Notes under the pieces: generated by a model
The model's input: the letters and a program-made list of their open reading frames with translations, nothing else
The model's database searches: none
Told to the model about the DNA's origin: nothing
Translations under genes and position numbers: made by a program
Source of the DNA: an uncultured cyanobacterium
GTDB lineage: Bacteria > Cyanobacteriota > Cyanobacteriia > CAKZMO01
Direction: 5' to 3'
NCBI GenBank assembly: GCA_963719515.1
Contig: CAVRCJ010000006.1
Span: forward strand, 416,001-480,000
DNA: 64,000 bases
In this document: piece by piece, positions 1 to 64,000 of the stretch
How positions within the stretch are numbered: position 1 is the stretch's first letter
How the letters are laid out: the number at the start of each line of letters is the position of its first letter

Positions 1-371
1 GCCTTGAACACGGGGGAGTCCTCGTAGCCCCGGTCTGCCCCCAGCACTGAGATGAAGGTCATGTGCTGCACTCCTGCCGCCTTTGCACCATCAATGAGGT
101 CGATATTGGCCCGGTAGTCGATGGCTTGGGGGGTGGCCTGGCTCGCTTCGTTGGTGCCGTGGGCACTGATCACATGCTGGATGCCCTGGAGCGATCGCTC
201 AATGTCTCGGGGTTCGAGCAGATCGCCAATGAATACATCTGCCCCCCGGCCCTCTAAATCGCCGTAGCGCGAGGAGAGCCGCGTGAATGCCCGCACGGGC
301 TTCTCTTGCCCGCACAGCCGCTTAACAATGCGGCGACCTAAGTCGCCTGTCGCTCCGGTTACCAAAAACAT
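1..371 (-). CDS. SDR/NmrA-like NAD(P)-binding oxidoreductase (partial, runs off window start)
   Basis: Not in ORF track; manual translation from ATG at 371: MFLVTGATGDLGRRIVKRL...VRAFTR...GADVFIGDL (GxxGxxG Rossmann motif). Confidence 0.85.
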   Translation of the reverse strand, partial: MFLVTGATGDLGRRIVKRLCGQEKPVRAFTRLSSRYGDLEGRGADVFIGDLLEPRDIERSLQGIQHVISAHGTNEASQATPQAIDYRANIDLIDGAKAAGVQHMTFISVLGADRGYEDSPVFK

Positions 372-426
372 AAGCCCTATTCCCTTGTATGTATTGACCC
401 GCTGTAAGACTCGATTCGCTGTCAGC

Positions 427-1056
427 CTAGATCGATTTTATCGCTCGCCCAATAATCTGGGGGCTGACGATGGCGGGGATCGGAGCCCGAAAGCGATCGT
501 AGGTCACCTGCTCAAACCCAGCGGCCTCAATGACGGGGCCGGTCTCCCGATCTAGGCAGCAGCCATCGGCAATGACGTGCCAGGCTGGCTGCAGCCAGCC
601 CTGCACCCGCCGCAGTTGGGTTTGGGGCGGGGCGGCAACATGCTCTAGAAAATAAAAGGTGCCCCCCGGCCTCAGAACCCTCAAAATCTCCCGCAAGACG
701 CCCTCTAGGTTCTCCACTGAGCAGAGCACCAGCGTGCTGACCACCGCGTCAACGCTGCCGTCCTCGACGTCGAGTCGCTCGGCCTGTCCCTGCAGAACTT
801 GAATCTGCAGGTTGGCCTCTTCCGCCCGTTTCTTTAGGTAAGGCTGCATAAAGGGATTGGGCTCGATGCCCATCCAGCGCACAGATGAAGGATAGTAGCC
901 AAAGTTTGCGCCTGCGCCGGGGCCAATCTCTAGGATGGTGCCCTGCAGGTCGGCAAACAGGGCTCGCTTGCGATCGCTCACCGAGGCTTCGTAGCCCGCC
1001 GTGCCGTGGGCCATCAGCCAGGCAATCAGGCGCTGATACCAGTTGGGAGGAGACAT
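427..1056 (-). CDS. Class I SAM-dependent methyltransferase
   Basis: ILEIGPGAG motif I, VDAVVSTLVLCSV, LRVLRPGG, FLEHV. Confidence 0.9.
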   Translation of the reverse strand: MSPPNWYQRLIAWLMAHGTAGYEASVSDRKRALFADLQGTILEIGPGAGANFGYYPSSVRWMGIEPNPFMQPYLKKRAEEANLQIQVLQGQAERLDVEDGSVDAVVSTLVLCSVENLEGVLREILRVLRPGGTFYFLEHVAAPPQTQLRRVQGWLQPAWHVIADGCCLDRETGPVIEAAGFEQVTYDRFRAPIPAIVSPQIIGRAIKSI

Positions 1057-1156
1057 AGTTGTGGGTAGGGTGCTGTTACCGAGGTTAACGCACCAAATTC
1101 TATTGCGGTACTTTGGCTATCTAAGTTGGAGCTGTTGATGCGGTGGGTTGCTCAAC

Positions 1157-1954
1157 TTACGGGGAAGAAGATTCGATCTCCACAATTACGGGGGTGTGGT
1201 CGCTGGGCTTTTGCAGCTTGCGCGGCTCGACGTCGATTTTACAGGCCGTGGCCCGCCCGTATAGCGGTGGCGAGAGGTAGTGGTGGTCGATGCGCCAGCC
1301 CCGATTGTTGGGGAAGGCAGCGGTGCGATAGTCCCACCAGCTAAAGTGACCGCCCTCGTCGGTGAACTTACGAAAAGCGTCCGCTAGCCCGAGATCTAGC
1401 AAAGTTCGCAGCGCCTCCCGTTCTGTAGGAGAGGCCATGATGTGGTTGGGCTTCTTGGGAGCATAGATATCTCGGTCCTCTAGGGCAATATTGAAGTCAC
1501 CGCACACCAGCAGCTCGGGCCTATCTGCCAGCAGCGCCTTGAGGTAGTCCTGCAGCAGGGCGAGCCAGCGCAGCTTATAGTCATACTTGTCGCTGCCTAC
1601 TGCTGAGCCGTTGGGCACGTAGAGGTTGACGACCCGGACGCCGTCTAGCACCCCGGTAATCACTCGCTTTTGCACGTCGAGATCGCCAACGTCTGTATCG
1701 GTCAAGACGCCAGCAAACCCGGCGCTCACCTCGCTCAGCGGCTCGCGGCTGACCAGCGCTACGCCGTTGTAGGACTTTTGGCCGCTGATGTAGAGGTGAT
1801 AGCCCAGCGCTTCGAAGGGCGATCGCGGAAAGTCCTCGTCCACTACTTTGGTTTCCTGTAGGCACAAGACGTCTACAGGGTTGTTCTCTAGCCAATCGGT
1901 GACTTGCCCTAAGCGCGAGCGGACGGAGTTGACGTTCCAGGTGGCGATTTGCAT
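1157..1954 (-). CDS. xth: Exodeoxyribonuclease III / AP endonuclease
   Basis: IATWNVNS, LCLQETK, GDFNIA, WWDYR, GWRIDH, SDHTPV motifs. Confidence 0.95.
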   Translation of the reverse strand: MQIATWNVNSVRSRLGQVTDWLENNPVDVLCLQETKVVDEDFPRSPFEALGYHLYISGQKSYNGVALVSREPLSEVSAGFAGVLTDTDVGDLDVQKRVITGVLDGVRVVNLYVPNGSAVGSDKYDYKLRWLALLQDYLKALLADRPELLVCGDFNIALEDRDIYAPKKPNHIMASPTEREALRTLLDLGLADAFRKFTDEGGHFSWWDYRTAAFPNNRGWRIDHHYLSPPLYGRATACKIDVEPRKLQKPSDHTPVIVEIESSSP

Positions 1955-2243
1955 GGACAGGACTCTACGGATTTTGGCCTATGGGTTGTGGAGTATAGCA
2001 CGACGGCCCAGCCCGACGCGATCGCCAGCCCCTGTACCGGCAGCTCAAACGAGTCGCTTTTGGTCCATATAGCAAATGTCCTGATGCATTAGGACATTTG
2101 CGCGGTCAGTTGCCTACACAACGTTAGGCTTTCAGCCGATTCTGGTGTCCCAAGCAACTAAACCAATGCAATAAAGTTCTCGCTTCACGGGCGCTGCCGC
2201 ACTACAGGCTCGCAGCATCTATATCGCTTGAATTTGGAGCCAG

Positions 2244-2726
2244 TTACACCGTTGTTGGGGGTGGATAAGGCTTCGCAAAGGTAAAGCAGTCTGGCGAGCC
2301 GCCATTACGCTCAAGCGCCTCCAGCTTCGCTTTCCCTTGCTCAATCGTGGGCAGACACCCCACAGGAAACCACCACATCCCAAAGTGCTCGCCCTGATAA
2401 GGTTCAAACCACTGACGGCGACGGACAAAGAACTCACCATGTAGGCTCCGATAGACGTAAACCTTGAGCTGTTCTACAGTACGCCAGACTGACAGATTAA
2501 CCAGCATTCTCGGATCTGAGTAGGCCCGAATATCCGTTGCATCGCCAGATGATGTTTGCAGCCGCCAAACAAAACCAGGACTTTGCTCTGCTACAGCATT
2601 GACCTCGGCTAAAGCAGCAGCAAATTCAGCCATTATGGGATCCTCTAAAGGCGCTCTCATCAAGGCAACGTTGATTTGAGCCAGGTAATAGTCTTGATCC
2701 TGGGAAATCAATTTTTCCGCAACCAT
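2244..2726 (-). CDS. DUF3291 domain protein
   Basis: LAQINVA...AEQSPGFVWRLQ...VNLSVW...YVYRSLH pattern. Confidence 0.75.
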   Translation of the reverse strand: MVAEKLISQDQDYYLAQINVALMRAPLEDPIMAEFAAALAEVNAVAEQSPGFVWRLQTSSGDATDIRAYSDPRMLVNLSVWRTVEQLKVYVYRSLHGEFFVRRRQWFEPYQGEHFGMWWFPVGCLPTIEQGKAKLEALERNGGSPDCFTFAKPYPPPTTV

Positions 2727-2846
2727 GCTCGTTACCCTGTCCTACAAAATTATCTGAAGTATCTAGAACTCCGGGCTATGTTGTCTTGGACGATGTTGAC
2801 CAAAACGCTGTGCTTTGACGGCTCCAGTTACTCATAACCTACACTT

Positions 2847-3566
2847 TCAGCTTCGAGCTCTACGCTCAAGCGCGGAAAGACTCGGCGGCATTGAAAGGGA
2901 TACCGTCTTGTCTGCAGGCTCACCGTCTGGGGGTGTGGCTCGCGCAGCAGCTAGACTGCGAATCAGCAGCGGCACCGTCGCCCCCCCAATCAATAACGCC
3001 ACCCCCAGGCCAATCAGCCCGTCCACCCAATACCAACCCGTCTGCCAGACGATCAGCGCCGCCAGCAGCACCCCCAGGGAACTCGTTACATCCGCCAGCA
3101 TGTGCAAAAAGGCTCCTCTGACGTTGAGGTCATCGTGGCTATGCTGGTGCAGCATCGTCGCACTGATACCGTTGACCACAACGCCCCCCAGAGCCGCCGC
3201 CAGCATCGGGCCGCTGAGAATCTCCTCAGGAGTGCCGGTCAAATGCTCAACCGACTCCCAGGCCAGCCAGCCCGCAAGACCCAGCAGCAGAGCGCTGTTG
3301 AGAGCCGCTGCTAGGGGCTCCGCCCGATGCGACTTCAGCCAGACCGTTGTCCAAGCTGCGCTTAAGGCGATGCCGATCGCGATCGCATCTGAGAGCATGT
3401 GACCCGCCTCCACGCGCAGGGCGATACTGTGGCTGTAGAGCCCTACCCCAAACTCAGCGAGGGCGAAGGTCAGCAGCAGCAGCAGCGCCGCAATCAGGGC
3501 GCGGCGTTTGGGAGCACAGTTGCACAGAGAGGAAATGCTGCGGGAGAGGTCAAGGGCTAGAGCCAT
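2847..3566 (-). CDS. Cation diffusion facilitator (CzcD/ZitB-like) transporter, short form
   Basis: AGHMLSD and NVRGAFLHMLAD metal-site motifs, His-rich loop, about 6 hydrophobic segments; no C-terminal dimerisation domain evident. Confidence 0.85.
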   Translation of the reverse strand: MALALDLSRSISSLCNCAPKRRALIAALLLLLTFALAEFGVGLYSHSIALRVEAGHMLSDAIAIGIALSAAWTTVWLKSHRAEPLAAALNSALLLGLAGWLAWESVEHLTGTPEEILSGPMLAAALGGVVVNGISATMLHQHSHDDLNVRGAFLHMLADVTSSLGVLLAALIVWQTGWYWVDGLIGLGVALLIGGATVPLLIRSLAAARATPPDGEPADKTVSLSMPPSLSALERRARS

Positions 3567-3752
3567 CTGCAGGTCAGAGCGTGGGGTGTAAAGATAACGA
3601 AATCCTAAATTCCGTAACGAAGCTTATCATAGCGCTGCCATGGCCCGGTAGCTTGTGGAACAGTGGGGTCAGGAATTGCTTCATTGCAATGAGTGCCTGT
3701 CCGGTTGCCGACCGGACTTTTTTATGGGCGATTTTTCTTGCGCAGACAGACG

Positions 3753-5057
3753 TTAAGGTCCAGTGTTCAAAGCCTGAATCTGCTCATTAAAATAGTCGGT
3801 CTGATAGCTGAGCTGCTGCGCCAACTCCAGCCCTTTGCGAAACGACGCGATCGCCTGCTCATTTTGCCCTTGACGGCGGTGGATTTGCCCCATTTGGTCA
3901 AAGGCCTCCATCATGCCGTAGGTATTGTAGGCCTGCCGCTCGATGTCTACCAGCAGTCGGTAGACCGTCAGGGCATCTTGAGGCCGCTCGACAGAGACGT
4001 AGAGATCCGCTAGACCGCGAGCAGCCTCCGCCGCGTAGCCCAAATAGCCCACCCGCTGCGCCGCCGCGATCGCCTCCTGGTAGCTGCGTACCGCCCCATT
4101 GAGACGCCCTAGCCGTTGATAGTCTGACGCGATCGCAATTTTTAAGGGCGGCACCTGGGCAAGCTCTCCTAGCTGACGGTAGCGCTGCACCAGCCGCTGT
4201 CGGGTGGCCACAGCATCACCAAATCTGTCTGTCTCGTCATAGACGATGGCTAGCTTCTCTAGCGCCTGCTGCTCGCCAGCGGCGTCCTGCTGAGTCTGAC
4301 GCACCGCCAGCAAATTCTCGTAGACCGGGACAGCCTGCTCATAGTTAAACCAGACCAAATGCACCTCCCCTAACGCCTCTAGGGCTGCCGCCTCGGTGGC
4401 CACATCCTCTCGCTGCCGCGCCTGCTGAATAATCGTCATGTAGGCAGCGATCGCCTGGTCGCGAGACCTGAGCGCTTTATAGGCATCAGCCACCTGCAAG
4501 AGTAGACCATAGTCCGGAGAAGGCTGGGCGCGGATTTCCTCCTCAATCTCCTCTAGGCGATCGCTGATGGCGCGAATCTCCAGGGTCTGGTTTTCCTCCC
4601 AGGCCACCCCACCCACGCGGCTCAGGGCGGCAACCTCGTCTTTAGGGCCCAACACCCGCCGCAGCCGCAGCTCTCGCAGCCAAATCTCAAATGCTTTTGG
4701 GGTATCGCCCGCATCGTACTGCCGCTGTCCCTGACGCCGCAGCTGCTCTAGCGAAACCCGTAGCGCCTGCTGCTCCTGCAAACTCAAAGGGCGCTCGACA
4801 ATTAAGTTGGGCAGCAGGGGGTCAGAGAGATCCGGCGCTAGGGGATTGTCGAGCGCGGATGGGGTTGAGGTGGGTGGTGACGAGTCGGAGGATTGCGCTT
4901 GGGCAGCCTCCCCCCACCCCACAACAAGGCCGACGGGTAGGCTACTCGTTAGCCCCCAAGCGGCTAGGGCTAGGGCGGCGCGACTCGCACCAGCGTGGCC
5001 GATCCGCTGATGCCAAGCGCGTCGTGTCGAAACGGGGCGAATACTGGTGTTAGACAT
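3753..5057 (-). CDS. Exported TPR-repeat protein
   Basis: Signal-like segment ending AAQA, then multiple TPR-like helical repeats; start placed at MSNTSIR because the longer ORF overlaps purD and a tandem repeat. Confidence 0.75.
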   Translation of the reverse strand: MSNTSIRPVSTRRAWHQRIGHAGASRAALALAAWGLTSSLPVGLVVGWGEAAQAQSSDSSPPTSTPSALDNPLAPDLSDPLLPNLIVERPLSLQEQQALRVSLEQLRRQGQRQYDAGDTPKAFEIWLRELRLRRVLGPKDEVAALSRVGGVAWEENQTLEIRAISDRLEEIEEEIRAQPSPDYGLLLQVADAYKALRSRDQAIAAYMTIIQQARQREDVATEAAALEALGEVHLVWFNYEQAVPVYENLLAVRQTQQDAAGEQQALEKLAIVYDETDRFGDAVATRQRLVQRYRQLGELAQVPPLKIAIASDYQRLGRLNGAVRSYQEAIAAAQRVGYLGYAAEAARGLADLYVSVERPQDALTVYRLLVDIERQAYNTYGMMEAFDQMGQIHRRQGQNEQAIASFRKGLELAQQLSYQTDYFNEQIQALNTGP

Positions 5058-5161
5058 GAGTTGCGGCGGGAGAGTTGGATCGGCAGGATGAATAGGGTGA
5101 GGCGGACAGTCTATACCCGCCATAATAGCTGCCGGGGTCGGGGTGGGCATGAGGGCTCTGT

Positions 5162-5252
5162 GCCAGAGATTGAGGCCAGAGATTGGGGCCAGAGATTGGG
5201 GCCGAACGTTAGGGCTAGAGGTTGGGGCCAAACATTGCGCACAGACATTGGG
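5162..5252. repeat. Degenerate 13-bp tandem repeat, about 7 copies (consensus GCCAGAGATTGGG)
   Basis: Units at 5162, 5175, 5188, 5201, 5214, 5227, 5240. Confidence 0.85.
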
Positions 5253-5353
5253 CGACGCGCGGCTGAGGCGCAAACTATGGCACTCTGTTTGAAGCATGGG
5301 TCTTGAAGCATCGAATATTTGAAGCATCAACCGCGTTAGAGGAGCTGAATCAG

Positions 5354-6628
5354 GTGAATATCTTAGTCGTAGGCAATGGAGGCCGAGAGCATGCGATCGC
5401 CTGGACATTAGCTCAATCGAACGCCGTTAAGACAATTTATTGCCTGCCCGGAAACGGCGGCACCGGCAGTATGCCCAAGTGCCAAAACCTTCCGTTTGAG
5501 GCAACCAACTTTGCCGCCATCACTCAAGTTGTTCAAGCTAGCGCGGTTGATCTAGTTGTGATTGGCCCAGAAGCCCCCCTCGCTGCAGGCCTCACCGACC
5601 ATCTGCAGGCTGGGGGAACTACTGTCTTCGGTCCCACCCGCTCCGGCGCGCAAATCGAGTCTAGCAAGGCCTGGGCTAAGGCCCTGATGACAGAGGCCCA
5701 AATTCCCACCGCCGCCTCGCAAACGTTTATAGACTCAGAGGCGGCGATCGCCTACATTCGCGCCCAGGGTGCCCCCATCGTCATCAAGGCAGACGGGCTA
5801 GCGGCAGGTAAAGGGGTAACGGTAGCCCAGACCCTAGAGGAAGCGGTAGAGGCCGTGCGAGACTCCTTCGGCGGGCGGTTTGGGGAGGCGGGCCAGCAGG
5901 TAGTCGTAGAGGAATACCTCCAGGGACAGGAGGCCTCAATTTTAGCGGTCACCGACGGCAAAACCATCCGTCCCCTCGTGCCTTCCCAAGACCACAAGCC
6001 GGTGGGCGAGGGCGATACCGGACCCAACACTGGCGGTATGGGAGCCTACGCACCGACGCCCGTGGTGTCTGAGGCGCAGCTGCAGCAGATTCAGCGCCAA
6101 ATTCTAGACCCGGCGATCGCTACCCTGCAGCAGCGCGGCATCGACTACCGGGGGGTGCTCTACGCCGGGCTCATGATGATGCCCGATGGAGAGCCCAAGG
6201 TGATCGAATTCAACTGCCGCTTCGGTGACCCAGAAACTCAAGTCGTCTTGCCCTTGCTCGATATGCCCCTAGAAGAAATTTTGCTGGCCTGCGCCCTGCA
6301 GCGGCTAGGCCAGCTTCCCCCCTTCGCCTGGAAGCCCCTCGCCTCGGCCTGCATCGTGTTGGCCTCCGGCGGGTATCCGGGCCATTACGAGACGGGCTAT
6401 CCCATTCAGGGACTAGAGCAGGCCGCTGAAGCCGGGGGACTAGTCTTTCATGCCGGCACACAGCAGCAAGATGACCAAATCGTCACGGCGGGGGGGAGGG
6501 TGTTAGGGGTGACGGCCTTGGGCAAAACCTTTGACGAGGCGATCGCCCAGGCCTACCGCGCTGTCGATGAGATTCACTTCACGGGGCAATACTGCCGCCG
6601 CGACATCGGGTACCGGGTGCGTCAATAG
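5354..6628 (+). CDS. purD: Phosphoribosylamine--glycine ligase
   Basis: ILVVGNGGREHA, VIKADGLAAGKGV, GPNTGGMGAY, EFNCRFGDPE; GTG start after AGGAG. Confidence 0.97.
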   Translation: MNILVVGNGGREHAIAWTLAQSNAVKTIYCLPGNGGTGSMPKCQNLPFEATNFAAITQVVQASAVDLVVIGPEAPLAAGLTDHLQAGGTTVFGPTRSGAQIESSKAWAKALMTEAQIPTAASQTFIDSEAAIAYIRAQGAPIVIKADGLAAGKGVTVAQTLEEAVEAVRDSFGGRFGEAGQQVVVEEYLQGQEASILAVTDGKTIRPLVPSQDHKPVGEGDTGPNTGGMGAYAPTPVVSEAQLQQIQRQILDPAIATLQQRGIDYRGVLYAGLMMMPDGEPKVIEFNCRFGDPETQVVLPLLDMPLEEILLACALQRLGQLPPFAWKPLASACIVLASGGYPGHYETGYPIQGLEQAAEAGGLVFHAGTQQQDDQIVTAGGRVLGVTALGKTFDEAIAQAYRAVDEIHFTGQYCRRDIGYRVRQ

Positions 6629-6646
6629 CTCTGTCCTTCGACGCCA

Positions 6647-8872
6647 TTGATGACGCCATCACCTGTCAGCCGTACTGCGAAAACATCTAGCGTCAGCAAT
6701 TCGTGTCAAACTAATAGGCAGGACGCTACGTCTCAGTCTATTCACTCAGACGCTTCAGCTGTTGTTTCAGCCCCCAGGAAGATCTTGATATCGCTGCTTA
6801 ACAAACTTCGAGATGGCCTGGCCCACTGGTGGTCTGAGTTTACGCTGCAGACTCGCCTGATGGCGGCAGCGACGCTGGTGGTATCGCTGCTGATGAGCAG
6901 CCTAACGTTCTGGGCCGTCAACACCATTCAAGAAGATGCTCGCCTCCACGACACGCGATTTGGGCGAGACTTAGGGCTGCTGATGGCGGCGGATGTCTCC
7001 CCTATGGTGGCCGGCCAAAACCGCTCTGAGCTAGCACGATTTTCCTATCAGTTTTACCAAAGCTCCTCCAGCATTCGCTACGTCATCTATGCCGACGGCG
7101 GCGGCGATATCTTCTTCGGAATTCCCTTCTCAGAGCTGGAGGTGCAGAACTCCCTCACGATTCAGCGGCGCATCCAGCTGCCCGAAGGATTTGAGTCAGC
7201 TCAAGAGCCCTTGGTCCGGCAGCACCAAACTCCCGACGGCGAGGTGACCGACGTCTTCGTCCCGCTGATTTCCGGCGGACGGTACTTGGGCGTTATGGCC
7301 CTTGGCATCAACCCTAATCCTACGGTGGTGGCTTCATCGCACCTGACCCGTGACGTGACGGTCGCCGTCTTTGTCTCAATTTGGGTAATGGTTATTTTGG
7401 GGGCCGTGTTTAATGCCCTAACCATCACCCGGCCTATAAAAGAGCTGCTGGTGGGGGTGAAAAATATCGCTGCCAAAAACTTCAAGCAGCGCATCAACCT
7501 GCCGCTGGGGGGAGAGCTGGGGGAGCTGATCGTCAACTTCAACGAGATGGCCGAGCGTCTAGAGCGCTACGAAGAGCAGAACATTGAAGAGCTAACGGCA
7601 GAAAAAGCCAAGCTTGAGACGCTGGTGTCGACCATTGCCGACGGGGCCATCTTGCTAGATGCCAACCTGAACGTGATCCTGGCTAACCCAACCGCGAAGC
7701 GAATTTTGGGGTGGGAAGGACTCAACGTTGCAGGGTCCCACATCCTGCATAATCTGCCGGAAACCATCAAAGCAGAGCTAATCCGCCCTCTACATCGCAT
7801 TACCACAGCGCTTCCCCCGGAGGACCACGGCCAGGGATACGGCGGGGAGCACAGCGAAGGTCGCAGCGAGGCGATGGAATTCCGCCTGACTCTCTTTGAT
7901 ACCGCTGGTCGCACGGTGCGCATCTTGCTGACGCGGGTGCTGGATCAGGCGAGAGAACACCTGCGGGGCATCGCCATCACGGTGCAGGATATCACCCGCG
8001 AGGTGGAGCTCAACGAGGCCAAAAGCCAGTTCATCAGCAACGTTTCCCACGAGCTGAGAACGCCGCTGTTCAACATCAAGTCGTTTATCGAAACGCTGCA
8101 CGACTACGGTGAGGACTTAAGCGAAGCCGAGCGGCTGGAGTTTTTGGATACGGCCAACCGCGAAACCGATCGCCTCACACGCTTGGTCAACGACGTTTTA
8201 GATCTCTCGCGCCTAGAGTCTAACCGCCTCTATCGCTTTGAAGCTGTCGAACTGCTCCAGCCCATCGAGCAGACGCTGCGCACGTATCAGCTCACGGCTA
8301 AAGACAAGCAAATTCAGCTGCTTCAAGACGTTGACCCCCACCTACCCGCCGTATTGGGCAACTATGATTTGCTTCTGCAGGTGCTGACCAACTTGGTGGG
8401 CAACGCCCTCAAGTTCACCAATGCCGGCGGAAGTATCGCTATTCGTGCCCATGCCCTAGCGCCTGACCGCGTTTCCTCAACCTATCCCTGCGTCCGAGTT
8501 GAAGTGGCCGATACCGGCATTGGCATTGACCCTGAGGACCAAGCCGCTATTTTCGATCGCTTTTTCCGAGTTGAAAACCGCGTCCATACCTTGGAAGGAA
8601 CGGGACTGGGGCTCTCTATTGTCCGCAACATTGTGGGGAAGCACCACGGAACCGTAAACCTCATTAGTGAGCCTAGCGTAGGCACCACATTCTGGTTCGA
8701 TCTGGCCGTTTTCCAGGCCGAGGCTCCCTCTTTTGAGGCGCTCATTAACGCTGGTCCGTTTACGGCCCGGTCCAACGCCTTGCCCGCAGCCTCGCCCACA
8801 GACGCCTCGCCCACAGACTCTCTCTCTGAGGCTACAGAACTGACCCCCAGCGCCACCGCCGTCGAAGCGTAG
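6647..8872 (+). CDS. nblS: Sensor histidine kinase Hik33/NblS/DspA (TM-HAMP-PAS-HisKA-HATPase)
   Basis: WWSEFTLQTRLMAAATLVVSL, VSHELRTPLFNIKSFIETL, ENRVHTLEGTGLGL; downstream of purD; exact start uncertain. Confidence 0.92.
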   Translation: MMTPSPVSRTAKTSSVSNSCQTNRQDATSQSIHSDASAVVSAPRKILISLLNKLRDGLAHWWSEFTLQTRLMAAATLVVSLLMSSLTFWAVNTIQEDARLHDTRFGRDLGLLMAADVSPMVAGQNRSELARFSYQFYQSSSSIRYVIYADGGGDIFFGIPFSELEVQNSLTIQRRIQLPEGFESAQEPLVRQHQTPDGEVTDVFVPLISGGRYLGVMALGINPNPTVVASSHLTRDVTVAVFVSIWVMVILGAVFNALTITRPIKELLVGVKNIAAKNFKQRINLPLGGELGELIVNFNEMAERLERYEEQNIEELTAEKAKLETLVSTIADGAILLDANLNVILANPTAKRILGWEGLNVAGSHILHNLPETIKAELIRPLHRITTALPPEDHGQGYGGEHSEGRSEAMEFRLTLFDTAGRTVRILLTRVLDQAREHLRGIAITVQDITREVELNEAKSQFISNVSHELRTPLFNIKSFIETLHDYGEDLSEAERLEFLDTANRETDRLTRLVNDVLDLSRLESNRLYRFEAVELLQPIEQTLRTYQLTAKDKQIQLLQDVDPHLPAVLGNYDLLLQVLTNLVGNALKFTNAGGSIAIRAHALAPDRVSSTYPCVRVEVADTGIGIDPEDQAAIFDRFFRVENRVHTLEGTGLGLSIVRNIVGKHHGTVNLISEPSVGTTFWFDLAVFQAEAPSFEALINAGPFTARSNALPAASPTDASPTDSLSEATELTPSATAVEA

Positions 8873-8900
8873 TGACGGCCCGCGCCGCCGGCTTCCAGGA

Positions 8901-9281
8901 CTAGCGCAGCACAACCAGAATAGAAACCACGGCCAGCCCAATCCACAGCAGCGCTCGGCTGTGCTCCTGTATCCAGGACTGAACGCGATCGCCCTGAAAC
9001 AGTCCTTTAGCGCCACTAGCGGGGCTGGGGCGATCGCTCCTCAACGCATCAGCAGCCGGGGCGAGCGGTTGATAGAGGGTACATTGGCGGGCGTAGGGTC
9101 GTTTGGGAAAGTTGCAGGTGTCGTCTTGGTGGTAAAGGCAGCTCTCGCAGAGGGCAGCGCCATCAGTGGCCTGGTGTAAGGAAATGCCGGGATGGCCATA
9201 GGCTTTAAGCAGCGTTCCACAGGCCGGGCAGGCGATCGCCTGGGAATCGACGCTTTGCTGGCAGCGGGGGCATTCTGGCAT
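8901..9281 (-). CDS. Zinc-ribbon protein with C-terminal membrane anchor
   Basis: CPRC, CPAC, CESC..C..C motifs; hydrophobic C-terminus. Confidence 0.75.
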   Translation of the reverse strand: MPECPRCQQSVDSQAIACPACGTLLKAYGHPGISLHQATDGAALCESCLYHQDDTCNFPKRPYARQCTLYQPLAPAADALRSDRPSPASGAKGLFQGDRVQSWIQEHSRALLWIGLAVVSILVVLR

Positions 9282-9404
9282 GACTCTGCTCCAAACGCGA
9301 ACTTCTCGCGAATTTTGATTGACCAAATTTAAAATACAGACTGGTAAAACGCAAACCGGCAAAGCGCAGCCTGGAATAGGCTAAAGCAGCCCTCAGCAAC
9401 CATT

Positions 9405-9716
9405 CTAGCGCCGGGTTGATTTGCGCACATAATACTTCTTGGTTTCCTGCAGCTCGTAGGTTCCGGCCCCCATGGCAGCGCAGAAGCGACGCTCTATCTG
9501 GTCAAGTTCGTCTTGAGGGATTGAAAACCAGGAGTCTTCCGTCTCCCACTGCACCACCGTGATCACGTCTGTAAGGGAGTCATGACTAATCCAGATGTCT
9601 TTTCCTAAAAAGCCGGGATATCGAGACAGAGCTTGGGTCCAGATTTCGTCATCTCTTTGAATAAATCGCTCGCGACTGGCCTCTTCGACCCAAAACCTCA
9701 ACCATTCGATAACCAT
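9405..9716 (-). CDS. TIGR03792-like cyanobacterial protein (ABM-like fold)
   Basis: MVIEWLRF...FIQRDDEIWTQALSRYPGFLGK pattern. Confidence 0.75.
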   Translation of the reverse strand: MVIEWLRFWVEEASRERFIQRDDEIWTQALSRYPGFLGKDIWISHDSLTDVITVVQWETEDSWFSIPQDELDQIERRFCAAMGAGTYELQETKKYYVRKSTRR

Positions 9717-9893
9717 GGCCTTGAACTCTCTAACCTACTCCGCTAAGCATATCTTAGGTGGTGATTTGGCCCTTGTTGAGGGCAGGTTATCCGAACATCG
9801 CATCTAGCTGCAGCACGCTTATAATGACAAGTGCTGGGCCATTGGCGCTAGCGGGCTTGAACCCCATCTGTCCGGACGACGAGGACTGTCTCA

Positions 9894-10214
9894 ATGGAAA
9901 ACAATGTACTTAAGCAATTGCTCATGGTTGGGATTGGCACCACCTCCCTAGCTGCGGACAAGCTGCGGGAAGTGAGTGAACAATGGGTAAGGGACGGCAA
10001 ACTTGACCCCGAGCAGGCCAAGACGTTTGTCGATGATCTGATGGGTCAAATGCGCTCTGAGCAGACCAATTTTGAGGCTCAGATGCAGCGGCAGCTCAAG
10101 CAGGTTTTACAGGATTTAGGGGTTCCCCGCCAAAACGAGATGGATGAGCTGCGGGGCCGCCTTGACCGCCTAGAGCGCCAGATGCGAGACTTGGAAAATC
10201 GGCTCTGGCGATAA
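9894..10214 (+). CDS. Phasin/granule-associated family coiled-coil protein
   Basis: LLMVGIGTTSL...WVRDGKL...ELRGRLDRLERQ. Confidence 0.75.
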   Translation: MENNVLKQLLMVGIGTTSLAADKLREVSEQWVRDGKLDPEQAKTFVDDLMGQMRSEQTNFEAQMQRQLKQVLQDLGVPRQNEMDELRGRLDRLERQMRDLENRLWR

Positions 10215-10334
10215 GATCGCGTCGGCCTGGGAAACGGTAAGCTAGGAACGCTGGCGTGAGTGATCCCGCTGCCGCCCCGTCTTGCCTAACTGCCCTGACT
10301 GCTCAACTTGATTGCCCAAATTTGGAGACCTGCT

Positions 10335-10922
10335 GTGCGAGAGATTTTAATTAGCGTCGCTGTGATGATTGGCTGTGCCGCCGTGCTGGTTGTTGCTCAA
10401 CTGACGGGCTCATCGGCGATCGCGGCCCCGAGTGAAGTCCCTCGTCCGGCGTCAGCGGCATCCCCCCTAGAGCAGCGGATGGGCCCCTCTAGCGCATCCC
10501 AAACCGAACCCGAAATCATTGCCCAAGCCCCGACCCTATTTGAATCTAACCCCATGGCCTCAGAGGACTCAGCGCTTGACACAGTCACTACGGCTTCGGG
10601 CCTACAGTATATTGACGAAGTAGAAGGGACTGGCGCGCAGCCCCAGGCTGGCCAGACCGTAAGCGTTCACTATACCGGCACCCTAGAAGACGGCACCAAA
10701 TTCGACAGCTCTCGCGATCGCAATCGGCCTTTTTCGTTCCGCTTGGGCGCTGGACGGGTGATTCGCGGCTGGGATGAGGGCATTGCCACAATGCGCGTTG
10801 GCGGACAGCGCAAGCTAATCATCCCCCCCGATTTAGGCTACGGCGCGAGAGGGGCAGGTGGGGTCATTCCCCCCAACGCGACGCTCATCTTTGACGTTGA
10901 GCTGCTGCGCATTGGCGCCTAG
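10335..10922 (+). CDS. FKBP-type peptidyl-prolyl cis-trans isomerase (exported)
   Basis: [51 protein letters not shown] start after GGAG. Confidence 0.95.
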
Positions 10923-10951
10923 GATTTAGCGAGGCCAAAGGGCTTTGAGGG

Positions 10952-10994
10952 GTAGATGAGTTCTACAGGGGTCACCCCGCAGAAACTTGTCTAC
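10952..10994. terminator. Imperfect hairpin, probably the original terminator between the FKBP gene and kaiC
   Basis: GTAGATGAGTT...GGGG-TCA-CCCC...AACTTGTCTAC inverted repeat ending at the IS left junction. Confidence 0.45.
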
Positions 10995-11074
10995 CAAAGG
11001 CCGCCGCAGTGCTCCGCCTATACCGCGTAGCGGCTAGGGGGTGGTGAAGCGGCGCGTGAGCCGTAGGTGAGCAA

Positions 11075-11486
11075 TCAATCGATTTCGGCTTGCTGCTGAA
11101 TGTACTGCTTCAAAGCTGATATGGGAGCGCTGCCGCAGGAAATAAGGCAATACGACCTGCTCCAAAAAACCGGCTTACCCCGATAGACACGGTTGAGGTG
11201 TCCCGTCAAACTCTTTCCTGATTAAGCGGCTCGACACGGTTTTGAGATTGTTCACCAGCTTGGACGGCTGAACCTTGGGATTGACCGATATCAGCAAATG
11301 GATATGGTCCGGCTCACCATTGCACTCAATCAGCTCACATTCCCATTTGCCGAGGGTGGCGCGGAATATCTCGGCCAGCCGGTCTTGCATCGCAGCAGTA
11401 ATACATTTTCTGCGGTCCTCTGTGCAGACGACCAAATGAAACTGGATATTGTAAGCGCAGTGCCTAAGCTTGTTTAGGGTCTGCAT
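11075..11486 (-). pseudogene. tnpA: IS200-type Y1 (HUH) transposase, frameshifted
   Basis: HLVVCT..RRKCI, GEPDHIHLL (HUH), LKTVSSRLIRKEF; +1 frameshift near 11200 then HLNRVYRGKPVFWSRSY...LKQYIQQQ (catalytic Tyr helix) to stop at 11075. Confidence 0.88.
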
Positions 11487-12066
11487 CGGTGTGACGACTA
11501 AGCTACAATACATCAATGCTAACACTGACCCGTGAGTACAAGCTGAAGCCGACCAAACGACAGGCGATTGAGATGGAACACATCTTGTCGGTCTGCCGTA
11601 GCGTCTGGAATTATGCATTGCGAGAGCGCAAGGACTGGATTGCCTCGCGCAAAAGCTCAGTCAATACCTGCTCTTTGTGGGGCGAGTACATCGTGGCTGC
11701 TGATGCTCCGTTTCCTGGCTTTGCTGAGCAATGCAAATCGCTGACGCAAGCCAAGACGTCGAACGCAGCGCTCAAGTCGGTCAATGCCCAGGTACTTCAG
11801 CAGGTGCTCAAGACGCTAGACAAGGCGTTTCGAGACATGAAGGAGCGCGGCTTTGGGTTCCCCCGGTTCAAAAAGCGAATGCACTCCTTCGTGTTTCCGT
11901 AGCTTGGCAAGCACCTTCTGGGCAATGGGTCTGTGAAGCCCCTGCATTGGCGACGCGAGGATTCGCCAGTCCCGGCCCTATCCCGATGGCTTCAGGGTTA
12001 AGCAGGCGCGGGTTGTGAAACGTCCATCAGGGTTCTATCTGATGCTGACGTTTCAGGCTGATTTAG

Positions 12067-12458
12067 CTACTAGACAGGAAGCCCCGCGCTCTACCCGTCA
12101 GGGTGAGCGTCGGGATGAGAGTCGCGCTAGCCGAAGTGCGCCCGCAAAATGATGCACAGCGGATAGTGCGCTCAGCGCTGAGGCTAGCAGTTGGTATGAT
12201 AGAGATAGCAAGGTGATACACCCCGCAAAGAGTGTGACGGGCCCGTAGGCGAAAGCTGCAAGTCACCCGTTCCTCAGTTTGCAAATGTATCTGCGACACA
12301 TAGTGCGTATCCTCCCTCGCGGAGATGAAAATTCAAAACTCTGCCGTGGGGCATCAGGCGGAGTATAAACCTATCTCAGGATATGTCTCGGCAATAGCTG
12401 GGAGTCACTGAGGAAGCCCGCGCTGTACAGCTTGCTGTCAGCGTCGGGAGGATGTCAC
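12067..12458 (+). mobile_element. 392-bp non-autonomous IS200/IS605-type element (MITE/PATE-like) nested in tnpB
   Basis: Removing it restores tnpB frame (GCT GAT TTA G|AC ATT CCT = ADLDIP). Inserted after TTAG; left AAGC+CCCGCGCT..AGCGTCGGG hairpin; right GAAG+similar hairpin+TCAC. Confidence 0.85.
12192..12200 (+). promoter_or_regulatory. Putative extended -10 promoter inside the nested element
   Basis: TGGTATGAT fits TGnTAnnnT. Confidence 0.45.
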
Positions 12459-12478
12459 ACATTCCTCAACCCCCTGTA
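12207..12478 (+). ncRNA. Putative stand-alone TnpB omega-RNA-like transcript (scaffold plus ~20-nt flank guide)
   Basis: No ORF; TTCCTCAGT (12270-12278) pairs with ACTGAGGAA (12407-12415); GCCGTGGGGC motif resembles the outer tnpB 3' GCCGTCGGGC; ends in right-end hairpin; boundaries inferred. Confidence 0.5.
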
Positions 12479-13019
12479 GCAGGTCATATTGTTGGTGTTG
12501 ATGTTGGCCTGGAGTATTTTCTTTCCACCTCTGACGGCCTTCAGATTAAGCGCCCTCGATTCTTTGTGGATATGCAGCGCAAGCTGAAATTGCTGCAACG
12601 CAGATTGAAGCGAAAGAAGCGAGGGTCAGCAAACTGGATTAAGGCTCAGCAAAAGGTGGCGCGGCTGCACGAGTGCATCAGGAATACCCGCAAGGACTTC
12701 CACTTCAAAGTCGCACATCAGCTTTGCCATGGAGCCGATGTGATTGCAGTAGAAGACCTCAACCTAGTTGGACTGTCGCGGGGTATCCTCGGTAAGCACA
12801 TGCGCGATGCAGGCCACGGGCAGTTTCTCAATCAGATATTGCCGTGGATTGCTTGGAAGCGAGGCAAGGCGTATCTGAAGGTTGATGCTCGCGGCACTTC
12901 TCAGGAGTGCCCTGATTGTGGGGACAAAATAGTGAAGCAGCTATCTGACCGCTGGCATAGCTGCTCTTGTGGGGCGTCAATGCCTAGAGACGTTGCCAGC
13001 GGCCAGGTGATTCGACATA

Positions 13020-13178
13020 GGGCCGTCGGGCGGACGGTTCTTGAAAATGCCTGTGGAGACGGTCTAACGGGGGCAGTAGCTTAATGCTGTTGTCTAGCCA
13101 AGAGTAAAAGAAACAGGAATCTCCGACTGTACCCACAGGGTCAGGGGGAGTGCGTCAATCTTCCTGTTCACCTTTTTC
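13020..13178 (+). ncRNA. Putative omega/reRNA of the outer IS (overlaps tnpB 3' end; guide runs antisense into kaiC)
   Basis: Position expected from TnpB biology; CCTGT/ACAGG pairing and right-end hairpin present; boundaries inferred. Confidence 0.55.
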
Positions 13179-14732
13179 CTGAAAGCCCTGCACGATACGG
13201 GAAAGCTCATTACGCTCATTGACCGCTATCCGGTTAGGCGAGCCGCTGATAATCCGCTCGTATTCTCGGAAAGACTTCTTAATCTGAGGTCCGTTCTCGT
13301 CAATCATGTACTCTCGGATGCCCTTGTCATGCCAAGAGCCGCGCATTTTGAAAACGTTGATGGCCCGGGACATTTCCCCTCGAATCTCGACGTACTGAAG
13401 CATCAATATGGTGTCAGTGATGGTCGAGATATGTGAGTCGGTGATTGAGTGAGACCCCATGAATTGGTCGGTGGTGTTCGTGAAGAACCCTGTAATCTCC
13501 TCTTGTTTAGCGAACCCTGTTACTCCAATCACAAACTGACGGAAGGTATTGTTGCTGACGCCGCGGGCTAGGGCGGAGAGCGAGTCGATAGCAATGCGGG
13601 ACGGCTTAAAGTTGGCAATTTCAGACTTGATAATCTGTAGGTGGTCTTCAAGCCCAGCAGACTCGGGATAAGCGCATAGAATGCGCAGCAGACCCCGCTG
13701 CTCCAACTCCTCAAAATCGATTCCCCAGGAATAGGCGTTACGGGAGAGCTGCGCCCGCGACTCTTCGTAAGCAAAAAGGATGGCACGGCTGTTGTTTTCG
13801 CAGGCGTTCTGCAGAAACTTGCTCACTAGCATCGTCTTGCCGGTGCCGGTAGCTCCGGTAGCCAGGATGATTGAATCTTTAAAGAAACCACCGCCGCACA
13901 TCTCGTCTAGCGTCTCAACGCCTGAGGACACGCGTACGTTTGACGAGCGCTGGGTGAGGCGCATCGCTCCGAGCGGAAAGATATTGATCCCCTGATTGGT
14001 AATCGTAAAGGGATACTCTCCCTTCATGTGGGTGGTGCCTCGCAGCTTGAGGATTTCGATTGTTCGTCTACGGCGTTCTCCCTCAAGGGCGTTGCGAACG
14101 ATAACAACGTTGTCAGAGACGAATTCTTCAACGCCGTATCGTGCTACGCTGCCATATTCTTCGGTTCGCTCTGCTGTCATCACGGTGGTAACGCCCACTC
14201 GCTTTAATCGCGATGCCAGTCGGAATAGCTCGCGTCGCACAATTGAGGTGGCGTCGTACTGCTGAAAAAGGGCGGTGACAGAGTCAACCGAGACGCGAGA
14301 CGCGCTGTACTTTCGAATGGCGTATTGAGTGCGCTCGATGATTCCTGACAGGTCAAAGTTACCGACGACTTCTTGACCTTCTGGATCGGGCGAGGCGTCT
14401 AAGATGAACAGCTTTCCGTCGTCAATGAGCTGTTGAAGATCCCAGCCGAAGCTATGGGCGTTCTCAATGATGTCGGAGGGGGACTCTTCAAAAGTAATAA
14501 AGAGTCCCGGCTCGTCGAAATGAATAATGCCGTTATATAAAAAATGAATAGCAAACAGCGTTTTTCCGGTACCCGAGGTGCCGCTGACCAGCGTCGTTCT
14601 GCCCGCCGGGATACCCCCATGACTGATATCGTCGAAGCCCTCAATCATGGTCCGGAGTTTTTGAACGCCCTCTTCCCCCCTCGACGTGTCAAAGGGGTCA
14701 GTTTCGCGAGCGTTGTAGGAGTTTGGCTGCAT
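13155..14732 (-). CDS. kaiC: Circadian clock protein KaiC
   Basis: Two Walker A motifs (GTSGTGKT, GATGTGKT), phosphosite region SHISTITD. Confidence 0.98.
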   Translation of the reverse strand: MQPNSYNARETDPFDTSRGEEGVQKLRTMIEGFDDISHGGIPAGRTTLVSGTSGTGKTLFAIHFLYNGIIHFDEPGLFITFEESPSDIIENAHSFGWDLQQLIDDGKLFILDASPDPEGQEVVGNFDLSGIIERTQYAIRKYSASRVSVDSVTALFQQYDATSIVRRELFRLASRLKRVGVTTVMTAERTEEYGSVARYGVEEFVSDNVVIVRNALEGERRRRTIEILKLRGTTHMKGEYPFTITNQGINIFPLGAMRLTQRSSNVRVSSGVETLDEMCGGGFFKDSIILATGATGTGKTMLVSKFLQNACENNSRAILFAYEESRAQLSRNAYSWGIDFEELEQRGLLRILCAYPESAGLEDHLQIIKSEIANFKPSRIAIDSLSALARGVSNNTFRQFVIGVTGFAKQEEITGFFTNTTDQFMGSHSITDSHISTITDTILMLQYVEIRGEMSRAINVFKMRGSWHDKGIREYMIDENGPQIKKSFREYERIISGSPNRIAVNERNELSRIVQGFQEKGEQED

Positions 14733-14832
14733 GGGCTATGCAATCTAAGTTAATACAGGGTCGTAACACTCTCAATCCTAGCCGGTTATGCGTCACTAGG
14801 GACAAGGCTACAGTACCGAAGAGCCGACGCTA

Positions 14833-15153
14833 CTAACTGTCGTCGCTCAGCTCACCATTGGACAGGGTATCGTAGAGCAAGTCTAGTCCAATCAGCACCT
14901 TCTCTCGATCAGACAAGTCCCCAATGATTTTACGAACGGGCGGCGGCAGAATTTTGGAGAGCGTCGGCGTTGCTAGGATCTTGTCCTCTTCAGCGAGCTG
15001 GGGATTCTTCATCACATCAATTACCTTAAGCGCGTAGACGCCATGAAACTCTTGCTCAAGGATGCTGTTGAGCGTTCTCAGGGCCCTCAGGGAGTTTGGA
15101 GTGTTGCCTGCAACGTATAGTTTCAAGACGTAGGTTTTTTGGGGAGGAGTCAT
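14833..15153 (-). CDS. kaiB: Circadian clock protein KaiB
   Basis: [37 protein letters not shown]. Confidence 0.98.
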
Positions 15154-15272
15154 AGGAGAGAGTCCGTACCTCTAGAGTGGACTGCTCAAAGCAGCATGCT
15201 AGAGACCGTAAATAAGGCCAAATAGGGCAAGGAAGTGGGCTTGTGACCAGGAAGGGAGCGATTTCCCGACGG

Positions 15273-16160
15273 CTAGGCCTGCCGAGGAATCGATCGCCTA
15301 TACATTTCGCATAGGTTAGAGAGAGTATCGATCAAGGTCAATCGGTAGTCTAGAAGAATTTCCTCGCTGCGGCCCTCGATTTTCAGCTGCTTGGAAAATG
15401 CATCCATAAGGTCCATGTGGATCTCAACGACTTGAACAATGGGCACGTCAGCAAAAAAGGCTGAGTTGACATAATTATCAATCTTTTGGTTGAGCAACGG
15501 ATCGTCTGTAAAGTAATTGAGAATAATTTCCTGGTAGCTTCGCTTCAGCTGAGCGAGCTGCCGCTGTTTTTCCTCTGAAGGTAGATAGCGCAGAAATCGC
15601 TCTGGATCTCGCTTATAGTAAACGCTCAAATACCCTAGCCTCTCTTTCAGCTTTTCGGCCAGTCGGTCTTGCTGACAGGCGAGCAGCGCATGCTCTTGCT
15701 TGTCGATATCATTGTGTGAAGGCTGCTCAGTTTCGCCTGATAAGGGGATTTTGAGAAACTGGTTGATCACGCGATCGATGTGGGACGGCAGCTGGTTGAG
15801 CTGCTGGAACTCCAGCCAATAGATCGCGGTGTAATATCCAAATTTATCTGGGCTGTCGGCCTGCTCGGCGATCGCCTCATCTTCGAGACGTCTGTCCCTA
15901 ATTAAAATTGTAGGCAACAAAATCGAGCGCGATCGCAGTTCGCCAAGCGCTGACGGAAGCTTGCCCTGAGCATCTAGAATTAGACAGTCAATACCATTGC
16001 GGCAGGCTTCAATCGCCTCAATGAAATCGCTGTGGGTCAGAAATATTTCGAGCTGATACGCGTCGCCGTCTAAACTTGACTTTAGTGAAGGCGCTACCGC
16101 ATCAGTCGCTAAGTAGGCATAGACAACTATCTTTGGCTTTGATTCCTGTTTGGAGGCCAT
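15273..16160 (-). CDS. kaiA: Circadian clock protein KaiA
   Basis: LKERLGYLSVYYKRDP, LLDYRLTLID, LCEMYRRSIPR; upstream of kaiBC. Confidence 0.96.
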   Translation of the reverse strand: MASKQESKPKIVVYAYLATDAVAPSLKSSLDGDAYQLEIFLTHSDFIEAIEACRNGIDCLILDAQGKLPSALGELRSRSILLPTILIRDRRLEDEAIAEQADSPDKFGYYTAIYWLEFQQLNQLPSHIDRVINQFLKIPLSGETEQPSHNDIDKQEHALLACQQDRLAEKLKERLGYLSVYYKRDPERFLRYLPSEEKQRQLAQLKRSYQEIILNYFTDDPLLNQKIDNYVNSAFFADVPIVQVVEIHMDLMDAFSKQLKIEGRSEEILLDYRLTLIDTLSNLCEMYRRSIPRQA

Positions 16161-16257
16161 AAAAGCGCTCTACAATCACGATACATTGGTGCGGGGGCAC
16201 TACGGTCTATTGTAGAAGCTGAGCGACCATCTACTCTTGTGCCTTAGCGGTACTTCT

Positions 16258-18375
16258 ATGGATAGCGAATCGATTCAGGCTCTGATCATAGCGGTACCGA
16301 CCTGTAATGCCCAGGATCGACTGATATCGATTTTTGAACAGCTTACGACTGCCGAAGGAGAGTGGCTTTTGATCTGGGACGAGGATCCTGTCGGAGCTTT
16401 GCCCCTAGCCTCACTGTCGCAGCTGATGTCAGCGATAATTTGTGGACTGACCCAGCCTATTGACTCGCTGCCCTCCCACGACAGCGCATCAGCCCCTGTT
16501 TCTAGCCGCGATGATGCGGCCCCCATGCCGCTGCTGCAATCGACCCTGAAGCAAGTGCTTGAGCGGCCCGAGCTGCGCCTGCAGCTGAAACCGCTGCAGC
16601 TTGTTCCTGCCACTTGGTCTGTGCAAGAGTTCAAAGCTTATCTGCGGCACTATTCCGACGATGCTGCCCAATTTGAGTGGGTCGCCGTTGACGCCGAGCA
16701 GCGCCCCCTAGGGTTGCTCAACCCAACTCGGCTGGCACCGACTTGGAACAATCCACTGCCCTCCCAAGAGCTTATGGCTCAAAACGCAGAACTGGTGCAA
16801 ACTAGCCAGCTTAAAAGTAGCTATCTTGCCTATATCAGCCACGAAGTTAAGAACCCAATAACGGCAATGCTGGGGCTTTCAGAATTGCTAGCCGATTCCG
16901 CCCTCAAGAGCTTGAGCGATCGCCAGCAGCGCTATATCCAGCTCATTCGGCACAACAGCCAGCGCCTCGCTGCCATAGCCAACGACATGCTCGACCTATC
17001 GCGCGTCGAGCTAGGTCAGCTACAGCTTTCCTATCAAAGCCTATCGATTCGACAGCTGTGCGATCTCGCTTGGCAATTTCAGCCCCGCGCCGCTGCGCAG
17101 CCTCCTGCCGCTACAGTTCCGCCTTCGATCAGCATTCAGCTAGGGCTGAGCGAAATTGTGGCAGACAAGCAGCGTCTGGTCCAGATGCTGGCTCAGCTGC
17201 TCGCGAATGCCCGCCGTTCTACGGCCACATTTGGCGAGGTGGGCATTGCTGTTGAGCAGTGGGGACAGTGGTATGCCTTTACAATTTGGGATACCGGGAT
17301 AGGCATTCCTCCAGAGAGACAGACGCTACTGCTGCAAACCCTACAGCCTTTGGAAAATCCCTCTACCCATGCTGCAGAATCCGGACTGGGACTGGTTTTA
17401 ACCCAGCGACTGGTCCAGCTGCACGGCGGCGATCTAACCTTTGTCTCGAATCCTGGAAGAAGTGAGTTCACGCTGCTTTTGCCGCCTGCGCCGTCCCACA
17501 TTTCTGCGCCACCCTCTCCTCAAAGTAGTGCCGCAGCGGTTCAGATGACTCACCCTCTCGCTGTTGTCGCGGAAGCAGCGGCCTCCCACCTGACCCAGCT
17601 CGTTTCACAGCTCAGCGACATCGGTTATCGTGTCGCTGTCGCCCGCTCGGGAACGGAGGCGCTGCAAAAGGTGAGGCGGCTGCATCCCAAAATCCTCTTT
17701 CTAGATCCAGTTTTGCCTCTGCTCTCGGGCTGGGACGTCCTAGCGCTGGTCAAGGGTGACTTGGCGACTCGGCATATTCCGACTATTCTCAGCACGGCGT
17801 CCACCGCACATCCTTTAGAACGAGGGCAGGCGGACGCCGTGCTATCACTGCCGTCAACGCCATCTGCCCTGCTGCAAACGCTGGCCGATACGGTGCCGCA
17901 GGGACTGCACTCCTCAGCGTCAGCCCCCCGGACGGTGACGCCCCGAGCTCCCTCGTCAACAACGCTGACGGTGCTCTATTTCAATCCATCTGAGGAAACG
18001 GAAGCGCCGTCTACGATAGACTTCAGTGGATTACTTCATCCCTATGGCTGCCGCGTACTAGAGGTGGACGATCTCGATCAAGCTGGCCTCGTTGCGCAAG
18101 TTTGGAAGCCCAATGTGGCTCTGCTGGGCCTTTCTGTTCCGGCGAATCCTGCCTACCTCCGGCAGCTGGGGCAGCTGCGCAGTCTGGCGCTGCTGCCGAT
18201 GGTGGTCCTTGAGCCCACGATCGCCGAAGCAGGCCACCAGGCCGGACTGCTCGTCTACCCCTGCCTAATGTCGCCACATGGCCTCAAAGGAGGAGCATCG
18301 GTTGATTTGACCCTGCTGGTGCAGGTCATTCGCGTTGCCGCGCAGGGCGCAACGCTTCCGCCGGAGCCACAGTGA
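16258..18375 (+). CDS. Hybrid sensor histidine kinase with receiver and receiver-like domains
   Basis: H-box SHEVKNP, DTGIGI, SGLGL; receiver ILFLDPVLPLLSGWDVL; second degenerate receiver. Confidence 0.85.
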   Translation: MDSESIQALIIAVPTCNAQDRLISIFEQLTTAEGEWLLIWDEDPVGALPLASLSQLMSAIICGLTQPIDSLPSHDSASAPVSSRDDAAPMPLLQSTLKQVLERPELRLQLKPLQLVPATWSVQEFKAYLRHYSDDAAQFEWVAVDAEQRPLGLLNPTRLAPTWNNPLPSQELMAQNAELVQTSQLKSSYLAYISHEVKNPITAMLGLSELLADSALKSLSDRQQRYIQLIRHNSQRLAAIANDMLDLSRVELGQLQLSYQSLSIRQLCDLAWQFQPRAAAQPPAATVPPSISIQLGLSEIVADKQRLVQMLAQLLANARRSTATFGEVGIAVEQWGQWYAFTIWDTGIGIPPERQTLLLQTLQPLENPSTHAAESGLGLVLTQRLVQLHGGDLTFVSNPGRSEFTLLLPPAPSHISAPPSPQSSAAAVQMTHPLAVVAEAAASHLTQLVSQLSDIGYRVAVARSGTEALQKVRRLHPKILFLDPVLPLLSGWDVLALVKGDLATRHIPTILSTASTAHPLERGQADAVLSLPSTPSALLQTLADTVPQGLHSSASAPRTVTPRAPSSTTLTVLYFNPSEETEAPSTIDFSGLLHPYGCRVLEVDDLDQAGLVAQVWKPNVALLGLSVPANPAYLRQLGQLRSLALLPMVVLEPTIAEAGHQAGLLVYPCLMSPHGLKGGASVDLTLLVQVIRVAAQGATLPPEPQ

Positions 18376-18444
18376 CTGATGGCCATCCTCTAGCTCCGCT
18401 TTTCCCCCGCTAGCTGCCAGGAGCGGTTAGCAGGGGAGAACGCC

Positions 18445-18840
18445 TTACAAAGACGCTCGGGGGCGCGATCGCACAAGATAGCGCAGCACTTGCCCTTCGG
18501 CTTGGGTGATGGTAAGGCCCCGCTCACCGATGGCGATGTGGGGCGTCCACAGACGGTGCTCGACGTAGCGCAACAGGTGCAGCCGCTCCACAGCGGCGTC
18601 TACGCCTTGGGGCGAGCCAATGAGGAAGTGGTGCAGATATTCGTAGGCGGCGTCGGTGGGAGTGGCGAGCCTGAGGCTGGGAGGCGCACCGGCATCGTCG
18701 GGCCTTAAAGCACCGCCGGGGTGAGTTTCGCCTGCAGGGCTACAGCCGTTAGCTGAATCTGCGGGCAAACCCTGCCTTTGGGGCATAGCGCTCTGTGCCG
18801 TCTCTTGGGGAGACGACGGCTGGTTGTATTGAGATAACAT
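18445..18840 (-). CDS. Hypothetical protein (cyanobacterial LIGSP...LH..Y...W family)
   Basis: ATG 18840 with AAGGAG 6 nt upstream; low-complexity N-term, ordered C-term HFLIGSPQGV..RLHLLRYVE..W. Confidence 0.7.
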   Translation of the reverse strand: MLSQYNQPSSPQETAQSAMPQRQGLPADSANGCSPAGETHPGGALRPDDAGAPPSLRLATPTDAAYEYLHHFLIGSPQGVDAAVERLHLLRYVEHRLWTPHIAIGERGLTITQAEGQVLRYLVRSRPRASL

Positions 18841-19030
18841 GAGGGACTCCTTACGGTTTCGGTTGGAGTCCCCCAAGACCGATCATCCGCGACGTTTTGG
18901 GTTGGGGATGACGTGGGTAATAATTACCTCAGGCCTTCCCGACAGCCACATCCTGCCGTGGGGGCTTAGGGGCTACGTGTTGCTCGTAACAACACGCAGC
19001 TCCGCCCAGACCGAATTCTTGGGAGACTGA
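18841..19030 (-). promoter_or_regulatory. Structured 5' leader with RBS-sequestering hairpin
   Basis: GGGACTCC/GGAGTCCC stem (18843-18872) covers SD; competing arm 19009-19028; hairpin 18972-19000. Confidence 0.55.
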
Positions 19031-19473
19031 GCCATGGGGTCCACAGCTCTAGCCACACAGAACAGGTCATCTGCGCTGCTATGGCAAGAGGGCGGCTGGT
19101 ATTTTGGGAGCATGGGTAGGGCGAACAGTTGTCCAGCCTACCTGGCCGAGCGAGGGCGACGAAGCACCGGAAACTTTGAGCCCGCAGCCGCTCTCTCTGT
19201 GGACAGCGATCGCCAGACGTAGGACCAGGCGGGTGAGTCTGACGGTTTGGCTGAGCTGGGTAAAAGCATTGACCTTAAGACGTTATTGCTCTTCCGCTTG
19301 GAGATGGCGGCGCGACGGTGTTGGGCTCTCTGCCTCTGCTGGTGCCGGGTTCTTACGCCTAGCCTCTGGCGCAGTTAAGGACTAATCTCAGCCCAATTGA
19401 CCAATCGTTCGGACTATGTGGTCTCCTGGCTCAGACGTATAAACTGCTAAATATCTTACGCGAGGCGATTCTA

Positions 19474-20142
19474 ATGCGGGTTTCTATACTGTGGCTGGGC
19501 TTGACGGCGCTGATGGTGGCAGGGGCGATCGCCCCTCGTGCGGTGGCGCAGTCTGAAGAGGATGAGATGCTGCTTCAAGTCGAGGGCGTGTTAGAAGAAG
19601 GGGACCGGGTTTCTCCCGATGACGGAAGTTTTTATGACACCCACTCCTTTGAAGGGCAGGCAGGGCAGACCGTGTTGATCATGATGGAGAGTGACGAGTT
19701 TGACACTTATTTACTCTTGGCAGATGCGCAGCAGAGACTGGTCGCTCGCAACGACGACCTAAACAGGACAACAACCAATTCGGGCATTGTAGCGACGCTG
19801 CCGCAAGATGGCAGCTATATCGTCGTTGCCAATGGCTTGAATGCAGAGAACCAAGGGCGATATCAGCTCACGGTGCAGGCGGTAGAAGCGCCACCAGCTG
19901 AAACAAGCGTGCCGGAAGCGCCACCAGCTGAGACAGAGGCACCAGAAGCACCATCGGCTGAAATAGGCGTGCCAGGCGTGCCGGAAGTGCCACCGGCTGA
20001 AACAGAGGAACCAGAGGGACCAGAGGGACCAGAGGAACCAGAGGAACCAGAAGCACCATCAGCTGAAATAGGCGTGCCGGAAACGCTACCGGCTGAAACC
20101 GATGCACCGGAAATGCTGCCGGCTGAGACAGAACAGCGCTAG
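19474..20142 (+). CDS. Exported PPC (pre-peptidase C-terminal) domain protein with Pro/Glu repeat tail
   Basis: Signal peptide AVA-Q; DTHSFEGQAGQ, FDTYLLL, ARNDD, GRYQLTV; PEAPPAET repeats. Confidence 0.85.
   Translation: MRVSILWLGLTALMVAGAIAPRAVAQSEEDEMLLQVEGVLEEGDRVSPDDGSFYDTHSFEGQAGQTVLIMMESDEFDTYLLLADAQQRLVARNDDLNRTTTNSGIVATLPQDGSYIVVANGLNAENQGRYQLTVQAVEAPPAETSVPEAPPAETEAPEAPSAEIGVPGVPEVPPAETEEPEGPEGPEEPEEPEAPSAEIGVPETLPAETDAPEMLPAETEQR
19883..20130 (+). repeat. Intragenic tandem repeats encoding (P)EAPxAET and PEG/PEE units
   Basis: Recurrent ~30-nt GAAGCGCCACCAGCTGA units and 9-nt CCAGAGGGA/CCAGAGGAA units. Confidence 0.8.
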
Positions 20143-20438
20143 GAGCTTCAGGAGGTTAGATTCGGGCGATCGCGCTCTTAGCTCAATTCATAGCATCGGC
20201 CCCTTCACTGAGGCCATTCCTGGCGTTAAACCAAAAACCCCAAGTGAAGGGGTGCGGCGATCGCCCGTCGATGAGTAAGCTCCAATCTGGGCCGGGTCCC
20301 AATCACCCATTGGTCTAGCCTTCAAACCTACGTTTCACAGGTTGGTGGATAGAAAAAGGTATCTTATCAGATACCCTGATGGGGAAAGCTTGATGCACAA
20401 CCTCCTCGCCGACAAAGTCCAATCCGACGAGATGGACC

Positions 20439-21185
20439 ATGACTGACCCCATCCCCACCGACATTCTTCAGGAATGCGATCGCCTCAAAACCCAGCTCGA
20501 CGCCCTCCGCCCCCTAGACCCCGCCCTCCTCAAAAACCTCCGAGAACTCTACACCGTCCGCCTCACGCACAACTCCACCGCCATCGAAGGCAACACCCTT
20601 ACTGAAACCGAAACTCAAATCGTCCTCGAAAAAGGCATCACCATCGGCGGCAAACCCCTTCAAGACCACCTAGAAGTGGTCAACCACGCCGAAGCCATCG
20701 ACTACATGCGCGACCTCGCCCAGACCAGCACCCCCATCACCCAATGGGAAGTTCGCCAAATGCATAGCTTGGTGTGCAAAGGAGATAAGCAGGCGGGAGC
20801 CTACCGCACCGTCAATGTCATGGCCGCAGGCACCAACTACCGGTATCCTAACGCCATCCAGGTGCCCGATCTGATGGCCGACTTCGGCACCTGGCTCGCT
20901 CACCCCCACCCCCTACATCCAATTGAAATTGCCACCGAACTCCATGCCCGTTTGGTCACCATTCACCCCTTCACCGACGGCAACGGCAGAGTCGCTCGCC
21001 TCCTAATGAACCTACACCTGCTGCGAACCGGCTACCCAATTGCCGTTGTCCAAGCCACTGACAGAGCCGCTTATATTGATGCTGTCGTCGCCTGGCAAGC
21101 CGGTCACACCAAACTCTTACTCGGTTTAGTGGCCGACTGCGTAAAAGCCTCAGCGATCGAAATCCTCGGTCTAGTGAATGGCTAA
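20439..21185 (+). CDS. Fic family protein (class II, N-terminal inhibitory helix)
   Basis: HPFTDGNGRVAR Fic motif; STAIEGN inhibitory motif. Confidence 0.93.
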   Translation: MTDPIPTDILQECDRLKTQLDALRPLDPALLKNLRELYTVRLTHNSTAIEGNTLTETETQIVLEKGITIGGKPLQDHLEVVNHAEAIDYMRDLAQTSTPITQWEVRQMHSLVCKGDKQAGAYRTVNVMAAGTNYRYPNAIQVPDLMADFGTWLAHPHPLHPIEIATELHARLVTIHPFTDGNGRVARLLMNLHLLRTGYPIAVVQATDRAAYIDAVVAWQAGHTKLLLGLVADCVKASAIEILGLVNG

Positions 21186-21310
21186 CGAATAGCGCTTAAA
21201 CGAGGCTTAATCGTCTGAAAATGCCCCGACGATATCCCAACAGTGACTGGCGGGACAGCCTTCTCAGCGGGCACACTGGTCAAGTACAGTGTCACCCAAG
21301 GTTCCTGAAC

Positions 21311-21652
21311 ATGAGATTTCTAGTCCAGCTGATTGGGTTCGCCCTCATGCTCCTCGGCGTCTACTTTCTCGGGCGCAACATCGTCTTCACCACTAACGTC
21401 TATCCGTACTTTTGGCGTGGCCTCTCCGCCGATCTGTCGGTACTTTGCCTCGTTCTAGGCGTCGTCTGGCTGCTGATCATGCCCATCGGCGCGAGACACT
21501 TCGGCTGGGTCTTCCTGATCGCCGGTATCGTCTTTGTCTTCGGCAGCAGTCGCGCCATTCTCAACCCCACCAGCCTGTGGCAGTTCTTTGTTGCCTTTGC
21601 CGCCATGGCGTCAGGCTACAAAATGCTAGCGACCGGGCGATCGCCATTCTAG
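21311..21652 (+). CDS. Small 4-TM membrane protein
   Basis: Four hydrophobic segments; start at MRFLVQLIG. Confidence 0.7.
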   Translation: MRFLVQLIGFALMLLGVYFLGRNIVFTTNVYPYFWRGLSADLSVLCLVLGVVWLLIMPIGARHFGWVFLIAGIVFVFGSSRAILNPTSLWQFFVAFAAMASGYKMLATGRSPF

Positions 21653-21805
21653 AAACAGTTAGATTCGTGGTCCAAAAAGCGATCGCTCAATCGGGAAACT
21701 GAGCCAGCAGATCCTTACCGGAGATAATTGTCGAAGTGAACATAAAGTCGCGATTTGACCGGTAGCGCGGGTCGGTTTTGATCATCGCCGTGTGGCTAGT
21801 GCAGC

Positions 21806-24800
21806 CTAGGCGATCGCCGATTCTCGGTCGCCTGTGGAATGCTCGTCTAAGGCCAGTTCGTCCTGCGCCACAGCCTGGTGCTCCCGCCAATAATCAAACT
21901 TCGTAGTATCGATATGCTCCACAATGCCGCCTAGCTGCCGCACCTGCTGCACCATGTCGTCTGTGCCGCCGGGGCCGTCGCCCCCCTGCCCGTCCCACAG
22001 CACAAGCAGCCGCATGCAGTCAATCCGGTGAGTGAGGGCGTTGTACAGCGTCCAGCGGTTGTTGCGGCTGTAGATATCCTCCCCATCTGGAACCTTGCCC
22101 AGCCGCTCGGGCTGTAGGTGAATCGTCGCGTCCGGGTGGTTGGCGATCGCGTAGAAGCGCTCCACCCAGCGATCGCCCGCAAAATTCACAGAGTCTTGAA
22201 TAAAGCCTGGAGGGTCAAAGGGGAGATAGATATCGGCCACCATGCCGCGAGCCAGGCAGGACTCTAAAAAGAGAATGTCGCCGCCGCAGGCGATGCCGCC
22301 GCAGATGGCCCTGCAGCCCGACTGAGCGCCCAAACGCTCTAGCACCGCCTCAATGCGCCGCTTGGCTTCCGGCTCCATGGTGGCCGGAAAGCGAGGCTTA
22401 GGCCGACTGGGGCTATCGATCATGTGGCCGGAGAACATAAATACGGGGGCGGCGGTGTCTCCGTCGCCCTCCTCAATCGTGGTGCTGTTGAACCGACGCA
22501 GCTCTTCGTCTAGTACGGTGCGGCCCGCCTCCACATACTCGGGGCGAAATTCCAGCAGGTGCAGCAGATACAGCTGATCCAAAATCGATTGGAGGGCAAA
22601 CTTTTGGTTCCACAGCGCCGTTAGGGCCTTTTTGTAGGCGATCGCCACCTGTATGGGCTCAGACGCGACGCACACCGCGAGGTCTCCCAGGGACGAGGCC
22701 GCCCAAAAGTCCTTGGGGTGGTTTTGCATCTGGCTGCGCAGGCAGAACTCCACCGCCCCCTTGAGGTCCATCATCTGCTGTCGGTAGGCCGCTTCGTCGG
22801 GGTCACCCGTCGGCCCTACCCGCTCCGCTAAGCTGTCCAGCACCGCCGTCAGCATAAAGGCGTTGATGCCAGGGTAATAAGAGTTTTGGTTGAGCCGGAA
22901 GGCGCGCAGGTAGTTTTCAATCGCCTTTTGCAAAAAGTGGGAGGCGTCGTAGGCGGCTTTGATGCGCAGCTCGGCCTCTTCTAAATGGAACCACTTGTCT
23001 TTCCATAGGTCTTTATAGATCCGAGCCAGATAGGCCATGGCCTGGGTGTGATTGGGCTCGTCCTCCAGCAGCGCCTCCAGCTTCACGATGGCCTCGTTGG
23101 GCTGATGCAGGCGGCTGAGGTGGTAGGCCTCCTCGCAGCGAAACTCGACGTTTTCTGGGTTAATGTCTAGCCCTTGTCGGTACTGCTTCAGGGCCAAAGC
23201 AGAGTTCCCCGTATCCCGCAGCACTTTTCCGGCGTAGGCCAGCACGTCTTCTTTCACCAATGGATTTTTCACTTCTTCGGTGAGCAGCAGCACATCGCCG
23301 ATGCGCTTTTGCCGTTGGGCGACCTGCAGCCGCTGCTGCAGACTGGTGTACTCTTCCCAGTAGCCGGTGGCTAGAGGGGTGCGCAGGGTCTTGCGGTCAG
23401 GCTCTATCAAGCCATCCAGCAGGTTGAAGATGGGGCTGTGAATGGCGTTGCGGTCCGACTCCCAGGTGGCAAGCAGGGTGCTGATAATGGCCTGCTTATC
23501 TTTTTTGAGGTGGGCGGGATCAGGACAGCCGCTGTCATCGCAGTGGTAGGGGATGGTGCGCACGTTGAAGATGTCGAAGGGCATGTAGGCCCGTCCGGAT
23601 TGGATGTGGACGATGCCCCGCTTGCGCATGGCGTGGCGGATGCCCAGCTCGTAGTAAACGTTGGCATTGTCGATGCTTAGGTCCGCAATCACCAGGTCCG
23701 CCAGCAGCAGCTCTTGGAACATATCGGTGAGGATGTCGCCGCTGGCGGATTCTTCGTCGGCGCGAAAGGGTTCGAATCGCGCCTCTAGCAGAGCGGGTTT
23801 GATCAAATCGCTGTAGATGCGGTCGAAGTCAATCCAGCTGCCATCGGCTGCCTGCTTACGGCCAAAGGGCATCACGACAAAAGCGTGGGGAGCTCCCCGA
23901 GGCACGGTGGGCAGCTCTGTAGGCACGGGGGCGGGGACAGGGGCGGGCAGAGGCGCAGGCTCTTCTACGACCACCGCTGCAGGCACGTTGGGCGGCACCG
24001 CATCGACGCTCTTGTCGTCGTCGGCCTGAGGTGGCGCGTCCTCGGTATCGGTGAAGCCGACGTCCACCGTGATCGGCGTGATCTCAGGTTCTGTCCCTTG
24101 AGGGACCTGGTCAAGTTCAACGGGGGTGGCGGTGGCGGCCTGCAGCAGCGTCTGGTCCGTATCGTCTAGCTCGGGAATGCCTGAGGGCTGGCCCGTCAGC
24201 AGCGCCTCAGTCGCCACAACCAGCTGAAAAAATTGGGAGCCCGTGCGCTCGTCTGGCATCAGCCCCAGCCAGCGATTGCGAATTAGCATTAGCTCTAGCC
24301 GCCGCTGCGTCGCCGCCTCCAGGGTCGCGGTTAGGCCAGAGATGTCAATCCACAGCCCCACCGCCAGGCTCGCTGCCAGAGGCAAGGCGGCCCACAGCCT
24401 GAAGGGACTGGCCAGCACCAGCAGTAAAATGCTGCAGCCCCCCAAGAGCACCACTACCACCCACAGCACCTGCTGCTGGCGCTGCAGCCCAGCCACCTGC
24501 CGCGCCAGCTGAGAAATTTGCGGGTCAAGGCGTTCTGTCAAGTAGCCTTCTGCCAGCAGGTCGGGGTAGCTCTCGCGGGACGCCGCCTTTGTCATTAGCA
24601 GAACTCCGGTGGGAGCCACCTGCTGCTGCACTTGCTCTACCTGGCAAGTTAGCCAATGATGTCGCTGCGGGATCTTTTGCAGCACGGTACGGTAGAGATA
24701 AATAGCCCGCCCTAGGGTCTCGGTAGCGCTCTGCAGGGCTGCCCAGGACCGCCGCTCTCGCATTTGGCTGGCGCTGACAAACAGCATTACGGCGGCGATC

Positions 24801-25048
24801 GCCAGCCCAATCGCGCCCACGCTGAGACCCAACGCCGAAGATGCCTTAGGGGAAGACAGCAGCGCCAAGAAAATTGCCCCTAACAGCAGCGTCATCCAAG
24901 CCGCTTGGACGAGCAGATATTTTCGAAAGGAGTCGCGACCGCTCTTTTGAAGCTGGATATAGAGCTGCCAAGCATCGGCCAACAGTGAGGAATCGGAGGG
25001 GCGATGGCGTTGCGTCATAGGTGTTGAAGGTGAGAAGGGTAGCTGCAT
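21806..25048 (-). CDS. Multidomain protein: N-terminal SLATT-like TM modules, deoxyribohydrolase/NDT-like domain, TPR (DUF4071/TPR-S-like), C-terminal SLOG-like domain
   Basis: Two 2-TM units (W..L.SATE.L...IYLYRT); AFVVMPFG...ADLVIADLSIDNANVYYELGIRHA; YYPGINA; FSGHMID...ACGGDILF...VLWDGQGGDGPGGT. Confidence 0.75.
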   Translation of the reverse strand: MQLPFSPSTPMTQRHRPSDSSLLADAWQLYIQLQKSGRDSFRKYLLVQAAWMTLLLGAIFLALLSSPKASSALGLSVGAIGLAIAAVMLFVSASQMRERRSWAALQSATETLGRAIYLYRTVLQKIPQRHHWLTCQVEQVQQQVAPTGVLLMTKAASRESYPDLLAEGYLTERLDPQISQLARQVAGLQRQQQVLWVVVVLLGGCSILLLVLASPFRLWAALPLAASLAVGLWIDISGLTATLEAATQRRLELMLIRNRWLGLMPDERTGSQFFQLVVATEALLTGQPSGIPELDDTDQTLLQAATATPVELDQVPQGTEPEITPITVDVGFTDTEDAPPQADDDKSVDAVPPNVPAAVVVEEPAPLPAPVPAPVPTELPTVPRGAPHAFVVMPFGRKQAADGSWIDFDRIYSDLIKPALLEARFEPFRADEESASGDILTDMFQELLLADLVIADLSIDNANVYYELGIRHAMRKRGIVHIQSGRAYMPFDIFNVRTIPYHCDDSGCPDPAHLKKDKQAIISTLLATWESDRNAIHSPIFNLLDGLIEPDRKTLRTPLATGYWEEYTSLQQRLQVAQRQKRIGDVLLLTEEVKNPLVKEDVLAYAGKVLRDTGNSALALKQYRQGLDINPENVEFRCEEAYHLSRLHQPNEAIVKLEALLEDEPNHTQAMAYLARIYKDLWKDKWFHLEEAELRIKAAYDASHFLQKAIENYLRAFRLNQNSYYPGINAFMLTAVLDSLAERVGPTGDPDEAAYRQQMMDLKGAVEFCLRSQMQNHPKDFWAASSLGDLAVCVASEPIQVAIAYKKALTALWNQKFALQSILDQLYLLHLLEFRPEYVEAGRTVLDEELRRFNSTTIEEGDGDTAAPVFMFSGHMIDSPSRPKPRFPATMEPEAKRRIEAVLERLGAQSGCRAICGGIACGGDILFLESCLARGMVADIYLPFDPPGFIQDSVNFAGDRWVERFYAIANHPDATIHLQPERLGKVPDGEDIYSRNNRWTLYNALTHRIDCMRLLVLWDGQGGDGPGGTDDMVQQVRQLGGIVEHIDTTKFDYWREHQAVAQDELALDEHSTGDRESAIA

Positions 25049-25224
25049 AGGGCTGTGGGAGAGCGGTAGCTCCTATTTAGAGTGCTACTGTTTAGCCCGA
25101 CCACAGTGACGTTACTGAACTTCTAAGGCGGAGCCTCCCGCAGTTGGGATTCGCCGATAAATTACCTGCACCCTTTTCGCTTGTTTGTTAGGACACTGAC
25201 TTTAGCAGCATCCCCTTAGACCGC

Positions 25225-25407
25225 TTAATGCCCCGCCATCTTTTGAATGACCGACGTTTGCTGCTCAATCACTGAGGTCTGCTGTTGAGATAGCGCAATC
25301 AGAGACGCAATTGATTCCTGCTGCACCAGCTGCAGCGATCGCAGCTCGCTGATCTCTTGCCTTAGGGACTGAATTTGAGCCTGTACGTCGTCTTGAGAAA
25401 ATTCCAT
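25225..25407 (-). CDS. Small coiled-coil hypothetical protein (60 aa)
   Basis: Heptad-rich Q/L/I/S sequence, co-oriented between the two SLATT genes. Confidence 0.5.
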   Translation of the reverse strand: MEFSQDDVQAQIQSLRQEISELRSLQLVQQESIASLIALSQQQTSVIEQQTSVIQKMAGH

Positions 25408-25458
25408 AGTTGTCCCAAACCTGTTGGTTATTTTACATAAAGCCAGCGGCGACGCGTG

Positions 25459-26880
25459 CTAAGCCACGATGCGCGCCTTGGCCCGGTCGATGTACTTAGA
25501 GAATACATCCCAGCCATGGTAGCCGCCATTGACTAGCTTACGTACGCGCCGCCAGTCTCCGGCCCGGGCCGCTGTCGCGACGCCCCGGTCTTTGAAGTAG
25601 CAGGCCAGCACTTTAGCCGAAACTTCAGGATCCATCGCCAGATCGGGGTTGTTTTCTAAGTCAACGCCGAGCTTTTTACCGTAGGTGCGGTAGTTTGCCC
25701 GGCCCGTCAGCTGAATATAGCCCCGCCCGTGGTAGCGAACCCCATCGCCGGGGTGAATATTCCCCAGATCTTTGCGGCCTTCGTAGCGTTTCCAGTATTT
25801 CTCCCCCCCCCATTCATGAACGGGTTTCATTCCCGAGGTTTCGACGCGGATAGTGGCTAGCATGCCGATGAGCACGTGTTTGTCGAGGATGTCGTAGTCC
25901 TGCAGCGCCGCGAGAATGCCGGGAAGATACTTGCGGCAGTCTTCTAGCGGGCATTCCAGCACTTGCGACACCTCTTCCGCTGTTGCCAGCTGGGGCACTG
26001 AAGCTACGGCCCCATTTCCGCTACGGATTCTCTGGCCGGCTCCATTGCCATTGGCTACTGGCTTTGTCTGGTTCACAAGCGCCCGAAGCGCGTCGAGATC
26101 AACCTCCTCTTCCCAGGGCATCGCCGCAGCCCCCAGTGGCGGCAGCCCCTTCAACGGGTCTAGGCCATTGGGGGCTGCGGTCCCGTTTGCTACCGGCTCG
26201 CTGGCGTCGCCATCAGAAGAATGGGCCAGTCTTTGGCGTTCCTCTAACTGTCGGCGCTCTTCTAGCTGCTGCGCTCGCTCGAGCTGGACGTTAACGTTTC
26301 GCAGGGCGGCCTCGGCATTGAGCTGGGCCTCTTTAGCTGCGAGTTTATCTTCGTCCTGCTTTTCGTCTAAGCGAGCGAGGAATCCTTGGACATCCTGCTG
26401 GATGTATTGCTCGACGCGATTGGCAAAAGCGGTGTAGGCCTCGCTGTGGCTTTCAAACTGGTGATAGGGACCGGAGAGCTGGAAAAACTGCCACCCTTCA
26501 ATCTTCATCCCCTCCGCCGTGTTGCGGTAGTCACGGTATTTGTCGCCGTGGCCGAAGAACTCCTCCACCGCCGCCGAAACGGCAACGATCTGACTGAGCC
26601 CCAAAGCCGTCCATCCGACAGCGTTTTGAAAGCGCTGGTTTTCTTCGCCGGGACTGCGGAAGCTGATTAGCGCCGGCACTAAAACGCCGCCGACAATGGT
26701 GATCATTCGTAGGGTATGGTGGCGGTTGCGCTCTTTAGTGGCCCGGCCCTCTAGCCACATCAGCTGATCCAGCCAGCGATTTTTGAGAAACTCTTTGCGC
26801 AACTCGGAGATATCTAGACGATCGACGATACCGCCCAGGGTGTTCTTGAGATAGTTTCGGTAGTCATTCTTCTTGCCCAT
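25459..26880 (-). CDS. SLATT/DUF4231 membrane module fused to GH19 (lysozyme/chitinase-like) hydrolase
   Basis: RWLDQLMW..2 TM..YRNTAEGMKIEGWQFFQLSGPY; GH19: ATIRVET, GDGVRYHGRGYIQLTGRANY, NPDL, VNGG. Confidence 0.85.
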   Translation of the reverse strand: MGKKNDYRNYLKNTLGGIVDRLDISELRKEFLKNRWLDQLMWLEGRATKERNRHHTLRMITIVGGVLVPALISFRSPGEENQRFQNAVGWTALGLSQIVAVSAAVEEFFGHGDKYRDYRNTAEGMKIEGWQFFQLSGPYHQFESHSEAYTAFANRVEQYIQQDVQGFLARLDEKQDEDKLAAKEAQLNAEAALRNVNVQLERAQQLEERRQLEERQRLAHSSDGDASEPVANGTAAPNGLDPLKGLPPLGAAAMPWEEEVDLDALRALVNQTKPVANGNGAGQRIRSGNGAVASVPQLATAEEVSQVLECPLEDCRKYLPGILAALQDYDILDKHVLIGMLATIRVETSGMKPVHEWGGEKYWKRYEGRKDLGNIHPGDGVRYHGRGYIQLTGRANYRTYGKKLGVDLENNPDLAMDPEVSAKVLACYFKDRGVATAARAGDWRRVRKLVNGGYHGWDVFSKYIDRAKARIVA

Positions 26881-27319
26881 ATGCCTTTAATCCCAAGTGC
26901 TTATCGTTAAACTAGCGCAATTGTGAAGGGCGATCGCGCTCCAGCGCGTTTGCGTAGAACATCCGAGCTGTAGATGGTCCGACGGTTTTCGCCGAACTTC
27001 GCAAATACTGCAGGAAAGTCACAAAAATTCACGTCTTCAAAATCTTAAAAAGTGAAACCTGCTTTAGAGAATCAATACCTAAAAATACGCTGCTCCACTA
27101 AAAATCTCAAGCGGCTGCAGATATTTCCATGAACTTACGTTTCGATGCTTTAGGGGTATTTACCAAAACTTTATTTCGCTCAGGCTATAGTGCAAATATC
27201 TTGCTTTGCCTTGAGGCCGCCTTCCTCGAGGCTAGAGCCAGGATTATTGCCCAGAACGGTGTAATAAGCCGTGCTAATGCGGGCGATTGTGCAACTACCG
27301 CTTAGGCTCCCCAATCGTC

Positions 27320-28513
27320 ATGAATCTTCACCTTAACGTCCTCCAGCCTCAGTACGAGCGAGCGTTTCTCAACTGCGCTATTCGGTCCGACAGTCAGTCG
27401 CAGGTCGAGGCGATCGCCAATCAGATGGTTGGGCTGCGATCGCATTACGAAGCCGTAGAAGCAGAGACGGGAGTGCCCTGGTGGTTTGCCGGGATTTTGC
27501 ACTACCGGGAGTGGAATTTTCGGGAGCCTGAGCTGTTTGAGCGTAAAGCAGCAGAGGTTTTGATTGCCAAAAACTATCATCAGGCCCGTACGCGCACCTT
27601 AGGAGCCTACCTGTGGGGCTTTGACCTTTGGAACGGGTTTCGAGACGGCTCGGGTGAAGACTCCTCCTGGGTGTGGGCGGGCACCAACATTCTTGAAGAG
27701 GACACCCAAAAAATTGGGGTTGCCGCCATCCTGGTGTATCTGCAGAAGAGGAATATCATCGACATGCCTAAGCCCCAAAAGGGGGCGCGGCTGATAGTGC
27801 TTGCAGATACCACCTTTAAGGTCCGGCCCGAGCAGTCCTACCGCCTGAAGTCAGACGAGAAGATGGTCGTCAAGGCGGGGACTCAGCTCGAGGTGCTAGA
27901 AGACGATCCAGCGGAGGGCAACCACACCAAAATTGTGCTCCCCGATGGGGTACTGATGGGGCAGGATAGCCGCAGTGACTGGTATGTGTTCAGAGGGCAT
28001 GTGTCCATGGAGGGCACTGATCCAAAAAATCAGCCCAAGGACGAGCCCGAGGAGCCTGTCGCCTCGGTGGCTTCTGAAGACAAAGGAAACCCCATTACGG
28101 TGCCTAAGCTGGGCACCGTGTATCTCGGCAACCCCATCTTAGAAGGGGGGCATTTTAGCTGGGCTGAGGCCACTAAAAACGGGGCCCGCATTCCCGTAGA
28201 CGGGGGGGTTGTGGACGGCATCCTTAAAATTGCTGAGGTGATGGAAGAGGTGCGGGAGCATCTGGGCGATCGCTCCATTCGGGTTAACTCCTGGTACCGC
28301 GACCCGGTAACCAACCGCCGCGTGGGGGGAGCCAGCAAATCGCGCCACCTGAGCGGCGATGCGGTGGACTTTGTGGTGTCAGGCATCTCTCCGCCTCAGG
28401 TGAATCGTCAGCTCGAGTCCTGGTGGAACAGCCAGGGCGGTCTGGCCAGCGCCAGCAGCTTTACCCACCTCGACGCTCGCGGCTATCGCGCCCGCTGGTC
28501 ATACGGATTTTAG
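27320..28513 (+). CDS. Peptidoglycan hydrolase: lysozyme-like N-term plus peptidase M15A C-term
   Basis: YEAVEAETGVPWWFAGILHYRE; SWYRDP..NRRVGGASKSRHLSGDAVD...FTHLD zinc ligands. Confidence 0.82.
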   Translation: MNLHLNVLQPQYERAFLNCAIRSDSQSQVEAIANQMVGLRSHYEAVEAETGVPWWFAGILHYREWNFREPELFERKAAEVLIAKNYHQARTRTLGAYLWGFDLWNGFRDGSGEDSSWVWAGTNILEEDTQKIGVAAILVYLQKRNIIDMPKPQKGARLIVLADTTFKVRPEQSYRLKSDEKMVVKAGTQLEVLEDDPAEGNHTKIVLPDGVLMGQDSRSDWYVFRGHVSMEGTDPKNQPKDEPEEPVASVASEDKGNPITVPKLGTVYLGNPILEGGHFSWAEATKNGARIPVDGGVVDGILKIAEVMEEVREHLGDRSIRVNSWYRDPVTNRRVGGASKSRHLSGDAVDFVVSGISPPQVNRQLESWWNSQGGLASASSFTHLDARGYRARWSYGF

Positions 28514-28528
28514 TTAGAAAAAGTAGCC

Positions 28529-31500
28529 ATGAATAGCTTCCAAGATGCGTTTATCTCCTACGGACGCAAGGACAGCAAGGCGTTTGTCGCTCGCCTAAAT
28601 CAGCGGCTGTTGGCGGCGGGGTTAGAGATTTGGTTTGATTTTGACGACATTCCCCTGGGTGTGGACTTTCAAAATCAAATCGATGACGGCATTGAAAAAT
28701 CCCACAACTTTTTGTTTGTCATCTCTCCTCACGCCGTCAACTCTCCCTACTGCCGCAAGGAAATTGAGCTAGCGCTTCGCCACCGTAAGCGGGTTATCCC
28801 GCTACTGCACGTGGAAGAAGTAGACCGGGCAACCTGGGCAGCGCGATCGCCAGACGGTACCAATGAAGATTGGGACACCTATTGCGCTCAGGGACTGCAG
28901 TCTAGCTTTGTCAACATGCACTCCGACATCGCTAAGATCAACTGGGTCTATTTTCGCGAGGGGCAAGACGACTTTGAGGCTGCGTTTGCAGGGCTGTTGG
29001 ATATCATCGGCCGCCAGCAGGATTACGTGCATCAGCATACCTATCTGCTCAAGGATGCTCTCACCTGGGAGCGGCAGCAGCGGCAGCCTACCTACCTGCT
29101 GGGCAAAGACGCCGGGCGTGCCCACCAGTGGCTGACGAAGACGTTTGACGAGCAGCCCCCCTGCTTCGCTACTGATCTGCAGGCGGAGTTCATTACCGAA
29201 AGCCTAAAGCGGGTCAACGGGGGGATGACCCAGGTGTTTTTGTCCTACAGCGAGGAGAACCGGCTGCAGCGGGAAGTAATTCACCGTATTCTCCAGCGTC
29301 AGGGCTTCACGGTTTGGGTCAACACCACCGATATTCAGAGCGGTACGGATTTTGAGCAGGCGATTCGAGAAGGCGTAGAGCGGGCTGACACCGTCGTTTA
29401 TTTGCTCTCCCCCAATGCTTTGGCCTCCCAATACTGTCAGCAGGAGCTTGGCTTTGCCCAAACCTACAACAAGCGGATTATCCCACTGCTGATTCACCCT
29501 GTGGATGGGGTGGAGGTGCCCGATGAGCTGCGGGTCATTCAGTTTATCGACTTTCAAATGATTTCTGGGACTGATGAGGCAGAAGGCAGGGTCGAGGACG
29601 AGGCGGCGCAGGGGGCCATCGCCAAGCTGATTCAGGTGCTGCGGCAAGACGAAGACTATTATGACTGCCACAAGCGCACCCTAGTCAAGGCGTTGCACTG
29701 GGAGCGCAACCGACGCCGCAAGAAGCACCTGCTGCGGGGGAGCGCGTTTGCCGAGGCGGAAACCTGGCTGACGGCCAGTCGGCACCAGACGCTCCCGCCC
29801 ACTCGTCTGCAGGAAGCGTTTATCCAGGCTAGCCAGGACATCAACCGCTACTTTGACGCCTTTATCTCCTATGGACGCGCCGATAGTCTTCAGTTTGCGG
29901 TTCAAGTGCAAGAGCAGCTGAGCCAGCAGGGGCTAAGCGTCTGGCTCGATAAAAGCGACATTCCGGTGGGGGTCGACTATCAGGCTCAGATCAACGACGG
30001 CATCAGCAAGTCCCACAATTTCATTTTCATCATCTCCCCCCATGCGGTCCACTCCCCCTACTGCCTCAAGGAAATTGAGTTTGCCCTGAAGTTCAACAAG
30101 CGCATCGTGCCCCTGATGCACGTTGAAACCATTAGCTACGAGACCTGGCGGCAGCGCAACCCTGAGGGCACTTCGGCCCAGTGGAAAGATTACCAAGCGG
30201 CGGGGCGGCATACCGCACAGGGAAGCGTCCACTCCGAAATCAGCAAAATCAACTGGCTCTTTTTCCGTGAGGGGGTAGACGAGCCCGAAGCCGCGATCGC
30301 CAGCCTCATCGAGCTGCTGCGGCAGCATGAGCCGGTGGTTCATCTGCACACTGAGCTATTGCTCAAGGCGTTAGCCTGGGATACTCACCAGCGGCAGGCT
30401 CAGTATCTGCTCACCGGAGACGATCGGCGGGAGGCGGAAGCCTGGCTGACGGCAGACTTTGCGGAGGAGCAGCCTCCCTACCGACCCACCGACCTGCAGG
30501 CGGCGTTCATCACTGAAAGCATTAAAAGCGTTGACGGGACGACGCAGGTGTTTTTGTGCGCGGCGGACGAGTATGGGAATGAGGAGCCTTCAGCCTCAGA
30601 GGCACCGGCGGCGGACACTCCTATACTCCAGTCAGCTCAGATTCGGCGAGCCCTGCAGCGCTCGGGCATTCCCGTCTGGAATCCCCAAACAGATGTGCAG
30701 GCCGGGGAGAATTTACAGCGGGCGATCGCTCGCGGGGTTGAGGAGACCGACAGCGTTGTGTTTGTGATATCGCCTCAAGCGCTGGTAGAAACGGTGTGTC
30801 TTGAGATTTTAAACCAGGCATTTCAGCTCAACAAGCGCATCATTCCGGTGCAGCTGCAGGCCTTGGATAATCTGAAGCTGCCCTCGGTGCTCAAGTCGCT
30901 GCGGCCCATCGGGCTAGAGCGCGATGGCGGCGGGCTGACGGAACTGAGCGTCCAGCAGCTCGTGGGAGCTCTGCGTCAAGATGCGGTGTACTACCGCACC
31001 CACAAGCTGCTGCTGCGCAAAGCCCTCAAGTGGGAGCGGCAAAAATATAACCCCAGTATCTTACTGCGGGGCAAAGCGCTGCGGCGCTATGTCACCTGGC
31101 TCGACGTGGCGCAGCGCCGTGAGCATTCTCCCATTCCCATTCAGCAGCGCTTTGTCCGCGAAAGCCTGGACCAGCCCCCTAACCAGACCGTGGACGTGTT
31201 TATTGCCTCAGCTCCAGAGGACATCGAGTTTGCCCGCAGACTGAACCAAACCCTCCAGGTTCAAAGTAAGACCACTTGGTTTGAGCAAGAGCACCAGGCC
31301 ACCGAGGTCGACGCCCAAGGCGATGTTCGGCAGGCGATAGAAAACGCCGAAAACGTGGTGGTAGTGGTGTCTCCTAACTCGGTGGGCTCTGCCGCTGGCC
31401 TCAAAGAGCTAGAGCATGCAGAAGCCCTCAACAAGCGCGTTATTCCAGTGCTCTATCAAGAGGTGCTGATTTCGAAGCTGCCCCCCGTCTTAGAGAAGCG

Positions 31501-33040
31501 CTCGGCCATCGACTTCCGCGCCAACAGCGGCGACTTTTTGACCAACTTTGGCGAGCTCTACCGGGCCATTGAGAGCGAGCCCCAGCATATGTATCAGCAC
31601 ACGCGGCTGCTAGTGAAGGCGAAGGAGTGGCACGACGCAGGGCGAGACGACAGCTACCTGCTGCTGGGACGCGATCGCGATGAGGCGGTGGACTGGCTGG
31701 CGGCGGCTGACGCTAAGACCCCCTCGCCTACAGATCTGCACCGAGGCTACGTTAAGGCGAGTCAGCAGCTGCCGTTTCGCCGTATCAGGCGGCGCTTTGC
31801 GGTGCTCACCAGTCTGGCGGCGACCGTCTTGGTGGGCGGGCTGAGGTTGGTGGGCGGCCTGCAGGCGGCGGAGCTGCAGGCGTTCGATCACCTGCTGACG
31901 CTGCGGCCCAGTGAGCCCCAGGACGATCGCTTTTTGACGGTGACGGTGGATCAGTCGAGTGGCTCCTGGCTGCGGGAGCGCTTGATTGACGGCGACTACG
32001 AGCCGGGATTGGGCACGGTGCCCGACCAGGCGCTGGCGGAGGCGATCGCCTATCTCAACGAGCAGGGGGCGCGGCTGATTGGCATTGACTTCTACCGCGA
32101 CTTTCCAGCAGAACCAGCGCTCGCCCAGCAGCTTCGGCAGCTCGACAACGTGATGGGCATCTGCAAAGCGAGCGACGACTTTAGCGAAGGATTTATGGCA
32201 CCTAGCGACGTGCCTGTTGAGCGGGTTGGCTTCAACGACTATCTCAGCGATGGCGGTAGCGTAACTCGTCGCCACTATCTTAAGCAGGACAATGATCCTG
32301 AGTTCTGTGACACGGAAGACAGCTTTAGCCTAGTCTTAGCGCGGCGCTACTTGGCTCAGGAGGGCGTTGACTACGTCGATCCTTGGGACGAGGAGACTTG
32401 GCCCCCTGCCCTGAAGTTTGGGGAGACCACCATACCTGAGCTGTATCGCGGCCGCAGTGCGGGGTACTCCCTATCTTTGGCCGGTGCCGAGTCAAACAGC
32501 TCGGTGAATGGGTTGGGGGGCTACCAAACGATGCTCAACTTCAGAGCCCACAACGGGGATGCAACCCAGTTTGCGCCGGTCATCAGCTTAAAAGACGTGC
32601 TCACCCGTAGCGCTCCTCGCGACCTAATTGAGGGGCGTGTTGTGCTCATTGGCTATGAGGATTTATCGGATCGCAACGCAGATGTGTACAACACGGCTTA
32701 CCAGGAAATGCCTGGCGTTATGCTTCAAGGACAGATGACGAGTCAGCTGATTAGTGCCGCCCTAGATAATCGCCCCTTGATCTGGTATTTCAACCTAGAG
32801 TACGACCTTCTGTGGATTGGCGCTTGGTCCCTGGTCGGCGGCTTGGTCTTTTGGGGGTTCGTTCGTCCATCACGGCTGATTCCAGCCAGTGCTGCTGTCT
32901 TAGGTCTCCTTTACGGGAGCTGCTATGTCGCCTTAGCTGGGTCAGGTCTCTGGTTACCGCTTGTTCCAGCCGCGATCGCATACCTTGTGGCAGGTGCGGG
33001 CGTGAGTGCCTTGAGCTATCGCGTCCGTCATCCATCGTAG
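28529..33040 (+). CDS. Multi-TIR (5 copies) - CHASE2 membrane receptor
   Basis: AFISYGR/VFLSYS/AFISYGR/VFLCAA/VFIASA TIR starts with SP....S..C..E; TM; CHASE2 (ELQAFD, IGIDFYRD, VGFND, GRVVLIG, PGVMLQGQMTSQL); 3 C-terminal TMs. Confidence 0.88.
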   Translation: MNSFQDAFISYGRKDSKAFVARLNQRLLAAGLEIWFDFDDIPLGVDFQNQIDDGIEKSHNFLFVISPHAVNSPYCRKEIELALRHRKRVIPLLHVEEVDRATWAARSPDGTNEDWDTYCAQGLQSSFVNMHSDIAKINWVYFREGQDDFEAAFAGLLDIIGRQQDYVHQHTYLLKDALTWERQQRQPTYLLGKDAGRAHQWLTKTFDEQPPCFATDLQAEFITESLKRVNGGMTQVFLSYSEENRLQREVIHRILQRQGFTVWVNTTDIQSGTDFEQAIREGVERADTVVYLLSPNALASQYCQQELGFAQTYNKRIIPLLIHPVDGVEVPDELRVIQFIDFQMISGTDEAEGRVEDEAAQGAIAKLIQVLRQDEDYYDCHKRTLVKALHWERNRRRKKHLLRGSAFAEAETWLTASRHQTLPPTRLQEAFIQASQDINRYFDAFISYGRADSLQFAVQVQEQLSQQGLSVWLDKSDIPVGVDYQAQINDGISKSHNFIFIISPHAVHSPYCLKEIEFALKFNKRIVPLMHVETISYETWRQRNPEGTSAQWKDYQAAGRHTAQGSVHSEISKINWLFFREGVDEPEAAIASLIELLRQHEPVVHLHTELLLKALAWDTHQRQAQYLLTGDDRREAEAWLTADFAEEQPPYRPTDLQAAFITESIKSVDGTTQVFLCAADEYGNEEPSASEAPAADTPILQSAQIRRALQRSGIPVWNPQTDVQAGENLQRAIARGVEETDSVVFVISPQALVETVCLEILNQAFQLNKRIIPVQLQALDNLKLPSVLKSLRPIGLERDGGGLTELSVQQLVGALRQDAVYYRTHKLLLRKALKWERQKYNPSILLRGKALRRYVTWLDVAQRREHSPIPIQQRFVRESLDQPPNQTVDVFIASAPEDIEFARRLNQTLQVQSKTTWFEQEHQATEVDAQGDVRQAIENAENVVVVVSPNSVGSAAGLKELEHAEALNKRVIPVLYQEVLISKLPPVLEKRSAIDFRANSGDFLTNFGELYRAIESEPQHMYQHTRLLVKAKEWHDAGRDDSYLLLGRDRDEAVDWLAAADAKTPSPTDLHRGYVKASQQLPFRRIRRRFAVLTSLAATVLVGGLRLVGGLQAAELQAFDHLLTLRPSEPQDDRFLTVTVDQSSGSWLRERLIDGDYEPGLGTVPDQALAEAIAYLNEQGARLIGIDFYRDFPAEPALAQQLRQLDNVMGICKASDDFSEGFMAPSDVPVERVGFNDYLSDGGSVTRRHYLKQDNDPEFCDTEDSFSLVLARRYLAQEGVDYVDPWDEETWPPALKFGETTIPELYRGRSAGYSLSLAGAESNSSVNGLGGYQTMLNFRAHNGDATQFAPVISLKDVLTRSAPRDLIEGRVVLIGYEDLSDRNADVYNTAYQEMPGVMLQGQMTSQLISAALDNRPLIWYFNLEYDLLWIGAWSLVGGLVFWGFVRPSRLIPASAAVLGLLYGSCYVALAGSGLWLPLVPAAIAYLVAGAGVSALSYRVRHPS

Positions 33041-33130
33041 TGTGATCGCCGCGTACTGAACTGCTGTCATCTTTGCCTTGGCGAAGACCCAGGCCCTTCC
33101 CCCTATAACACCGTCCCACCCCTAGTTTCC

Positions 33131-34090
33131 ATGCCGCAAGCTCTCCGCAAGCTCATACACCGTACCCTCGCGATCGCTCTCATCGCCTGGGTACTGGTGC
33201 CTCTACAGATTCCAGAAGCTTCTGCCGGTCTATTTGGTTCACCTGGGCGCGGCCCCAGCAGCGCCTCTGGCCGCAGACGCGGGGGGGGAGTTCGCAGCGG
33301 TCGCCTGCTGGGGGGCATCAACCCAGCCATCCCCTACGTGATTTCTCCCCGCCACACCTGGCTAGAGGACGACACCTTCACCATCGAGTGGAACCCCGTG
33401 GCGGAAGCTACCAGCTACACCGTCTCCCTGTGGCGCTGGTCCTACGCCCGCGACGAGCGAGACGCGCTGATTTGGCAGACCACCACCACCGAGGCCCAGG
33501 TGCCCTATGCCGGCAGCCCAGCGCTAGAGCAAGGTCGACATTACTCCATTGAGGTGGTGACCGACGGCGGGATTTCGTCTACCGCCGACGCCGGTGACGC
33601 CAGGGCCGGGTTCCAGCTGCTGTTTGCCGAAGATCTGAACCTATTGGAGCGCGATCGCCTGCGCATTGAGCGGCAAGACCTGTCGCCCACGGAAACGGCG
33701 TTTACCCTAGCTGCGCTGTACGCTGAAGACCATCTGTATGACGAAGCTATCGATATCCTGACGCCCCTTACCGAGGCCGGGACGCGCGACCCCTGGATCC
33801 ATAAGGCCCTGGGCGACGTACAAAGTTATATCGGGTTGAATCAGCGCGCTCTAGATCACTACCGGCAGGCCCATCAGCTTGCCGTCGCCGCTAACGACAG
33901 AGAGACGCAGGCAATTATCCTAACCAGCTTGGGCGCAGTCAGCGCGACCTCAAACCGGCTAGATGAGGCTATCGAGTTCTTCGAGGCGGCTCAGCAGCTC
34001 TACCGCCTGCAGTCGGTAGACGACAGGGTTGCCCGGCTGCAGCGTCGTATCGACCTGCTTGAAGCGGCTCGCCAAGCATCAAAATTTTAA
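33131..34090 (+). CDS. Exported DUF928-like / TPR protein
   Basis: Signal peptide, GRRRGGGVR motif, PYVISPR..WNPV, C-terminal TPRs; sits between CHASE2 and CHAT genes. Confidence 0.65.
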   Translation: MPQALRKLIHRTLAIALIAWVLVPLQIPEASAGLFGSPGRGPSSASGRRRGGGVRSGRLLGGINPAIPYVISPRHTWLEDDTFTIEWNPVAEATSYTVSLWRWSYARDERDALIWQTTTTEAQVPYAGSPALEQGRHYSIEVVTDGGISSTADAGDARAGFQLLFAEDLNLLERDRLRIERQDLSPTETAFTLAALYAEDHLYDEAIDILTPLTEAGTRDPWIHKALGDVQSYIGLNQRALDHYRQAHQLAVAANDRETQAIILTSLGAVSATSNRLDEAIEFFEAAQQLYRLQSVDDRVARLQRRIDLLEAARQASKF

Positions 34091-34168
34091 ACTGTTGGCC
34101 CACAGCTATTGGTTCACAGCTCTAAGTCGCGGTCTCCAGAGCGCCTACAAACCTACTGCCTTAACCCT

Positions 34169-37100
34169 ATGCCTGCCTACTCTCTTACGCTACGGCTCTC
34201 CCTACTGACGGCGGCCCTGATGCTGCTGGGCCAAACCTCAGCCGTGGCTCAGTCCGTCGTCGAGGCTGACGACGACGTTGGCACCGTGGTGAGGCAGCGC
34301 GATCGCACCTTCGATATTGACGGCGGCACCCGCTCGGGCGACGGACACAATCTATTCCACAGCTTCGAGCAGTTTGGCCTGGACGCGGGCGAAATCGCCA
34401 ACTTTCTCTCTGACCCGGAGACCCGCAACATTTTGGGCCGGGTAATGGGCGGTGAGGCCTCCCTGATTGACGGGCTGCTGCGGGTGAGCGGCAGCGACGC
34501 CAACCTGTTTTTGACTCAATCCGGCGGGCGTGATTTTTGGCGAGACTGCTCGCCTAGACGTGGGGGGAGACTTCACGGCGACCACCGCCACCGGCATTGG
34601 GTTTGGTGAGGGGTGGTTCCCGGCTGTGGGAGATGGGGACTACAGCGCCCTGGTGGGCGACCCGACGGCGTTCGACTTCGCGGTGGCGACTCCCGGATCT
34701 ATCGTTAACGCTGGCGCGCTGGCGGTGACGCCGGGAGCGTCTCTCACATTGCTCGGAGGGAGCGTGCTGAACACCGGCACCCTCACCGCGCCGGGAGGCA
34801 CCTTGACCATTGCGGCGGTGGAGGGCGATCGCCGGGTGCATATTACCCAAGAGGGGATGCTGCTGGGGCTGGAGCTGGAAACCCAGGATTCTCCTGCTGC
34901 TGAAAATGCGCTGCCCTTCACGCCGCTGGCTCTGCCGGAGCTGCTGACTGGAGGCGGGGTCAGCAGCGCTAGCGCGGTGCAGGTGAGCGACGGGGAGATC
35001 AGGCTGAGCGGCTCGGGGCTGACGGTGCCCAGCGGTGCGGGGACGGCAATCGCCTCAGGCACCCTAGACGCCTCTGATCCAGGGCGCTCTACGGCGGAAA
35101 TTAATGTGGTGGGCGATCGCGTAGTGGTCGCAGACGCAGCGCTGGACGCCTCCGGCGCAGAGGGGGGAACGGTGCGCGTCGGGGGAGATTTGGGCGGTGC
35201 TGGGACCATTCCCAACGCCAGGGACACTCTGGTGACTGCCGACAGCGCGATTCACGCCGACGCGCTCGCGGGAGATGGCGGCACCATAGCGGTCTGGTCT
35301 GATGAGACGGCGACCGTGGGCGGGGTGCTGACGGCGCGGGGGGGCGCGATCGCCGGTGACGGGGGCTTCATCGAAACCTCGGCCAGCACCTTGACCCTCA
35401 ACAGCACGCCGGATGCCAGCGCCCCCAGCGGCAGCGGCGGCACCTGGCTGATTGACCCTACCGACATCGACATTGTGGCGGGAGCGGGGGCGATCGGCAG
35501 CAATACGGTAGGGGCTGACACCATCAGCGCTGCTCTGAATACGGGCACTAGCGTCACTATTACCACCGAGATTGGCGGCACCGATGCGGGCAACATTACC
35601 CAAGCCGCAGACGCGCCGATCGCCAAGACAGAGGGCGGTGACGCGCAGCTGGCCTTTGAGGCTGCCGGTGACGTTGCCCTACCTGCAGAAATTACGGCGA
35701 CCAGCGGGGCGCTAGACGTGACGGTTATTGCCGACGCCGATGGCAACGGCAGCGGGGTCGTTAGCGTTGGCAACGCCGGAGCGGGGGGTATCACTTCCAA
35801 CGGCGGGGCTATTGCGATTACCGGCAGCAGCAACAACCCAGCCTCTGACTTCGGAAGCGGCGTCCGCATTCAGGGGCCGGTCTTCTCCGGCGGCGGGGAC
35901 ATCACGATCGCAGCGGCGACGGCGCTGCCTGATGAGACCCCCATCGATTTGCGATCGCCGGTCGACGTCGGGACAGGGACGCTGACGCTTCAAGCCGACC
36001 TGCTGCCCCCCGCCTTCGAAACGCTTCAGGGCACCGGCACCTTACAGCTGCAGCCCTTCTCCCCGGCGATCGCCTTTGACCCCACGGGAATCGACCTAAC
36101 CGCTGTCCCAGACACCTTCAGCAATGTGATCGTCGGCGACCCCAACAGCACCGCGCCAATTCTTATCAGCGACGACTTAGCTTTTAGCAGACCGCTAACG
36201 CTGCAGACCACAGGCGATATCACCTTCGATGCGGACGGAGCGCTGATCACGATTGACGGTCCCAGCCTCAGCGCTATTTCGGGCAATACCATTCGCATCA
36301 ACTCAGATTTAGATGCAACCGACTTAGCTCTGACCGCTACCAACGACATCGTCTTCAATAGCGCGATGGTTGCCGCCCAGAATTTGAGTGCGATCGCCGC
36401 CAACAACATTGTGATCGCGCCGGGGGTGTCTCTCACCTTTGGGATTCCCGACGAGCTGTCGGCTGTGCCGCTGCCGGAGGATGCCGCGATTGTGCTGACT
36501 GCCAACGCTGATGGCGTGGCGGGGGGGGACGTGACGATGGACAGTACCGAATCGCTTACGATTCCTGGCGGACGCGACCTCAGCGCTTCTGGAGAAAATG
36601 TGGTCCTTGGCACGCTTTCGGTGGGCGACTTTCTGCAGCCGTTTGATGCTGGTGACGTTATCACCGGCTTCATCGAACGACCGGCGGCAGATGTGACCTT
36701 GAGTGCCGCCGCCGACCTTTCGGTCACTCAGCTCGAATCTAGCGCCAATACAGGCGGAGACCGGTTTGTACCGACCTTGCCTATCCAGGCTATCCAACAG
36801 GGGGGGGACGTCTCCCTGTCGTCTGCGGTAGGCGATATCACCGTCGCGGGCAGCATCCGCGTTGAAGCTGACCCATCGGGCGCTCAGACCGATCTGCAGG
36901 GGGGCAGCGTCACTATCAGCGCAGCTCAGGGCGACGTCACCATTGGCGACAACATCAGCACCTTTGCGCGGGACAATGCTCCTGGCAGGGATGCCGTAGA
37001 CGTCGACTTAGTTGGTGGTGATATTGATATTGATGCTCCCAATGGCGAGGTAAGGGTGGGCGGACAGCTGGCAACCTTTGCCCGCAACACTATGCCAGGA

Positions 37101-40100
37101 GAGGTCTCTGTGGGAACGGGGGGGAGTGTCAGCATCGTGGCAGACCGCATCCGCATCGACAATGCTGCTGAAGATCGTATCGGTGTCTTCGCTATCGAAG
37201 CGCCAAGCGTCGACGAGATCATAGATGCCCCCGGCATAGGTGGGGCGATCGCCCTGACGGCCCCGGGCGGCGTTCAAGTTGCTGGAGACATCATCACCAG
37301 CAACGCCCCGATTACGATTGACGGTCCTGCCATCCTCAGCACTCCGGAGGGAGACCGCGTCAGCGTCACTAACCAAGGTACGACGGGGGCGATCGCCTTT
37401 GGCGACACCCTAGATGCGCCGGACGGCCTGCTGGTAGAGTCTGGGGCGGGAGATGTGACCTTCGATGGCGCGGTGGGCTCCAGTACCCCGCTGGACAGCC
37501 TCAGCATCGAAAGCAGCGGGGCAACCCGGTTTAACGATGATGTCAGCGCCGTCAGCCTCACCACCGACGGCGGCGGCAGCACGGACATAGGGCTCAACCC
37601 CACCCTGAGCCTTGACGCCCTTTCCCTGGGGGATACGCTGCTGGGCAGCGGCAGCCTGACGCTGCAGACGCTTTCACCTGGGCTGGCGATCGCCCTGGGA
37701 ACGCCGATAGGGTCGCTACCGGCAGACTTGGTGTTGAGCGCCGCCGCCACGGGGCAGCTGTCGCAATTTTCGGGTCTTGCGGTGGGTCGACCCGACGGCA
37801 GCAACGATGTTGGGGTTTTTGCCCCGATCACCGTCAATGGCCCCGTGACGCTGACCGGTGGTGACATCACCGTTGACGCTGCTGCCGCCCTAGAGACGTT
37901 GAGGGGAGATATCGCCCTTGACGGCGACGGTGTTGACATCGCTGGAACCCTGGCCTCGAATGGTGGAGATATTGCGGTGAGCGGTGACGCTGGCGACGGA
38001 GGCATCGACGTCGCCCTATCGGGGACGATCGCTGCCGGGAGCGGGGATATCGCTCTGACAGGCAGCCAAATCGACATTGCCCCGGAGGCTACGGTCAGCG
38101 GCAGCAGCCTGCTGCTGGTCCAACCCAACGTCGCCGACCTCGACATTGAGCTGGGGGGCACGGCGGGGTTCCTCAGCCAGAGCGAGCTGGACGCCCTGGC
38201 CGCTGGCTTTGGCGAGATTACCATCGGCCAGCCTGACAGCACGGGCAGCGTTACCCTGAGCAGTGGCGTACGCGTCAGCAGCCCCCTCACGATCGCAGGC
38301 GGGTCTATCCTCATTGGCCCTGACCAAGACACAATATTCACGATCACCGATGGCGATGGCGGCCGCGTTTCCGGACTGGGGTCCCCCGTTCGGTTCGAGA
38401 ATTTTGAGGCGATCGCGGCGGGCAGCGGTGACGATACGTTCCGCAACGGCAGCGTCTTTGACGGGGCGCTGGACGGCGGCGCTGGGTTCGACACCTTTGA
38501 GGCGGAAGCTGACGGCACTATCGAGCTTACAACCCTCGATCTGGAGAACATTGAGGCCATTCGCGGCAACAACAGCAGGCTGCTGGGAACCGCCGGGGCT
38601 GATGACTTCTCGGTTACTGCGTCAGATACAGTCGAGGTGCAGGGCTTCAGCATCAGCGAGCTGGCTCAGGTCGACGGCGGCGCGGGCAGCGATCTGTTCC
38701 GAGTTCTGACGGCGGCAGCGCTCGACGATTTTATTCGTGGGGGGGCGGGCGACGATGAAATAAGCTACGCAGGACTCACTGGGTCCCCTCAGCATCGACT
38801 TAACCGCCCTCAACCCCGAGGGCATTGAGACCCTTACGGGCAGCGCTGGCGACGATACGATTCAGCTGGGCAATAGGTTTGACGGCGCGCTGTTTAGCGG
38901 CAGGATTGGGGGCGGCCCTGGCGATCTCACCCTGCGGGGCGGGACGCTCAACCTGGCGGAGCTGACCCTCAGGGCAGCTGGCGATCTGACTATTGAGGGC
39001 AATGGGGCAGTGACGGTCGGGAACCTAATCAACCCCGGAACCGATATCACTATTACCGGTAGCGCCATCACCACCGGCACCCTCAACACCAGCGCTGCGG
39101 AAGCGGAGGGGGGGGCGATCGCCCTTCGGTCAGACTCATTCATCGAGACCGGCACCCTAATCACCTCGGGGCTGTCGGGCGGTAACCTACGAGTGGAGGC
39201 CACCACTGAAATCACCACGGACCGCATCGACACTAGCGGCGCTCTTGACGACGGTGGCGACGGCGGCGACGTTTTGCTTGACCCCAGCGGCGATATTCAG
39301 GTGACGAGCATCAACGCGCAGGGCGGGCCAGCTGGCATCGGGGGGACGATTGACATTACCACCGAGAGGTTCTTTCGGGCCACCGGCCAGTTTACGGATC
39401 AGACCAACACCCGAGCGAGCATCTCGACAGCTGGGGGCGGGGGGGGCGGTCCGATTACAATTCGCCACGGCGGAGCGGGACTGATTCCTTTTTCCATCGG
39501 TGACGGCGGCGGCGATCTTCTCAACGGCACCTCAGCGGCGATCGCCAGCGGGACTGCTGCCCTATTGCCGGTTCAGGCCATTGAAGAGAGCCTCACGGTC
39601 GGCAATATTCGGATTTTGACCGACGTGTCAGAACGGGCAGACGTGCTAGATCTCGATCCCTGCCCTCCGAACTGCGGGGACCTAGAGGCAGATCGTCTCG
39701 GTCAGTTTCAAGCCTCAGATCTTGAGGCAGACGTCTCCGACAGCATAGACTCGCCCCTCGTCGAGACCCTATCTACCAACATCGGCGAGGTCGCAGCCGC
39801 TGTCTCACAGCTAGAGGAGCAGTTCACCGCAGAGTTCTCTGAATACTTGCGGTTGGGCCGTCCGGATCGGGTCTCGCTCTCTGAGCTGCAGGCCAGTCTA
39901 CGGCAGGTCCAAGCGCAAGCCGATATCTCTCCCGCCATTCTCTATGTCACCTTTGAGGATAGGGAAACGAAACAAAGGCACTTCGATTTCGCAATCCGAT
40001 CGCCGTCTGGAGCTGATTTTGGTGACGGCAGATGGATTGCCCTTGCACCTCCGCGTACCTGAGGTAACCCAGCGACAGCTGCAGCTCGAAGCGGCGCGGC

Positions 40101-41026
40101 TCAGGCGGCAGGTGTCTACCCCAAGCCGGGTGGGGACGACCCTCTATGAGGACTCGGCCCAGCAGCTCTATCGCTGGCTGATTGCGCCCGTGAACGACGC
40201 ATTGGTGTCCCAGGGCATCGACACTGTTGGCGTTGTCACGGATGCCGGGCTGCGATCGCTGCCCTTTGCGGCCCTCCACGACGGCACCGGCTTTTTGGTT
40301 GAGCGCTACGCCCTCACCCTGGTCCCCAGCGCCAGCTTGACCTACCTAGAGTATGAAAATCTTCAGCAGACGGGGGTTTTGCTGGGAGGGGCGAGTCAGT
40401 TCGCTAACCAGTCGCCTCTGCCGTTTGTGCCCGTCGAACTCGATCGCATTCAGGCCCTTTGGGGGGGCGATCGCTTCCAGGGGGATGAGTTTACCCGCAA
40501 AGCTCTCGCGGACCAGGTGCAGCAAGACTACAGCATTATTCATCTGGCCACCCACGGGGAGTTTCAGCCCGGCAGCACTGAAAACTCATACATTCAGTTC
40601 TCCGATGGTCGGCTGCAGGTTGACGAACTCAAGGCCCTCGACTGGCAGCCTGACGATATCCGGTTGGTGACCCTCAGCGCCTGCCAAACGGCCCTTGGTA
40701 ACCGCGAAGCCGAGCTGGGATTCGCCGGGCTGGCCGTGGCCGCTGGAGCCCAGTCCGCTCTAGCCAGTTTGTGGAGCGTCAGCGATGCGGCTACCACAGG
40801 CTTAATGATAGAGTTCTATGAAAACCTACAATCTATCTCAACTAAGGCCCAAGCGCTGAGGGCGGCACAGTTGGCTCTAATTGAGGGTAGTCTACCGATA
40901 GATGAGTTGCTTTTGGAACAAGGCAGCTCAGCTTTGGACGTTTCAGAAGCTTTTTCCTCCGGAAGTCAGTCTTTTGAACACCCCTTCTACTGGTCTGCCT
41001 TCACCCTAGTCGGTAGTCCTTGGTAA
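34169..41026 (+). pseudogene. Filamentous haemagglutinin-like (TPS domain) - CHAT protease, split by three +1 frameshifts (~2280 aa if corrected)
   Basis: NLFHSFEQF, NILGRV, (N)PAGVIFG TPS motifs; beta-helix repeats, GGAGxD motifs; CHAT IHLATHG and LSACQTA, HPFYWSAF; shifts near 34514, 38782, 39970. Confidence 0.82.
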
Positions 41027-41088
41027 TTAAAGCTGCTATTTGTAGGTAGAGTTGATAGACTATCCCGCCGACAGTGTTTATTTAAACT

Positions 41089-41412
41089 ATGGCCAATAGA
41101 ACCGTTTCCTTTCGGCTCCCCGAGACCCTAATTCGCGCGATTGAAGCAGAGGCAGAGCGCACGGGCCGTAGTAAAACTGAGGTGGTGATCGAAGCCCTGA
41201 CGCATCAAGATAGCCCCCTCGATGCCCTGCCCGCTATTACCAAGCCCAGAAGCCAGCTAGAGCGTCAAATCGACACCATCCGCTCTCAGGTTGAAGACAT
41301 CCACGGCACGTCCAATATCCACGTTGAGCAGCAGCTGGCCATTCTCATTAAAGCTGTTGAGGACGTTGCGTTGCGGGTTCAATCTATTGAATCACGGCTC
41401 AACTCGCCATAG
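41089..41412 (+). CDS. Ribbon-helix-helix (CopG-like) DNA-binding protein with coiled coil
   Basis: TVSFRLPETLIRAIEAEAERTGRSKTEVVIEAL. Confidence 0.8.
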   Translation: MANRTVSFRLPETLIRAIEAEAERTGRSKTEVVIEALTHQDSPLDALPAITKPRSQLERQIDTIRSQVEDIHGTSNIHVEQQLAILIKAVEDVALRVQSIESRLNSP

Positions 41413-41512
41413 CGTAGCGCTAGGCAGAAAGCCAAAGACACAGGCGATAGGGCACAAGCAGTGGATACAGGCGCAATAGGTATAGACGCAAACTACACCA
41501 GCGCAGTCCACT

Positions 41513-43396
41513 TCAGTCCCTTGCAGTTGCTGAAAGATAGTGCTGAAACCGCGATCGCAGGTCGGTAGCGTTCCCGGTCCAGTACTCCACTAGGGCTTGT
41601 CCAACCGCCCAGGCATTAGTCTGAGGTACACCGCTCATGTCGACCATTAGGGGCCAGAGGGTCATAAGTTCAAACCGCTGCTCGTCTTGACTCAGCAAAG
41701 AAAACAAATCGTAGGCCATTTGCAGCTTCCCCAGCACTAGGGGCAGTTGCTCTACGGGAATTTGCTGGGCTAGCACCTGAGCTAGGGTCGGCGATCCGGT
41801 GGACAGGGTGGCGAGGTAGCTAAGGATGGGGCTTTTGAGCAGGGCAGTGATGCCTTGGGTGGTGGTCATGCGATCGCTGTAGCGCTGAATAATCTCTGCC
41901 GCTGCCGCTGCCCGCGACTGGCGACTGCGCAGCGCCCGGGCCAGCCGCAGCCGCTTGGCCGGACTGGCGACGTTCAGCAGCACCTCGGAAAGGGCGTCAA
42001 GGTTCCACGGATCTCGCTCTACTCCCTGCGTCACCAAGGGAACAACCCGCTGGCACCGAGGCAGCTGCTCCTCTCGGTAGGCTACCGCCGCTCGAATGGA
42101 CTGCTCTTTGGGGCGATCGCCGCCTTGCCAGTCGTAGGGGGGCGACCACTCTCGCACGGGCCGCAGCCGGTCGACCTGCGTCACAAGCGCGATGACGGGG
42201 AGGTCAGCGATGGAGGCGGCCTCGGACGGGTCCAGCAGGGCGTCGTCTAGCATCTCTGCGAGCCGGTCAGCGTCCATCTGAAGGGCCGGATCGGTAGCGG
42301 GGGTGACGAGCAGCACAATGTCAGCGTCCCCCAGCCCAAAAGCGTCCTCGCGATCGACCTGTTCGTACCCCGGTGTATCCCACAGCTTCACGCTTTCTCC
42401 CGCGTCGGTTTGCCACCGATAGCTGCGAATCTCTTCGGTGTTAGGAAGTAAATCGACCTCGGCGCGCTCTACCCGGAATAGACTATTGATGACGCTGCTC
42501 TTGCCTGCTCCTGTGCGCCCAACGATCCAAATATTTAGCGGAGCCCGCTCCACCTGGTCAAGCGGCTTTGCCTCAGAGAGAATCTCCTGCAGCGTCGCTG
42601 ACTTCTGCTTGAGGGCCGGAGGCGGTACCGCTTCTACGAGAGGCATCTCGGCCCCACCTTCACGTCCGCCGTACAGGTTTGCGGCCTGTTGGGCCAAGTT
42701 ACGCAGCGCCACTTCCCGCAGCATCTGGCCCATATTTCCCAGCAGCTCCTGGTTGGCCCGCTCACTGTAGGGCTGGCTCGTCTGCCGGACCACGGCCGCT
42801 GCTGGATTGGTAACCCACTGCACCCAGCCCCACAGGCGGCGGAGCTGGCGGGCACTGGGTTCGAGCTTTTGATAGATGCGATAGCCCTGGTAGCCCTGAC
42901 CCACGGTAACCCGCCCTAAGACGGGAGAGAGCTGCTGCATCCAGCGGTCAACGTCGTCAACAGTGCCTCGAATCAGCCCGTAGGCTTGAGGGATATATAT
43001 GTTGAGTAGGGGGTACTTGGCAGTTGGGTGGTAGATTTGGGCGATCGCCACTACAAGCTCCTGGCACCGTTGCCAAAAGCGCTCCCAATCTTCCCACAGC
43101 GGCAGGTCGGCTTGGGCGGCCGCCAACACCTCTGTAAGCACATCCTGAATAGCTTGGGCTTCATCGGCGACTGGTGCCGTAATCTCGTTGGCCAAAGATG
43201 TTGTGGGTACCACCTTGGGCCGGGTCCACAACACCAAAAGCCATCGCCAGGCCACCAGTCCCAAAATAATAATGGCCCATATCCAGCTGATACCCCAGCG
43301 CTGAATTTGCCAGCCGGCGGCAAACAGCACAAATCCTACAACCAAGGCGATAGGCGCGATGAGCCCTGCCCATTGCCAGCGCGTTAGTTTTACCAT
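41513..43396 (-). CDS. Membrane-anchored GTPase family protein
   Basis: 2 N-terminal TMs; GRTGAGKSS, WDTPG, TQVD. Confidence 0.85.
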   Translation of the reverse strand: MVKLTRWQWAGLIAPIALVVGFVLFAAGWQIQRWGISWIWAIIILGLVAWRWLLVLWTRPKVVPTTSLANEITAPVADEAQAIQDVLTEVLAAAQADLPLWEDWERFWQRCQELVVAIAQIYHPTAKYPLLNIYIPQAYGLIRGTVDDVDRWMQQLSPVLGRVTVGQGYQGYRIYQKLEPSARQLRRLWGWVQWVTNPAAAVVRQTSQPYSERANQELLGNMGQMLREVALRNLAQQAANLYGGREGGAEMPLVEAVPPPALKQKSATLQEILSEAKPLDQVERAPLNIWIVGRTGAGKSSVINSLFRVERAEVDLLPNTEEIRSYRWQTDAGESVKLWDTPGYEQVDREDAFGLGDADIVLLVTPATDPALQMDADRLAEMLDDALLDPSEAASIADLPVIALVTQVDRLRPVREWSPPYDWQGGDRPKEQSIRAAVAYREEQLPRCQRVVPLVTQGVERDPWNLDALSEVLLNVASPAKRLRLARALRSRQSRAAAAAEIIQRYSDRMTTTQGITALLKSPILSYLATLSTGSPTLAQVLAQQIPVEQLPLVLGKLQMAYDLFSLLSQDEQRFELMTLWPLMVDMSGVPQTNAWAVGQALVEYWTGNATDLRSRFQHYLSATARD

Positions 43397-43463
43397 GACG
43401 CTACCGTGATCCTCTGCGGAGATCTCTGGGGACAGTTTAGCGCCTTGGTAACAATGCCGTCTG

Positions 43464-44111
43464 TTACATCAAGTCCTCCTCCAAAATTAAGCTGGGCAGT
43501 AGAGCTGAATGCGGGGTAACCGAACAGACGACAGAATTCCAAAAGCCAGGCAGACCGCCCACTAGCCTCAAATAGGGATCGCCGTAGCCCTCGTCCTGGA
43601 GCAGCCGAAACAGCGCATTGACCGAGAACGCTTTTGGTGCCAAACCGCAAGGGCCTGTGGATGGCCCCATTCCCAGGCTCTTTTGTAAGACCGTGACAAA
43701 GCTAGCTTGGTACGGGGCCACAATAATGAGCCGACCCTGGCGCTTGAGCTGCAGCCTGAGCTGATCTAACAGCGTCTGCGTTAGGGCAAACTGTGGGTCA
43801 ACAAGGAGAACGATGGCGTCAAATTCCGCCTGTTCAGCGGCCGGCAGCGACTGGACCTGAACGAGGGTCTCGCGGGTTTTGTATGTAAATCGACAGCTGA
43901 GCGGTTTGAAGAGGCGGTCGGCAATCAGTCCGGGAATCAAATCACTGTCTTGACCAAGGCACAAGACCTTAGGTCGAGCGCCGCTGGTTAAATGCTCAAT
44001 TGGGCCAATTAGCGCCTGAAGAGCGGTAATTAAGGACGTGTTGAATAAGAAGCTAGGCTGCTGAGTACGGGGTTTGGTTCGAGCTGAAACTGGTGTGAGC
44101 TGGCTGATCAT
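43464..44111 (-). CDS. Methyltransferase-fold protein, degenerate motifs
   Basis: KVLCLG, FDAIVL, LKRQGRLIIVAP resemble class I MTase motifs without the Gly-rich loop. Confidence 0.5.
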   Translation of the reverse strand: MISQLTPVSARTKPRTQQPSFLFNTSLITALQALIGPIEHLTSGARPKVLCLGQDSDLIPGLIADRLFKPLSCRFTYKTRETLVQVQSLPAAEQAEFDAIVLLVDPQFALTQTLLDQLRLQLKRQGRLIIVAPYQASFVTVLQKSLGMGPSTGPCGLAPKAFSVNALFRLLQDEGYGDPYLRLVGGLPGFWNSVVCSVTPHSALLPSLILEEDLM

Positions 44112-44404
44112 GTTGTCGTCCTTTAAAACTTTGGAAACTGAGAAGATTAACGGCAGGAGAGCTGCATTGACTGACGCTCAGCGGGGCGTAGCGCCATGCA
44201 AAAGCCCGCCCAACTGATAAACCTAGCTGGTACTGAAAGTCAGTAAGACCAAGGAGACAGGCTTGGCGTGCGGTCTGAGAAATTTATCTTTAGAGATAAG
44301 TTAATAGTATTCGAGGCTGAGAAGGCTTGGCCTAAGTTGTTCCTTCCCTAAATGATTTCTTTAAGGAAAACGTACCAACAATGAAGATCTACGGCGGCAA
44401 AATG

Positions 44405-45121
44405 CTAAAGCAGGAACTTTCCTAGTCCAATTCCTATCGCCGTCAGCGTCAGATTGTCGATATCTTTAAACGGCAGCGCTTCTACTAACGTTGCCGCTAA
44501 GGCGATCGCCCCCACCTTGAGCGCCGACTCCCCCGTCAGCGGAAACGCAAAGTACCCCAGGGCGTCAAACCACCCCAGCATTGCCAGGCTAAAGGTGAAG
44601 CTACCCAAGAACATTGCCCCAGAGCCCACCCAGCTTTTTTGAGGGCTGAACGGCAGCTTATGTTTGCCCCACCGCCGTCCTACAATGTCGGCCAGACCGT
44701 CCCCGCCACACAAAATCATCAGCGCCAAAATTCCCACCGGAGAAGACCGCCAAAACGCTAGGGTACAGACCACAAAAGAAAGCCCGTAGTACAGCGGCCC
44801 CCGCAAAATCTCTCGCGGCTCGCCGTGGCGGGTCATGGCGGCAACAGCGGCCTTGTCCTCTACCCAGCCAAACCCTACTGCTGCAAACTGCAGGGCGATC
44901 GCCAGGGGAATCAAAGCGGCCCACCAGCGAGCGGCGGCGGTTTCGGCGAACAGCGGCCAGCACAAGATAAACAGCGGCCCGGTGCCGGTGTGGATGATCT
45001 TGCGGCTGAGGGTTTGGGGCACTAGGCCTCGGTGGGCCAGGGTGTCCATGACGCGCAGCCATCCCACCGCTAGCCCCAACACAACGAGAGTTACTAGGCC
45101 ATTGCGCAACTCGCTATTCAC
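44405..45121 (-). CDS. Phytol/polyprenol kinase family (CTP-dependent)
   Basis: SRKIIH, GPLYY, GGDGLADIVGRRWG, KSWVGS, DNL. Confidence 0.85.
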   Translation of the reverse strand: MNSELRNGLVTLVVLGLAVGWLRVMDTLAHRGLVPQTLSRKIIHTGTGPLFILCWPLFAETAAARWWAALIPLAIALQFAAVGFGWVEDKAAVAAMTRHGEPREILRGPLYYGLSFVVCTLAFWRSSPVGILALMILCGGDGLADIVGRRWGKHKLPFSPQKSWVGSGAMFLGSFTFSLAMLGWFDALGYFAFPLTGESALKVGAIALAATLVEALPFKDIDNLTLTAIGIGLGKFLL

Positions 45122-45126
45122 TGGGG

Positions 45127-48018
45127 CTACTCGCTGGCTGCGCCATCACCAGGCGCATCAGTCCCGCCCGCTGAGGACTGCAGCCGCTCTAGCCGCTGTC
45201 TCAGCTCCTGCTGGTAGCGACCATATTCCGCCCAGTCGCCGGCCCGTAGGGCATTCTGAGCGTTTTCGTAGGCCTCGATAGCGGCCTGAACGTCACTTAC
45301 CGAGGGCGTAGCTACTGAGGGCGTAACGCCTGTCTCGGGGCGGGGTGCGGCAGCCGTCGCTGGTTCTGCAGGGGCTGTGGTGGGAGGCGCGGGCTGGGGC
45401 GCTCCAGTATCAGGGCTAGACCCGTCAGCACCGGCCAGGACGCCCTCCCCGAAGATGGTCTGCAGCGCCTCTTCTAAGGACGGCTCCATCACCGTCTGGT
45501 TGCCGTAGGCCACAATCACCCGCCGCAGCTCCGGCAGTTCGCCCTGCTCAGCCCGCAGATAAATCGGCTCGACGTACAGCAGCGATTGATCGATGGGAAT
45601 AACCAACAGATCGCCGCGAATTACCCGTGAGCCTTCCTGGCTCCACAGAGTTAGCTGCTGAGAGATCTCGGGGTTCTGGTCGATGCGGGCCTCGATTTGG
45701 CTGGGGCCATAGATCAGCTCCTGCTTAGGAAACTCGTACAGCAGCACATTGCCGTACTGGTCGCCGTCCGAGCGGGCCGCCATCCAGGCAATCATGTTGT
45801 CCTTATTGACGGGGGTGAACGGCAGAATCAAAATAAACTCGTCCTCCTCTGATTCCGGCAGGCGCATGTTGACGTAGTAAGGCTGCATCACCTGCTGACC
45901 TTCCCCGTCTTGCTCCAGCGGAAAGCGCCACAGGTCTTCCCTGTTGTAAAATTCCTCCGAGTCGACCATGTGGTAGGACAAGTACATCTGGGCCTGAATC
46001 TTGAACAGGTCCACCGGGTAGCGGAAGTGGGCTCGAATATCAGGGGGAATGTCGCCCGACTCGAACAGGGTCGGAAAGATATTTTGGTAGGTGGCCAGCA
46101 CCGGGTCGGTGGCGTCCACAACTAAAAACCGCATGGTGCCGTCATAGGCGTCGATCACTACTTTCACCGAGTTGCGCAGGTAGTTGACCCCACCGCGAAG
46201 AATCTGCTGCACGTTGCCCTCGCGGAAGACCGCTCCCGCCTCAGCGCTCTGGCGCACGGGCTGGGCGTAGGGAAAGCGATCGCTCACGGTGTAGGCGTCC
46301 AGAATCCACTGTAGTCGCCCATCAATGAGCGTGATGTACGGATCGTCGTCGAAGCGCAGGAAGGGGGCCACCTGCTTCACCCGCTCTAAAATTGGGCGGT
46401 GATAGTGGATGCGGGAGTCGGGGGTGAAGTAGTTAGAGATCAAGATCTTGATGCTGCCCAAATCGTAGGCGTAGGCCAACTTGTGCAGCAGCGAGGGCAT
46501 GGGCACCCCGCCGGCCCCGTCGTAGTTAGTGAGGGCATTTTTGTCGGCGCGGGGGTAGTCAAACTCCTGGGTGGTGGTGCCGGTAAACACATAGGTGTCC
46601 GTTGCCTCGCCGTAGTAGATACCGGGCTGGGTGACCTCGCGGTCGATGGTGGAGACAGGGGGGATGTCTTGAATGTAGAACTCCGGTAGGCCGTTGTCCG
46701 TCACCCGGTTCACCGGGCTCATGGCCACGCCGTAGCCGTGGGTATATTTGAGCCGCTGATTAACCCAGGTTTGAGCGGCGGCGGGCACTTCGCTGTAGTC
46801 CAGCTCTCGGGGCGCGATCATCACCTGCTGGTCGTTGCCGTTTAGGGTGTAGCGATCGACGTCGACATCCGGAAAGCTGTAGTAGGGCCGAATTTCCTGC
46901 AGCTGCCGGTAGGTGCTCAGCAGCGGGCGGTAGTCCCACAGACGAATATTTTTGATGGTGGCCGAGTTGCGATCGATGTCGGCGGCGCTCAGGTTTGCCT
47001 CTGCCGGATAGTCCCGACTTTCAATGGGGGTCAGTCCGTAGGCGGCGCGGGTGAATTCGATGTTGTGCTTGATATAGGGCGTTTCCTTTACCAGCTCGTT
47101 GGGCTCGACGATGAACGATTGCTGAAACCAGGGGTAGAGGCCGCCCACTACAACCAGCACACCGACGTAAACCGCAGTACCCACGATGGGAAGCATGACC
47201 GTCTGCTGCCACAGGGATAGCAGCAGCAGGCCCGCCAGCACCAGGGTGGCCGCCGCCATGATCCAGTAAGACTGCAGCCGCGCGTTCACATCCGTAAATC
47301 CGGGGCCGAACACCACGCCCTCCGAGGAATAGAGCAGGTCGTAGCGCTCTAGCCAAAAGCCAAAGGCGGAGAGTAGCGCAATGCCCATCAGCAATAGTCC
47401 GAGGTGAGCTCTTGCCCCCCCAACCACCACGTTGCGCCAGCCGCGGCCGGGGGTGATTTCTCCCTTGAAGCCATACACTAACGTCGCCGCCAGCAATCCC
47501 CACACCAGCAGGCTCAAGAGCCAGTCTCGCGCGAGCTGGAGCACCGGGAGCCGAAAGACGTAGAAGCCGACGTCCTGGCCGTAAATCGGGTCGGTGAGGT
47601 CGAACGACGTGGCGTTGAAAAACTTGAGCAGCGTCTCCCACTCGCCCACGGTTGAGCCCACAGAGATGAGGGCGATCGCCACCGCTAACGCTAGCGCAAT
47701 CAGCCCTGGCAAAGACTGGGGAATAGTCTGCCAGCGCCCCCCTTCAACCAAAACCCGAAAGATGCGGTGGCGGGTCAGCCGCATTGCTAACCAGTAGTTG
47801 CCCAGGATAAACAATCCATAGACCAGCGCCGTGACGATGCCGATGCCCCACTGCCAGGCCAGCCGAGTTTGAAATACGGGGCTAAAGCCTACAGCGTCAA
47901 ACCACCAGTATTCTGTGACGAGGTGGACTAGGCCACCCAACATCGAGAGCAGGGCGATCGCAGCGAACAGCAGCAGGGGGAGCAGACGAGTCGAGGACGA
48001 TTTCAGCTGGGGGGTCAT
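45127..48018 (-). CDS. UPF0182 family membrane protein
   Basis: EYWWFDAVG, DVGFYVFRLP, NIRLWD, YTHGYG, NYLRNSVK, FYNREDLW. Confidence 0.93.
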   Translation of the reverse strand: MTPQLKSSSTRLLPLLLFAAIALLSMLGGLVHLVTEYWWFDAVGFSPVFQTRLAWQWGIGIVTALVYGLFILGNYWLAMRLTRHRIFRVLVEGGRWQTIPQSLPGLIALALAVAIALISVGSTVGEWETLLKFFNATSFDLTDPIYGQDVGFYVFRLPVLQLARDWLLSLLVWGLLAATLVYGFKGEITPGRGWRNVVVGGARAHLGLLLMGIALLSAFGFWLERYDLLYSSEGVVFGPGFTDVNARLQSYWIMAAATLVLAGLLLLSLWQQTVMLPIVGTAVYVGVLVVVGGLYPWFQQSFIVEPNELVKETPYIKHNIEFTRAAYGLTPIESRDYPAEANLSAADIDRNSATIKNIRLWDYRPLLSTYRQLQEIRPYYSFPDVDVDRYTLNGNDQQVMIAPRELDYSEVPAAAQTWVNQRLKYTHGYGVAMSPVNRVTDNGLPEFYIQDIPPVSTIDREVTQPGIYYGEATDTYVFTGTTTQEFDYPRADKNALTNYDGAGGVPMPSLLHKLAYAYDLGSIKILISNYFTPDSRIHYHRPILERVKQVAPFLRFDDDPYITLIDGRLQWILDAYTVSDRFPYAQPVRQSAEAGAVFREGNVQQILRGGVNYLRNSVKVVIDAYDGTMRFLVVDATDPVLATYQNIFPTLFESGDIPPDIRAHFRYPVDLFKIQAQMYLSYHMVDSEEFYNREDLWRFPLEQDGEGQQVMQPYYVNMRLPESEEDEFILILPFTPVNKDNMIAWMAARSDGDQYGNVLLYEFPKQELIYGPSQIEARIDQNPEISQQLTLWSQEGSRVIRGDLLVIPIDQSLLYVEPIYLRAEQGELPELRRVIVAYGNQTVMEPSLEEALQTIFGEGVLAGADGSSPDTGAPQPAPPTTAPAEPATAAAPRPETGVTPSVATPSVSDVQAAIEAYENAQNALRAGDWAEYGRYQQELRQRLERLQSSAGGTDAPGDGAASE

Positions 48019-48429
48019 AGCGCTCGTGACGAGTTTTTGGGGCTGGATTGGGGTACGCCATACTTTGGGGCACTGGGATTTAGCGCCTTAGAGCTTGGCG
48101 GCCTAAATTTCGGGATACCGCTCCACGCTTGTGGGTTCTCCGAACTTCACTCAGATTAAAAAGCGCGGTAGGGTTGTACCTATAGCGATAACGGCAGATG
48201 CCAATCGATACAGTCTGTCCGTTTAGTGCTAGATACGGTCTGACCATGTCACTCCGGCGCAGCAGATGTGGAGATGACGCTGCGATTTCATTTTCAGTTG
48301 ACGGCCTGGGTGGTTCGCTCTAAGGAGTTTCACTTCGTTGTCTATTCTGAACCTTCATTCAGTGTATCGTGCCACGTCAATCGACTTTCAGAACCGCTCA
48401 CTTTCACTTAGCAAGAGGTAAATTTCTCA

Positions 48430-48672
48430 ATGACGACCCCTACCGTAGACCCCATCACCAATAATCAAAATGAGCTGCATGCCGCGATCGCCACGGCTCG
48501 TGATGCCTGCCAGACCAACGCTGATTCCCCTGAGTGCGCTGTCGCTTGGGACACTGTGGAAGAGCTTCAGGCTGAGCTTGCTCATCGGCGTCAGGCTAGG
48601 CCTAAGAGCAGTCTAGACACCTACTGCGACGAGAACCCCAGCGCGCTGGAGTGCCGCGTCTACGACGATTAG
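48430..48672 (+). CDS. cp12: Calvin cycle regulator CP12
   Basis: CAVAWDTVEEL and YCDENPSALECRVYDD, both Cys pairs. Confidence 0.95.
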   Translation: MTTPTVDPITNNQNELHAAIATARDACQTNADSPECAVAWDTVEELQAELAHRRQARPKSSLDTYCDENPSALECRVYDD

Positions 48673-48705
48673 AAAAGGGCGCTAACGCGCCGCTTTCTAG
48701 ACATA

Positions 48706-48736
48706 AGGTCCCCCTGTAGAGGGGGAGCCTCTCTTT
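48706..48736. terminator. Hairpin between convergent genes
   Basis: TCCCCCT-GTAG-AGGGGGA stem followed by T-rich run. Confidence 0.5.
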
Positions 48737-48787
48737 GGGCCTCAGGCCTAACCATCGGTTTTCTTTTGCTGAGCTGGGCTACAAGCC

Positions 48788-49384
48788 TCAATAGCACTGC
48801 GCGAGCTGGTCGTAAAAATCGTATTCTCCTACCCAAACGAGGGCGAGCAGCCGCAGCCCTTGCTCTGAAACAAATATTGTGGCGTCTTCAACGCAGTAGT
48901 CAGACTCACTTCCTCCCGCGGCCATGATCAAATCGCTAATCCACGCGCTGCAAGGCTCTGCAATATGAGAATTTTGCAGTAGATAGCACACCCGGGCTTG
49001 GTCCCCCCAGCTTAGACGTAGCTTTAGCTGACTGTAGATGCAGATGCCGGTGCGCTCTTCGACACCGCCAAGCATTTCCTGCAGGTACCAGGCGGCTTGC
49101 CCTTCACTGAGCTGGTCGAGGCGATGTGCGATGCGCGATAGGAGGCGTTCAGTAAAGTCAACGCCCAGGCAGCGATGCACCGCCTCGACAGCACTCTGGG
49201 GCTTACTGCTGCTGAGCGTCTCGACGTAGGGACGGGCGCCCGGAAACTGCTGCTTTAGGAGGGCGTATCCGCGCTCGCTTAGCTGTAAACTATCGCTATT
49301 GCCCCCAACCGAAACGTCTAGCCCAGGAACGGCTCCAGCCCTGACTAAGGTTACGAATAGGGTAGCAGCACTAGGATTTTTCAT
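48788..49384 (-). CDS. Hypothetical protein
   Basis: 198-aa ORF with ATG filling the gap between cp12 and ftsH; no motif recognised. Confidence 0.6.
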   Translation of the reverse strand: MKNPSAATLFVTLVRAGAVPGLDVSVGGNSDSLQLSERGYALLKQQFPGARPYVETLSSSKPQSAVEAVHRCLGVDFTERLLSRIAHRLDQLSEGQAAWYLQEMLGGVEERTGICIYSQLKLRLSWGDQARVCYLLQNSHIAEPCSAWISDLIMAAGGSESDYCVEDATIFVSEQGLRLLALVWVGEYDFYDQLAQCY

Positions 49385-49535
49385 AGCATAGGCTCTTCAG
49401 AGGCATCGTCATTCTTGTTAAAAGTTAACATCCTCGTTTTCCTAGCGCGTCACTACAAGGTAAGAGATGTGATGAGAGATGGGGCTATGGCAACGCCGCT
49501 GCGCCACGCGAATTTGCGCCATTTCTGCTAATCGG

Positions 49536-49553
49536 GTTAAATTTAGTTAAGAT
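49536..49553 (+). promoter_or_regulatory. HLR1-like (RpaB) direct repeat upstream of ftsH2
   Basis: GTTAAATT-ta-GTTAAGAT, imperfect 8-2-8 direct repeat. Confidence 0.35.
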
Positions 49554-49669
49554 TTTCTAAGGTAGACGTATTGACTCCGTGAGGTGGCGATCGCGAGCTT
49601 ACAGCCGCAGTGAGCCAGATTCTTCGCAGGGGAGGCCGTCCGCCGTCGCACTAAGAGGCTGTTACAACA

Positions 49670-51556
49670 ATGAAATTTTCCTGGAGAACGGTTATCCTCT
49701 GGGCATTGCCGATCTTGATCATCGGCTTCTTTATCTGGCAGAGCGCGTTTGCAGCGGGTTCGCCGGATACAGGACGTAATGCTGCTAACACCCGCATGAC
49801 CTATGGCCGGTTCCTAGATCGCCTAGATGCGGGTCAAATTTCTAGCGTCGACTTCTACGATTACGGTCGGACCGCGATCGTCGACGTCGTAGATTCTAAC
49901 TTGGGCACCGGCGTCACGCGCTCTCGCGTTGACCTACCCGGCAATGCCCCAGAGCTGGTCTCCAGGCTAAAGAATGAAGGGATTAGCTTTGACACCCACG
50001 CCCCCCGCAACGATGGGGCAATCTGGGGTTTCCTAGGTAACCTGATTTTCCCACTCCTGCTGATTGGTGGCCTGTTCTTGCTGTTCCGTCGCTCCGGCAA
50101 CGTCGGCGGTGGTCCTGGGCAAGCCATGAACTTTGGCAAGTCGAAAGCCCGCTTCCAAATGGAGGCCAAAACCGGCGTCAAGTTTGACGATGTGGCCGGT
50201 ATTGACGAGGCCAAAGAAGAGCTGCAAGAGGTGGTTACCTTCTTGAAGAAGCCCGAGCGCTTCACTGCTGTCGGCGCCCGCATCCCTAAAGGTGTACTGC
50301 TGGTGGGTCCGCCGGGAACGGGTAAAACCCTACTGGCTAAAGCGATCGCTGGCGAAGCCGGGGTGCCTTTCTTCTCCATCTCCGGCTCTGAGTTTGTAGA
50401 AATGTTCGTCGGTGTAGGAGCCTCCCGCGTTCGCGATTTGTTTAAGAAAGCGAAAGAGAATGCCCCCTGCATCATCTTTATCGACGAGATTGACGCCGTA
50501 GGTCGCCAGCGGGGCGCGGGCATCGGCGGTGGCAATGACGAGCGCGAGCAAACCCTTAACCAGCTGCTCACCGAGATGGACGGTTTTGAAGGCAACACCG
50601 GCATCATCATCATCGCGGCCACCAACCGAGCCGACGTTCTAGACTCAGCGCTGCTGCGTCCCGGTCGCTTTGACCGTCAGGTGAGCGTTGACCCGCCCGA
50701 TATCAAAGGCCGCCTAGAGGTTCTAGAAGTCCACGCCCGCGATAAAAAGCTGGGCAAGGATATTTCTCTCGACACCATCGCCCGCCGCACCCCCGGATTC
50801 ACGGGAGCTGATTTGGCCAACTTGCTCAACGAAGCGGCCATTCTCACCGCCCGTCGCCGGAAGGAAGCCATCACCATGGCGGAAATCAACGACGCCGTGG
50901 ACCGCGTGGTAGCGGGTATGGAAGGCACGCCGCTGATTGACAGCAAGAGCAAGCGCCTGATTGCCTACCACGAGATCGGTCACGCCATTATTGGCACCCT
51001 AGTCAAGGGCCACGACCCCGTCCAAAAGGTAACCCTTGTGCCTCGGGGTCAGGCCCGTGGTTTGACCTGGTTTACCCCCAACGAAGAGCAGTCGCTGATT
51101 TCGCGATCGCAGCTGCTAGCCCGCATCACGGGTGCGCTGGGGGGACGGGCCGCTGAGCAGGTGGTCTTTGGCGACTCTGAGGTGACCACTGGCGCAGGCA
51201 ACGACCTGCAGCAGGTAACCGGCATGGCCCGTCAGATGGTCACGCGGTTTGGCATGTCAAACTTGGGGCCGCTGTCCTTAGAAGGTCAGCAGAGCGAGGT
51301 GTTCCTGGGCAACAACTTGATGACCCGCTCTGAGTACTCTGAGGAGATTGCCGCTCGCATCGACGCGCAGGTGCGCAGCATTGTTGAGCACTGCTATGAG
51401 GATTCTTGCCACATCATTGAGGACAATCGGGTGGTCATCGATCGTCTGGTGGACTTGCTGATTGAGAAAGAGACCATCGATGGCGATGAGTTTCGTCAAA
51501 TTGTGGCTGAGTATGCCGATATTCCTGAGAAGGAGCAGTTTGTGCCCCAACTGTAG
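49670..51556 (+). CDS. ftsH2: ATP-dependent zinc metalloprotease FtsH2
   Basis: [28 protein letters not shown] and C-terminal [11 protein letters not shown] typical of the FtsH2 clade. Confidence 0.93.
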
Positions 51557-51612
51557 GGCCTCAAGCCTAAAAGCTTGAGCTGCATGTCGAGTCACTCATG
51601 AGTGACTCAGTA

Positions 51613-51640
51613 GGGATGTGACGACGTCACATCCCTTTTT
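51613..51640 (+). terminator. Rho-independent terminator of ftsH2
   Basis: GGGATGTGAC-GAC-GTCACATCCC-TTTTT. Confidence 0.85.
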
Positions 51641-51661
51641 GCGGTGTAGACGTTTCGCCAA

Positions 51662-51703
51662 CACAGCGCTTCTGGCACAGCGCTTTTGGCACAGCGCTCT
51701 TGT
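51662..51703. repeat. 14-bp tandem repeat x3 (CACAGCGCTTyTGG)
   Basis: Units at 51662, 51676, 51690. Confidence 0.8.
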
Positions 51704-51798
51704 AGGGCTTCGGTCTAAGCAAAAACACCTCTCGCGCTAGAAGAAACGCGGATCACTATTTGCTACCTTAAAGCCTGATACCCACGACTACAATCACT

Positions 51799-52305
51799 AT
51801 GTCTGACGCAAAGACTCAGTCCCAGCAGCTCAATAAGCTGAGGGAGCTCATTAAAGATATTGAAATTGCCATGCTGACTACAGTTGCCGAAGACGGCAGC
51901 CTTCACAGCCGGCCTATGTCGTCAAACGGCCATATCGACGCTGATTTTGGCCTCTGGTTCTTTACCTACGCCGACTCAGTCAAGGTTGACGAGGTTGACC
52001 AAGAGCACCAGGTCAACGTCAGCTTTTCCTGCCCTGAAAAGCAGAAATATGTTTCTGTTTCAGGCAAGGCCTCCCTAGTCACAGATCACGGTAAGATCGA
52101 ATCTCTGTGGAGCCCTGAGCAGCAGGCCTGGTTCCCCAAGGGCCTCGAGGAGCCGGGGCTGGCGCTGCTAAAGGTCGTACCGCATACGGCGGAATATTGG
52201 GACGCACCGTCCAGCCTTGTTGCCCACACCATTGGTCTTGTCAAATCGGTGACTACGGGTGAGCAAGCTAGCCCCGGCGAGAACGAGACAGTCGTCTTCA
52301 ACTGA
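51799..52305 (+). CDS. General stress protein 26 / pyridoxamine 5'-phosphate oxidase-like
   Basis: AMLTT..DGSLHSRPM, LWFFT, YVSVSG, AWFP, AEYWD. Confidence 0.88.
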   Translation: MSDAKTQSQQLNKLRELIKDIEIAMLTTVAEDGSLHSRPMSSNGHIDADFGLWFFTYADSVKVDEVDQEHQVNVSFSCPEKQKYVSVSGKASLVTDHGKIESLWSPEQQAWFPKGLEEPGLALLKVVPHTAEYWDAPSSLVAHTIGLVKSVTTGEQASPGENETVVFN

Positions 52306-52368
52306 TTCCGACCGCTCTTAACTTTGGATGGTGCTGGGCTGCAGTACGCTGGACGCCAGTATCAAGAC

Positions 52369-52403
52369 ATAGGGGGCACAGCATGCTGTGCCCCCTATCT
52401 TTT
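52369..52403. terminator. Palindromic terminator between convergent genes
   Basis: 30-bp perfect palindrome ATAGGGGGCACAGCATGCTGTGCCCCCTAT then CTTTT. Confidence 0.8.
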
Positions 52404-52440
52404 CGCTGTTCTGTACCCAGCTGCGAGGCCTCGATAGACT

Positions 52441-54156
52441 TTAAGGTTGGCTTACCTGCTCATTAAACTGAGAGACGCCAACGGCGGGCAGCAGGGCGGC
52501 TGCCTGTGTCGTTGAGTACTGAGCGATCGCCTGCACCGCTGCGCCGATAAGCCGGGTTGGCTGTAGATCATCTTTCACAAGCTCCCACAGTCGGGCGACT
52601 TCCTCGGTATGGAGACGGTCGTCTTCTACCAGGGCAAGCAGCACCTGCCGCCGCAAGAATTCCCCTTCTTCTGAGAGCAGGTAGGTTGCTCCCATACGGG
52701 CCGTGGGCAGCAGGTCAAAGGTTGAGCTACTGCGGGCGATACTGATTAGATTTTCCAGGCGGTGCCACTGAAATCTATCATCTTTGAACAAAATCTGTAG
52801 CAGTCGCCTGCGGAAGGCCGGAGACTCCTCGCTCAGCAGGCGACGAGCCACGTAGGGATAGGCCACCTCGACAATGCGAAAGTCGGGGTTGAGGCTGAGG
52901 GCTAGCCCCTCTTGGGTTACCAGTGAGCGAATAATTAGGGCAAACTTGGCGGGGACGCGAAAGGGATACTGATACATCAGTTCGGAGAACTGATCGGTAA
53001 TACTCTTGAAGTTAAAGTCGCGTACGCTCTCACCGATGGCGTTGTCAAACACTGCCTCTAGGGCGGGAATGATGGGCTGGATATCAGTGTCGGGCGTTAA
53101 GAAGCCAAGCCTAACAAAGTCACCGGCAAGGTCGGCGTAGTCCTTGTTTATCAAATGAACTACTGCATCTACTAAGGTTTCTTTAGTGTGCTGATCAAGC
53201 TGGTCCATCATGCCAAAGTCGATGTAGGCCATACGACCATCACCCAAGGCAAACAGATTGCCAGGGTGGGGATCAGCGTGGAAGAAGCCGTGCTCTAGCA
53301 GCTGCCGCAGCCCTGAGGTGACGCCGACCTCAATGAGCGTGTCGGTATCGAGCCCAGTCTCTTGAATCCGGGCCGTGTCCGTAAGCTTGAATCCGTCAAT
53401 CCACTCCAGGGTCAGGACGTGGGTGCTGCAGTAGGGCCAATAGATGGCCGGCACCTTCACCTCCGGATCTCCCTCAAAGTTGGCCGCAAATTTTTCGGCG
53501 TTCTGCCCCTCGTGCAGGTAGTCCACCTCTTCAAAGAGTTTGGTGCCAAACTCGTCGACAATTAGCTGTAGGTCAAACCCCAAGTTGAGGGGAAGCCAGG
53601 GGGCAATCCAGCCCGCTGCCCAGCGCAGCAGATAGAGATCGAGGGAGATTTTAGGGGTCAAGTTAGGCCGCTGCACCTTGATCGCCACGGTTTCACCGCT
53701 GTGGAGCATTGCCTTATAGACTTGACCCAGGCTAGCCGCCGCGACTGGGGCCTGAGGAAATTCGCGGTACAGGCTGCTGATAGGCTGACCTAGCTCAGCC
53801 TCGACAATCGCCCGAGCTTTGGGAGTAGGAAAGGGAGGGAGCTGGTCCTGCAGCTTGATCAGCTCTTCGAGGTAGTCCAGTCTCACCAGGTCGGGCCGAG
53901 TTGAGAGCGCTTGCCCGACCTTAATAAAGGTTGGCCCCAGGCGGGTTAAGATACGGCGCAGCTGCGCCGCCCGCAAGAGGCTGGCGGCTGCAGGGCGACG
54001 TAGCCACTTGTCTAGCTTGACGCTGATGAGGAGGCTTAGAAATGGCAAAAGGATAGCTAAAGTTCGCCAGATAGTTTGCCACGGGCGACGGCCATAGTAG
54101 CGGGCGATCGCCCTCGAGTCGTAGAAGGTCAGCTGGTCTAGCGGGTGCTTCCTCAC
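52441..54156 (-). CDS. AarF/ABC1/UbiB family kinase
   Basis: LGPTFIKVGQ, AAASLGQVY, VAIKVQRP, FFHADPHPGN, IDFGMM. Confidence 0.95.
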   Translation of the reverse strand: MRKHPLDQLTFYDSRAIARYYGRRPWQTIWRTLAILLPFLSLLISVKLDKWLRRPAAASLLRAAQLRRILTRLGPTFIKVGQALSTRPDLVRLDYLEELIKLQDQLPPFPTPKARAIVEAELGQPISSLYREFPQAPVAAASLGQVYKAMLHSGETVAIKVQRPNLTPKISLDLYLLRWAAGWIAPWLPLNLGFDLQLIVDEFGTKLFEEVDYLHEGQNAEKFAANFEGDPEVKVPAIYWPYCSTHVLTLEWIDGFKLTDTARIQETGLDTDTLIEVGVTSGLRQLLEHGFFHADPHPGNLFALGDGRMAYIDFGMMDQLDQHTKETLVDAVVHLINKDYADLAGDFVRLGFLTPDTDIQPIIPALEAVFDNAIGESVRDFNFKSITDQFSELMYQYPFRVPAKFALIIRSLVTQEGLALSLNPDFRIVEVAYPYVARRLLSEESPAFRRRLLQILFKDDRFQWHRLENLISIARSSSTFDLLPTARMGATYLLSEEGEFLRRQVLLALVEDDRLHTEEVARLWELVKDDLQPTRLIGAAVQAIAQYSTTQAAALLPAVGVSQFNEQVSQP

Positions 54157-54440
54157 GCGTCAATCCCCTTGATAGTCGGACAGCAAGACACCTAAACTCA
54201 TCTTTCCTAGGCGTATGTCCTTAGGGCATCGGCACCTCAGACGCTGATCTCTAGGGCATTGACCCTAATAAGGGCCGTTCGAATCAGGCCGAGAAGGTTA
54301 GACTTTTGAGAGGTATCTTACAATTAGTATAATAAAGTACAAGTTTTTTTACACCTGTCTTGACGAAAGTTATTGTTTTAGGTTAGGACAGGGCGATCGC
54401 CTCAGCACTAGCGGCGGCAGCGCTATTCCCCCCGGCAGCG

Positions 54441-55823
54441 CTACTTTTCCGGTAGCTCTAGCACCTCCTGATAGAGCTGCACATACTTCTGTGCCGACTT
54501 ATCCCAGCTGAAGTCTACCCCCATGCCCCGCTGCTGCAGCGCTTGCCAATCTGCCTTGTGCCGGTAGCCCTCCCAAGCTCGCACCATGCAGGTGTATAGG
54601 TCCAGCGGCTCATAGCGATCGAAGCTGTAGCCTGTCCCAGCCTTGCCGACCGGATCGTGGTGCTGCACCGTGTCCACCAGGCCGCCCGTCCGCCGCACGA
54701 CCGGAACGCAGCCGTAGCGCAGCGCAATCATCTGGCTGATGCCGCAGGGTTCAAACCGCGAGGGCATCAAGAAGGCGTCAGACCCGGCATAGATGCGGCG
54801 AGACAGACCGTCGTTGTAGAGCAAGTAGGCTGACATCCGCCCTGGAAACTTAGAGGCGATTTGCCACAGCTGGGTTTCGTAGTAGCGATCGCCCGTCCCC
54901 AGCACGATGAACTGGGCATTGGAGTATGCCAAAAACCGCTCAACGGTTTGCAAAATTAGGTCTAGGCCTTTTTGCTCCACGAGGCGCGACACCATACCCA
55001 TGAGAAAGGCCCCCGAGTTCACCTCTAGACCCACCTCTTCTTGGATCGCCACCTTGTTTTTGCGGCGCTGATCGAGGGTGTCGGGGCCGAAGGTAGCGGC
55101 AATCTGCTTGTCGGTTTCGGGGTTAAACGAAGTCAAGTCGATGCCGTTTACGATGCCTACTAGCTTTTCGCTAATAAAGGAGAGGAGACCCTCTAGGGTT
55201 TCGCCATAGGCTGCCGTTTGGATCTGCTGAGCGTAGGTGGGCGATACCGTATTGACCCTATCTGCGAACTGAACCGCAGCGGCCATAGTGTTGTGTCCCT
55301 GCATGTACCAGGGGCACCAAGTCATTTTCTCTAGCTTCCAGCGCCACGGACCTTGATACGCTAGGTTGTGAATGGTAAATACCGTTGAGATGTCGGGCGT
55401 TTGGTGCATCCAGACCGGAATCATGCCGGTGTGCCAGTCGTGGCAATGCATGATTTGAGGCTTCCAGTGGTTCCAGGAAAATTCAGCCGCCCCGTTGGCA
55501 AACAGCGTGAACCGCCAGTCTTCGTTGTCACCCCCGTACACCCGTCGGGGTGCAAAGGCTGGGTGGCCAAAAAGATAGACGGGAACGTCGGAGCTAGGTA
55601 ACGTAGTTTGATAGACGGCAAAAGATTCAAACATCGCTGAGCCGCGCCATACGGGCTCTTTGGGAATGTCGACTTTGTCAGGCAAGAAGCCGTAGTAAGG
55701 CATGAATATGCGGACGTCGTGCCCCATGGCGCGGAGCACTTTTGGAAGTGAGCCTACGACATCCCCCATGCCGCCGATTTTGGCCAGCGGCGCCGCCTCA
55801 GCTGCGACAAATAAAATGCGCAT
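54441..55823 (-). CDS. glgA: Glycogen synthase
   Basis: [32 protein letters not shown]. Confidence 0.96.
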
Positions 55824-56061
55824 TCTCTCTTGCCTATCCCCCAGTTAGAATTTCTCTAAGACAAGTCTAATGGCCTCTGGTCACCGTGCATAGTAGCTGA
55901 TTGGAAGCAGGCTCGTCGCGCATACGTCAGCCAAGTGGGAGAGGCAAACTCTCTCAACTGTCAGTTAAATTGAGTTACCCAGTTTCCCGGTGCCGATCTG
56001 CTTTGATGCCCTCTTGCTGCACACTGGGCTTACACTTCAGTCGTTTGGAGAGTTTTAAACT

Positions 56062-56400
56062 ATGCTCAAGCGGATTGAGGAGGCTTACCCCGACTATCAG
56101 CAGCGCTTTTTCGATGGCCGCGATGTCGTAGGCTTCAAAGTCGTCACAAACGGCGATCTCGTCACCATCGGCACTGTCGACACCGTTTTGGTCGACGGTG
56201 AGGGACAGCTGAAGGCGCTTGTACTTAACCTGGGTCTGCTATCAACGACTCAGCGCCTGCTGTCGATGAAGCACTCCCGTATCGATCTCGATTCGCAGTG
56301 CATCACCACAGCCTACATTCAGCAGCAGGAGCAGGTGGACAGCTTGCCTGTTTTCGATGCAGATGATCTGGCCGCTGTGGACCAGGCTGATTTGGCCTAA
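56062..56400 (+). CDS. PRC-barrel domain protein
   Basis: EAYPDY, GFKV...IGTVDTVLVDGEG, QVDSLPVF. Confidence 0.7.
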   Translation: MLKRIEEAYPDYQQRFFDGRDVVGFKVVTNGDLVTIGTVDTVLVDGEGQLKALVLNLGLLSTTQRLLSMKHSRIDLDSQCITTAYIQQQEQVDSLPVFDADDLAAVDQADLA

Positions 56401-56468
56401 GCTACTTAGTTCAGGCCGATCTGACATAAGCCCCACTGACCTTAACTATTGAGCCGCGAGCTACCACC

Positions 56469-57431
56469 ATGATTCAAACGGCCTACCTTATTTTTAATCC
56501 CGTCGCGGGCCAGGGCAACCCTGAGGCAGATTTAGCGCTCATTCGCTCCACCCTAGAGCCCAAAATCGACCTGGATATTCACGAGACGACCAAAGAGATC
56601 GGTGCCGATAAGCTCGCTAATCAAGCGCTAGAGGCCGGTGTAGAGGCGATTTTCGTATCCGGCGGTGACGGCACCATCTCCTCAGCGGCCAATGCACTGA
56701 TCGGCACCAGCATACCTCTAGGCATCATTTCTCGGGGAACGGCGAATGCCTTTGCCAATGCGCTAGGCCTACCGGATGGCATTGAGCAGGCCTGTCAAAC
56801 AATTTTGCAGGGCAAGACAAAGCAGATTGACGTTGCCACTTGTAACGACAAACCGATGGTGCTGCTAGCGGGCATCGGGTTTGAGGCGGAGGCCATCGAA
56901 AAGGCCGATCGCACCCTTAAGAATCGCCTGGGCCGTCTGGCCTACGTATTTTCCAGCTTTCGCGAGCTGAGAAACATCGAGAAATTTGAAGCGACGATTG
57001 AAACAGACGACAAGACTATCGAGCTAGACGCCACCGCAATCACTATCGCCAATGCGGCTCCTCCCACCTCAATTTTGGCTCAAGGTCCTGCTGGCGTTTT
57101 GGTCGACGACGGCTACCTCGACCTAACGGTAATGACCACTGAGGGATTCACAAACGCCCTGTCCGCAGGGTTTAGGCTGCTGCGCTCCGCTATGAACAAC
57201 GACGCGGTAGACGACCGCGATGACATTGGCTTTCTGCGATCGCGCCACATCAAGGTCAAAGCCGAGCCCCCCCAAAAGGTCGTCTTGGATGGTGAAATCA
57301 TCGGCTACACCCCCATTGACATCGAATGTGTCCCCCTAGGGCTAACGATCTTTGTGCCAGGTGAGCAGGCGCCGCAGCCCAGCGAAGGGATTGAGCAGAT
57401 GCCCAACGCGACGGTGACGGAGAAGACTTAA
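56469..57431 (+). CDS. YegS/DAGK family lipid kinase
   Basis: IFNPVAG, SGGDGT, RGTANAFA, LDGE. Confidence 0.92.
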   Translation: MIQTAYLIFNPVAGQGNPEADLALIRSTLEPKIDLDIHETTKEIGADKLANQALEAGVEAIFVSGGDGTISSAANALIGTSIPLGIISRGTANAFANALGLPDGIEQACQTILQGKTKQIDVATCNDKPMVLLAGIGFEAEAIEKADRTLKNRLGRLAYVFSSFRELRNIEKFEATIETDDKTIELDATAITIANAAPPTSILAQGPAGVLVDDGYLDLTVMTTEGFTNALSAGFRLLRSAMNNDAVDDRDDIGFLRSRHIKVKAEPPQKVVLDGEIIGYTPIDIECVPLGLTIFVPGEQAPQPSEGIEQMPNATVTEKT

Positions 57432-57553
57432 GGCTTCGGCTTGACATCGCGTAGGCTGGCATCGCGTAGACCCCCAAGCGCTACAGCCAGTACATAGCGC
57501 TGCACAGACCCCAAGACGCGCTACTCTAGGCTTGACGCTACTCAATTTTCTGT

Positions 57554-58198
57554 ATGCTAACCGTTGCTCTTCCCAAAGGGGCGCTCCTCAAAGATAGCGT
57601 TGCGCTATTTAAGCAGGTTGGTCTCGATTTCGAGATCTTGCTCGATAAGGCCAACCGCCAGCTTGAGGTGTGGGATCCCACCCACAGCGCGAGGGCGCTG
57701 CTGGTGCGCAACTCTGACGTTCCGGTCTATGTAGAGTATGGACAGGCCCAGCTTGGCGTTGTAGGCTACGACGTGCTGCGGGAAAAGCAGTCTGCGGTGG
57801 CCCACCTTGTAGACCTTAGGTTCGGCTACTGCCGCATGTGCGTCGCGGTGAAGCAAGATAGTTCCTACCGCCGCACTCTTGACCTCCCTCCCCACTGCCG
57901 TATCGCGTCCAAGTTTGTCTCCTGCGCCCGCGAGTATTTCGACCAGCTGGATATGTCAGTGGAGGTCGTCCCGCTCCACGGCTCTGTTGAGCTAGGTCCC
58001 ATTACCGGTATGTCAGAGGCGATCGTCGATCTCGTAGCGACGGGAACAACCTTGAGAGAGAATAACCTAATCGAGATTGAACAGCTGTTCGAGAGCACGG
58101 CGCGGCTGATTGCTAATCCGGTGAGCTACCGTCTGGACCAGGCCGGCATGCACAGTCATATCGACCACATTCGCCAGCAGGTCCTTGCGGCGGCGTGA
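57554..58198 (+). CDS. hisG: ATP phosphoribosyltransferase (short form)
   Basis: [38 protein letters not shown]. Confidence 0.96.
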
Positions 58199-58409
58199 TT
58201 TCTTAACCTTGCGCCTGCCTTTGACGCACACCCTACAGCCAAAATTCGCGGTTGGAGAGTTCAATAGGGGCAACAGTTCTGCCTATACTAAGTCAAGTTG
58301 CCTTAGCTGTGATTTATGATTGCTAGGCGATCGCTCTTTAAAGCGATACCCCAGCCGATACTTCAGCTCGTTTTTCCCAATCCGGTTAGCACCGTAACTT
58401 AGACCAGCA

Positions 58410-58661
58410 ATGCCAAGAAAACCCAGCGAATACGCCGTTCACCTGTTTATGGAAGGGGGGCACCGAGAAGAGGTGCGCTTCAATGAGATTCAGGACTTTC
58501 AAAAGTGGTACAGCACTGAGTTTGTCAGCAAGTCAAACTCAGACGACTTTATCAGCGTTCCTTTGAAGACAATTCAGGGAGAGCATATGGTGGTGCGGCC
58601 TTCCCGAGTCGTTGCGATTCGCATTGAGCCTATCTTTTCCTCTAGCGTCGAACGGTTTTAG
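58410..58661 (+). CDS. Conserved small cyanobacterial hypothetical protein
   Basis: YAVHLFMEGGHREEVRF..FQKWY...IEPIFSSSVER; clean 83-aa ORF. Confidence 0.7.
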   Translation: MPRKPSEYAVHLFMEGGHREEVRFNEIQDFQKWYSTEFVSKSNSDDFISVPLKTIQGEHMVVRPSRVVAIRIEPIFSSSVERF

Positions 58662-58688
58662 CCTTGGCCACGATGAGGCCCACTGCGC

Positions 58689-59684
58689 TTACGTCAAAGC
58701 GATGACCTCGCGGGCGATCGCCGACCGTCTTGCTGCGTCTGCCACCCGCAGCGCATAGAGGCTTTGGGCGGCTGTAACGTAGAGCTGGCTTTGATTAGGG
58801 TTGAGAACCGCATCTAGCACCAAAGCCGTATCTCGAGCGAACAGGCCGCGGCGGCTGCCCACGGTCAAGGGTCGCCTTTCCGCTTCCAAAAGCAGCTCAC
58901 CCGCTTCTCGGTCAACCCGCAGCCGCCCCTTTTCACCCTGCACGTCTAACCGCCGCTGGCTATCCCAGATGGCCTGCCCCTTGCCGTAAACGACATCCGC
59001 CAAAAGCCCGCTGGCAAACCGCAGCTGGGCGCTACAGAGCACCGCGCCGAATCTGTCTTGGGTCTCTGGCGGCAAAGGGCTACCGCTGGGCGACCAGATT
59101 TGACTGCTGCAGGTGACCGTCGCGACCTGACCAAATAGGTCGACCAGCCGGTGGATACGAGACAACGCACCGACTAGCGGAAACCCTAGCAGCTCAGACG
59201 AATAGCTCCAGCGCTGCGGGGCGGGGCGCTGCGGGGCCATGCTGACATAGCGGGCGTAGAATGGCGCTCCAATTTCCGGCAGCGCCTCTCGAAGGGTGTG
59301 ATGGATGCCGCTGAGCAGCTCTATGTGCTCTACGTGCAGCAGCGTGCCCTGACGCTGGGCTGCCTCGACAATAGCGATCGCTTCCTGGAGATCGATGGCG
59401 AGCGGGTACTCAACAACGGTTGCCTTGCCGCAATCTACCGCCGCCCTAGCAACCGGACCGTGGTCGCGATTGACGGTAGCTACCACAACCAGGTCAATGT
59501 CCTGGCGCTGCACCAGCTCAGGCCAAGGCAGTACCTCTGCGCCGTAAGACTGGGCGAACGTCGCTGTGCGCTCCGGAGAACCTCCAGCTACAGCAGTCAG
59601 CTGCGCTCTCGAGTCTGACAAAACAGCCTCCGCCCGCTGGCGAGCGGCGTATCCGGTTCCAACTAACCCAACGCGGATTGTCAA
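58689..59684 (-). CDS. bvdR: Gfo/Idh/MocA oxidoreductase, biliverdin reductase-like
   Basis: VGLVGTGYAA, VVEYPL, LLHVEHIELL, GFPLVGALSRIHR. Confidence 0.78.
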   Translation of the reverse strand: MTIRVGLVGTGYAARQRAEAVLSDSRAQLTAVAGGSPERTATFAQSYGAEVLPWPELVQRQDIDLVVVATVNRDHGPVARAAVDCGKATVVEYPLAIDLQEAIAIVEAAQRQGTLLHVEHIELLSGIHHTLREALPEIGAPFYARYVSMAPQRPAPQRWSYSSELLGFPLVGALSRIHRLVDLFGQVATVTCSSQIWSPSGSPLPPETQDRFGAVLCSAQLRFASGLLADVVYGKGQAIWDSQRRLDVQGEKGRLRVDREAGELLLEAERRPLTVGSRRGLFARDTALVLDAVLNPNQSQLYVTAAQSLYALRVADAARRSAIAREVIALT

Positions 59685-59689
59685 TCGCT

Positions 59690-61876
59690 CTATTGCCCAG
59701 AAAGCATGGCTACAGGGTTGATAGCACCTTGGTCGGGTAGGTGAAGCTCGAAATGCACGTGGGGGCCAGTGCTGTAGCCTGTGCTGCCCATCTCGGCAAT
59801 CTGTTCACCCTGACGCACCTTTTGACCTACGCGCACCAAGTTGCGGCTGTTGTGGGCGTACCGAGTTTTGTTGCCGTCGGGGTGGCGAATATCAACCATG
59901 TTGCCATAGCCCCCCGAGTTCCAGCCGGAGAACTCAATCACGCCAGGCGCAGCGGCAACAATAGGTGTTCCCACAGGGGCAGCAACGTCAATTCCTTTAT
60001 GCATGCGGCCCCAGCGCCAGCCATATCCTGAGGTCAGAAGACCTTGGGCAGGCCACAGGTAGCCGTTGAACGGCATTGAGGCATCTGGAAGATGATTTTC
60101 TGGGTCAGAGAGCGGCGGCAGCTCCGGAGAGACCATCCGTCCCGTTACGGGCTCGGCTAGAGGCGCGTAGTTGGCTGAACCTAGAGGCGCAGCGGCGACT
60201 AAAGCCTCTGGCTCCACGGCCTCTGGCTCGTTCGCAGCCTCTGGCTGGCTCACAGCCTCCGACGTTGACGTCTGAACGGCGGTGCGGGTGGAAGGAGCGC
60301 TGCCAAGCTGGCGGGAGGCCACAAATTCTGGGTTAACGCTGTCGTTAACCTGGTCCGACACCGTTGAGTCTAATGCCGTTGAGGTGGGCTCATTCAGCGT
60401 TGCCGGAGCGTCTTGCGCTGCTAAAGCCCTGGGAGCCTCGTCAGAAGTCGCCTCAATCTCACCGTCCTCTGCGATTTCCTCAATGTCGCTGATCAGGTCT
60501 TCAGCATAGGGATTAGAGGCTGCGATCGCGGCTTCTCTTTCAGCTGAAGCGCTATTCACAGGCTCATCGACGGAGGGCGCTAGACTTTCGGCGGCGCTGA
60601 TCGCTGTAGCTTGATCCGAACTAGGAGTCGGCTGCTCTAGGAGGGCCTCAGGCTGAACGGCTGGTTCAGCAGAGTTACGCACAGCGGCGGGAAACCGAGA
60701 CGCCTCGGCGGTCGGGATGGAGACCGGTCGCGCTGCCGCTAGCTGAACGGGCTCGTCGGGAATCTGGGGCAAAGACGCTGCTGCAGGCTGCGGCGCTGCC
60801 GGAACCTTTAGCGTTTGTCCAACAAAAATTCGGTTGGGGTCGCGCAGGCCATTGAGCTCAATCAGCTCTCGGGTCGAGAGGCCGTAGGTTTGAGCGATAG
60901 AAGAAACCGTCTCGCCAAGACCAATGGTGTGAGTTGACGCCCCTATAGCGCCGATGCCATGCGCCGTTGGCAGCGCAGAGACGACAGACGCATCAGCAAT
61001 CAGCTGCTCGCGCTGCCCTTCTGCCTGCAGCGCTTCCGTCTCGACAGCCCCCGGAACGACCAAAGAGGGCGCATTTGACTGCCCAACGTCTACTTTGTCC
61101 TTCTGGGCAGTTAAGGCTTTACTGATCTCAGGCGAGGCAAGCAGGGCTTCTTCCTTCTGAAAGTCGCGTAAGGCGGCAGCGGCCTCAACGGAAGCCCCTA
61201 CGGCAGTGGCGGCCTGTTGAACTTGGATCTGGGCCAAATTACGGGAAGCTTTAGCGGTGGAGCGGGGCTCAGCGACGGCCCGAGGCGTCTGCTTCGAAAT
61301 CTGGCGTCTGTGCGCTGTCGTCAAAATTTCAATGGTTTGTCCCACGCGCAGGCTATCGGCGTCAACACCGTTGTTGCGCGCAATATCTCCTGGGGACACT
61401 TGGTATAGCTGTGCCAGATTCCAAAGTGTCTCGCCCTCGCGGACGACGTGCTTAACTGCGATCGCACGAGCGCTTGAGGCCGGCATGGGCACAGCTGCCG
61501 CAGAGGGTCTGCTCGGAGCGGCGACTTCGGTAGCGACCGGCCGGTCAGCCGCTGTCTCGACGACCATCGTCTCAGAAGCAATCGCTTCGGTAACCGCTTC
61601 CTCTGCGGTAGCCGCTGCCTCCACGTCAAGATCGCTTTGCCGCGTCAGGGATGGTGCAATCGCACCCACAACTTTGGCCTTATCCCCCGCTGCAGATGCT
61701 GGCTGATGCGGGACAAGTGCAGCCGATGCTCCCACAGAAAATGCTAACCCTAGCACCGTCATCGCTGATGCTCTAGCTTTAGCGGGCATAGACCCGCTGC
61801 GCTTGGACGAATGTGCCATGGCAGACTCTGGTAATTCCATAGGAAACTCTTCCTCTTGCCGAAATACGCGTTTCAA
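59690..61876 (-). CDS. LysM / peptidase M23 (NlpD-like) protein
   Basis: Two LysM domains; GRMHKGID, YAHNS, STGPHVHFE; TTG start after AGGAGGT. Confidence 0.92.
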   Translation of the reverse strand: MKRVFRQEEEFPMELPESAMAHSSKRSGSMPAKARASAMTVLGLAFSVGASAALVPHQPASAAGDKAKVVGAIAPSLTRQSDLDVEAAATAEEAVTEAIASETMVVETAADRPVATEVAAPSRPSAAAVPMPASSARAIAVKHVVREGETLWNLAQLYQVSPGDIARNNGVDADSLRVGQTIEILTTAHRRQISKQTPRAVAEPRSTAKASRNLAQIQVQQAATAVGASVEAAAALRDFQKEEALLASPEISKALTAQKDKVDVGQSNAPSLVVPGAVETEALQAEGQREQLIADASVVSALPTAHGIGAIGASTHTIGLGETVSSIAQTYGLSTRELIELNGLRDPNRIFVGQTLKVPAAPQPAAASLPQIPDEPVQLAAARPVSIPTAEASRFPAAVRNSAEPAVQPEALLEQPTPSSDQATAISAAESLAPSVDEPVNSASAEREAAIAASNPYAEDLISDIEEIAEDGEIEATSDEAPRALAAQDAPATLNEPTSTALDSTVSDQVNDSVNPEFVASRQLGSAPSTRTAVQTSTSEAVSQPEAANEPEAVEPEALVAAAPLGSANYAPLAEPVTGRMVSPELPPLSDPENHLPDASMPFNGYLWPAQGLLTSGYGWRWGRMHKGIDVAAPVGTPIVAAAPGVIEFSGWNSGGYGNMVDIRHPDGNKTRYAHNSRNLVRVGQKVRQGEQIAEMGSTGYSTGPHVHFELHLPDQGAINPVAMLSGQ

Positions 61877-62545
61877 ACAGCGACCTCCTAGTGTAACCAT
61901 CGCCTGATTTCCGGGAGCGATTACGCTCCTATATGTCAGTCAATGATATGGATCACATAGACCAAGACATAACGTCACCGACGGGTCTAGTTATCGTAGG
62001 TTAGATTACCTTGCTTTACCAAAATACACAAGATAGTTCCCTCGCCTCAGCAGTCTGAACGATTAGATTTTGAAATCGAGCCTTTTGAGGTCCGAGTAGA
62101 CCGTTTTTGGTGCTGTCTAAGGGACCTAACCTGGTCGGCCAAAGCCTTATATAAGGGGAATCTAACGCCCAGAGACTACTAAGCAGCACTGGGGTGCTTA
62201 GCCCAGCAAACAGTCTAGCTTAGATCGCCTGAAATGTAATCCGAGGCGAATTGTGCATAAAAGTGAGCCATCCGTTCTAATAGCAAGACTTATACAGGGC
62301 AAGTACCGTTAGATGGAGAAGTGCCGCTGCGCCAAATTTCACCCGAAATTCACCTATATCAAGGAACATCCCAATTAGCGGGAAGCGCAGGCGTTTGATA
62401 TTAGCGTTGATATCAGCGCTGCTTCTGCAGCAGTTACAGGCGCTTTGTAAAGATCCGCATAGGGATTTCTTATGAGAGAGTCAAGATAAACTAGACGCGC
62501 AAAAAATTCTCGTTCCCCGCCTCGGGCAAGGTTTTCTGACCCCGC

Positions 62546-63010
62546 TCACGGTTCCAAGTAGCCGAGCTGCCGCCGGGCTTCGAACAGCCCTAAGGCGGCG
62601 CTAACGGAAAGATTAAGACTGCGAACGTGTGACTGCGACATCGGGATGTGGACCGTTTCGTCGCAGGCCTCCAGTACGGCGGCGGGGAGCCCTTGGGTCT
62701 CGCAGCCAAACAAAAGCCAGTCGTCAGGGTGAAACTGAAACGTGCTGTAGTTCAGGGCTCCGGAGGTGCTGAATCCTACCCAGCGTCCTGGCTCGGTCTG
62801 TCTAATCGCTGAAAACTCGTCCAAAGAATCGTGGCAGTGCAAATCGACGTGGGGCCAATAGTCTAAACCCGCCCTCTTGAGATAGCGATCGCTCAGCTCA
62901 AAGCCCAGGGGACCGACTAGGTGAAGCGCTGTCTCCGTCGCCGCACAGGTGCGGGCAATGTTGCCGGTGTTGGGCGGAATCTCTGGATGGACTAGTACCA
63001 CACAAGGCAT
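62546..63010 (-). CDS. trmL: tRNA (cytidine(34)-2'-O)-methyltransferase
   Basis: PEIPPNTGNIARTC, KRAGLDYW, FGCETQGLP, RSLNLS. Confidence 0.93.
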   Translation of the reverse strand: MPCVVLVHPEIPPNTGNIARTCAATETALHLVGPLGFELSDRYLKRAGLDYWPHVDLHCHDSLDEFSAIRQTEPGRWVGFSTSGALNYSTFQFHPDDWLLFGCETQGLPAAVLEACDETVHIPMSQSHVRSLNLSVSAALGLFEARRQLGYLEP

Positions 63011-63063
63011 AACTGATTATCCTGATCATCAAAGCAGCAGGCACGTTACCCGGATTGCCTGCA

Positions 63064-64000
63064 TTACGCCGCCAGCTGCTGGCACAGCTGGTCTTCCAGC
63101 ATCTGCTCCTGCTGAATCATATCTTCTATGCTGTGCTGCAGAACGACCTGAGTATCCTGCACCTGAGCGTAGTGGCTCAGCCACTGCTGGGCCGTGTTCC
63201 CCCGCTTTAGAAGAGCCTGAATGGGCAGCAAAAAGCAGCCGATACCTTGGGCTTTCGCCGTCGGCCACACCTCCTGATAGAGCTCTTGGATCCAGTCGCG
63301 GGCAAGGATTGGGCGACCCTCTTGCCAGCGCCGCAGCTGAGCGTCCAAGCTGCTGTGGGCTGCGGCCAGCTCGTTTTCGTTGGTTAGGGTCACCAAATCC
63401 TCAGCGCGGCTAGCCTCGGGGAGCTGGCTGGCCTGTAGCGGGTCAAGACTCGGGTCGGCGATCGCCTGGGTGATGCGCGACTCTAGCAGGGCGGTGATGG
63501 CAAGTAGGGAAATGGGGTCGGTGACCAAGTCACAAATTCTCAGCTCCAGCCGGTTGAGCTGATAGGGACGGCGATCGCCGTTGGGGCGCACAGAATCCCA
63601 GAGGTGGCGAACGTTTTGCATGGTGCCCGCCTCAAGCTGGGCTTTGGTCCACTCTATATAATGACGGTGATTTTCAAACAGGGGGACGTGGGCCGGGGTC
63701 TTGGGGAAGGTGTACCACCGGGAGGAGTGATGGCCCGTTGGTTTGCCGTCTATAAAAGGAGACGAAGCGCTGAGGGCAAGATAGAGGGGCCCCTCGACCC
63801 GGACTAGGCGGCAGGCCCGCATCAGCACTTCGGGGTCTTCGATGCCGATATTGATGTGGATGCTGGCGGTGACGACTGAGGTGCCGTAGGTCTGCTCAAT
63901 GTAGTCGTGGTAGGGATTATTAGGGTCGGAGCGGTGGAAGCGATCGCTGCCGCCCAGGGAGAGGGTGCTGCCCGGGATGAGGGTATAGTCTCCCAGGCTT
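63064..64000 (-). CDS. gshA: Glutamate--cysteine ligase, cyanobacterial type (5' end beyond window)
   Basis: Frame open to window end: IPGSTLSLG, YIEQTYG, TASIHINIG, ALSASSPF, NVRHLW, RLELRICD. Confidence 0.9.
   Translation of the reverse strand, partial: SLGDYTLIPGSTLSLGGSDRFHRSDPNNPYHDYIEQTYGTSVVTASIHINIGIEDPEVLMRACRLVRVEGPLYLALSASSPFIDGKPTGHHSSRWYTFPKTPAHVPLFENHRHYIEWTKAQLEAGTMQNVRHLWDSVRPNGDRRPYQLNRLELRICDLVTDPISLLAITALLESRITQAIADPSLDPLQASQLPEASRAEDLVTLTNENELAAAHSSLDAQLRRWQEGRPILARDWIQELYQEVWPTAKAQGIGCFLLPIQALLKRGNTAQQWLSHYAQVQDTQVVLQHSIEDMIQQEQMLEDQLCQQLAA

Follow-up and report, generated by a model that had tools for sequence, protein, structure and literature searches.

The analysed window, a stretch of 64,000 nucleotides from an uncultured cyanobacterium, carries a kaiA-kaiB-kaiC cluster and, facing the 3' end of kaiC, a gene for an FKBP-type peptidyl-prolyl isomerase (Table 1). 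The product of kaiC consists of 525 amino acids, ends in ...EKGEQED and displays the double KaiC/RecA-like domain in Pfam. The FKBP gene and kaiC are separated by a block of 2164 bp, which matches the insert size of 2.16 kb given in an initial annotation of this DNA. According to this annotation, an IS605 element was inserted into the last codon of kaiC and replaced the stop codon in register. On the minus strand, kaiC stops with TGA, complementary to positions 13155-13157, and its last codon, GAT, is complementary to positions 13158-13160; the plus-strand TCAA with which the block ends thus covers the entire stop codon and, in addition, the last codon's third base. All coordinates claimed for this overlap, as well as those of the CTAC, AGTG and GAAT tetranucleotides, were found to be correct in the sequence. 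These four bases of kaiC are thus derived from the insertion element.

Table 1 Features of the FKBP-kaiC region; positions are those of the window.
Feature	Positions	Strand	Remarks
FKBP-type peptidyl-prolyl isomerase gene	10308-10922	+	PF00254, E=5.5e-39; native convergent neighbour of kaiC
Native intergenic hairpin, now cut off from kaiC	10952-10994		kaiC-sense 5' arm would have held the original TAG stop
Left cleavage/target tetranucleotide CTAC	10991-10994	+	complement GTAG contains the putative former kaiC TAG stop
IS200/IS605-family element, IS605-type	10995-13158	+ (top strand)	2164 bp; 1772 bp without nested insert
Left end of element	10995-11074	+	guide AGTG 11008-11011; subterminal imperfect hairpin ~11012-11044 (DNA fold); conserved in 16 homologues
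tnpA pseudogene (Y1 HUH transposase)	11075-11486	-	1-nt frameshift near 11201
tnpB pseudogene	11516-13084	+	in-frame TAG 11900-11902, frameshift near 11939, insertion 12067-12458
TTAG target of nested element	12063-12066	+	from flank counts in the repeat family
Nested protein-less IS200/IS605-type mini-element (PATE/MITE-like)	12067-12458	+	392 bp, ends in TCAC
Right end of element	13085-13158	+	GAAT 13117-13120; hairpin 13121-13150; linker; TCAA 13155-13158 (DNA fold)
Composite stem-loop at kaiC 3' end	13111-13170	-	last kaiC codons and IS bases 13112-13119 around the right-end hairpin
kaiC	13155-14732	-	PF06745, E=3.8e-123, 2 stretches; from ORF list
kaiB	14833-15153		directly upstream of kaiC
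kaiA	15273-16160		upstream of kaiC, beyond kaiB

The block carries the two genes of an IS605-type element. On the minus strand, tnpA was recognised by its Y1_Tnp domain (PF01797) with 98 bits over profile positions 2-86, and on the plus strand the tnpB domains HTH_OrfB_IS605 (PF12323), OrfB_IS605 (PF01385) and Cas12f1-like_TNB (PF07282) were found across two ORF pieces. The two genes are divergent, which is the IS605-type layout. When folded as DNA, both ends form subterminal hairpins beginning with CTCC, and the tetranucleotides AGTG and GAAT are located directly 5' of the left and the right hairpin, respectively. By inspection, neither terminus is an inverted copy of the other, i.e. terminal inverted repeats are absent. 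A target-site duplication is absent as well: no sequence is common to the flanks ...GTCTAC and TCTTCC..., and the same applies to the flanks of the homologues described below.

In a search of the 5.28-Mb genome with positions 10900-13250, only the element itself was matched over its full length, and the remaining matches were confined to positions 1157-1577 of the query, which correspond to the nested repeat. Since the element is single-copy, other genomes were needed to check its ends. For this purpose, the 3'-terminal 700 bp of the element were compared to 401 genomes of the class, 100 of which contained matches, and the element ends in the fetched loci, left as well as right, were anchored by BLAST and then set in register. 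At the left end, the flank directly before the beginning of similarity was CTAC in 14 of 16 copies from other cyanobacterial genomes, with CTAT and CCAC once each. At the right end, the similarity stopped at ...GCGTCAA in all 14 BLAST-anchored homologues. The tetranucleotide before the left hairpin was AGTG in 13/16 copies and the one before the right hairpin GAAT in 14/14, and the sequences beyond both ends were unrelated between copies. As the homologues lose similarity exactly where the ends of the window element had been placed, the comparison confirms that these ends are more than a chance assignment. The proposed identity as IS605 was upheld by the Pfam domains of the two genes, and the ends are fixed by 16 left and 14 right homologous copies, of which the large majority on the left and all on the right agree with the window. 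As far as sequence can tell, every defining feature of the IS200/IS605 family that could be tested is present in the element.

The passages on IS608 in PMC3201880 and PMC5934647 give a left cleavage site TTAC read by the guide AAAG and a right cleavage site TCAA read by the guide GAAT, the guides adjoining the hairpin foot on its 5' side and forming the pairs A+16:T-3 and A+17:T-4. The combinations AGTG/CTAC and GAAT/TCAA of the window element obey these pairings, with guide position 1 opposite target position -3 and guide position 2 opposite -4. In addition, guide position 4 is expected to pair with target position -1. The fetched loci were searched with a regular expression for the left-end guide, which gave 30 matches; 10 of these were dropped as they lay inside elements or at the edge of a locus, and 20 left ends were kept. 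The guide AGTG was accompanied by CTAC in 14 of 15 cases (CCAC in the other one) and the guide GGTG, found once, also by CTAC. The guide AGTA stood beside CTAT in three of four left ends, which supports a pair between guide position 4 and target position -1, and beside CTAC in the fourth. This covariation between guide and flank supports an IS608-type rule for the family and, with it, the predicted ends of the window element. The pairing of AGTG with CTAC and of GAAT with TCAA, as forecast in the initial annotation, is consistent with the published rule. The exceptions comprise the two left flanks out of 16 that differ from CTAC and the single AGTA guide beside CTAC.

Both genes of the element are decayed. 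In tnpA, the PF01797 profile is matched in two pieces in different frames (profile positions 2-86 at 11202-11456 and 92-121 at 11090-11179), and the frameshift leaves the region of the catalytic tyrosine out of frame; intact homologues have approximately 136 amino acids. The tnpB gene carries the three lesions listed in Table 1, and its intact homologues have approximately 395 amino acids. There is no sister copy in the genome, and the element is probably immobile. Some public contigs have a C at position 11900, resulting in CAG where the window has the in-frame TAG, and some have C and G at positions 13106-13107, like the homologues, where the window has A and A. If these differing contigs belong to this locus, the insertion is present in at least two haplotypes.

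The passages on IS200/IS605 transposition in PMC3201880 and PMC7290912 state that insertion neither duplicates nor loses target bases, so that removal of positions 10995-13158 predicts the sequence before the insertion. In-silico excision yielded a kaiC ending in GAG TAG, compared to the present GAT TGA, with the same length of the protein and glutamate instead of aspartate as last residue. This is the ending, and the unchanged length of KaiC, that had been reconstructed previously. The excised window was compared to the FKBP-kaiC junction of an IS-free relative of the same genus (G002, locus L032), where these two genes are likewise convergent and separated by a short, hairpin-bearing spacer. 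The two regions are collinear; the FKBP side is 80% identical, the kaiC side 82%, and the spacer is barely alignable. In G002, the TAG stop codon of kaiC sits in the stem of a strong hairpin, and the reconstructed stop codon of the window would lie in the 5' arm of the hairpin at 10952-10994 in the same arrangement. The kaiC gene ends in TAG in both same-genus relatives and in 12 of 28 relatives. The nearest IS-free relative is approximately 81% identical in kaiC DNA and has a different KaiC tail (...EKGEESGL), and therefore the exact bases before the insertion are deduced from the mechanism and not observed. Since KaiC tails beyond ...QGFQEK differ in both length and sequence among relatives, the change from glutamate to aspartate at the last residue is probably neutral, and KaiC itself is almost certainly intact.

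We consider it very probable that the locus is explained by an IS605-type insertion at a CTAC opposite the G-TAG end of kaiC. The element would have been integrated by single-strand 'peel and paste' into the plus-strand CTAC, which faced the terminal G-TAG of kaiC on the other strand, and its own last four bases, TCAA, would have taken the place of CTAC beside kaiC, changing G-TAG on the kaiC strand into T-TGA. In this process, the register of the stop codon would have been kept, the last codon would have changed from GAG to GAT, and KaiC would have remained at 525 residues. Since then, the element, which has no sister copy, has decayed, and kaiC now relies on IS-derived bases for its stop codon. 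As CTAC and TCAA read G-TAG and T-TGA on the opposite strand, with the stop codon at the same offset, the swap in register is automatic, and the same outcome follows automatically for this clade of elements at any gene ending in G-TAG. The preserved register is thus a built-in result of the end sequences and neither a remarkable coincidence nor a special adaptation.

This explanation depends on the left flank having been the original partner of kaiC. Had the two been brought together by a rearrangement or an IS-mediated deletion, the rebuilt GAG TAG would be fictitious. The region between the FKBP gene and kaiC is indeed variable in the genus: in the second same-genus relative (G001), approximately 640 bp plus another ORF separate the two genes, which indicates that this spot is not invariant, and the spacers of the window and G002 barely align. 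However, G002 has the same convergent gene pair with a comparably long spacer and a hairpin that includes the kaiC stop codon, the genome contains no second copy of the element for recombination, and the left flank ends in CTAC, the target of the family. We therefore regard a rearrangement as very unlikely. Still less credence, by a small margin, is given to an assembly artefact in the form of a chimeric join at a repeat. The 53-copy repeat inside the element could mislead assemblers, but it is located more than 700 bp from either junction, and the structure is that of a complete, collinear insertion element of the expected length. In addition, both junctions are spanned, with 0-3 differences, by contigs from public metagenome runs (X1 and X2 for the left one, X1 and X3 for the right one); these runs may be the assembly's own source and thus not independent of it. 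The joint of 10994 to 13159 that would mark an empty allele was absent from the contigs of the four best public runs, which come from one study and, being contigs, cannot show absence. When metagenome contigs were scanned with an exact 20-nt pattern from the 3' end of kaiC, six loci were obtained, none of them kaiC; these were rejected as kaiC alleles and represent unrelated genes sharing the peptide VQGFQEK.

A different question is whether the insertion has given the dead element a function at the 3' end of the kaiBC mRNA. The hairpin at 10952-10994 has, in kaiC sense, a folding energy of -20.8 kcal/mol alone and stands out in its 86-nt context (z = -4.0, 0/200 shuffles as stable). The previous claim that the native 3' hairpin of kaiC was displaced by 2.16 kb held insofar as the hairpin is real and now lies on the FKBP side; its role as a displaced terminator is only partly supported, since a consensus terminator scan of positions 10700-13400 called neither this hairpin nor the composite stem-loop at 13111-13170, both being stable but not canonical. 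Conceivably, the right end of the element was co-opted as a new mRNA 3' end, stabilising or terminating the transcript in place of the displaced hairpin, and was improved by the derived two-base change at 13106-13107. The composite stem-loop is, with -21.3 kcal/mol, as stable as the old one and is followed by a U-rich run, which is lengthened on the kaiC strand by the A and A of the window at 13106-13107 (C and G in environmental contigs). Moreover, the complementarity of 8 nt between the kaiC end and the element is found only in the window copy, the other 25 right ends having 2-6 nt; the same numbers led us to reject extended guide/flank pairing as a feature of the family. Yet the composite fold is unremarkable in its context (z -1.44, 17/200 shuffles as stable), its outer stem is rich in AU and interrupted by an internal loop of 10 nt, no terminator is called there by the scan, and a lone two-base polymorphism is also expected from neutral decay of a dead element. 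On balance, a working role of the right end in the clock operon, with or without the contribution of the two-base change, appears improbable to us. If it were true, transcripts leaving the element would run antisense into the 3' end of kaiC, and clades of insertion elements whose target and right end both hold an antisense stop could settle on TAG stop codons and rewire 3' untranslated regions without touching the protein. A search of positions 9500-16500 against Rfam gave no match with an E value of 1 or below. The insertion also came to lie between the old hairpin and the T-rich stretch formerly next to it on the plus strand, which might affect termination of the FKBP transcript.

If the swap of the stop codon is automatic, it may be encountered elsewhere. 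We inspected 23 right ends of the family in other genomes, 14 anchored by BLAST and 9 found by regular expression. Open frames of at least 180 codons ended on the element's own TGA at 4 of the 23 right ends, and three of these are genes supported by Pfam, namely PhyH (L062), PDZ/radical-SAM/DUF512 (L071) and LysR_substrate (L070). The fourth (L077), an open frame of 227 codons, is without a Pfam match, looks spurious owing to its low-complexity sequence and was not counted. At L062 and L071, a CTAC was located on the left side too, and the elements are intact with lengths of 1771 and 1789 bp, compared to 1772 bp for the window element without its nested insert; the left end of the L070 copy was not located. 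As a crude null, ORF-based gene calls in the genome of the window (4039 calls, 82% coverage) were used, in which 551 G-TAG gene ends stand against 7139 non-genic GTAG sites, i.e. 7.2%. With this fraction, the probability of at least three cases among 23 is 0.23, and a preference of the clade for stop codons was rejected, as the observed number is no more than chance. Since three of 23 is at chance level, the kaiC case is best seen as one of the recurrent and expected insertions that are tolerated, and not as targeted or adaptive. In a limited literature search, we found no description of a stop codon replaced by an IS200/IS605 element or of an insertion element at kaiC.

Among known systems, the window element is closest in its mode of action to IS608 (ISHp608) of Helicobacter pylori. 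Both have a Y1 HUH TnpA and a TnpB as well as subterminal imperfect hairpins, both lack inverted repeats and target duplication, and both insert 3' of a tetranucleotide that is recognised by a guide of 4 nt on the 5' side of the left hairpin. According to the passages in PMC5934647, the right pair GAAT/TCAA is identical in the two elements. They differ in the left pair (CTAC with AGTG in the window, TTAC with AAAG in IS608), in the divergent orientation of tnpA and tnpB in the window and, as judged from the passages in PMC3201880, in the distance from the cleavage site to the foot of the left hairpin (17 nt versus 19 nt) and from the right hairpin to the cleavage tetranucleotide (4 nt versus 10 nt). 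Furthermore, the window copy is, unlike IS608, a pseudogenised fossil. The divergent gene order and the frequent decay of both genes are shared with IS605 of H. pylori and the IS605-type elements of Halanaerobium hydrogeniformans, as far as they are described in the passages of PMC7290912; these elements fall under the same family definition and are found in another host phylum with other end sequences. The replacement of the stop codon follows trivially from the known IS200/IS605 mechanism, with the element working like IS608 using another left guide/target pair.

A further comparison concerns the TnpB/omega-RNA homing system of ISDra2 that work by Karvelis in 2021 and Meers in 2023 is said to have described. 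In an ISDra2-like system, the right end of the window element would encode a guide RNA, the guide being the flank after TCAA and thus antisense to the kaiC 3' end, and the vacated site, CTAC plus flank, would be the target of TnpB. Unlike in ISDra2, the tnpB gene of the window has three lesions, no TnpB activity is expected, and there is no Rfam match in the region.

The locus represents a clean natural example of transposon-encoded target choice in the IS200/IS605 family, accompanied by covariation of guide and target across cyanobacterial copies. It also suggests a simple rule: an element with a CTAC target and a TCAA right end can occupy any gene end of the type G-TAG with the length of the open reading frame kept, at the sole cost of the third base of the last codon, and the genome would offer 551 candidate sites as counted by the crude ORF-based calls. 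The practical consequence for clock biology is minor. The 3' untranslated region of kaiBC now consists of IS sequence, which could matter in studies of mRNA processing. In annotation, the stop codon of kaiC should be recorded as IS-derived, and the two genes of the element should be marked as pseudogenes.

The insertion in tnpB is itself of the IS200/IS605 type. The nested mini-element is present in 53 full-length copies in the genome with 96-100% identity, and its excision (12067-12458) restores the tnpB frame with a residue count equal to that of the homologues. Throughout the genome, left ends of this repeat family were preceded by TTAG in 74 of 76 cases and by TTAA in the other two, and all 74 right ends read GTCAC. 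The first 65 and the last 86 nucleotides of the nested element are common to 1.49-kb elements carrying tnpB, and the same ends occur, at lower identity, in three copies of approximately 1.8 kb with intact Y1 tnpA genes. The flanks of the nested repeat first looked random, which gave rise to the idea of a serine recombinase. Mobilisation of this IS607-type was rejected, as the genome yielded no Resolvase match and the ends show the TTAG target. Like the PATEs of Haloquadratum, as characterised in the passages of PMC3119063, the nested element is protein-less and multi-copy, has IS200/IS605-type ends and makes no duplication; set against these, it shares its ends with the 1.49-kb tnpB and the ~1.8-kb tnpA elements and has TTAG as target. 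When mapped in the manner of IS608, the tetranucleotides preceding its hairpins, AAGC (left) and GAAG (right), read TTAG and TCAC, respectively, and provide an internal check of the rule applied to the element at kaiC.

The replacement of a host stop codon by an IS-derived one also occurs in other cyanobacteria, where the TGA of related IS copies terminates a gene at three loci, and these stop swaps are the same as that of kaiC. In the genome carrying the window (G000), 1978 of the 4039 genes terminate in TAG and 551 gene ends read G-TAG, both numbers being based on crude ORF-based gene calls. This share of TAG is unusually high, and thus G-TAG gene ends are common landing sites for elements targeting CTAC.

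Features associated with the stop swap and with the element nested in tnpB.
Feature	Location	Remark
PhyH-family gene ended by IS TGA	L062:2167-2979	last residue now His
PDZ/radical-SAM/DUF512 gene ended by IS TGA	L071:161-1504	last residue now His
LysR-type gene ended by IS TGA	L070:925-1467	last residue now Pro
Nested IS200/IS605-type mini-element	window 12067-12458	392 bp, protein-less, inside tnpB
TTAG target of nested mini-element	window 12063-12066

At the junction with kaiC, the conserved IS bases immediately 5' of the right hairpin (13112-13119) are perfectly complementary over 8 nt to the first kaiC bases past the junction (13161-13168). This complementarity was found in the kaiC copy alone, the respective length in 25 other right ends being 2-6 nt, and the resulting stem-loop is predicted at -21 kcal/mol on both strands. 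Nearby, at 13106-13107, the window reads A, A, which gives a longer U run on the kaiC strand, while environmental contigs, possibly of another locus, carry C, G, the state of homologous ISs. In such contigs, again possibly of another locus, position 11900 is C, so that CAG replaces the in-frame TAG of tnpB.

The 3' end of the FKBP gene may be affected as much as that of kaiC. On the pre-insertion plus strand (10952-11000), a hairpin preceded a T-rich stretch complementary to the kaiC tail; since the IS now parts the two, an effect on the FKBP gene is possible. In G001, a different species of the same genus, about 640 bp including a plus-strand ORF separate the FKBP gene from kaiC (L033, about 200-840), indicating that this intergenic spot is variable.

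The mini-element nested in tnpB is present genome-wide in 53 full-length copies of 96-100% identity. Its ends are shared by the 1.49-kb tnpB elements and by three copies of about 1.8 kb with an intact Y1 tnpA. The 4-mers preceding its hairpins, AAGC and GAAG, predict the TTAG target and a TCAC right end.

What the first reader, a model, noticed from the sequence alone, without database searches (positions are those of the whole stretch)
12067..12478. Non-coding 392-bp element nested in tnpB: a mobile guide-RNA cassette aimed at its host transposon
Seen: precise insertion after TTAG with no duplication; two related terminal hairpins with guides AAGC and GAAG that fit TTAG and TCAC; no ORF; internal TGGTATGAT; 9-bp long-range stem 12270-12278/12407-12415. 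Its motifs differ from the host IS, so it belongs to another family. Known: TnpB omega-RNAs take their guide from the right flank and the TAM equals the insertion motif. Inference: the guide ACATTCCTCAACCCCCTGTA next to TTAG would direct a TnpB in trans to cut uninterrupted host tnpB copies, allowing homing of one transposon into another.
Basis: partly seen in the sequence, partly recalled or inferred. Interest (0 to 1): 0.8.

Follow-up and report, generated by a model that had tools for sequence, protein, structure and literature searches.

The report
Gene-less jumping guide-RNA cassette, 53 copies
This 392-base insert is one of 53 near-identical copies of a protein-less jumping element in a cyanobacterium that carries its own promoter and a guide RNA of the TnpB nuclease type; it landed in a dead transposon gene by chance and was not aimed at it, and its only unusual part is an uncatalogued folded RNA domain at the front of the guide.

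Summary
The element is real (12067-12458). A related allele lacking exactly these 392 bases occurs in 3 of 4 runs. It is a homogeneous PATE of the IS200/IS605 family: 53 copies at 96-100% identity, all after TTAG, all ending TCAC, with random right flanks. The same genome has 3 TnpA genes and 17 full-length TnpB genes from elements with the same ends. Its 3' 120 nt is an omega-RNA scaffold with covarying stems and a pseudoknot. It sits behind a -10 box spaced like that of leaderless tnpB genes and a ~130-nt folded leader that Rfam lacks but another cyanobacterial family shares. Aiming at the host transposon is not supported: 1 of 53 copies lies in an IS200/605 gene against 0.62 expected. The host is single-copy and already broken, and no target exists in this genome. 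Each copy's guide matches its own empty site. Mobile stand-alone omega-RNAs are published, and this scan found sister families before (e1-7685781, e1-6807824). No transcript evidence was obtained.

The parts
12063..12066 (+). Target tetranucleotide TTAG (left cleavage site, outside the element; predicted TAM, often TTTAG)
   Evidence: 53 of 53 copies, 47 of 53 with a further T; same motif at all 19 partner-family left ends listed
12067..12458 (+). The 392-bp ORF-less IS200/IS605 element (homogeneous PATE carrying a stand-alone omega-RNA)
   Evidence: 53 copies at 96.4-100% identity; empty allele joins 12066 to 12459 in 3 of 4 runs
12079..12114 (+). Left-end DNA guide AAGC and subterminal hairpin for TnpA
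   Evidence: First 60 bases identical to the 1483-bp tnpB partner element; hairpin in fold
12126..12188 (+). Second long hairpin behind the left end; shared with other ORF-less families and with tnpA-bearing elements
   Evidence: Inverted arms 12126-12139/12175-12188; profile hits in other families of this genome and in L004, L005
12192..12200 (+). Extended -10 promoter box TGGTATGAT; predicted +1 at 12207
   Evidence: A and T of TAnnnT invariant in 11 of 11 homologs, 6 nt before an A or G; 36 of 47 tnpB starts have TAnnnT + 6 nt + ATG/GTG; not found by the -35/-10 scan
12207..12338 (+). Folded 5' leader, not in Rfam and not derived from tnpB; conserved core about 12226-12285, outer helix 12213-12220 with 12286-12294
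   Evidence: Homologs in 9 other genomes; 93.6% of cells paired, 4 of 20 pairs changed on both sides; no Rfam match; no match to TnpB profile or tnpB DNA
12339..12458 (+). omega-RNA scaffold: stem 1 (12339-12363), pseudoknot (12350-12354 with 12452-12456), stem 2 (12375-12379/12408-12412), stem 3 (12386-12403), right-end hairpin (12417-12448) with DNA guide GAAG and terminal TCAC
   Evidence: 16 sequences (7 tnpB-bearing): 92.5% paired, 18 of 41 pairs changed on both sides, 0 of 500 shuffles as high
12459..12478 (+). Predicted RNA guide, taken from the flank (host tnpB sequence)
   Evidence: Inference from ISDra2 (PMC8612924); best TTAG-adjacent match in the genome has 4 mismatches in 16 nt
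11516..13084 (+). Host tnpB pseudogene, interrupted by the element; also has a stop at codon 129 and a frameshift
   Evidence: a related allele has neither the stop nor the frameshift
10995..13158 (.). Host IS605 element (CTAC/TCAA ends, frameshifted tnpA on the minus strand near 11060-11480), single copy
   Evidence: Ends read (inferred); single copy; tnpA split over two frames; related allele aligns up to 13159-13160

Best explanation
It is a protein-less parasite of a TTAG/TCAC IS605 family. TnpA made by one of three autonomous elements peels it out as single-stranded DNA and pastes it behind TTAG with no duplication (mobility shown by copy pattern; enzyme inferred). It keeps a tnpB-type -10 promoter, but a folded leader stands where the tnpB reading frame was. 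It is therefore predicted to make an RNA of about 270 nt from 12207 through the right end into the flank (inferred). TnpB from the partner family would load the 3' scaffold in trans and cut TTAG + guide, which is the empty site left when that same copy is excised or absent on a sister chromosome. Repair from the occupied chromosome then restores or spreads the copy (inferred from ISDra2 and Geobacillus work). The copy in this window fell into an already dead tnpB by chance and persisted because it did no harm.
For: 53 copies with fixed junctions and random flanks. Exact empty allele. Partner family with identical first 60 bp and about 87% identical last 85 bp. 3 cognate TnpA matches at 98-100% without stops (Pfam Y1_Tnp). 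17 full-length cognate TnpB frames with D205, E289 and D368 motifs, 16 of them ungapped. Scaffold covariation including the pseudoknot, 96% paired; stem 1 is only 56% identical to the partner's yet keeps its pairing. Stems 2-3 track the local TnpB lineage: this element is 93% identical to its partner and 83% to L064, while L063 is 98% identical to L064 and 86% to the partner. Promoter spacing is shared with leaderless tnpB. Only 4 of 53 insertion sites fall in open frames of 200 codons or more, against 198 of 400 random TTTAG sites, so surviving copies sit in dispensable DNA. Published: PATEs often encode omega-RNAs acted on in trans (PMC10055086), and stand-alone omega-RNAs work in trans (PMC10691335).
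Against: No transcript was seen: the four RNA runs hold only relatives as contigs, and none covers 12193-12314, which is uninformative rather than negative. The -35/-10 scan found no plus-strand promoter. A close TnpB (57% identity or more) was found in only 2 of 9 other carrier genomes (G243 57%; G507 75% with a stop); five had best matches of 33-44% and two had no match, although most are fragmented drafts. The right-end hairpin is 80% identical to the local partner but 98% to L064, so the element is not a simple deletion product of the local partner. TAM = TTAG is assumed, not measured.
Confidence: 0.63

Rival explanations
1. Passive PATE: only the two DNA ends matter. The promoter, leader and scaffold are inherited relics that are not expressed or not loaded.
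For: No expression data. Cognate TnpB not found in 7 of 9 other carriers. The right-end hairpin must be kept for TnpA anyway.
Against: Stem 1, stem 2 and the pseudoknot have no known role in TnpA action, yet they keep their pairing through many changes. The -10 box and spacing are kept across two families. Leader hairpins of the homologs carry UNCG-type loops typical of RNA (read). Much shorter PATEs can move (52 bp in PMC3119063), so the middle 270 bp is not needed for transposition.
Confidence: 0.2
2. The RNA is made, but its main job is not guiding cleavage. The conserved leader binds a protein or ligand, or refolds onto stem 2, making the RNA a decoy, regulator or conditional guide for TnpB.
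For: The leader core is highly conserved in sequence (25 invariant columns of 66 in 11 sequences). It recurs with a different scaffold subtype in L095 and L096. The 53 cassettes outnumber the 17 cognate TnpB genes about 3 to 1. The 9-bp leader/stem-2 pairing is possible.
Against: The 9-bp pairing is within chance (15.6% of shuffles). Other ORF-less families in this genome have unrelated leaders, which fits interchangeable stabilising 5' ends. No partner gene travels with the element.
Confidence: 0.13
3. One reading: a cassette aimed at its host transposon family, which homes from one transposon into uninterrupted copies of another.
For: By construction, TTAG + guide is the uninterrupted host tnpB. 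An intact allele about 92% identical exists in other populations.
Against: 1 of 53 copies lies in an IS200/605 gene against 0.62 expected. The host is single-copy and broken at three other places. No target exists in this genome. PATE insertion into IS605-type elements is an ordinary recorded event (12 cases in the table of PMC3119063).
Confidence: 0.04

Closest known systems
Homogeneous PATEs (palindrome-associated transposable elements) of IS200/IS605; Haloquadratum walsbyi, PMC3119063 (passages read)
   Same: No transposase, no terminal inverted repeats, related near-terminal palindromes, no target duplication, conserved target oligonucleotide outside the element, expansion at over 90% identity, insertion into IS605-type elements.
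   Different: The passages read describe no internal promoter, folded leader or guide-RNA scaffold. This element is cyanobacterial, with TTAG/TCAC motifs.
Stand-alone omega-RNAs and PATE-like elements: Geobacillus stearothermophilus (PMC10055086, passages); OMEGA stand-alone omega-RNAs as summarised in PMC10691335 (passages; the primary 2021 paper was not held)
   Same: Mobile, effector-less, in the same genome as effector-bearing elements with shared ends, predicted or shown to act in trans; biological role stated to be unknown.
   Different: Here 53 copies of one family, a retained leaderless-tnpB-type promoter, and a conserved ~130-nt 5' RNA domain not mentioned in the passages read. Extended data and supplements were not seen and may describe such anatomy.
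ISDra2 TnpB omega-RNA (reRNA): PMC8612924 (passages), PMC10097598 (passages)
   Same: Scaffold of about 116-120 nt with four stems and a pseudoknot between the 5' loop and the last bases of the right end; guide from the flank; TAM equal to the insertion motif.
   Different: The ISDra2 RNA overlaps the tnpB gene (overlap recalled). Here it is free of coding constraint, has a longer stem 1 and follows a separate leader. The triple helix was not tested.

Membership tests
PATE (IS200/IS605 non-autonomous element) | No transposase or other conserved protein gene | tested here: met
   Only a 78-codon frame, with no Pfam match and broken in L002
PATE (IS200/IS605 non-autonomous element) | Related subterminal palindromes at both ends, no terminal inverted repeats | tested here: met
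   Direct-repeat hairpins 72% alike; no terminal inverted pair among those listed
PATE (IS200/IS605 non-autonomous element) | Insertion 3' of a fixed motif without target duplication | tested here: met
   53 of 53 copies after TTAG; exact empty allele
PATE (IS200/IS605 non-autonomous element) | Ends shared with a TnpA-encoding element in the genome | tested here: met
   C5:98443-100228 and two more
PATE (IS200/IS605 non-autonomous element) | TnpA-dependent single-strand excision and insertion | not testable with these tools
   Needs an excision assay
Stand-alone TnpB omega-RNA | Scaffold with stems and a 5'-loop/3'-end pseudoknot homologous to that of tnpB-bearing elements | tested here: met
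   92.5% paired; pseudoknot 96.2% paired, 1 of 5 pairs changed on both sides and 2 on one side
Stand-alone TnpB omega-RNA | Catalytically intact cognate TnpB in the same genome | tested here: met
   17 full-length frames with the three RuvC motifs. In other carriers a close TnpB was found in only 2 of 9
Stand-alone TnpB omega-RNA | Transcript running through the right end into the flank | tested here: inconclusive
   No run holds this strain; contigs only; no cover of 12193-12314
Stand-alone TnpB omega-RNA | TnpB loading and TAM-dependent cleavage in trans | not testable with these tools
   Needs a bench assay
Targeted homing element (inter-transposon) | Enrichment in the host element, or a guide with unoccupied targets in the genome | tested here: not met
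   1 of 53 against 0.62 expected; best target has 4 mismatches in 16 nt
Any Rfam 15 family (HEARO, IS605-orfB-I, ribozymes, riboswitches) | Covariance-model match | tested here: not met
   0 matches to E=10 in window 10900-13300; in 10 other loci only a flanking tRNA

The most novel reading that the evidence does not exclude
The leader (12207-12338) is an undescribed functional RNA domain that lets a gene-less element capture or control TnpB. It might stand in for the tnpB message during loading in trans, or act as a switch or sponge. The 53 cassettes would then form a dispersed, self-reprogramming guide library that out-competes the partner elements for their own nuclease and drives each insertion through a multi-copy cyanobacterial chromosome (polyploidy recalled, not tested).
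Probability: 0.2. Interest if true: 0.7.

Novelty: new variant of a known kind. Interest (0 to 1): 0.38.

Why it matters
The class is known, but PMC10691335 states that the role of stand-alone omega-RNAs is unknown. This genome offers a compact test case. It has 53 almost identical cassettes with 53 different guides, 17 intact-looking cognate TnpB genes, 3 TnpA genes and several parallel ORF-less families with different leaders. A naturally non-coding, promoter-driven scaffold with a longer stem 1 could also inform guide design for compact TnpB editors. The headline idea of one transposon hunting another does not hold.

Tried and rejected
Targeted homing: rejected. Guides aimed at other genome sites: across 53 guides the best TTAG-adjacent 16-nt match has 3-6 mismatches, much like random 16-mers (2-5); 0 of 53 have an exact TTAG + 12-nt match. 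Leader as a decayed tnpB: no match to a profile of 49 TnpBs and no meaningful match to their DNA. Leader as a known RNA: no Rfam match. Recalled likenesses to HEARO, fluoride-riboswitch and twister-sister motifs were considered and dropped for lack of a model match. Small protein: 78-codon frame not conserved. 9-bp long-range stem as a core helix: within chance. Expression: four metatranscriptome runs with 5-7% of words; contigs were from relatives and none covered the leader, so no conclusion. Wider spread: no match in plasmids or viral contigs. Two metagenome pattern hits were chance matches in unrelated GC-rich sequence. The core model found 0 of 150 other phylum genomes. In the family of G243 it hit 7 of 151, six of them training sequences and one weak (E 0.009) not examined. 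Four weak leader hits (E 0.006-0.008) were not examined. The inner two helices of the core show no both-side change. Left/right duplex energies of the outer core stem were mostly not beyond shuffles (fractions 0.03-0.42). One search used a mis-indexed structure and is void. In one search helix 6 was entered one column off and scored 0% paired, which lowers the total. The element lengths printed caught an internal GTCAC and were not used.

Full report
Observation. The window is cyanobacterial (kaiABC-like genes at 13155-16160, recognised from the translations; gene names recalled). A 392-bp stretch, 12067-12458, interrupts a tnpB gene right after TTAG and ends in TCAC. BLAST of the own genome gives 53 full-length copies at 96.4-100% identity, 33 distinct sequences. 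All 53 follow TTAG (47 TTTAG), all end in TCAC, and the 12 bases to the right show no preference. Together they make up 0.39% of the genome. Contigs from 3 of 4 public RNA runs carry a roughly 92%-identical allele of the host transposon joined from 12066 to 12459, skipping exactly 392 bases. The boundaries and the lack of a duplication are therefore shown. The strand folds better than all 100 shuffles (z -3.9; the opposite strand -3.4). The 9-bp long-range stem exists, but 15.6% of 500 shuffles have one as long.

Who moves it. A family of 1483-bp elements shares the first 60 bases exactly and the last ~85 at about 87%. It encodes a 398-aa TnpB (Pfam OrfB_IS605, Cas12f1-like_TNB, HTH). There are 17 full-length frames with the D205, E289 and D368 motifs, 16 without gaps. 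Three longer members carry a Y1 transposase at 98-100% identity without stops. All 19 left ends listed follow TTAG. This matches the IS608/ISDra2 peel-and-paste scheme (PMC3201880 and PMC8612924, passages) and the definition of a homogeneous PATE (PMC3119063, passages).

The 3' end is an omega-RNA scaffold. I aligned the last ~125 nt of 9 ORF-less and 7 tnpB-bearing elements and counted a structure I derived from this element and its partner. Of the cells, 92.5% are paired and 18 of 41 pairs have a change on both sides, with 0 of 500 shuffles as high; slid controls give 33-45% paired. The structure was fitted to these sequences and they are related, so the shuffle is not a probability. Stem 1 has 6 of 9 pairs changed on both sides. 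Its loop pairs with the last bases of the right end (96% paired), the pseudoknot described for ISDra2 (PMC10097598, passages). Stem 1 is only 56% identical to the partner's. Stems 2-3 follow the local TnpB lineage (93% to the partner versus 83% to L064; the reverse for L063), while the terminal hairpin is closer to L064 (98% versus 80%). This mosaic suggests exchange with, or selection to fit, TnpB elements.

Promoter and leader. Of 47 tnpB starts examined in this genome, 36 have TAnnnT, 6 nt, then ATG or GTG, so they are leaderless (17 of the 36 are the one partner family). The element keeps such a box at 12192-12200 with an A 6 nt later (12207). So do all 10 homologous loci, one with a degenerate box, and the other ORF-less families. 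The strict -35/-10 scan finds no plus-strand promoter here. The leader 12207-12338 matches neither a profile of 49 TnpBs nor their DNA, nor any Rfam family. Full-element homologs occur in 2 of 60 relatives (G002 93%, G004 86% and cut by a contig end). They also occur in 7 of 173 genomes of another family: 6 loci in 5 genomes with leader and scaffold, and 2 loci sharing only the leader core in front of another scaffold subtype. All are too short between their ends to hold tnpB. On 9 sequences the leader folds as one long irregular hairpin: 93.6% paired, 4 of 20 pairs changed on both sides. These changes separate two clades and so are few independent events, and 225 of 500 shuffles reach the pair count. 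A scaffold-junction pattern in GTDB contigs gave 5 loci, two already in hand. The 4 with upstream sequence are all ORF-less elements with a -10-like box; none lies behind tnpB. The leader core was not found in 150 other phylum genomes, in plasmids or in viral contigs.

Is it aimed at the host? No. Only this copy of 53 lies in a tnpA/tnpB match, against 0.62 expected from the share of TTTAG sites in such genes. The host IS has other end motifs, is single-copy, and has a stop at tnpB codon 129, a frameshift near 11939 and a split tnpA. No TTAG site in the genome is closer than 4 mismatches to the 16-nt guide, and the 53 guides as a set match no better than random 16-mers. Only 4 of 53 insertion sites lie in open frames of 200 codons or more, against 198 of 400 control sites. 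Surviving insertions sit in dispensable DNA, which a dead transposon is. What remains of the homing idea is general: each copy's guide describes its own empty site. That is the donor-joint retention model (PMC8612924; PMC10055086).

Evidence against my reading. I found no transcript. The four runs hold 5-7% of the words, are contigs of relatives, and do not cover 12193-12314. A TnpB at 57% identity or more to the partner was found in only 2 of 9 other carrier genomes, one with a stop. Most of these are fragmented drafts in which repeats collapse, but G523 has 9 contigs and its best match is 39%. TAM and loading in trans are inferred.

Known and new. PMC10055086 says PATEs often encode omega-RNAs acted on in trans (passages). 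PMC10691335 says mobile stand-alone omega-RNAs work in trans and their role is unknown (passages). The primary 2021 paper was not held, and I saw no supplements or extended figures, which may show such anatomy. Five full-text searches on this class listed no paper whose title or abstract start describes cyanobacterial elements with a promoter and conserved leader; PMC13565253 passages did not either. This scan's own earlier notes describe the same design in another family of this genome and in another genome (e1-7685781, e1-6807824), which I did not compare by sequence. Verdict: a member of a known kind with one undescribed conserved RNA domain; a new variant, interest 0.38.

Noticed in passing
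window 13155-13160 and 10991-10994: The host IS605 sits at the very end of the kaiC-like gene. The stop codon of the minus-strand frame 13155-14732 lies within the element's terminal TCAA, so the insertion appears to have replaced the gene's last codon and stop (read).
   Followed up: partly
G000 C4:87310 and 17 more copies; C10:332137 group; C1:7533; C4:102360; C6:288146 (truncated): At least three other ORF-less TTAG/TTAA-type families of about 410-450 bp have the same design (left end, second hairpin, -10 box, leader, scaffold) but different leaders; one has 18 copies.
   Followed up: partly
G000 C7:179643-180068 and C4:97930-98351: ORF-less elements with ends of the host IS type (CTAC/TCAA-like) that share the second hairpin and -10 box with the TTAG element, suggesting module exchange between families.
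   Followed up: partly
L106:73-252 (minus strand): The 1483-bp partner elements carry a 60-codon divergent frame in place of tnpA (weak DUF6290 match, E 0.004). The 392-bp element's promoter region shares no visible sequence with the partner's and might escape it.
   Followed up: no
G000 tnpB genes: 36 of 47 tnpB starts examined have a -10 box 6 nt before the start codon, pointing to leaderless messages.
   Followed up: partly
L095, L096: The leader core occurs in front of a different scaffold whose 5' loop and 3' end both changed and still pair (GGCGT or GACGT with ACGTC; read).
   Followed up: partly
L021, L075, L071, L025, L027, L028: Further ORF-less families in other cyanobacteria have their own leaders; L021 and L075 are homologous across families.
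   Followed up: no
53 copies, element bases 2, 10, 11: Two sub-lineages differ at the left tip (31 versus 22 copies at base 2). The same variants occur among partner elements, hinting at exchange of left ends.
   Followed up: no

Follow-up and report, generated by a model that had tools for sequence, protein, structure and literature searches.

The window analyzed here, a stretch of 64,000 nucleotides from an uncultured cyanobacterium, carries a gene cluster between positions 21806 and 41412 whose two arms are read divergently from a shared intergenic gap. The cluster is real: a check on the window confirmed all of its ORFs and their orientations, and nearly all of the domain calls made in an initial annotation of the same DNA hold. 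The gap (26881-27319) is AT-rich, as had been noted, with 45.8% GC compared to about 56-57% on the genome's contigs. No motif is common to more than 5 of 10 orthologous divergent gaps, the gap shows no excess of promoter-like sites over shuffles, and promoter and terminator scans returned hits at chance level (6 versus 5.2 and 11 versus 15.5, respectively). The flanks are of a housekeeping character (kaiABC, purD, ftsH, hisG and similar). A scan of the window revealed no defense island around the cluster: beyond generic hits to ATPases, TPRs or methyltransferases, the flanks contributed only a Fic gene and a remnant of IS200/IS605. Nor were structural or replication families of phages recognized among the window ORFs scanned, and PADLOC gave only domain-level matches on the cluster.

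Candidate membrane effectors and wall hydrolases

On the minus strand, the gene farthest from the gap (21806-25048) encodes a 1080-aa candidate effector and sensor, in which two SLATT domains (four hydrophobic segments by hydropathy) and a Pro-rich linker precede a MilB-like CMP-hydrolase/deoxyribohydrolase domain (residues 385-538), a TPR-S domain and a YpsA-like SLOG domain (residues 866-1056). Pfam matched SLATT_1 (above its cutoff), TPR-S after the hydrolase domain (51.8 bits, cutoff 27.6) and MAP3K_TRAF_bd, and it names neither the deoxyribohydrolase nor the SLOG domain on this protein. The remainder of the predicted architecture was recovered through an AlphaFold2 model of residues 384-1065 (pLDDT 85), which in a wide structure search matched MilB (Z 13.0, rmsd 3.0, 133 residues aligned), YpsA (Z 16.8, rmsd 3.4, 162 aligned) and, as the top fold match, ASK1 (Z 18.4, rmsd 11.4, 406 aligned). 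Foldseek and a second pass with it on this 682-aa model returned TPR proteins only, the other domains being resolved by the wide search. Profile searches against solved sequences likewise found TPRs, plus a weak hit to DNPH1 that covers the YELG motif (E 0.88), and nothing useful for the SLOG domain; atlas leads for that domain were YpsA-type clusters (0.85-0.87), and 7 of 30 SLOG members had a YAcAr SLOG family match, at E 2e-4 in the best case. The CMP-hydrolase domain carries an N-x-N-x-x-Y-E motif on the MilB fold, and its residues N463, Y466 and E467, together with G469, were invariant in all 86 sequences.

Adjacent to the gap on the same strand (25459-26880) lies a gene for a DUF4231-type SLATT domain with two transmembrane segments, a variable linker and a GH19 muramidase of endolysin type. 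Pfam bore out this fusion, with DUF4231 above cutoff and a GH19 match, and NCBIfam SLATT_1 scored 98.6 bits against a cutoff of 41; hydropathy in the family peaks at 59 and 89. The GH19 part matched a PHROG endolysin family (E 9e-44), is the most conserved region of the protein (76-94% identity) and retains both catalytic residues, E347 and E356, in 11 of 11 sequences. By hydropathy, which is the basis for the topology, GH19 would be tethered on the cytoplasmic side, from where gross membrane damage or cleavage would be needed for it to reach the wall. The small coiled-coil ORF that follows (25225-25407, minus strand) is a real gene for a 60-aa, Gln-rich helical protein and a constant partner of SLATT-GH19: it comes directly after it in 10 of 12 genomes (it was not found in G156 and G089), with 16 invariant columns across 10 sequences. 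Complex prediction for the two proteins yielded no usable model (score 0.00).

Across the gap, the plus-strand gene at 27320-28513 encodes a 397-aa wall hydrolase with a shortened lysozyme-like domain, a beta domain and an M15 zinc peptidase. It had been read as lysozyme/M15A; the peptidase stood, with a Pfam M15_3 match and a PHROG endolysin match (E 4e-23), and the lysozyme part proved, when relatives were compared, to belong in shortened form to a lysozyme-like family, presumably COG5526, and to be missing two segments that the relatives have. Atlas leads for this domain were phage proteins without Pfam matches (0.91). Residues H343, D350 and H383, which we take to be the M15 metal ligands and catalytic residues, are present. 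The protein has no signal peptide, and hydropathy detected no hydrophobic segment, N-terminal or other; a single-sequence AlphaFold2 model (pLDDT 33.9) was set aside.

The TIR-CHASE2 receptor and its companions

The M15 gene stops at 28513 and the TIR gene starts at 28529, which leaves the 15 bp between them that had been reported. This gene (28529-33040) lies on the plus strand, opposite the SLATT effector genes, and encodes a 1503-aa receptor of five units, each a TIR and a helical part, followed by a transmembrane segment (1090-1108), an extracytoplasmic CHASE2 domain and C-terminal transmembrane segments. Pfam recovered the expected five TIR_2 domains and CHASE2 (E 7e-46 for CHASE2). A unit alignment placed the catalytic Glu in TIR1, 2, 3 and 5 and Ile in TIR4, and the Glu of TIR2 and TIR3 is kept in 13 of 13 orthologs. 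The ThcB4 model scored 124 bits on this protein, below its cutoff of 220.

The next plus-strand gene (33131-34090) encodes a protein of 319 aa, probably secreted, in which Pfam finds TPRs at the C-terminal end and which has orthologs in G002 and G156. It occupies the slot taken by DUF928 in other TIR-CHASE2 loci and had been called DUF928-like; we rejected DUF928 for it, finding no PF06051 match and a likeness to DUF928 neighbors (hhalign, 92.8%) over the first ~60 residues, the leader, only. Beyond it, a TPS/hemagglutinin-N domain, a long repeat region and a CHAT peptidase span 34109-41026 (plus strand). Pfam supports the TPS and CHAT assignments (CHAT, E 5e-68), and the CHAT piece has His204 and Cys247 motifs. 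Three frameshifts (near 34514, 38780 and 39965) break what the initial annotation listed as hemagglutinin-CHAT into four ORFs in the present assembly, versus one 2380-aa ORF in G002. Public short-read contigs show single-base indel differences at all three places, and the frameshifts are probably assembly errors. An RHH protein (41089-41412, plus strand; Pfam RHH_1) is present as described, but we rejected it as a member of the system. It was seen only in loci of the genus, where it sits beside a GTPase gene, and it is kept in G004 despite deletion of the M15-to-CHAT stretch there, so it is probably a flanking bystander.

Recurrence in other genomes

The full gene order of ~20 kb was found within the genus only, and as a whole block only in G000 and G002; in G001 the block is split over short contigs. 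Of 401 genomes, the same 12 and no others carry full-length SLATT-GH19 and lysozyme-M15, and all 12 also have a TIR-family match; the next gene downstream encodes a SLOG-domain protein in eight of them and a TIR-WD40 protein in one. A second family (G156, G089) has the order GH19-M15-TIR-CHASE2. At 12 of 45 loci, spanning 9 genera and 6 families, no more than 10 kb separates a DUF4231-SLATT gene from a listed multi-TIR gene, versus 0.26 expected under random placement. Fusions of SLATT with a wall hydrolase come in five architectures (GH19, C39+GH19, C39, M15 and GH24 lysozyme), and single operons combine receptor, SLATT, hydrolase and LSDAT-SLOG in G162, G145, G238, G114 and the metagenome locus L163.

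Outside the cyanobacteria we compared 46 loci with 5 kb of upstream sequence, almost all from Chloroflexota. SLATT was present in 44, C39-SH3 in 34 and TIR in 24; those 24 have both a TIR-TM-WD40 receptor gene and a signal-less C39-SH3 gene upstream, and 12 loci have neither. The partner TIRs carry the Glu and a transmembrane segment after the last unit in 29 of 29 cases, and none of 36 C39-SH3 proteins has an N-terminal hydrophobic stretch. Since core parts recur in independent architectures in two phyla, the arms are not chance neighbors. The linkage that had been proposed therefore holds for a core of TIR, SLATT, SLOG-DRH-TPR-S and hydrolase, but the exact two-arm block is confined to the genus. 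Among the Anaerolineae, the loci are related to one another and share synteny over a wider stretch, and other relatives have Cache/GAF, cNMP-binding or kinase genes beside them.

Together, CHASE2, its TPR partner and hemagglutinin-CHAT form an exchangeable module, probably for input, with WD40 replacing CHASE2 in most linked loci. CHASE2/DUF928/CHAT trios are common in cyanobacteria, and our literature search found no paper on the CHASE2-DUF928-CHAT trio. A CHASE2 gene is followed by secreted partner and TPS/CHAT genes in G354, G127, G024 and G009, and 6 of 14 TIR-selected loci have a DUF928 gene downstream. Our locus resembles these clusters in having CHASE2 and CHAT with a secreted partner between them, although its output is a TIR array and its partner is not DUF928.

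Relation to Thoeris and a possible lytic output

In the Thoeris systems known so far, the TIRs are short cytoplasmic proteins; phage is detected within the cell, and death follows from loss of NAD, loss of nucleotides or a leaking membrane. An earlier basis for the TPR-S/ASK1-like "core Tpr" assemblies reportedly lies in Burroughs and Aravind 2020. According to a preprint (10.64898/2025.12.03.692087), Thoeris type VII pairs ThsB with a SLATT effector, ThsH, and type VIII pairs ThsB with a CMP-hydrolase-TPR effector, ThsI; canonical cADPR activates both kinds of effector, which are toxic and sometimes share one operon, and both types were discovered via enrichment in defense islands. Our locus similarly has TIRs with a catalytic Glu in the neighborhood of SLATT and CMP-hydrolase-TPR domains. 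It does not, however, form a compact operon of a ThsB-type cytoplasmic TIR and an adjacent effector: the TIR is a five-unit, 1503-aa membrane receptor with an outward sensor, both effector types are fused with SLOG in one 1080-aa chain, wall hydrolases are attached, and the locus lies outside a defense island. The terms lysozyme, peptidoglycan and cell wall do not occur in the preprint's main text.

BcTpr has a MilB-like glycosidase and TPR core with an N-x-N...E motif (N80, N82, E86), and core Tpr partners include TIR, YspA, LSDAT and patatin (10.1101/2023.05.26.542521). We observed the same core and the same partners here, but the N-terminal SLATT pair, C-terminal SLOG, receptor-type TIR partner and hydrolases are differences, and the signal maker in BcTir/Tpr is the Tpr protein, not the TIR (10.1101/2023.05.26.542521), so the source of the signal here need not be the TIR. 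The combination had been called undescribed; its TIR-to-SLATT and TIR-to-CMP-hydrolase-TPR logic has precedents in BcTir/Tpr and Thoeris VII/VIII. The attached wall hydrolases recall a phage holin-endolysin cassette, in which a small-TM membrane unit accompanies signal-less GH19, M15 or GH24 hydrolases of PHROG endolysin families; both hydrolases here have catalytic residues (GH19 E347/E356; M15 H343/D350/H383) and no signal peptide. Unlike such a cassette, the locus is chromosomal with no prophage genes recognized in the window, its membrane unit is a SLATT fused to a hydrolase, and its timing would be set by a TIR signal.

We conclude, with a probability of roughly 0.55, that the cluster is one instance of a modular, Thoeris-like signaling system with lytic output. 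Judging from its architecture, the receptor would sense an extracytoplasmic cue (through CHASE2 here and a WD40 propeller elsewhere) and cluster its TIR units, which, given their catalytic Glu, may convert NAD+ to a signal of the ADP-ribose type, canonical cADPR being the likeliest candidate, as for Thoeris VII/VIII. The SLATT pockets, TPR-S and SLOG could read this signal, whereupon SLATT would oligomerize and the inner membrane open, and the CMP-hydrolase domain, which has an active site, would attack the NAD/nucleotide pool by analogy with ThsH, ThsI and BcTpr. GH19 and lysozyme/M15, predicted to be cytoplasmic, might then gain access to peptidoglycan, much like endolysins once a holin has acted, causing lysis or filament breakage. 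The secreted TPR protein and hemagglutinin-CHAT travel with CHASE2 and probably belong to the input side. More tentatively, and as a reading we would not yet bet on, a receptor of Toll-like topology in filamentous and colonial bacteria would produce a TIR signal that opens SLATT as a host-encoded holin and frees endolysins fused to it or encoded alongside, amounting to receptor-triggered programmed lysis; such a pathway might underlie the sacrifice of cells and the breaking of filaments in cyanobacteria and Chloroflexota.

To our knowledge, cell sacrifice and filament breakage in filamentous cyanobacteria have been described morphologically, with little genetic handle. If the lytic signaling system is correctly recognized, active cell-wall lysis would be added as an output of TIR signaling, and the genes and catalytic residues named here could be used to study both processes. 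Unlike the short cytoplasmic TIRs of known Thoeris systems, the TIR here belongs to a membrane receptor whose sensor faces outward, and the pore domain has repeatedly been joined to enzymes that degrade the wall. The cluster would also provide a bacterial protein that places the ASK1 regulatory fold between pore and SLOG sensor.

The same chain could instead be non-lethal, a gated SLATT channel serving wall remodeling (septa, fragmentation, hormogonia, colony release) with no defense role. The housekeeping context, the outward-facing CHASE2 and WD40, ortholog conservation of 60-85%, and the Cache/GAF, cNMP-binding and kinase neighbors of other relatives are consistent with such a role. We nevertheless consider it unlikely, given that cADPR makes the characterized SLATT and CMP-hydrolase-TPR effectors toxic (10.64898/2025.12.03.692087), that the hydrolases are endolysin-like and freely exchanged, and that patchy presence (12/401) and the G004 deletion fit a dispensable conflict system.

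Nor do the parts always travel together. Beyond the genus, SLATT/hydrolase genes were found in the fetched stretch of 2 of 14 TIR-selected loci, both from one genus, leaving 12 standing alone; no TIR unit and no wall hydrolase lies near any of 8 cyanobacterial ortholog loci of the 1080-aa gene, and in G268 and G050 TIR-CHASE2 and the hydrolase pair sit on separate contigs. These observations would suit two or three separate modules (TIR-CHASE2-TPR-CHAT; SLATT/hydrolase; DRH-TPR-S-SLOG) that are neighbors in the genus and share no signal. That is improbable in our judgment: adjacency is far above random placement, fusions have arisen repeatedly and independently, Chloroflexota build the same four functions from different families, and a diffusible signal requires no linkage. 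We give very little credence to a conventional abortive-infection Thoeris VII/VIII whose hydrolase domains would serve in the cytoplasm as sensors or accessories (for wall fragments or phage lysins) and cause no lysis, even though the effector parts match ThsH and ThsI, and the lysozyme-like domain, short of two segments, may be inactive. The TIR here is a membrane receptor rather than a short ThsB, the presumed M15 metal ligands are present, and GH19, with both catalytic Glu invariant, is the best-conserved part of its protein.

Anatomy of the two arms

Every open reading frame claimed in the initial annotation is present in the orientation described. On the left arm, the 1,080-aa protein (21806..25048, minus strand) has four hydrophobic segments, and Pfam matched SLATT_1 and TPR-S within it. 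An AlphaFold2 model of residues 384-1065 (alignment of 86 sequences, pLDDT 85) resembled ASK1 (Z 18.4, rmsd 11.4, 406 aligned; Z 18.2 and rmsd 3.7 for the central region alone), and this predicted structure also matched the SLOG fold of YpsA (Z 16.8) and MilB, a glycosidase acting on CMP (Z 13.0), in agreement with the proposed SLATT-deoxyribohydrolase-TPR-SLOG anatomy. N463, Y466 and E467, invariant in 86/86 sequences, match the catalytic motif of BcTpr. The 473-aa protein (25459..26880, minus strand) joins a DUF4231-type SLATT to GH19 by Pfam, as had been read, with E347 and E356 invariant in 11/11. Its family has two hydropathy peaks, which place GH19 and the N-terminus on one side of the membrane, presumably the cytoplasm.

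On the right arm (plus strand), the 397-aa protein (27320..28513) lacks a hydrophobic leader and carries the expected M15 domain with a shortened lysozyme-like N-domain. The 1,503-aa protein (28529..33040) comprises five TIR-plus-helical units, a TM segment, CHASE2 and further TM segments, as described, and four of its five TIRs keep the catalytic Glu. The 319-aa protein (33131..34090), previously taken for a DUF928-like TPR protein, contains no DUF928 domain, and we rejected that identity. The haemagglutinin-CHAT gene (34109..41026), which precedes the RHH gene (41089..41412), is indeed present, although its reading frame in this assembly is broken by three frameshifts relative to the intact G002 orthologue. 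Since public contigs differ by indels at all three sites (34513-34515, 3 runs; 38779, 1 run at depth 2.7; 39964-39976, 3 runs), assembly error is the likely cause, though the four runs behind these contigs, all of one study, may themselves have supplied the assembly, and contigs of low depth are prone to error. Elsewhere in the source genome, a second multi-TIR gene (G000:C1:151528-155590) and a TPR-S/SLOG-like gene (C10:526914-529244) each appear split into two ORFs, consistent with assembly indel errors.

Linkage of the arms in cyanobacteria

The full gene order recurs in G002 and, as far as two short contigs extend, in G001, while G004 has lost the stretch that starts within the M15 gene and runs through the end of CHAT, with SLATT and RHH still in place. 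Among 401 cyanobacterial genomes searched, 12, from two families, encode SLATT-GH19 at full length, and exactly these 12 also encode lysozyme-M15 at full length (G004 adds a truncated SLATT-GH19 outside this count). The pair are divergent neighbors in 10 of the 12; in G005 and G015 each gene sits on a short contig of its own. The multi-TIR family is matched in all 12 genomes, versus 68/401 overall. The gene after SLATT-GH19 encodes a SLOG domain in 8/12, TIR-WD40 in 1/12 and something unrelated in 3/12; in G156 and G089, from another family, the GH19-M15-TIR-CHASE2 order is kept and an LSDAT SLOG gene replaces the 1,080-aa gene.

Counting matches to the DUF4231 part once per locus, with GH19-only rows dropped, gave 80 loci. 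For 45 of them the genome also had a multi-TIR locus on the list, and 12 of the 45 lay within 10 kb of it, against 0.26 under random placement, a comparison in which kin are not independent and the multi-TIR search rated no more than about three candidates in each genome. The 12 span nine genera and six families. SLATT is fused to GH19, C39 plus GH19 (G162, G145, G301), C39 (G238), M15 (G147) and GH24 lysozyme (L163). Receptor, SLATT, hydrolase and LSDAT share one strand in G162, G145, G238, G114 and L163, and G354 holds GH19, SLATT, TIR-CHASE2, DUF928, TPS and CHAT together. LSDAT-SLATT pairing was reportedly described by Burroughs in 2015, and Pfam names imply it too.

Loci selected by TIR outside the genus contained SLATT or hydrolase genes in 2/14 cases within the fetched stretch (some contigs being short) and DUF928 in 6/14. 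Near cyanobacterial orthologues of the 1,080-aa protein outside the genus, a TIR unit or hydrolase appeared at 0/8 loci and LSDAT plus DUF4231 at 1/8, and we found no regulatory motif common to orthologous loci. Given the linked counts together with these counter-cases (2/14 and 0/8), we conclude that the parts form a modular family and that the exact block was assembled at the genus level.

Several other arrangements were observed. The only LSDAT SLOG gene of the source genome (L161, G000:C11:160780-161493) lies away from the locus and is a possible trans partner. TPR-S-SLOG-nucleotide cyclase genes, one with RyR, sit <10 kb from multi-TIR receptors (L131:5116-14009; L132:5687-15282), a DRH-Macro gene precedes three tandem TIR-unit genes of ~930-970 aa each (L133:1-10046), and a single protein fuses LSDAT to DUF4231 (L187:1428-2759).

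Relatives outside cyanobacteria

A GTDB scan with the 1,080-aa protein kept 79 loci out of 145 confirmed stretches, mostly Chloroflexota. The non-cyanobacterial set comprised 69 loci (L088, with no ORF recovered, was dropped), and 46 had 5 kb upstream: SLATT was present in 44, C39-SH3 in 34, a TIR unit in 24, both of the latter in 24 and neither in 12. Because the Anaerolineae loci have wider synteny in common, their counts overstate independence. In 29/29 partner TIRs (27 plus two cyanobacterial) the Glu is present and a TM follows the last unit; the four that were domain-scanned are WD40 proteins, and the rest cluster with them. A hydrophobic N-terminus was found in 0/36 C39-SH3 proteins. 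We infer that the C39-like domains cut peptidoglycan because they are fused to SH3, PG-binding and GH19 domains.

In some Anaerolineales (L032, L039, L044-L047, L049, L052), Cache-HAMP-GAF and cNMP-binding genes precede the SLATT and DRH-TPR-S-SLOG genes, another input module replacing the TIR receptor. L043, L060, L061 and L087 carry two DRH-TPR-S-SLOG paralogues per locus, and a distant such gene (L129:8708-12066) adjoins a patatin gene, an arrangement also listed in the BcTir/Tpr preprint (10.1101/2023.05.26.542521).

Proposed signalling model, rivals and genomic setting

The preprint 10.64898/2025.12.03.692087 describes SLATT and CMP-hydrolase-TPR effectors activated by cADPR; 10.1101/2023.05.26.542521 describes defence by a TIR and glycosidase-TPR pair and lists TIR, YspA, LSDAT and patatin as partners. 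Compared with the former, the locus would, by the proposed model, work like Thoeris VII plus VIII. We do not count it among these types because it has neither the compact ThsB operon nor the defence island. PMC7159879, PMC8195603 and 10.64898/2026.10.19.760177 mention effectors with SLATT domains, CHASE2 as a sensor, and receptors that sense the wall, all from systems other than this one. Our full-text literature search turned up no account of receptors joining TIR to CHASE2, or of SLATT fused to hydrolases; part of this may be listed in Burroughs 2015, Burroughs and Aravind 2020, or the 29-type table of 10.64898/2025.12.03.692087. We conclude that the locus is Thoeris-like signalling in a new form, distinguished by a TIR carried on a membrane receptor and by outputs of endolysin type; the initial annotation had made a real observation, and its interpretation held only in part.

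Domain anatomy, catalytic residues, receptor-like hydropathy and repeated linkage are directly supported. An outside cue (phage, predator, wall damage, or neighbor contact through the TPS-CHAT protein) could cluster the TIRs, which would make a cADPR-type signal; SLATT opening and attack on nucleotides or NAD would follow, and the signal-less hydrolases would gain access to the wall and lyse the cell. We give this whole chain a probability of roughly 0.55. Non-lethal wall remodelling is rather unlikely, though the strongest of the rivals. That the genes are unlinked neighbors seems improbable. Plain abortive infection with non-lytic accessories is slightly more doubtful still. As for the trigger, housekeeping genes flank the locus on both sides, a setting that weakens a purely anti-phage reading.

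The region, part of the window G000:C6:416001-480000, has the GC of the genome average, and PADLOC on 36 flanking ORFs matched only generic domains and an IS200/IS605 remnant; the locus is not a defence island. A Fic gene (20439-21185; PADLOC SoFic/PDC-S04 domain matches) at the left flank and a 143-aa, 3-TM ORF (together 20439-21652) converge on the left arm, and G002 has neither at the matching place. The kaiA, kaiB and kaiC genes (13155-16160) mark a cyanobacterial host, and an IS200/IS605 element adjoins kaiC (11175-13084), consisting of tnpA and a tnpB in two pieces ~550 bp apart.

Follow-up and report, generated by a model that had tools for sequence, protein, structure and literature searches.

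The TIR and SLATT immune effectors described so far kill a cell either by depleting its NAD+ or by breaching the membrane. Two-gene LSDAT(SLOG)-SLATT modules were reportedly described by Burroughs et al. in 2015. In the available text of PMC7159879 and PMC9503650, where these modules are cited, and in that of bioRxiv 10.64898/2026.04.29.721553, SLATT is predicted to be a nucleotide-responsive pore effector. In type VII Thoeris, as far as the available text of bioRxiv 10.64898/2025.12.03.692087 describes it, a cADPR-making TIR is paired with the SLATT effector ThsH, whose SLATT is thought to form membrane-breaching assemblies; neither lysozyme nor peptidoglycan occurs in that preprint’s main text. 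Phage holin-endolysin pairs (endolysins of SPN1S, 4ok7, and PWe2, 9ms7) combine a membrane protein of two transmembrane (TM) helices with a signal-less muramidase, and cyanophages are reported, in the available part of PMC12596118, to lack spanins. Type 10 secretion, according to the accessible sections of PMC10847048 and PMC10109510, joins a chromosomal holin-like protein and a signal-less wall hydrolase, with lysis of a subpopulation of cells. Here we describe a gene in which SLATT and a wall hydrolase are one protein. Our literature search found no description of SLATT/DUF4231 fused to a wall hydrolase, and neither did term searches of PMC6459960 and PMC8195603; Burroughs et al. 2015 or the supplements of the Thoeris preprint could mention one briefly. 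The SLOG-SLATT core was already known, and the branch fused to wall hydrolases is real and widespread in a subset of cyanobacteria.

The gene lies in a window of 64,000 nucleotides (the whole stretch of DNA that was analysed) on a 500-kb contig of a genome that is 100% complete. It is an ORF of 473 aa on the minus strand (25459..26880), the core of our finding, in which a SLATT (DUF4231) domain (residues 31-170, 26371..26790, minus) leads into a long helix or coiled coil (residues 145-221) and a low-confidence linker (about residues 222-296; 25993..26448 for both, minus), followed by a GH19 domain of apparent endolysin type (residues 297-473, 25462..25992, minus). The AlphaFold model likewise has a helical hairpin, the long helix at 145-221, a low-confidence linker at 222-292, and a confident GH19 domain, and the fusion architecture proposed in the initial annotation was borne out, with a linker that appears disordered. 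That annotation had worried about an assembly chimera. We exclude this, because full-length homologues of the fusion exist in many genomes at 55-72% identity and in a genome of the same genus at 81%; 68 of the 120 listed homologues (of 605) share the same SLATT-GH19 fusion. Logan contigs from four runs of one study add little, as they cover the gene in pieces, none of them spanning it, and neither joints nor indels were recorded for them. Among the data sets listed for the fusion gene there was none of RNA, promoter and terminator scans stayed at chance level, and the plasmid search gave no match. A short motif (residues 246-258, 26107-26145) is kept within the otherwise variable linker, and in its place the linkers of other clades have repeated acidic motifs; it is possibly a docking, autoinhibitory, or cleavage site. 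A G9 run lies inside the GH19 coding region (25803-25811), and in one Logan protein that is otherwise near-identical (P0001) the reading frame shifts at this point. Phase variation at this run was considered and rejected: because homologues interrupt it by synonymous changes, it is no conserved switch.

The GH19 domain ranks first as an endolysin (muramidase) rather than a chitinase by sequence, fold, and PHROG, and we consider it to be probably of that type. Pfam PF00182 matches residues 379-424 with 32.1 bits against a cut-off of 25.5, the best sequence matches in the PDB are the PWe2 (E 4.5e-23) and SPN1S endolysins with chitinases behind them, and among the PHROGs a phage endolysin matches best (E 8.9e-44). 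Superposition of the domain on the PWe2 endolysin (9ms7) gave a TM score by target of 0.90 and an rmsd of 1.5 with Foldseek, and a Z of 23.3 and an rmsd of 2.2 over 175 aligned residues with VIA. The six best PDB sequence matches and the five best fold matches are all endolysin or lytic-type proteins, with chitinases lower. The glutamates of the VET and HEW motifs that were initially put forward as catalytic candidates, E347 (25840-25842, minus) and E356 (25813-25815, minus), are invariant in alignment A1 (23/23) and kept in all 43 fused GH19 domains that include the region; we take them to be the catalytic pair from the alignment to 9ms7 and the usual GH19 spacing. A search with 42 residues around these glutamates found nothing. 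The same genome encodes a second, free GH19 protein (L107:8196-9590, contig C6), which has a hydrophilic N-terminus and belongs to a different GH19 lineage.

The N-terminal domain matches DUF4231 (PF14015) in Pfam at residues 38-146 (E 1.6e-30) and SLATT_1 (NF033634) in NCBIfam at residues 31-170, with 98.6 bits against a cut-off of 41. Two TMs had been claimed for it, and by hydropathy two hydrophobic helices do exist (residues 56-74 and 87-105; 26659-26715 and 26566-26622, minus), but they are only weakly to moderately hydrophobic, with Kyte-Doolittle values of 1.84 and 1.60. The first hydrophobic stretch begins only at residue 56, in keeping with the claim that there is no signal peptide. 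Lys/Arg counts, a rule of thumb and no measurement, point to an N-in/C-in orientation in 32/32 fused and 34/35 solo SLATT domains among those that our script could parse from 139 rows, and favour the predicted, probably cytoplasmic location of GH19 suggested in the initial annotation. Searches of Pfam, NCBIfam, and PHROGs gave no match to a holin-family model; phrog_7395, which the SLATT part matches, is a PHROG of no assigned function. Structural searches with SLATT gave no Foldseek match at E<=0.001 and a best VIA match (Z 8.4, rmsd 4.9, 140 aligned) to BAR-like bundles, which is uninformative for a helical protein, and the SLATT profile returned spurious repeat matches only from the PDB sequences.

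The wall enzyme varies between homologues. Besides the GH19 fusions, the same 120 listed of 605 homologues include 27 that join DUF4231 to a GH24 lysozyme, those with names being nearly all from Nostocales, and the Glu-Asp-Thr triad of GH24 is intact in 16/16. A profile search of 1.84 billion representatives returned at least 150 proteins, and among the 36 long ones that were scanned in Pfam a C39-like peptidase occurs in four (two with a further GH19 and one with GH24), GH24 in two (in one of them alone), GH19 in two, M15 in one, and an LSDAT-SLATT fusion in six. One C39-like SLATT fusion matches a PHROG endolysin at 8e-62, and four further representatives have, in a C-terminal domain without a Pfam match, a Cys...His motif that we read as possibly NlpC/P60-like. 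The fused GH19s fall into three distinct lineages, and the SLATT tree has at least eight enzyme changes among 20 fusions. On a quick tree, with 11 cut or mislabelled rows left out, an AU test (p=0.01) rejected a single clade that would set the 20 fused SLATTs apart from the other 13; since losses could explain this as well as repeated gains, we do not claim independent fusion origins. As the enzymes are swappable on the same SLATT, the conserved unit is SLATT plus some wall-cutting enzyme, and the initial likening of the protein to a holin and endolysin in one is thereby strengthened. In an even sample of the phylum, the SLATT subfamily was found in 31 of 401 genomes, mostly solo, and fusions in only six, this one counted. 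Judging from the record titles, the fusion loci presumably belong to mostly filamentous taxa. Cultured carriers include Leptolyngbya PCC 6406, PCC 7375, Nostoc, and Calothrix NIES-22, so the module is directly testable. Tandem SLATT fusions with different enzymes adjoin each other in L176, L179, and L181, one enzyme being NlpC/P60-like and the other SH3-like plus C39 plus GH19; the second gene of the L179 pair is cut by the contig end.

Within the window, the fusion belongs to a group of genes in the order 1080-aa gene, 60-aa ORF, fusion (minus strand), then M15 hydrolase and 5xTIR-CHASE2 (plus strand), of which the first and the last two were absent from the initial annotation. The 1080-aa membrane protein (21806..25048, minus) has an N-terminus of SLATT type with four TM peaks, a TPR-S, and a SLOG-like C-terminus (about residues 866-1060); SLATT_1 and TPR-S are above cut-off, and among the Atlas leads for the C-terminus a cluster with the name DUF1273 scores 0.93 and YpsA SLOG clusters score 0.85-0.87. 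Its residues from about 388 to 546 we take to be a TIR/deoxyribohydrolase-like domain. Divergent from the fusion gene is a second wall hydrolase (27320..28513, plus), its start set from an alignment of homologues, with a presumably lysozyme-like N-terminus, an SH3-like middle, and a peptidase M15 (PF08291, E 2.3e-19); it matches the PHROG endolysin phrog_894, and a hydrophobic N-terminus or signal peptide is absent from 51/51 homologues of this second hydrolase. It is followed by a 1503-aa protein with five TIR domains plus CHASE2 (28529..33040, plus), in which the catalytic-position Glu is kept in four of the five TIRs. The LSDAT gene of this genome sits on another contig. A PHROG scan of the 26 other ORFs of the window (E<=1e-15) found no phage structural or lysis gene, in agreement with the earlier remark that no phage genes are nearby; the surroundings include other housekeeping genes as well as kaiABC-like genes (about 13.2-16.2 kb, identified by their translations), which mark the window as cyanobacterial.

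We compared 75 loci, that is, the window and 74 loci from the best 80 of 540 matches, which are close kin rather than independent cases, so linkage counts in them overstate independence. The recurring module genes occur in shuffled order and strand between lineages, and comprise an LSDAT SLOG protein (PF18171), proteins of 3-5 TIRs that end in WD40 propellers or CHASE2, and a second hydrolase whose C-terminal M15 or other peptidase matches a PHROG endolysin, some of these peptidases being presumably YkuD-like. CHASE2, DUF928, CHAT, and haemagglutinin-like genes recur as well, and genes of the 1080-aa SLATT-TPR-S-SLOG-like type are present in 13/75 loci. The 64 muramidase-fusion loci have a second signal-less hydrolase in 48 cases, LSDAT in 43, TIR in 35, and a TIR or SLOG-type protein in 57; where both flanks reach at least 8 kb (28 of the 64), a TIR or SLOG is found in 27/28 and the second hydrolase in 25/28. 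As background, TIR occurs in 6.9% and LSDAT in 0.5% of 20,000 random 21.4-kb windows of the fusion’s own genome. The catalytic-position Glu is kept in 142/159 neighbouring TIR domains, covering 41/41 genes. Of the 26 solo-SLATT loci in the even sample, 17 have LSDAT, six have TIR, and one has a separate wall hydrolase. Among the five fusion loci from other genomes of that sample, four have two hydrolase genes, two have a triple TIR, and two have LSDAT; L178 and L188 lack both TIR and SLOG within about 9 kb. The second-hydrolase link is therefore specific to fusions, and the TIR link is real but not obligatory. A separate C39/NlpC clade stands beside triple-TIR or LSDAT genes in three of four loci (L176, L179, and L181, not L178). 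Leptothoe-type genomes have stable synteny and a housekeeping context, unlike a typical defence island, and PADLOC 2.0 gave no match for the fusion or LSDAT.

Next to the fusion is a Gln-rich helical protein of 60 aa (25225..25407, minus), a conserved accessory gene of one branch that was found in 21/75 loci. Its core has 186 synonymous against 66 non-synonymous codon changes, and its start is at most 6 nt from the fusion’s stop in 17/20 loci, which by the codon and spacing patterns indicates a real gene under purifying selection that is translationally coupled. The protein has no export signal and no Pfam, NCBIfam, PHROG, or PADLOC match, and all of its Atlas leads are under 0.9. It had been suggested as an inhibitor or adaptor of the fusion. 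The gene is present in 21/47 GH19 loci and 0/17 GH24 loci, and a six-frame search found it missing from many intact GH19 loci; because of these absences (26/47 and 17/17), an obligatory inhibitor role is unlikely; the protein might serve the coiled coil as an adaptor. GH24 loci have an unrelated 111-aa gene in its place, with no Pfam or PHROG match, which in L042 (11505-11840) and 18 other loci is always located between the fusion and the second peptidase. It follows the type of the partner peptidase, which is beside it in 19/19 cases, and not the type of the muramidase.

Split versions of the system were also found. A 70.9-kb IMG/VR viral contig contains a compact operon of TIR-FHA > SLATT > PG-binding endolysin (L109:2547-4788), which could be an element-encoded, TIR-timed lysis cassette; a viral scan with its TIR gave a self-match only. 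In L163, LSDAT > SLATT > one other gene > C39-GH19 > C39 > TIR-WD40 are on one strand. A scan of viral contigs found no full fusion match among 51 hits, of which 50 are distant and SLATT-like (27-32% identity; L110-L159), many of them on contigs labelled as giant-virus MAGs; the remaining one, which is close, has SLATT on its own. GenBank phages gave one distant match.

Our leading proposal, to which we give about an even chance of being right, is that the fusion does the killing in a self-lysis module which cyanobacteria encode on the chromosome and which a nucleotide signal gates. When a threat is sensed, phage infection being the likeliest, the TIRs would turn NAD+ into an ADP-ribose-type messenger, which would be read by SLOG or SLATT; the SLOG role could fall to LSDAT in relatives and to the SLOG-like end of the 1080-aa neighbour in the window. 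The SLATT hairpins would then oligomerise and breach the inner membrane, doing the job of a holin. Until then GH19 would be harmless in the cytoplasm, held on the coiled coil and a flexible tether of roughly 75 residues; afterwards it would reach the peptidoglycan together with the free M15 or similar hydrolase, so that both glycan and peptide bonds are cut and the cell lyses, which in a filament would sever it from the adjoining cells. Architecture, catalytic residues, enzyme swapping, and gene linkage are observed; messenger production, sensing by SLOG or SLATT, pore formation, hydrolase access, and lysis are inferred from type VII Thoeris and from the predicted role of SLATT as a nucleotide-responsive pore effector. 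The proposal is consistent with the swapping of enzymes on a constant SLATT and the retention of catalytic residues in GH19, GH24, and TIR, with linkage to TIR, SLOG, and second hydrolases above the background of the own genome, with the same wiring in the split versions L109 and L163, and with the precedent of type VII Thoeris, as described in the available part of its preprint, in which a cADPR-making TIR acts with a SLATT effector. Several observations weigh against it: the TIR and M15 genes of the window are on the opposite strand, outside the fusion’s operon, with LSDAT on another contig; two of the five even-sample fusion loci are without TIR or SLOG, and TIRs also flank six of the 26 solo-SLATT loci; the related loci are close kin (the best 80 of 540 matches); PADLOC gives no match for the fusion or LSDAT; the locus has stable housekeeping synteny in Leptothoe-type genomes; and the hydrophobicity of the hairpin is no more than marginal. 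CHASE2 points to a cue from outside the cell and not to a phage. In its fullest form, which we offer only tentatively, the fusion is a domesticated, second-messenger-gated holin-endolysin of filamentous cyanobacteria, in which a TIR/SLOG signal related to Thoeris and TRPM-SLOG opens a SLATT pore for tethered and free wall hydrolases and an infected or doomed cell dissolves its own wall, being cut out of the filament.

The same facts of fusion, second hydrolase, and missing signal peptides would also be expected if SLATT served a signal-controlled and largely non-lethal export resembling type 10 secretion, in which signal-less wall hydrolases are released for local remodelling (filament breakage, hormogonium release, or the passage of large surface proteins) and TIR-CHASE2 reads an environmental cue. 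The stable housekeeping context and the recurrent CHASE2, DUF928, CHAT, and haemagglutinin-like neighbours fit this account, and non-lytic holin-dependent secretion is known (PMC9527704, available text). We nevertheless think this account, the main rival of self-lysis, rather unlikely: the available text of bioRxiv 10.64898/2025.12.03.692087, PMC7159879, and PMC9503650 assigns SLATT, SLOG, and TIR partners to modules of conflict and cell death, rapid enzyme swapping would fit an arms race better than housekeeping, and the SLATT subfamily is present in only 31/401 sampled genomes. The initial annotation had envisaged a latent autolysin, possibly restrained by the 60-aa protein and passively released on membrane damage. 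Such an enzyme would be kept from the wall by the predicted N-in/C-in topology, and the 60-aa gene, apparently under selection and coupled to the fusion, would suit a partner of this kind, but that gene is missing from so many GH19 loci (26/47) and from all GH24 loci (17/17) that we regard the idea as improbable. Passive release is further disfavoured because it leaves the TIR and SLOG linkage and the L109 operon unexplained; these conserved neighbours point to a dedicated nucleotide trigger.

With an N-terminus that stays constant, an enzyme that varies at the C-terminus, and a small gene downstream, the locus also has the layout of a polymorphic toxin, so that SLATT might deliver or load variable wall toxins into other bacteria and the small ORFs might confer immunity. 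The top structural matches of the domain include TseP (8xcl), an effector of the type VI secretion system (T6SS), and a contractile-injection tube family occurs in 4/5 fusion genomes tested, but the genome of the window, although 100% complete, has no tube match, and the T6SS sheath VipB is in 0/5. Because the small ORFs are without export signals they could not guard the periplasm, and the 111-aa ORF follows the peptidase partner (19/19) instead of the muramidase type; we consider an offensive effector very improbable. The Pfam name of GH19, ‘chitinase class I’, and its best PHROG match, a phage endolysin, could be taken to mean that the gene encodes a chitinase, or that it is a lysis gene which a prophage left behind and which has no link to host signalling. 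This we find scarcely credible: endolysins and lytic proteins outrank chitinases in both PDB sequence and fold matches, orthologues exchange GH19 for GH24 and peptidases, and there are no phage genes nearby and no full fusion on the scanned viral contigs.

With a self-lysis module as our preferred reading, the locus can be set against the systems described at the outset. Like type VII Thoeris, as far as its preprint is available, it has a catalytic-looking TIR near a SLATT protein, but in the fusion loci SLATT is joined to a wall hydrolase and the TIR protein combines 3-5 TIRs with WD40 or CHASE2; SLOG proteins and another hydrolase are added, and the TIR of the window is divergent. The two-gene TIR + SLATT operon of that type is not found in the window, where the TIR gene lies on the opposite strand beyond the M15 gene; only L109 has a TIR directly before SLATT. 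The domain pair of the LSDAT-SLATT modules recurs here, as LSDAT adjoins 17/26 solo SLATTs and is fused to SLATT in six representatives; those solo loci are rarely near a wall hydrolase (1/26), whereas the fusion branch adds one or two. GH19 fold and residues, the two-TM membrane part, and the signal-less muramidase recall phage holin-endolysin pairs, but the present protein is a single chromosomal polypeptide with no phage context and no holin-family match, and apparently responds to TIR/SLOG signalling. Type 10 secretion, in which a holin acts with a peptidoglycan hydrolase, differs in turn, as there is no canonical holin here and the partners belong to nucleotide signalling; a holin-like protein and hydrolases are present, and the nearby haemagglutinin-like gene is frameshifted. 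The fusion would thus work like a holin-endolysin pair under a Thoeris-like alarm, and is not a member of either family. If this is true, it would represent a class of immune effector that destroys peptidoglycan and would join nucleotide-signalled immunity with holin-endolysin lysis; DUF4231 would gain a testable function, the route by which signal-less cyanobacterial wall hydrolases reach their substrate would be explained, and necridia or the programmed breakage of filaments would have a candidate basis in defined genes, which bears on the long-open question of how filaments give up single cells and break.

Some features of the surroundings deserve mention in their own right. The haemagglutinin-like/CHAT gene downstream of the TIR gene (34168-41026, plus) is split between four reading frames, the breaks lying near 34.5, 38.8, and 39.8-40.1 kb, and is either a pseudogene or the product of assembly indels; similar genes flank the module in relatives. 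A Fic-domain gene lies just outside the module (20439-21185), and a transposase-like fragment is present at 12452-13081. On contig C11 of the same genome, a TIR-TIR-WD40 gene is divergent from a tandem SLATT-SLATT gene (L106:4547-9730), which is a second TIR/SLATT pair in this genome.
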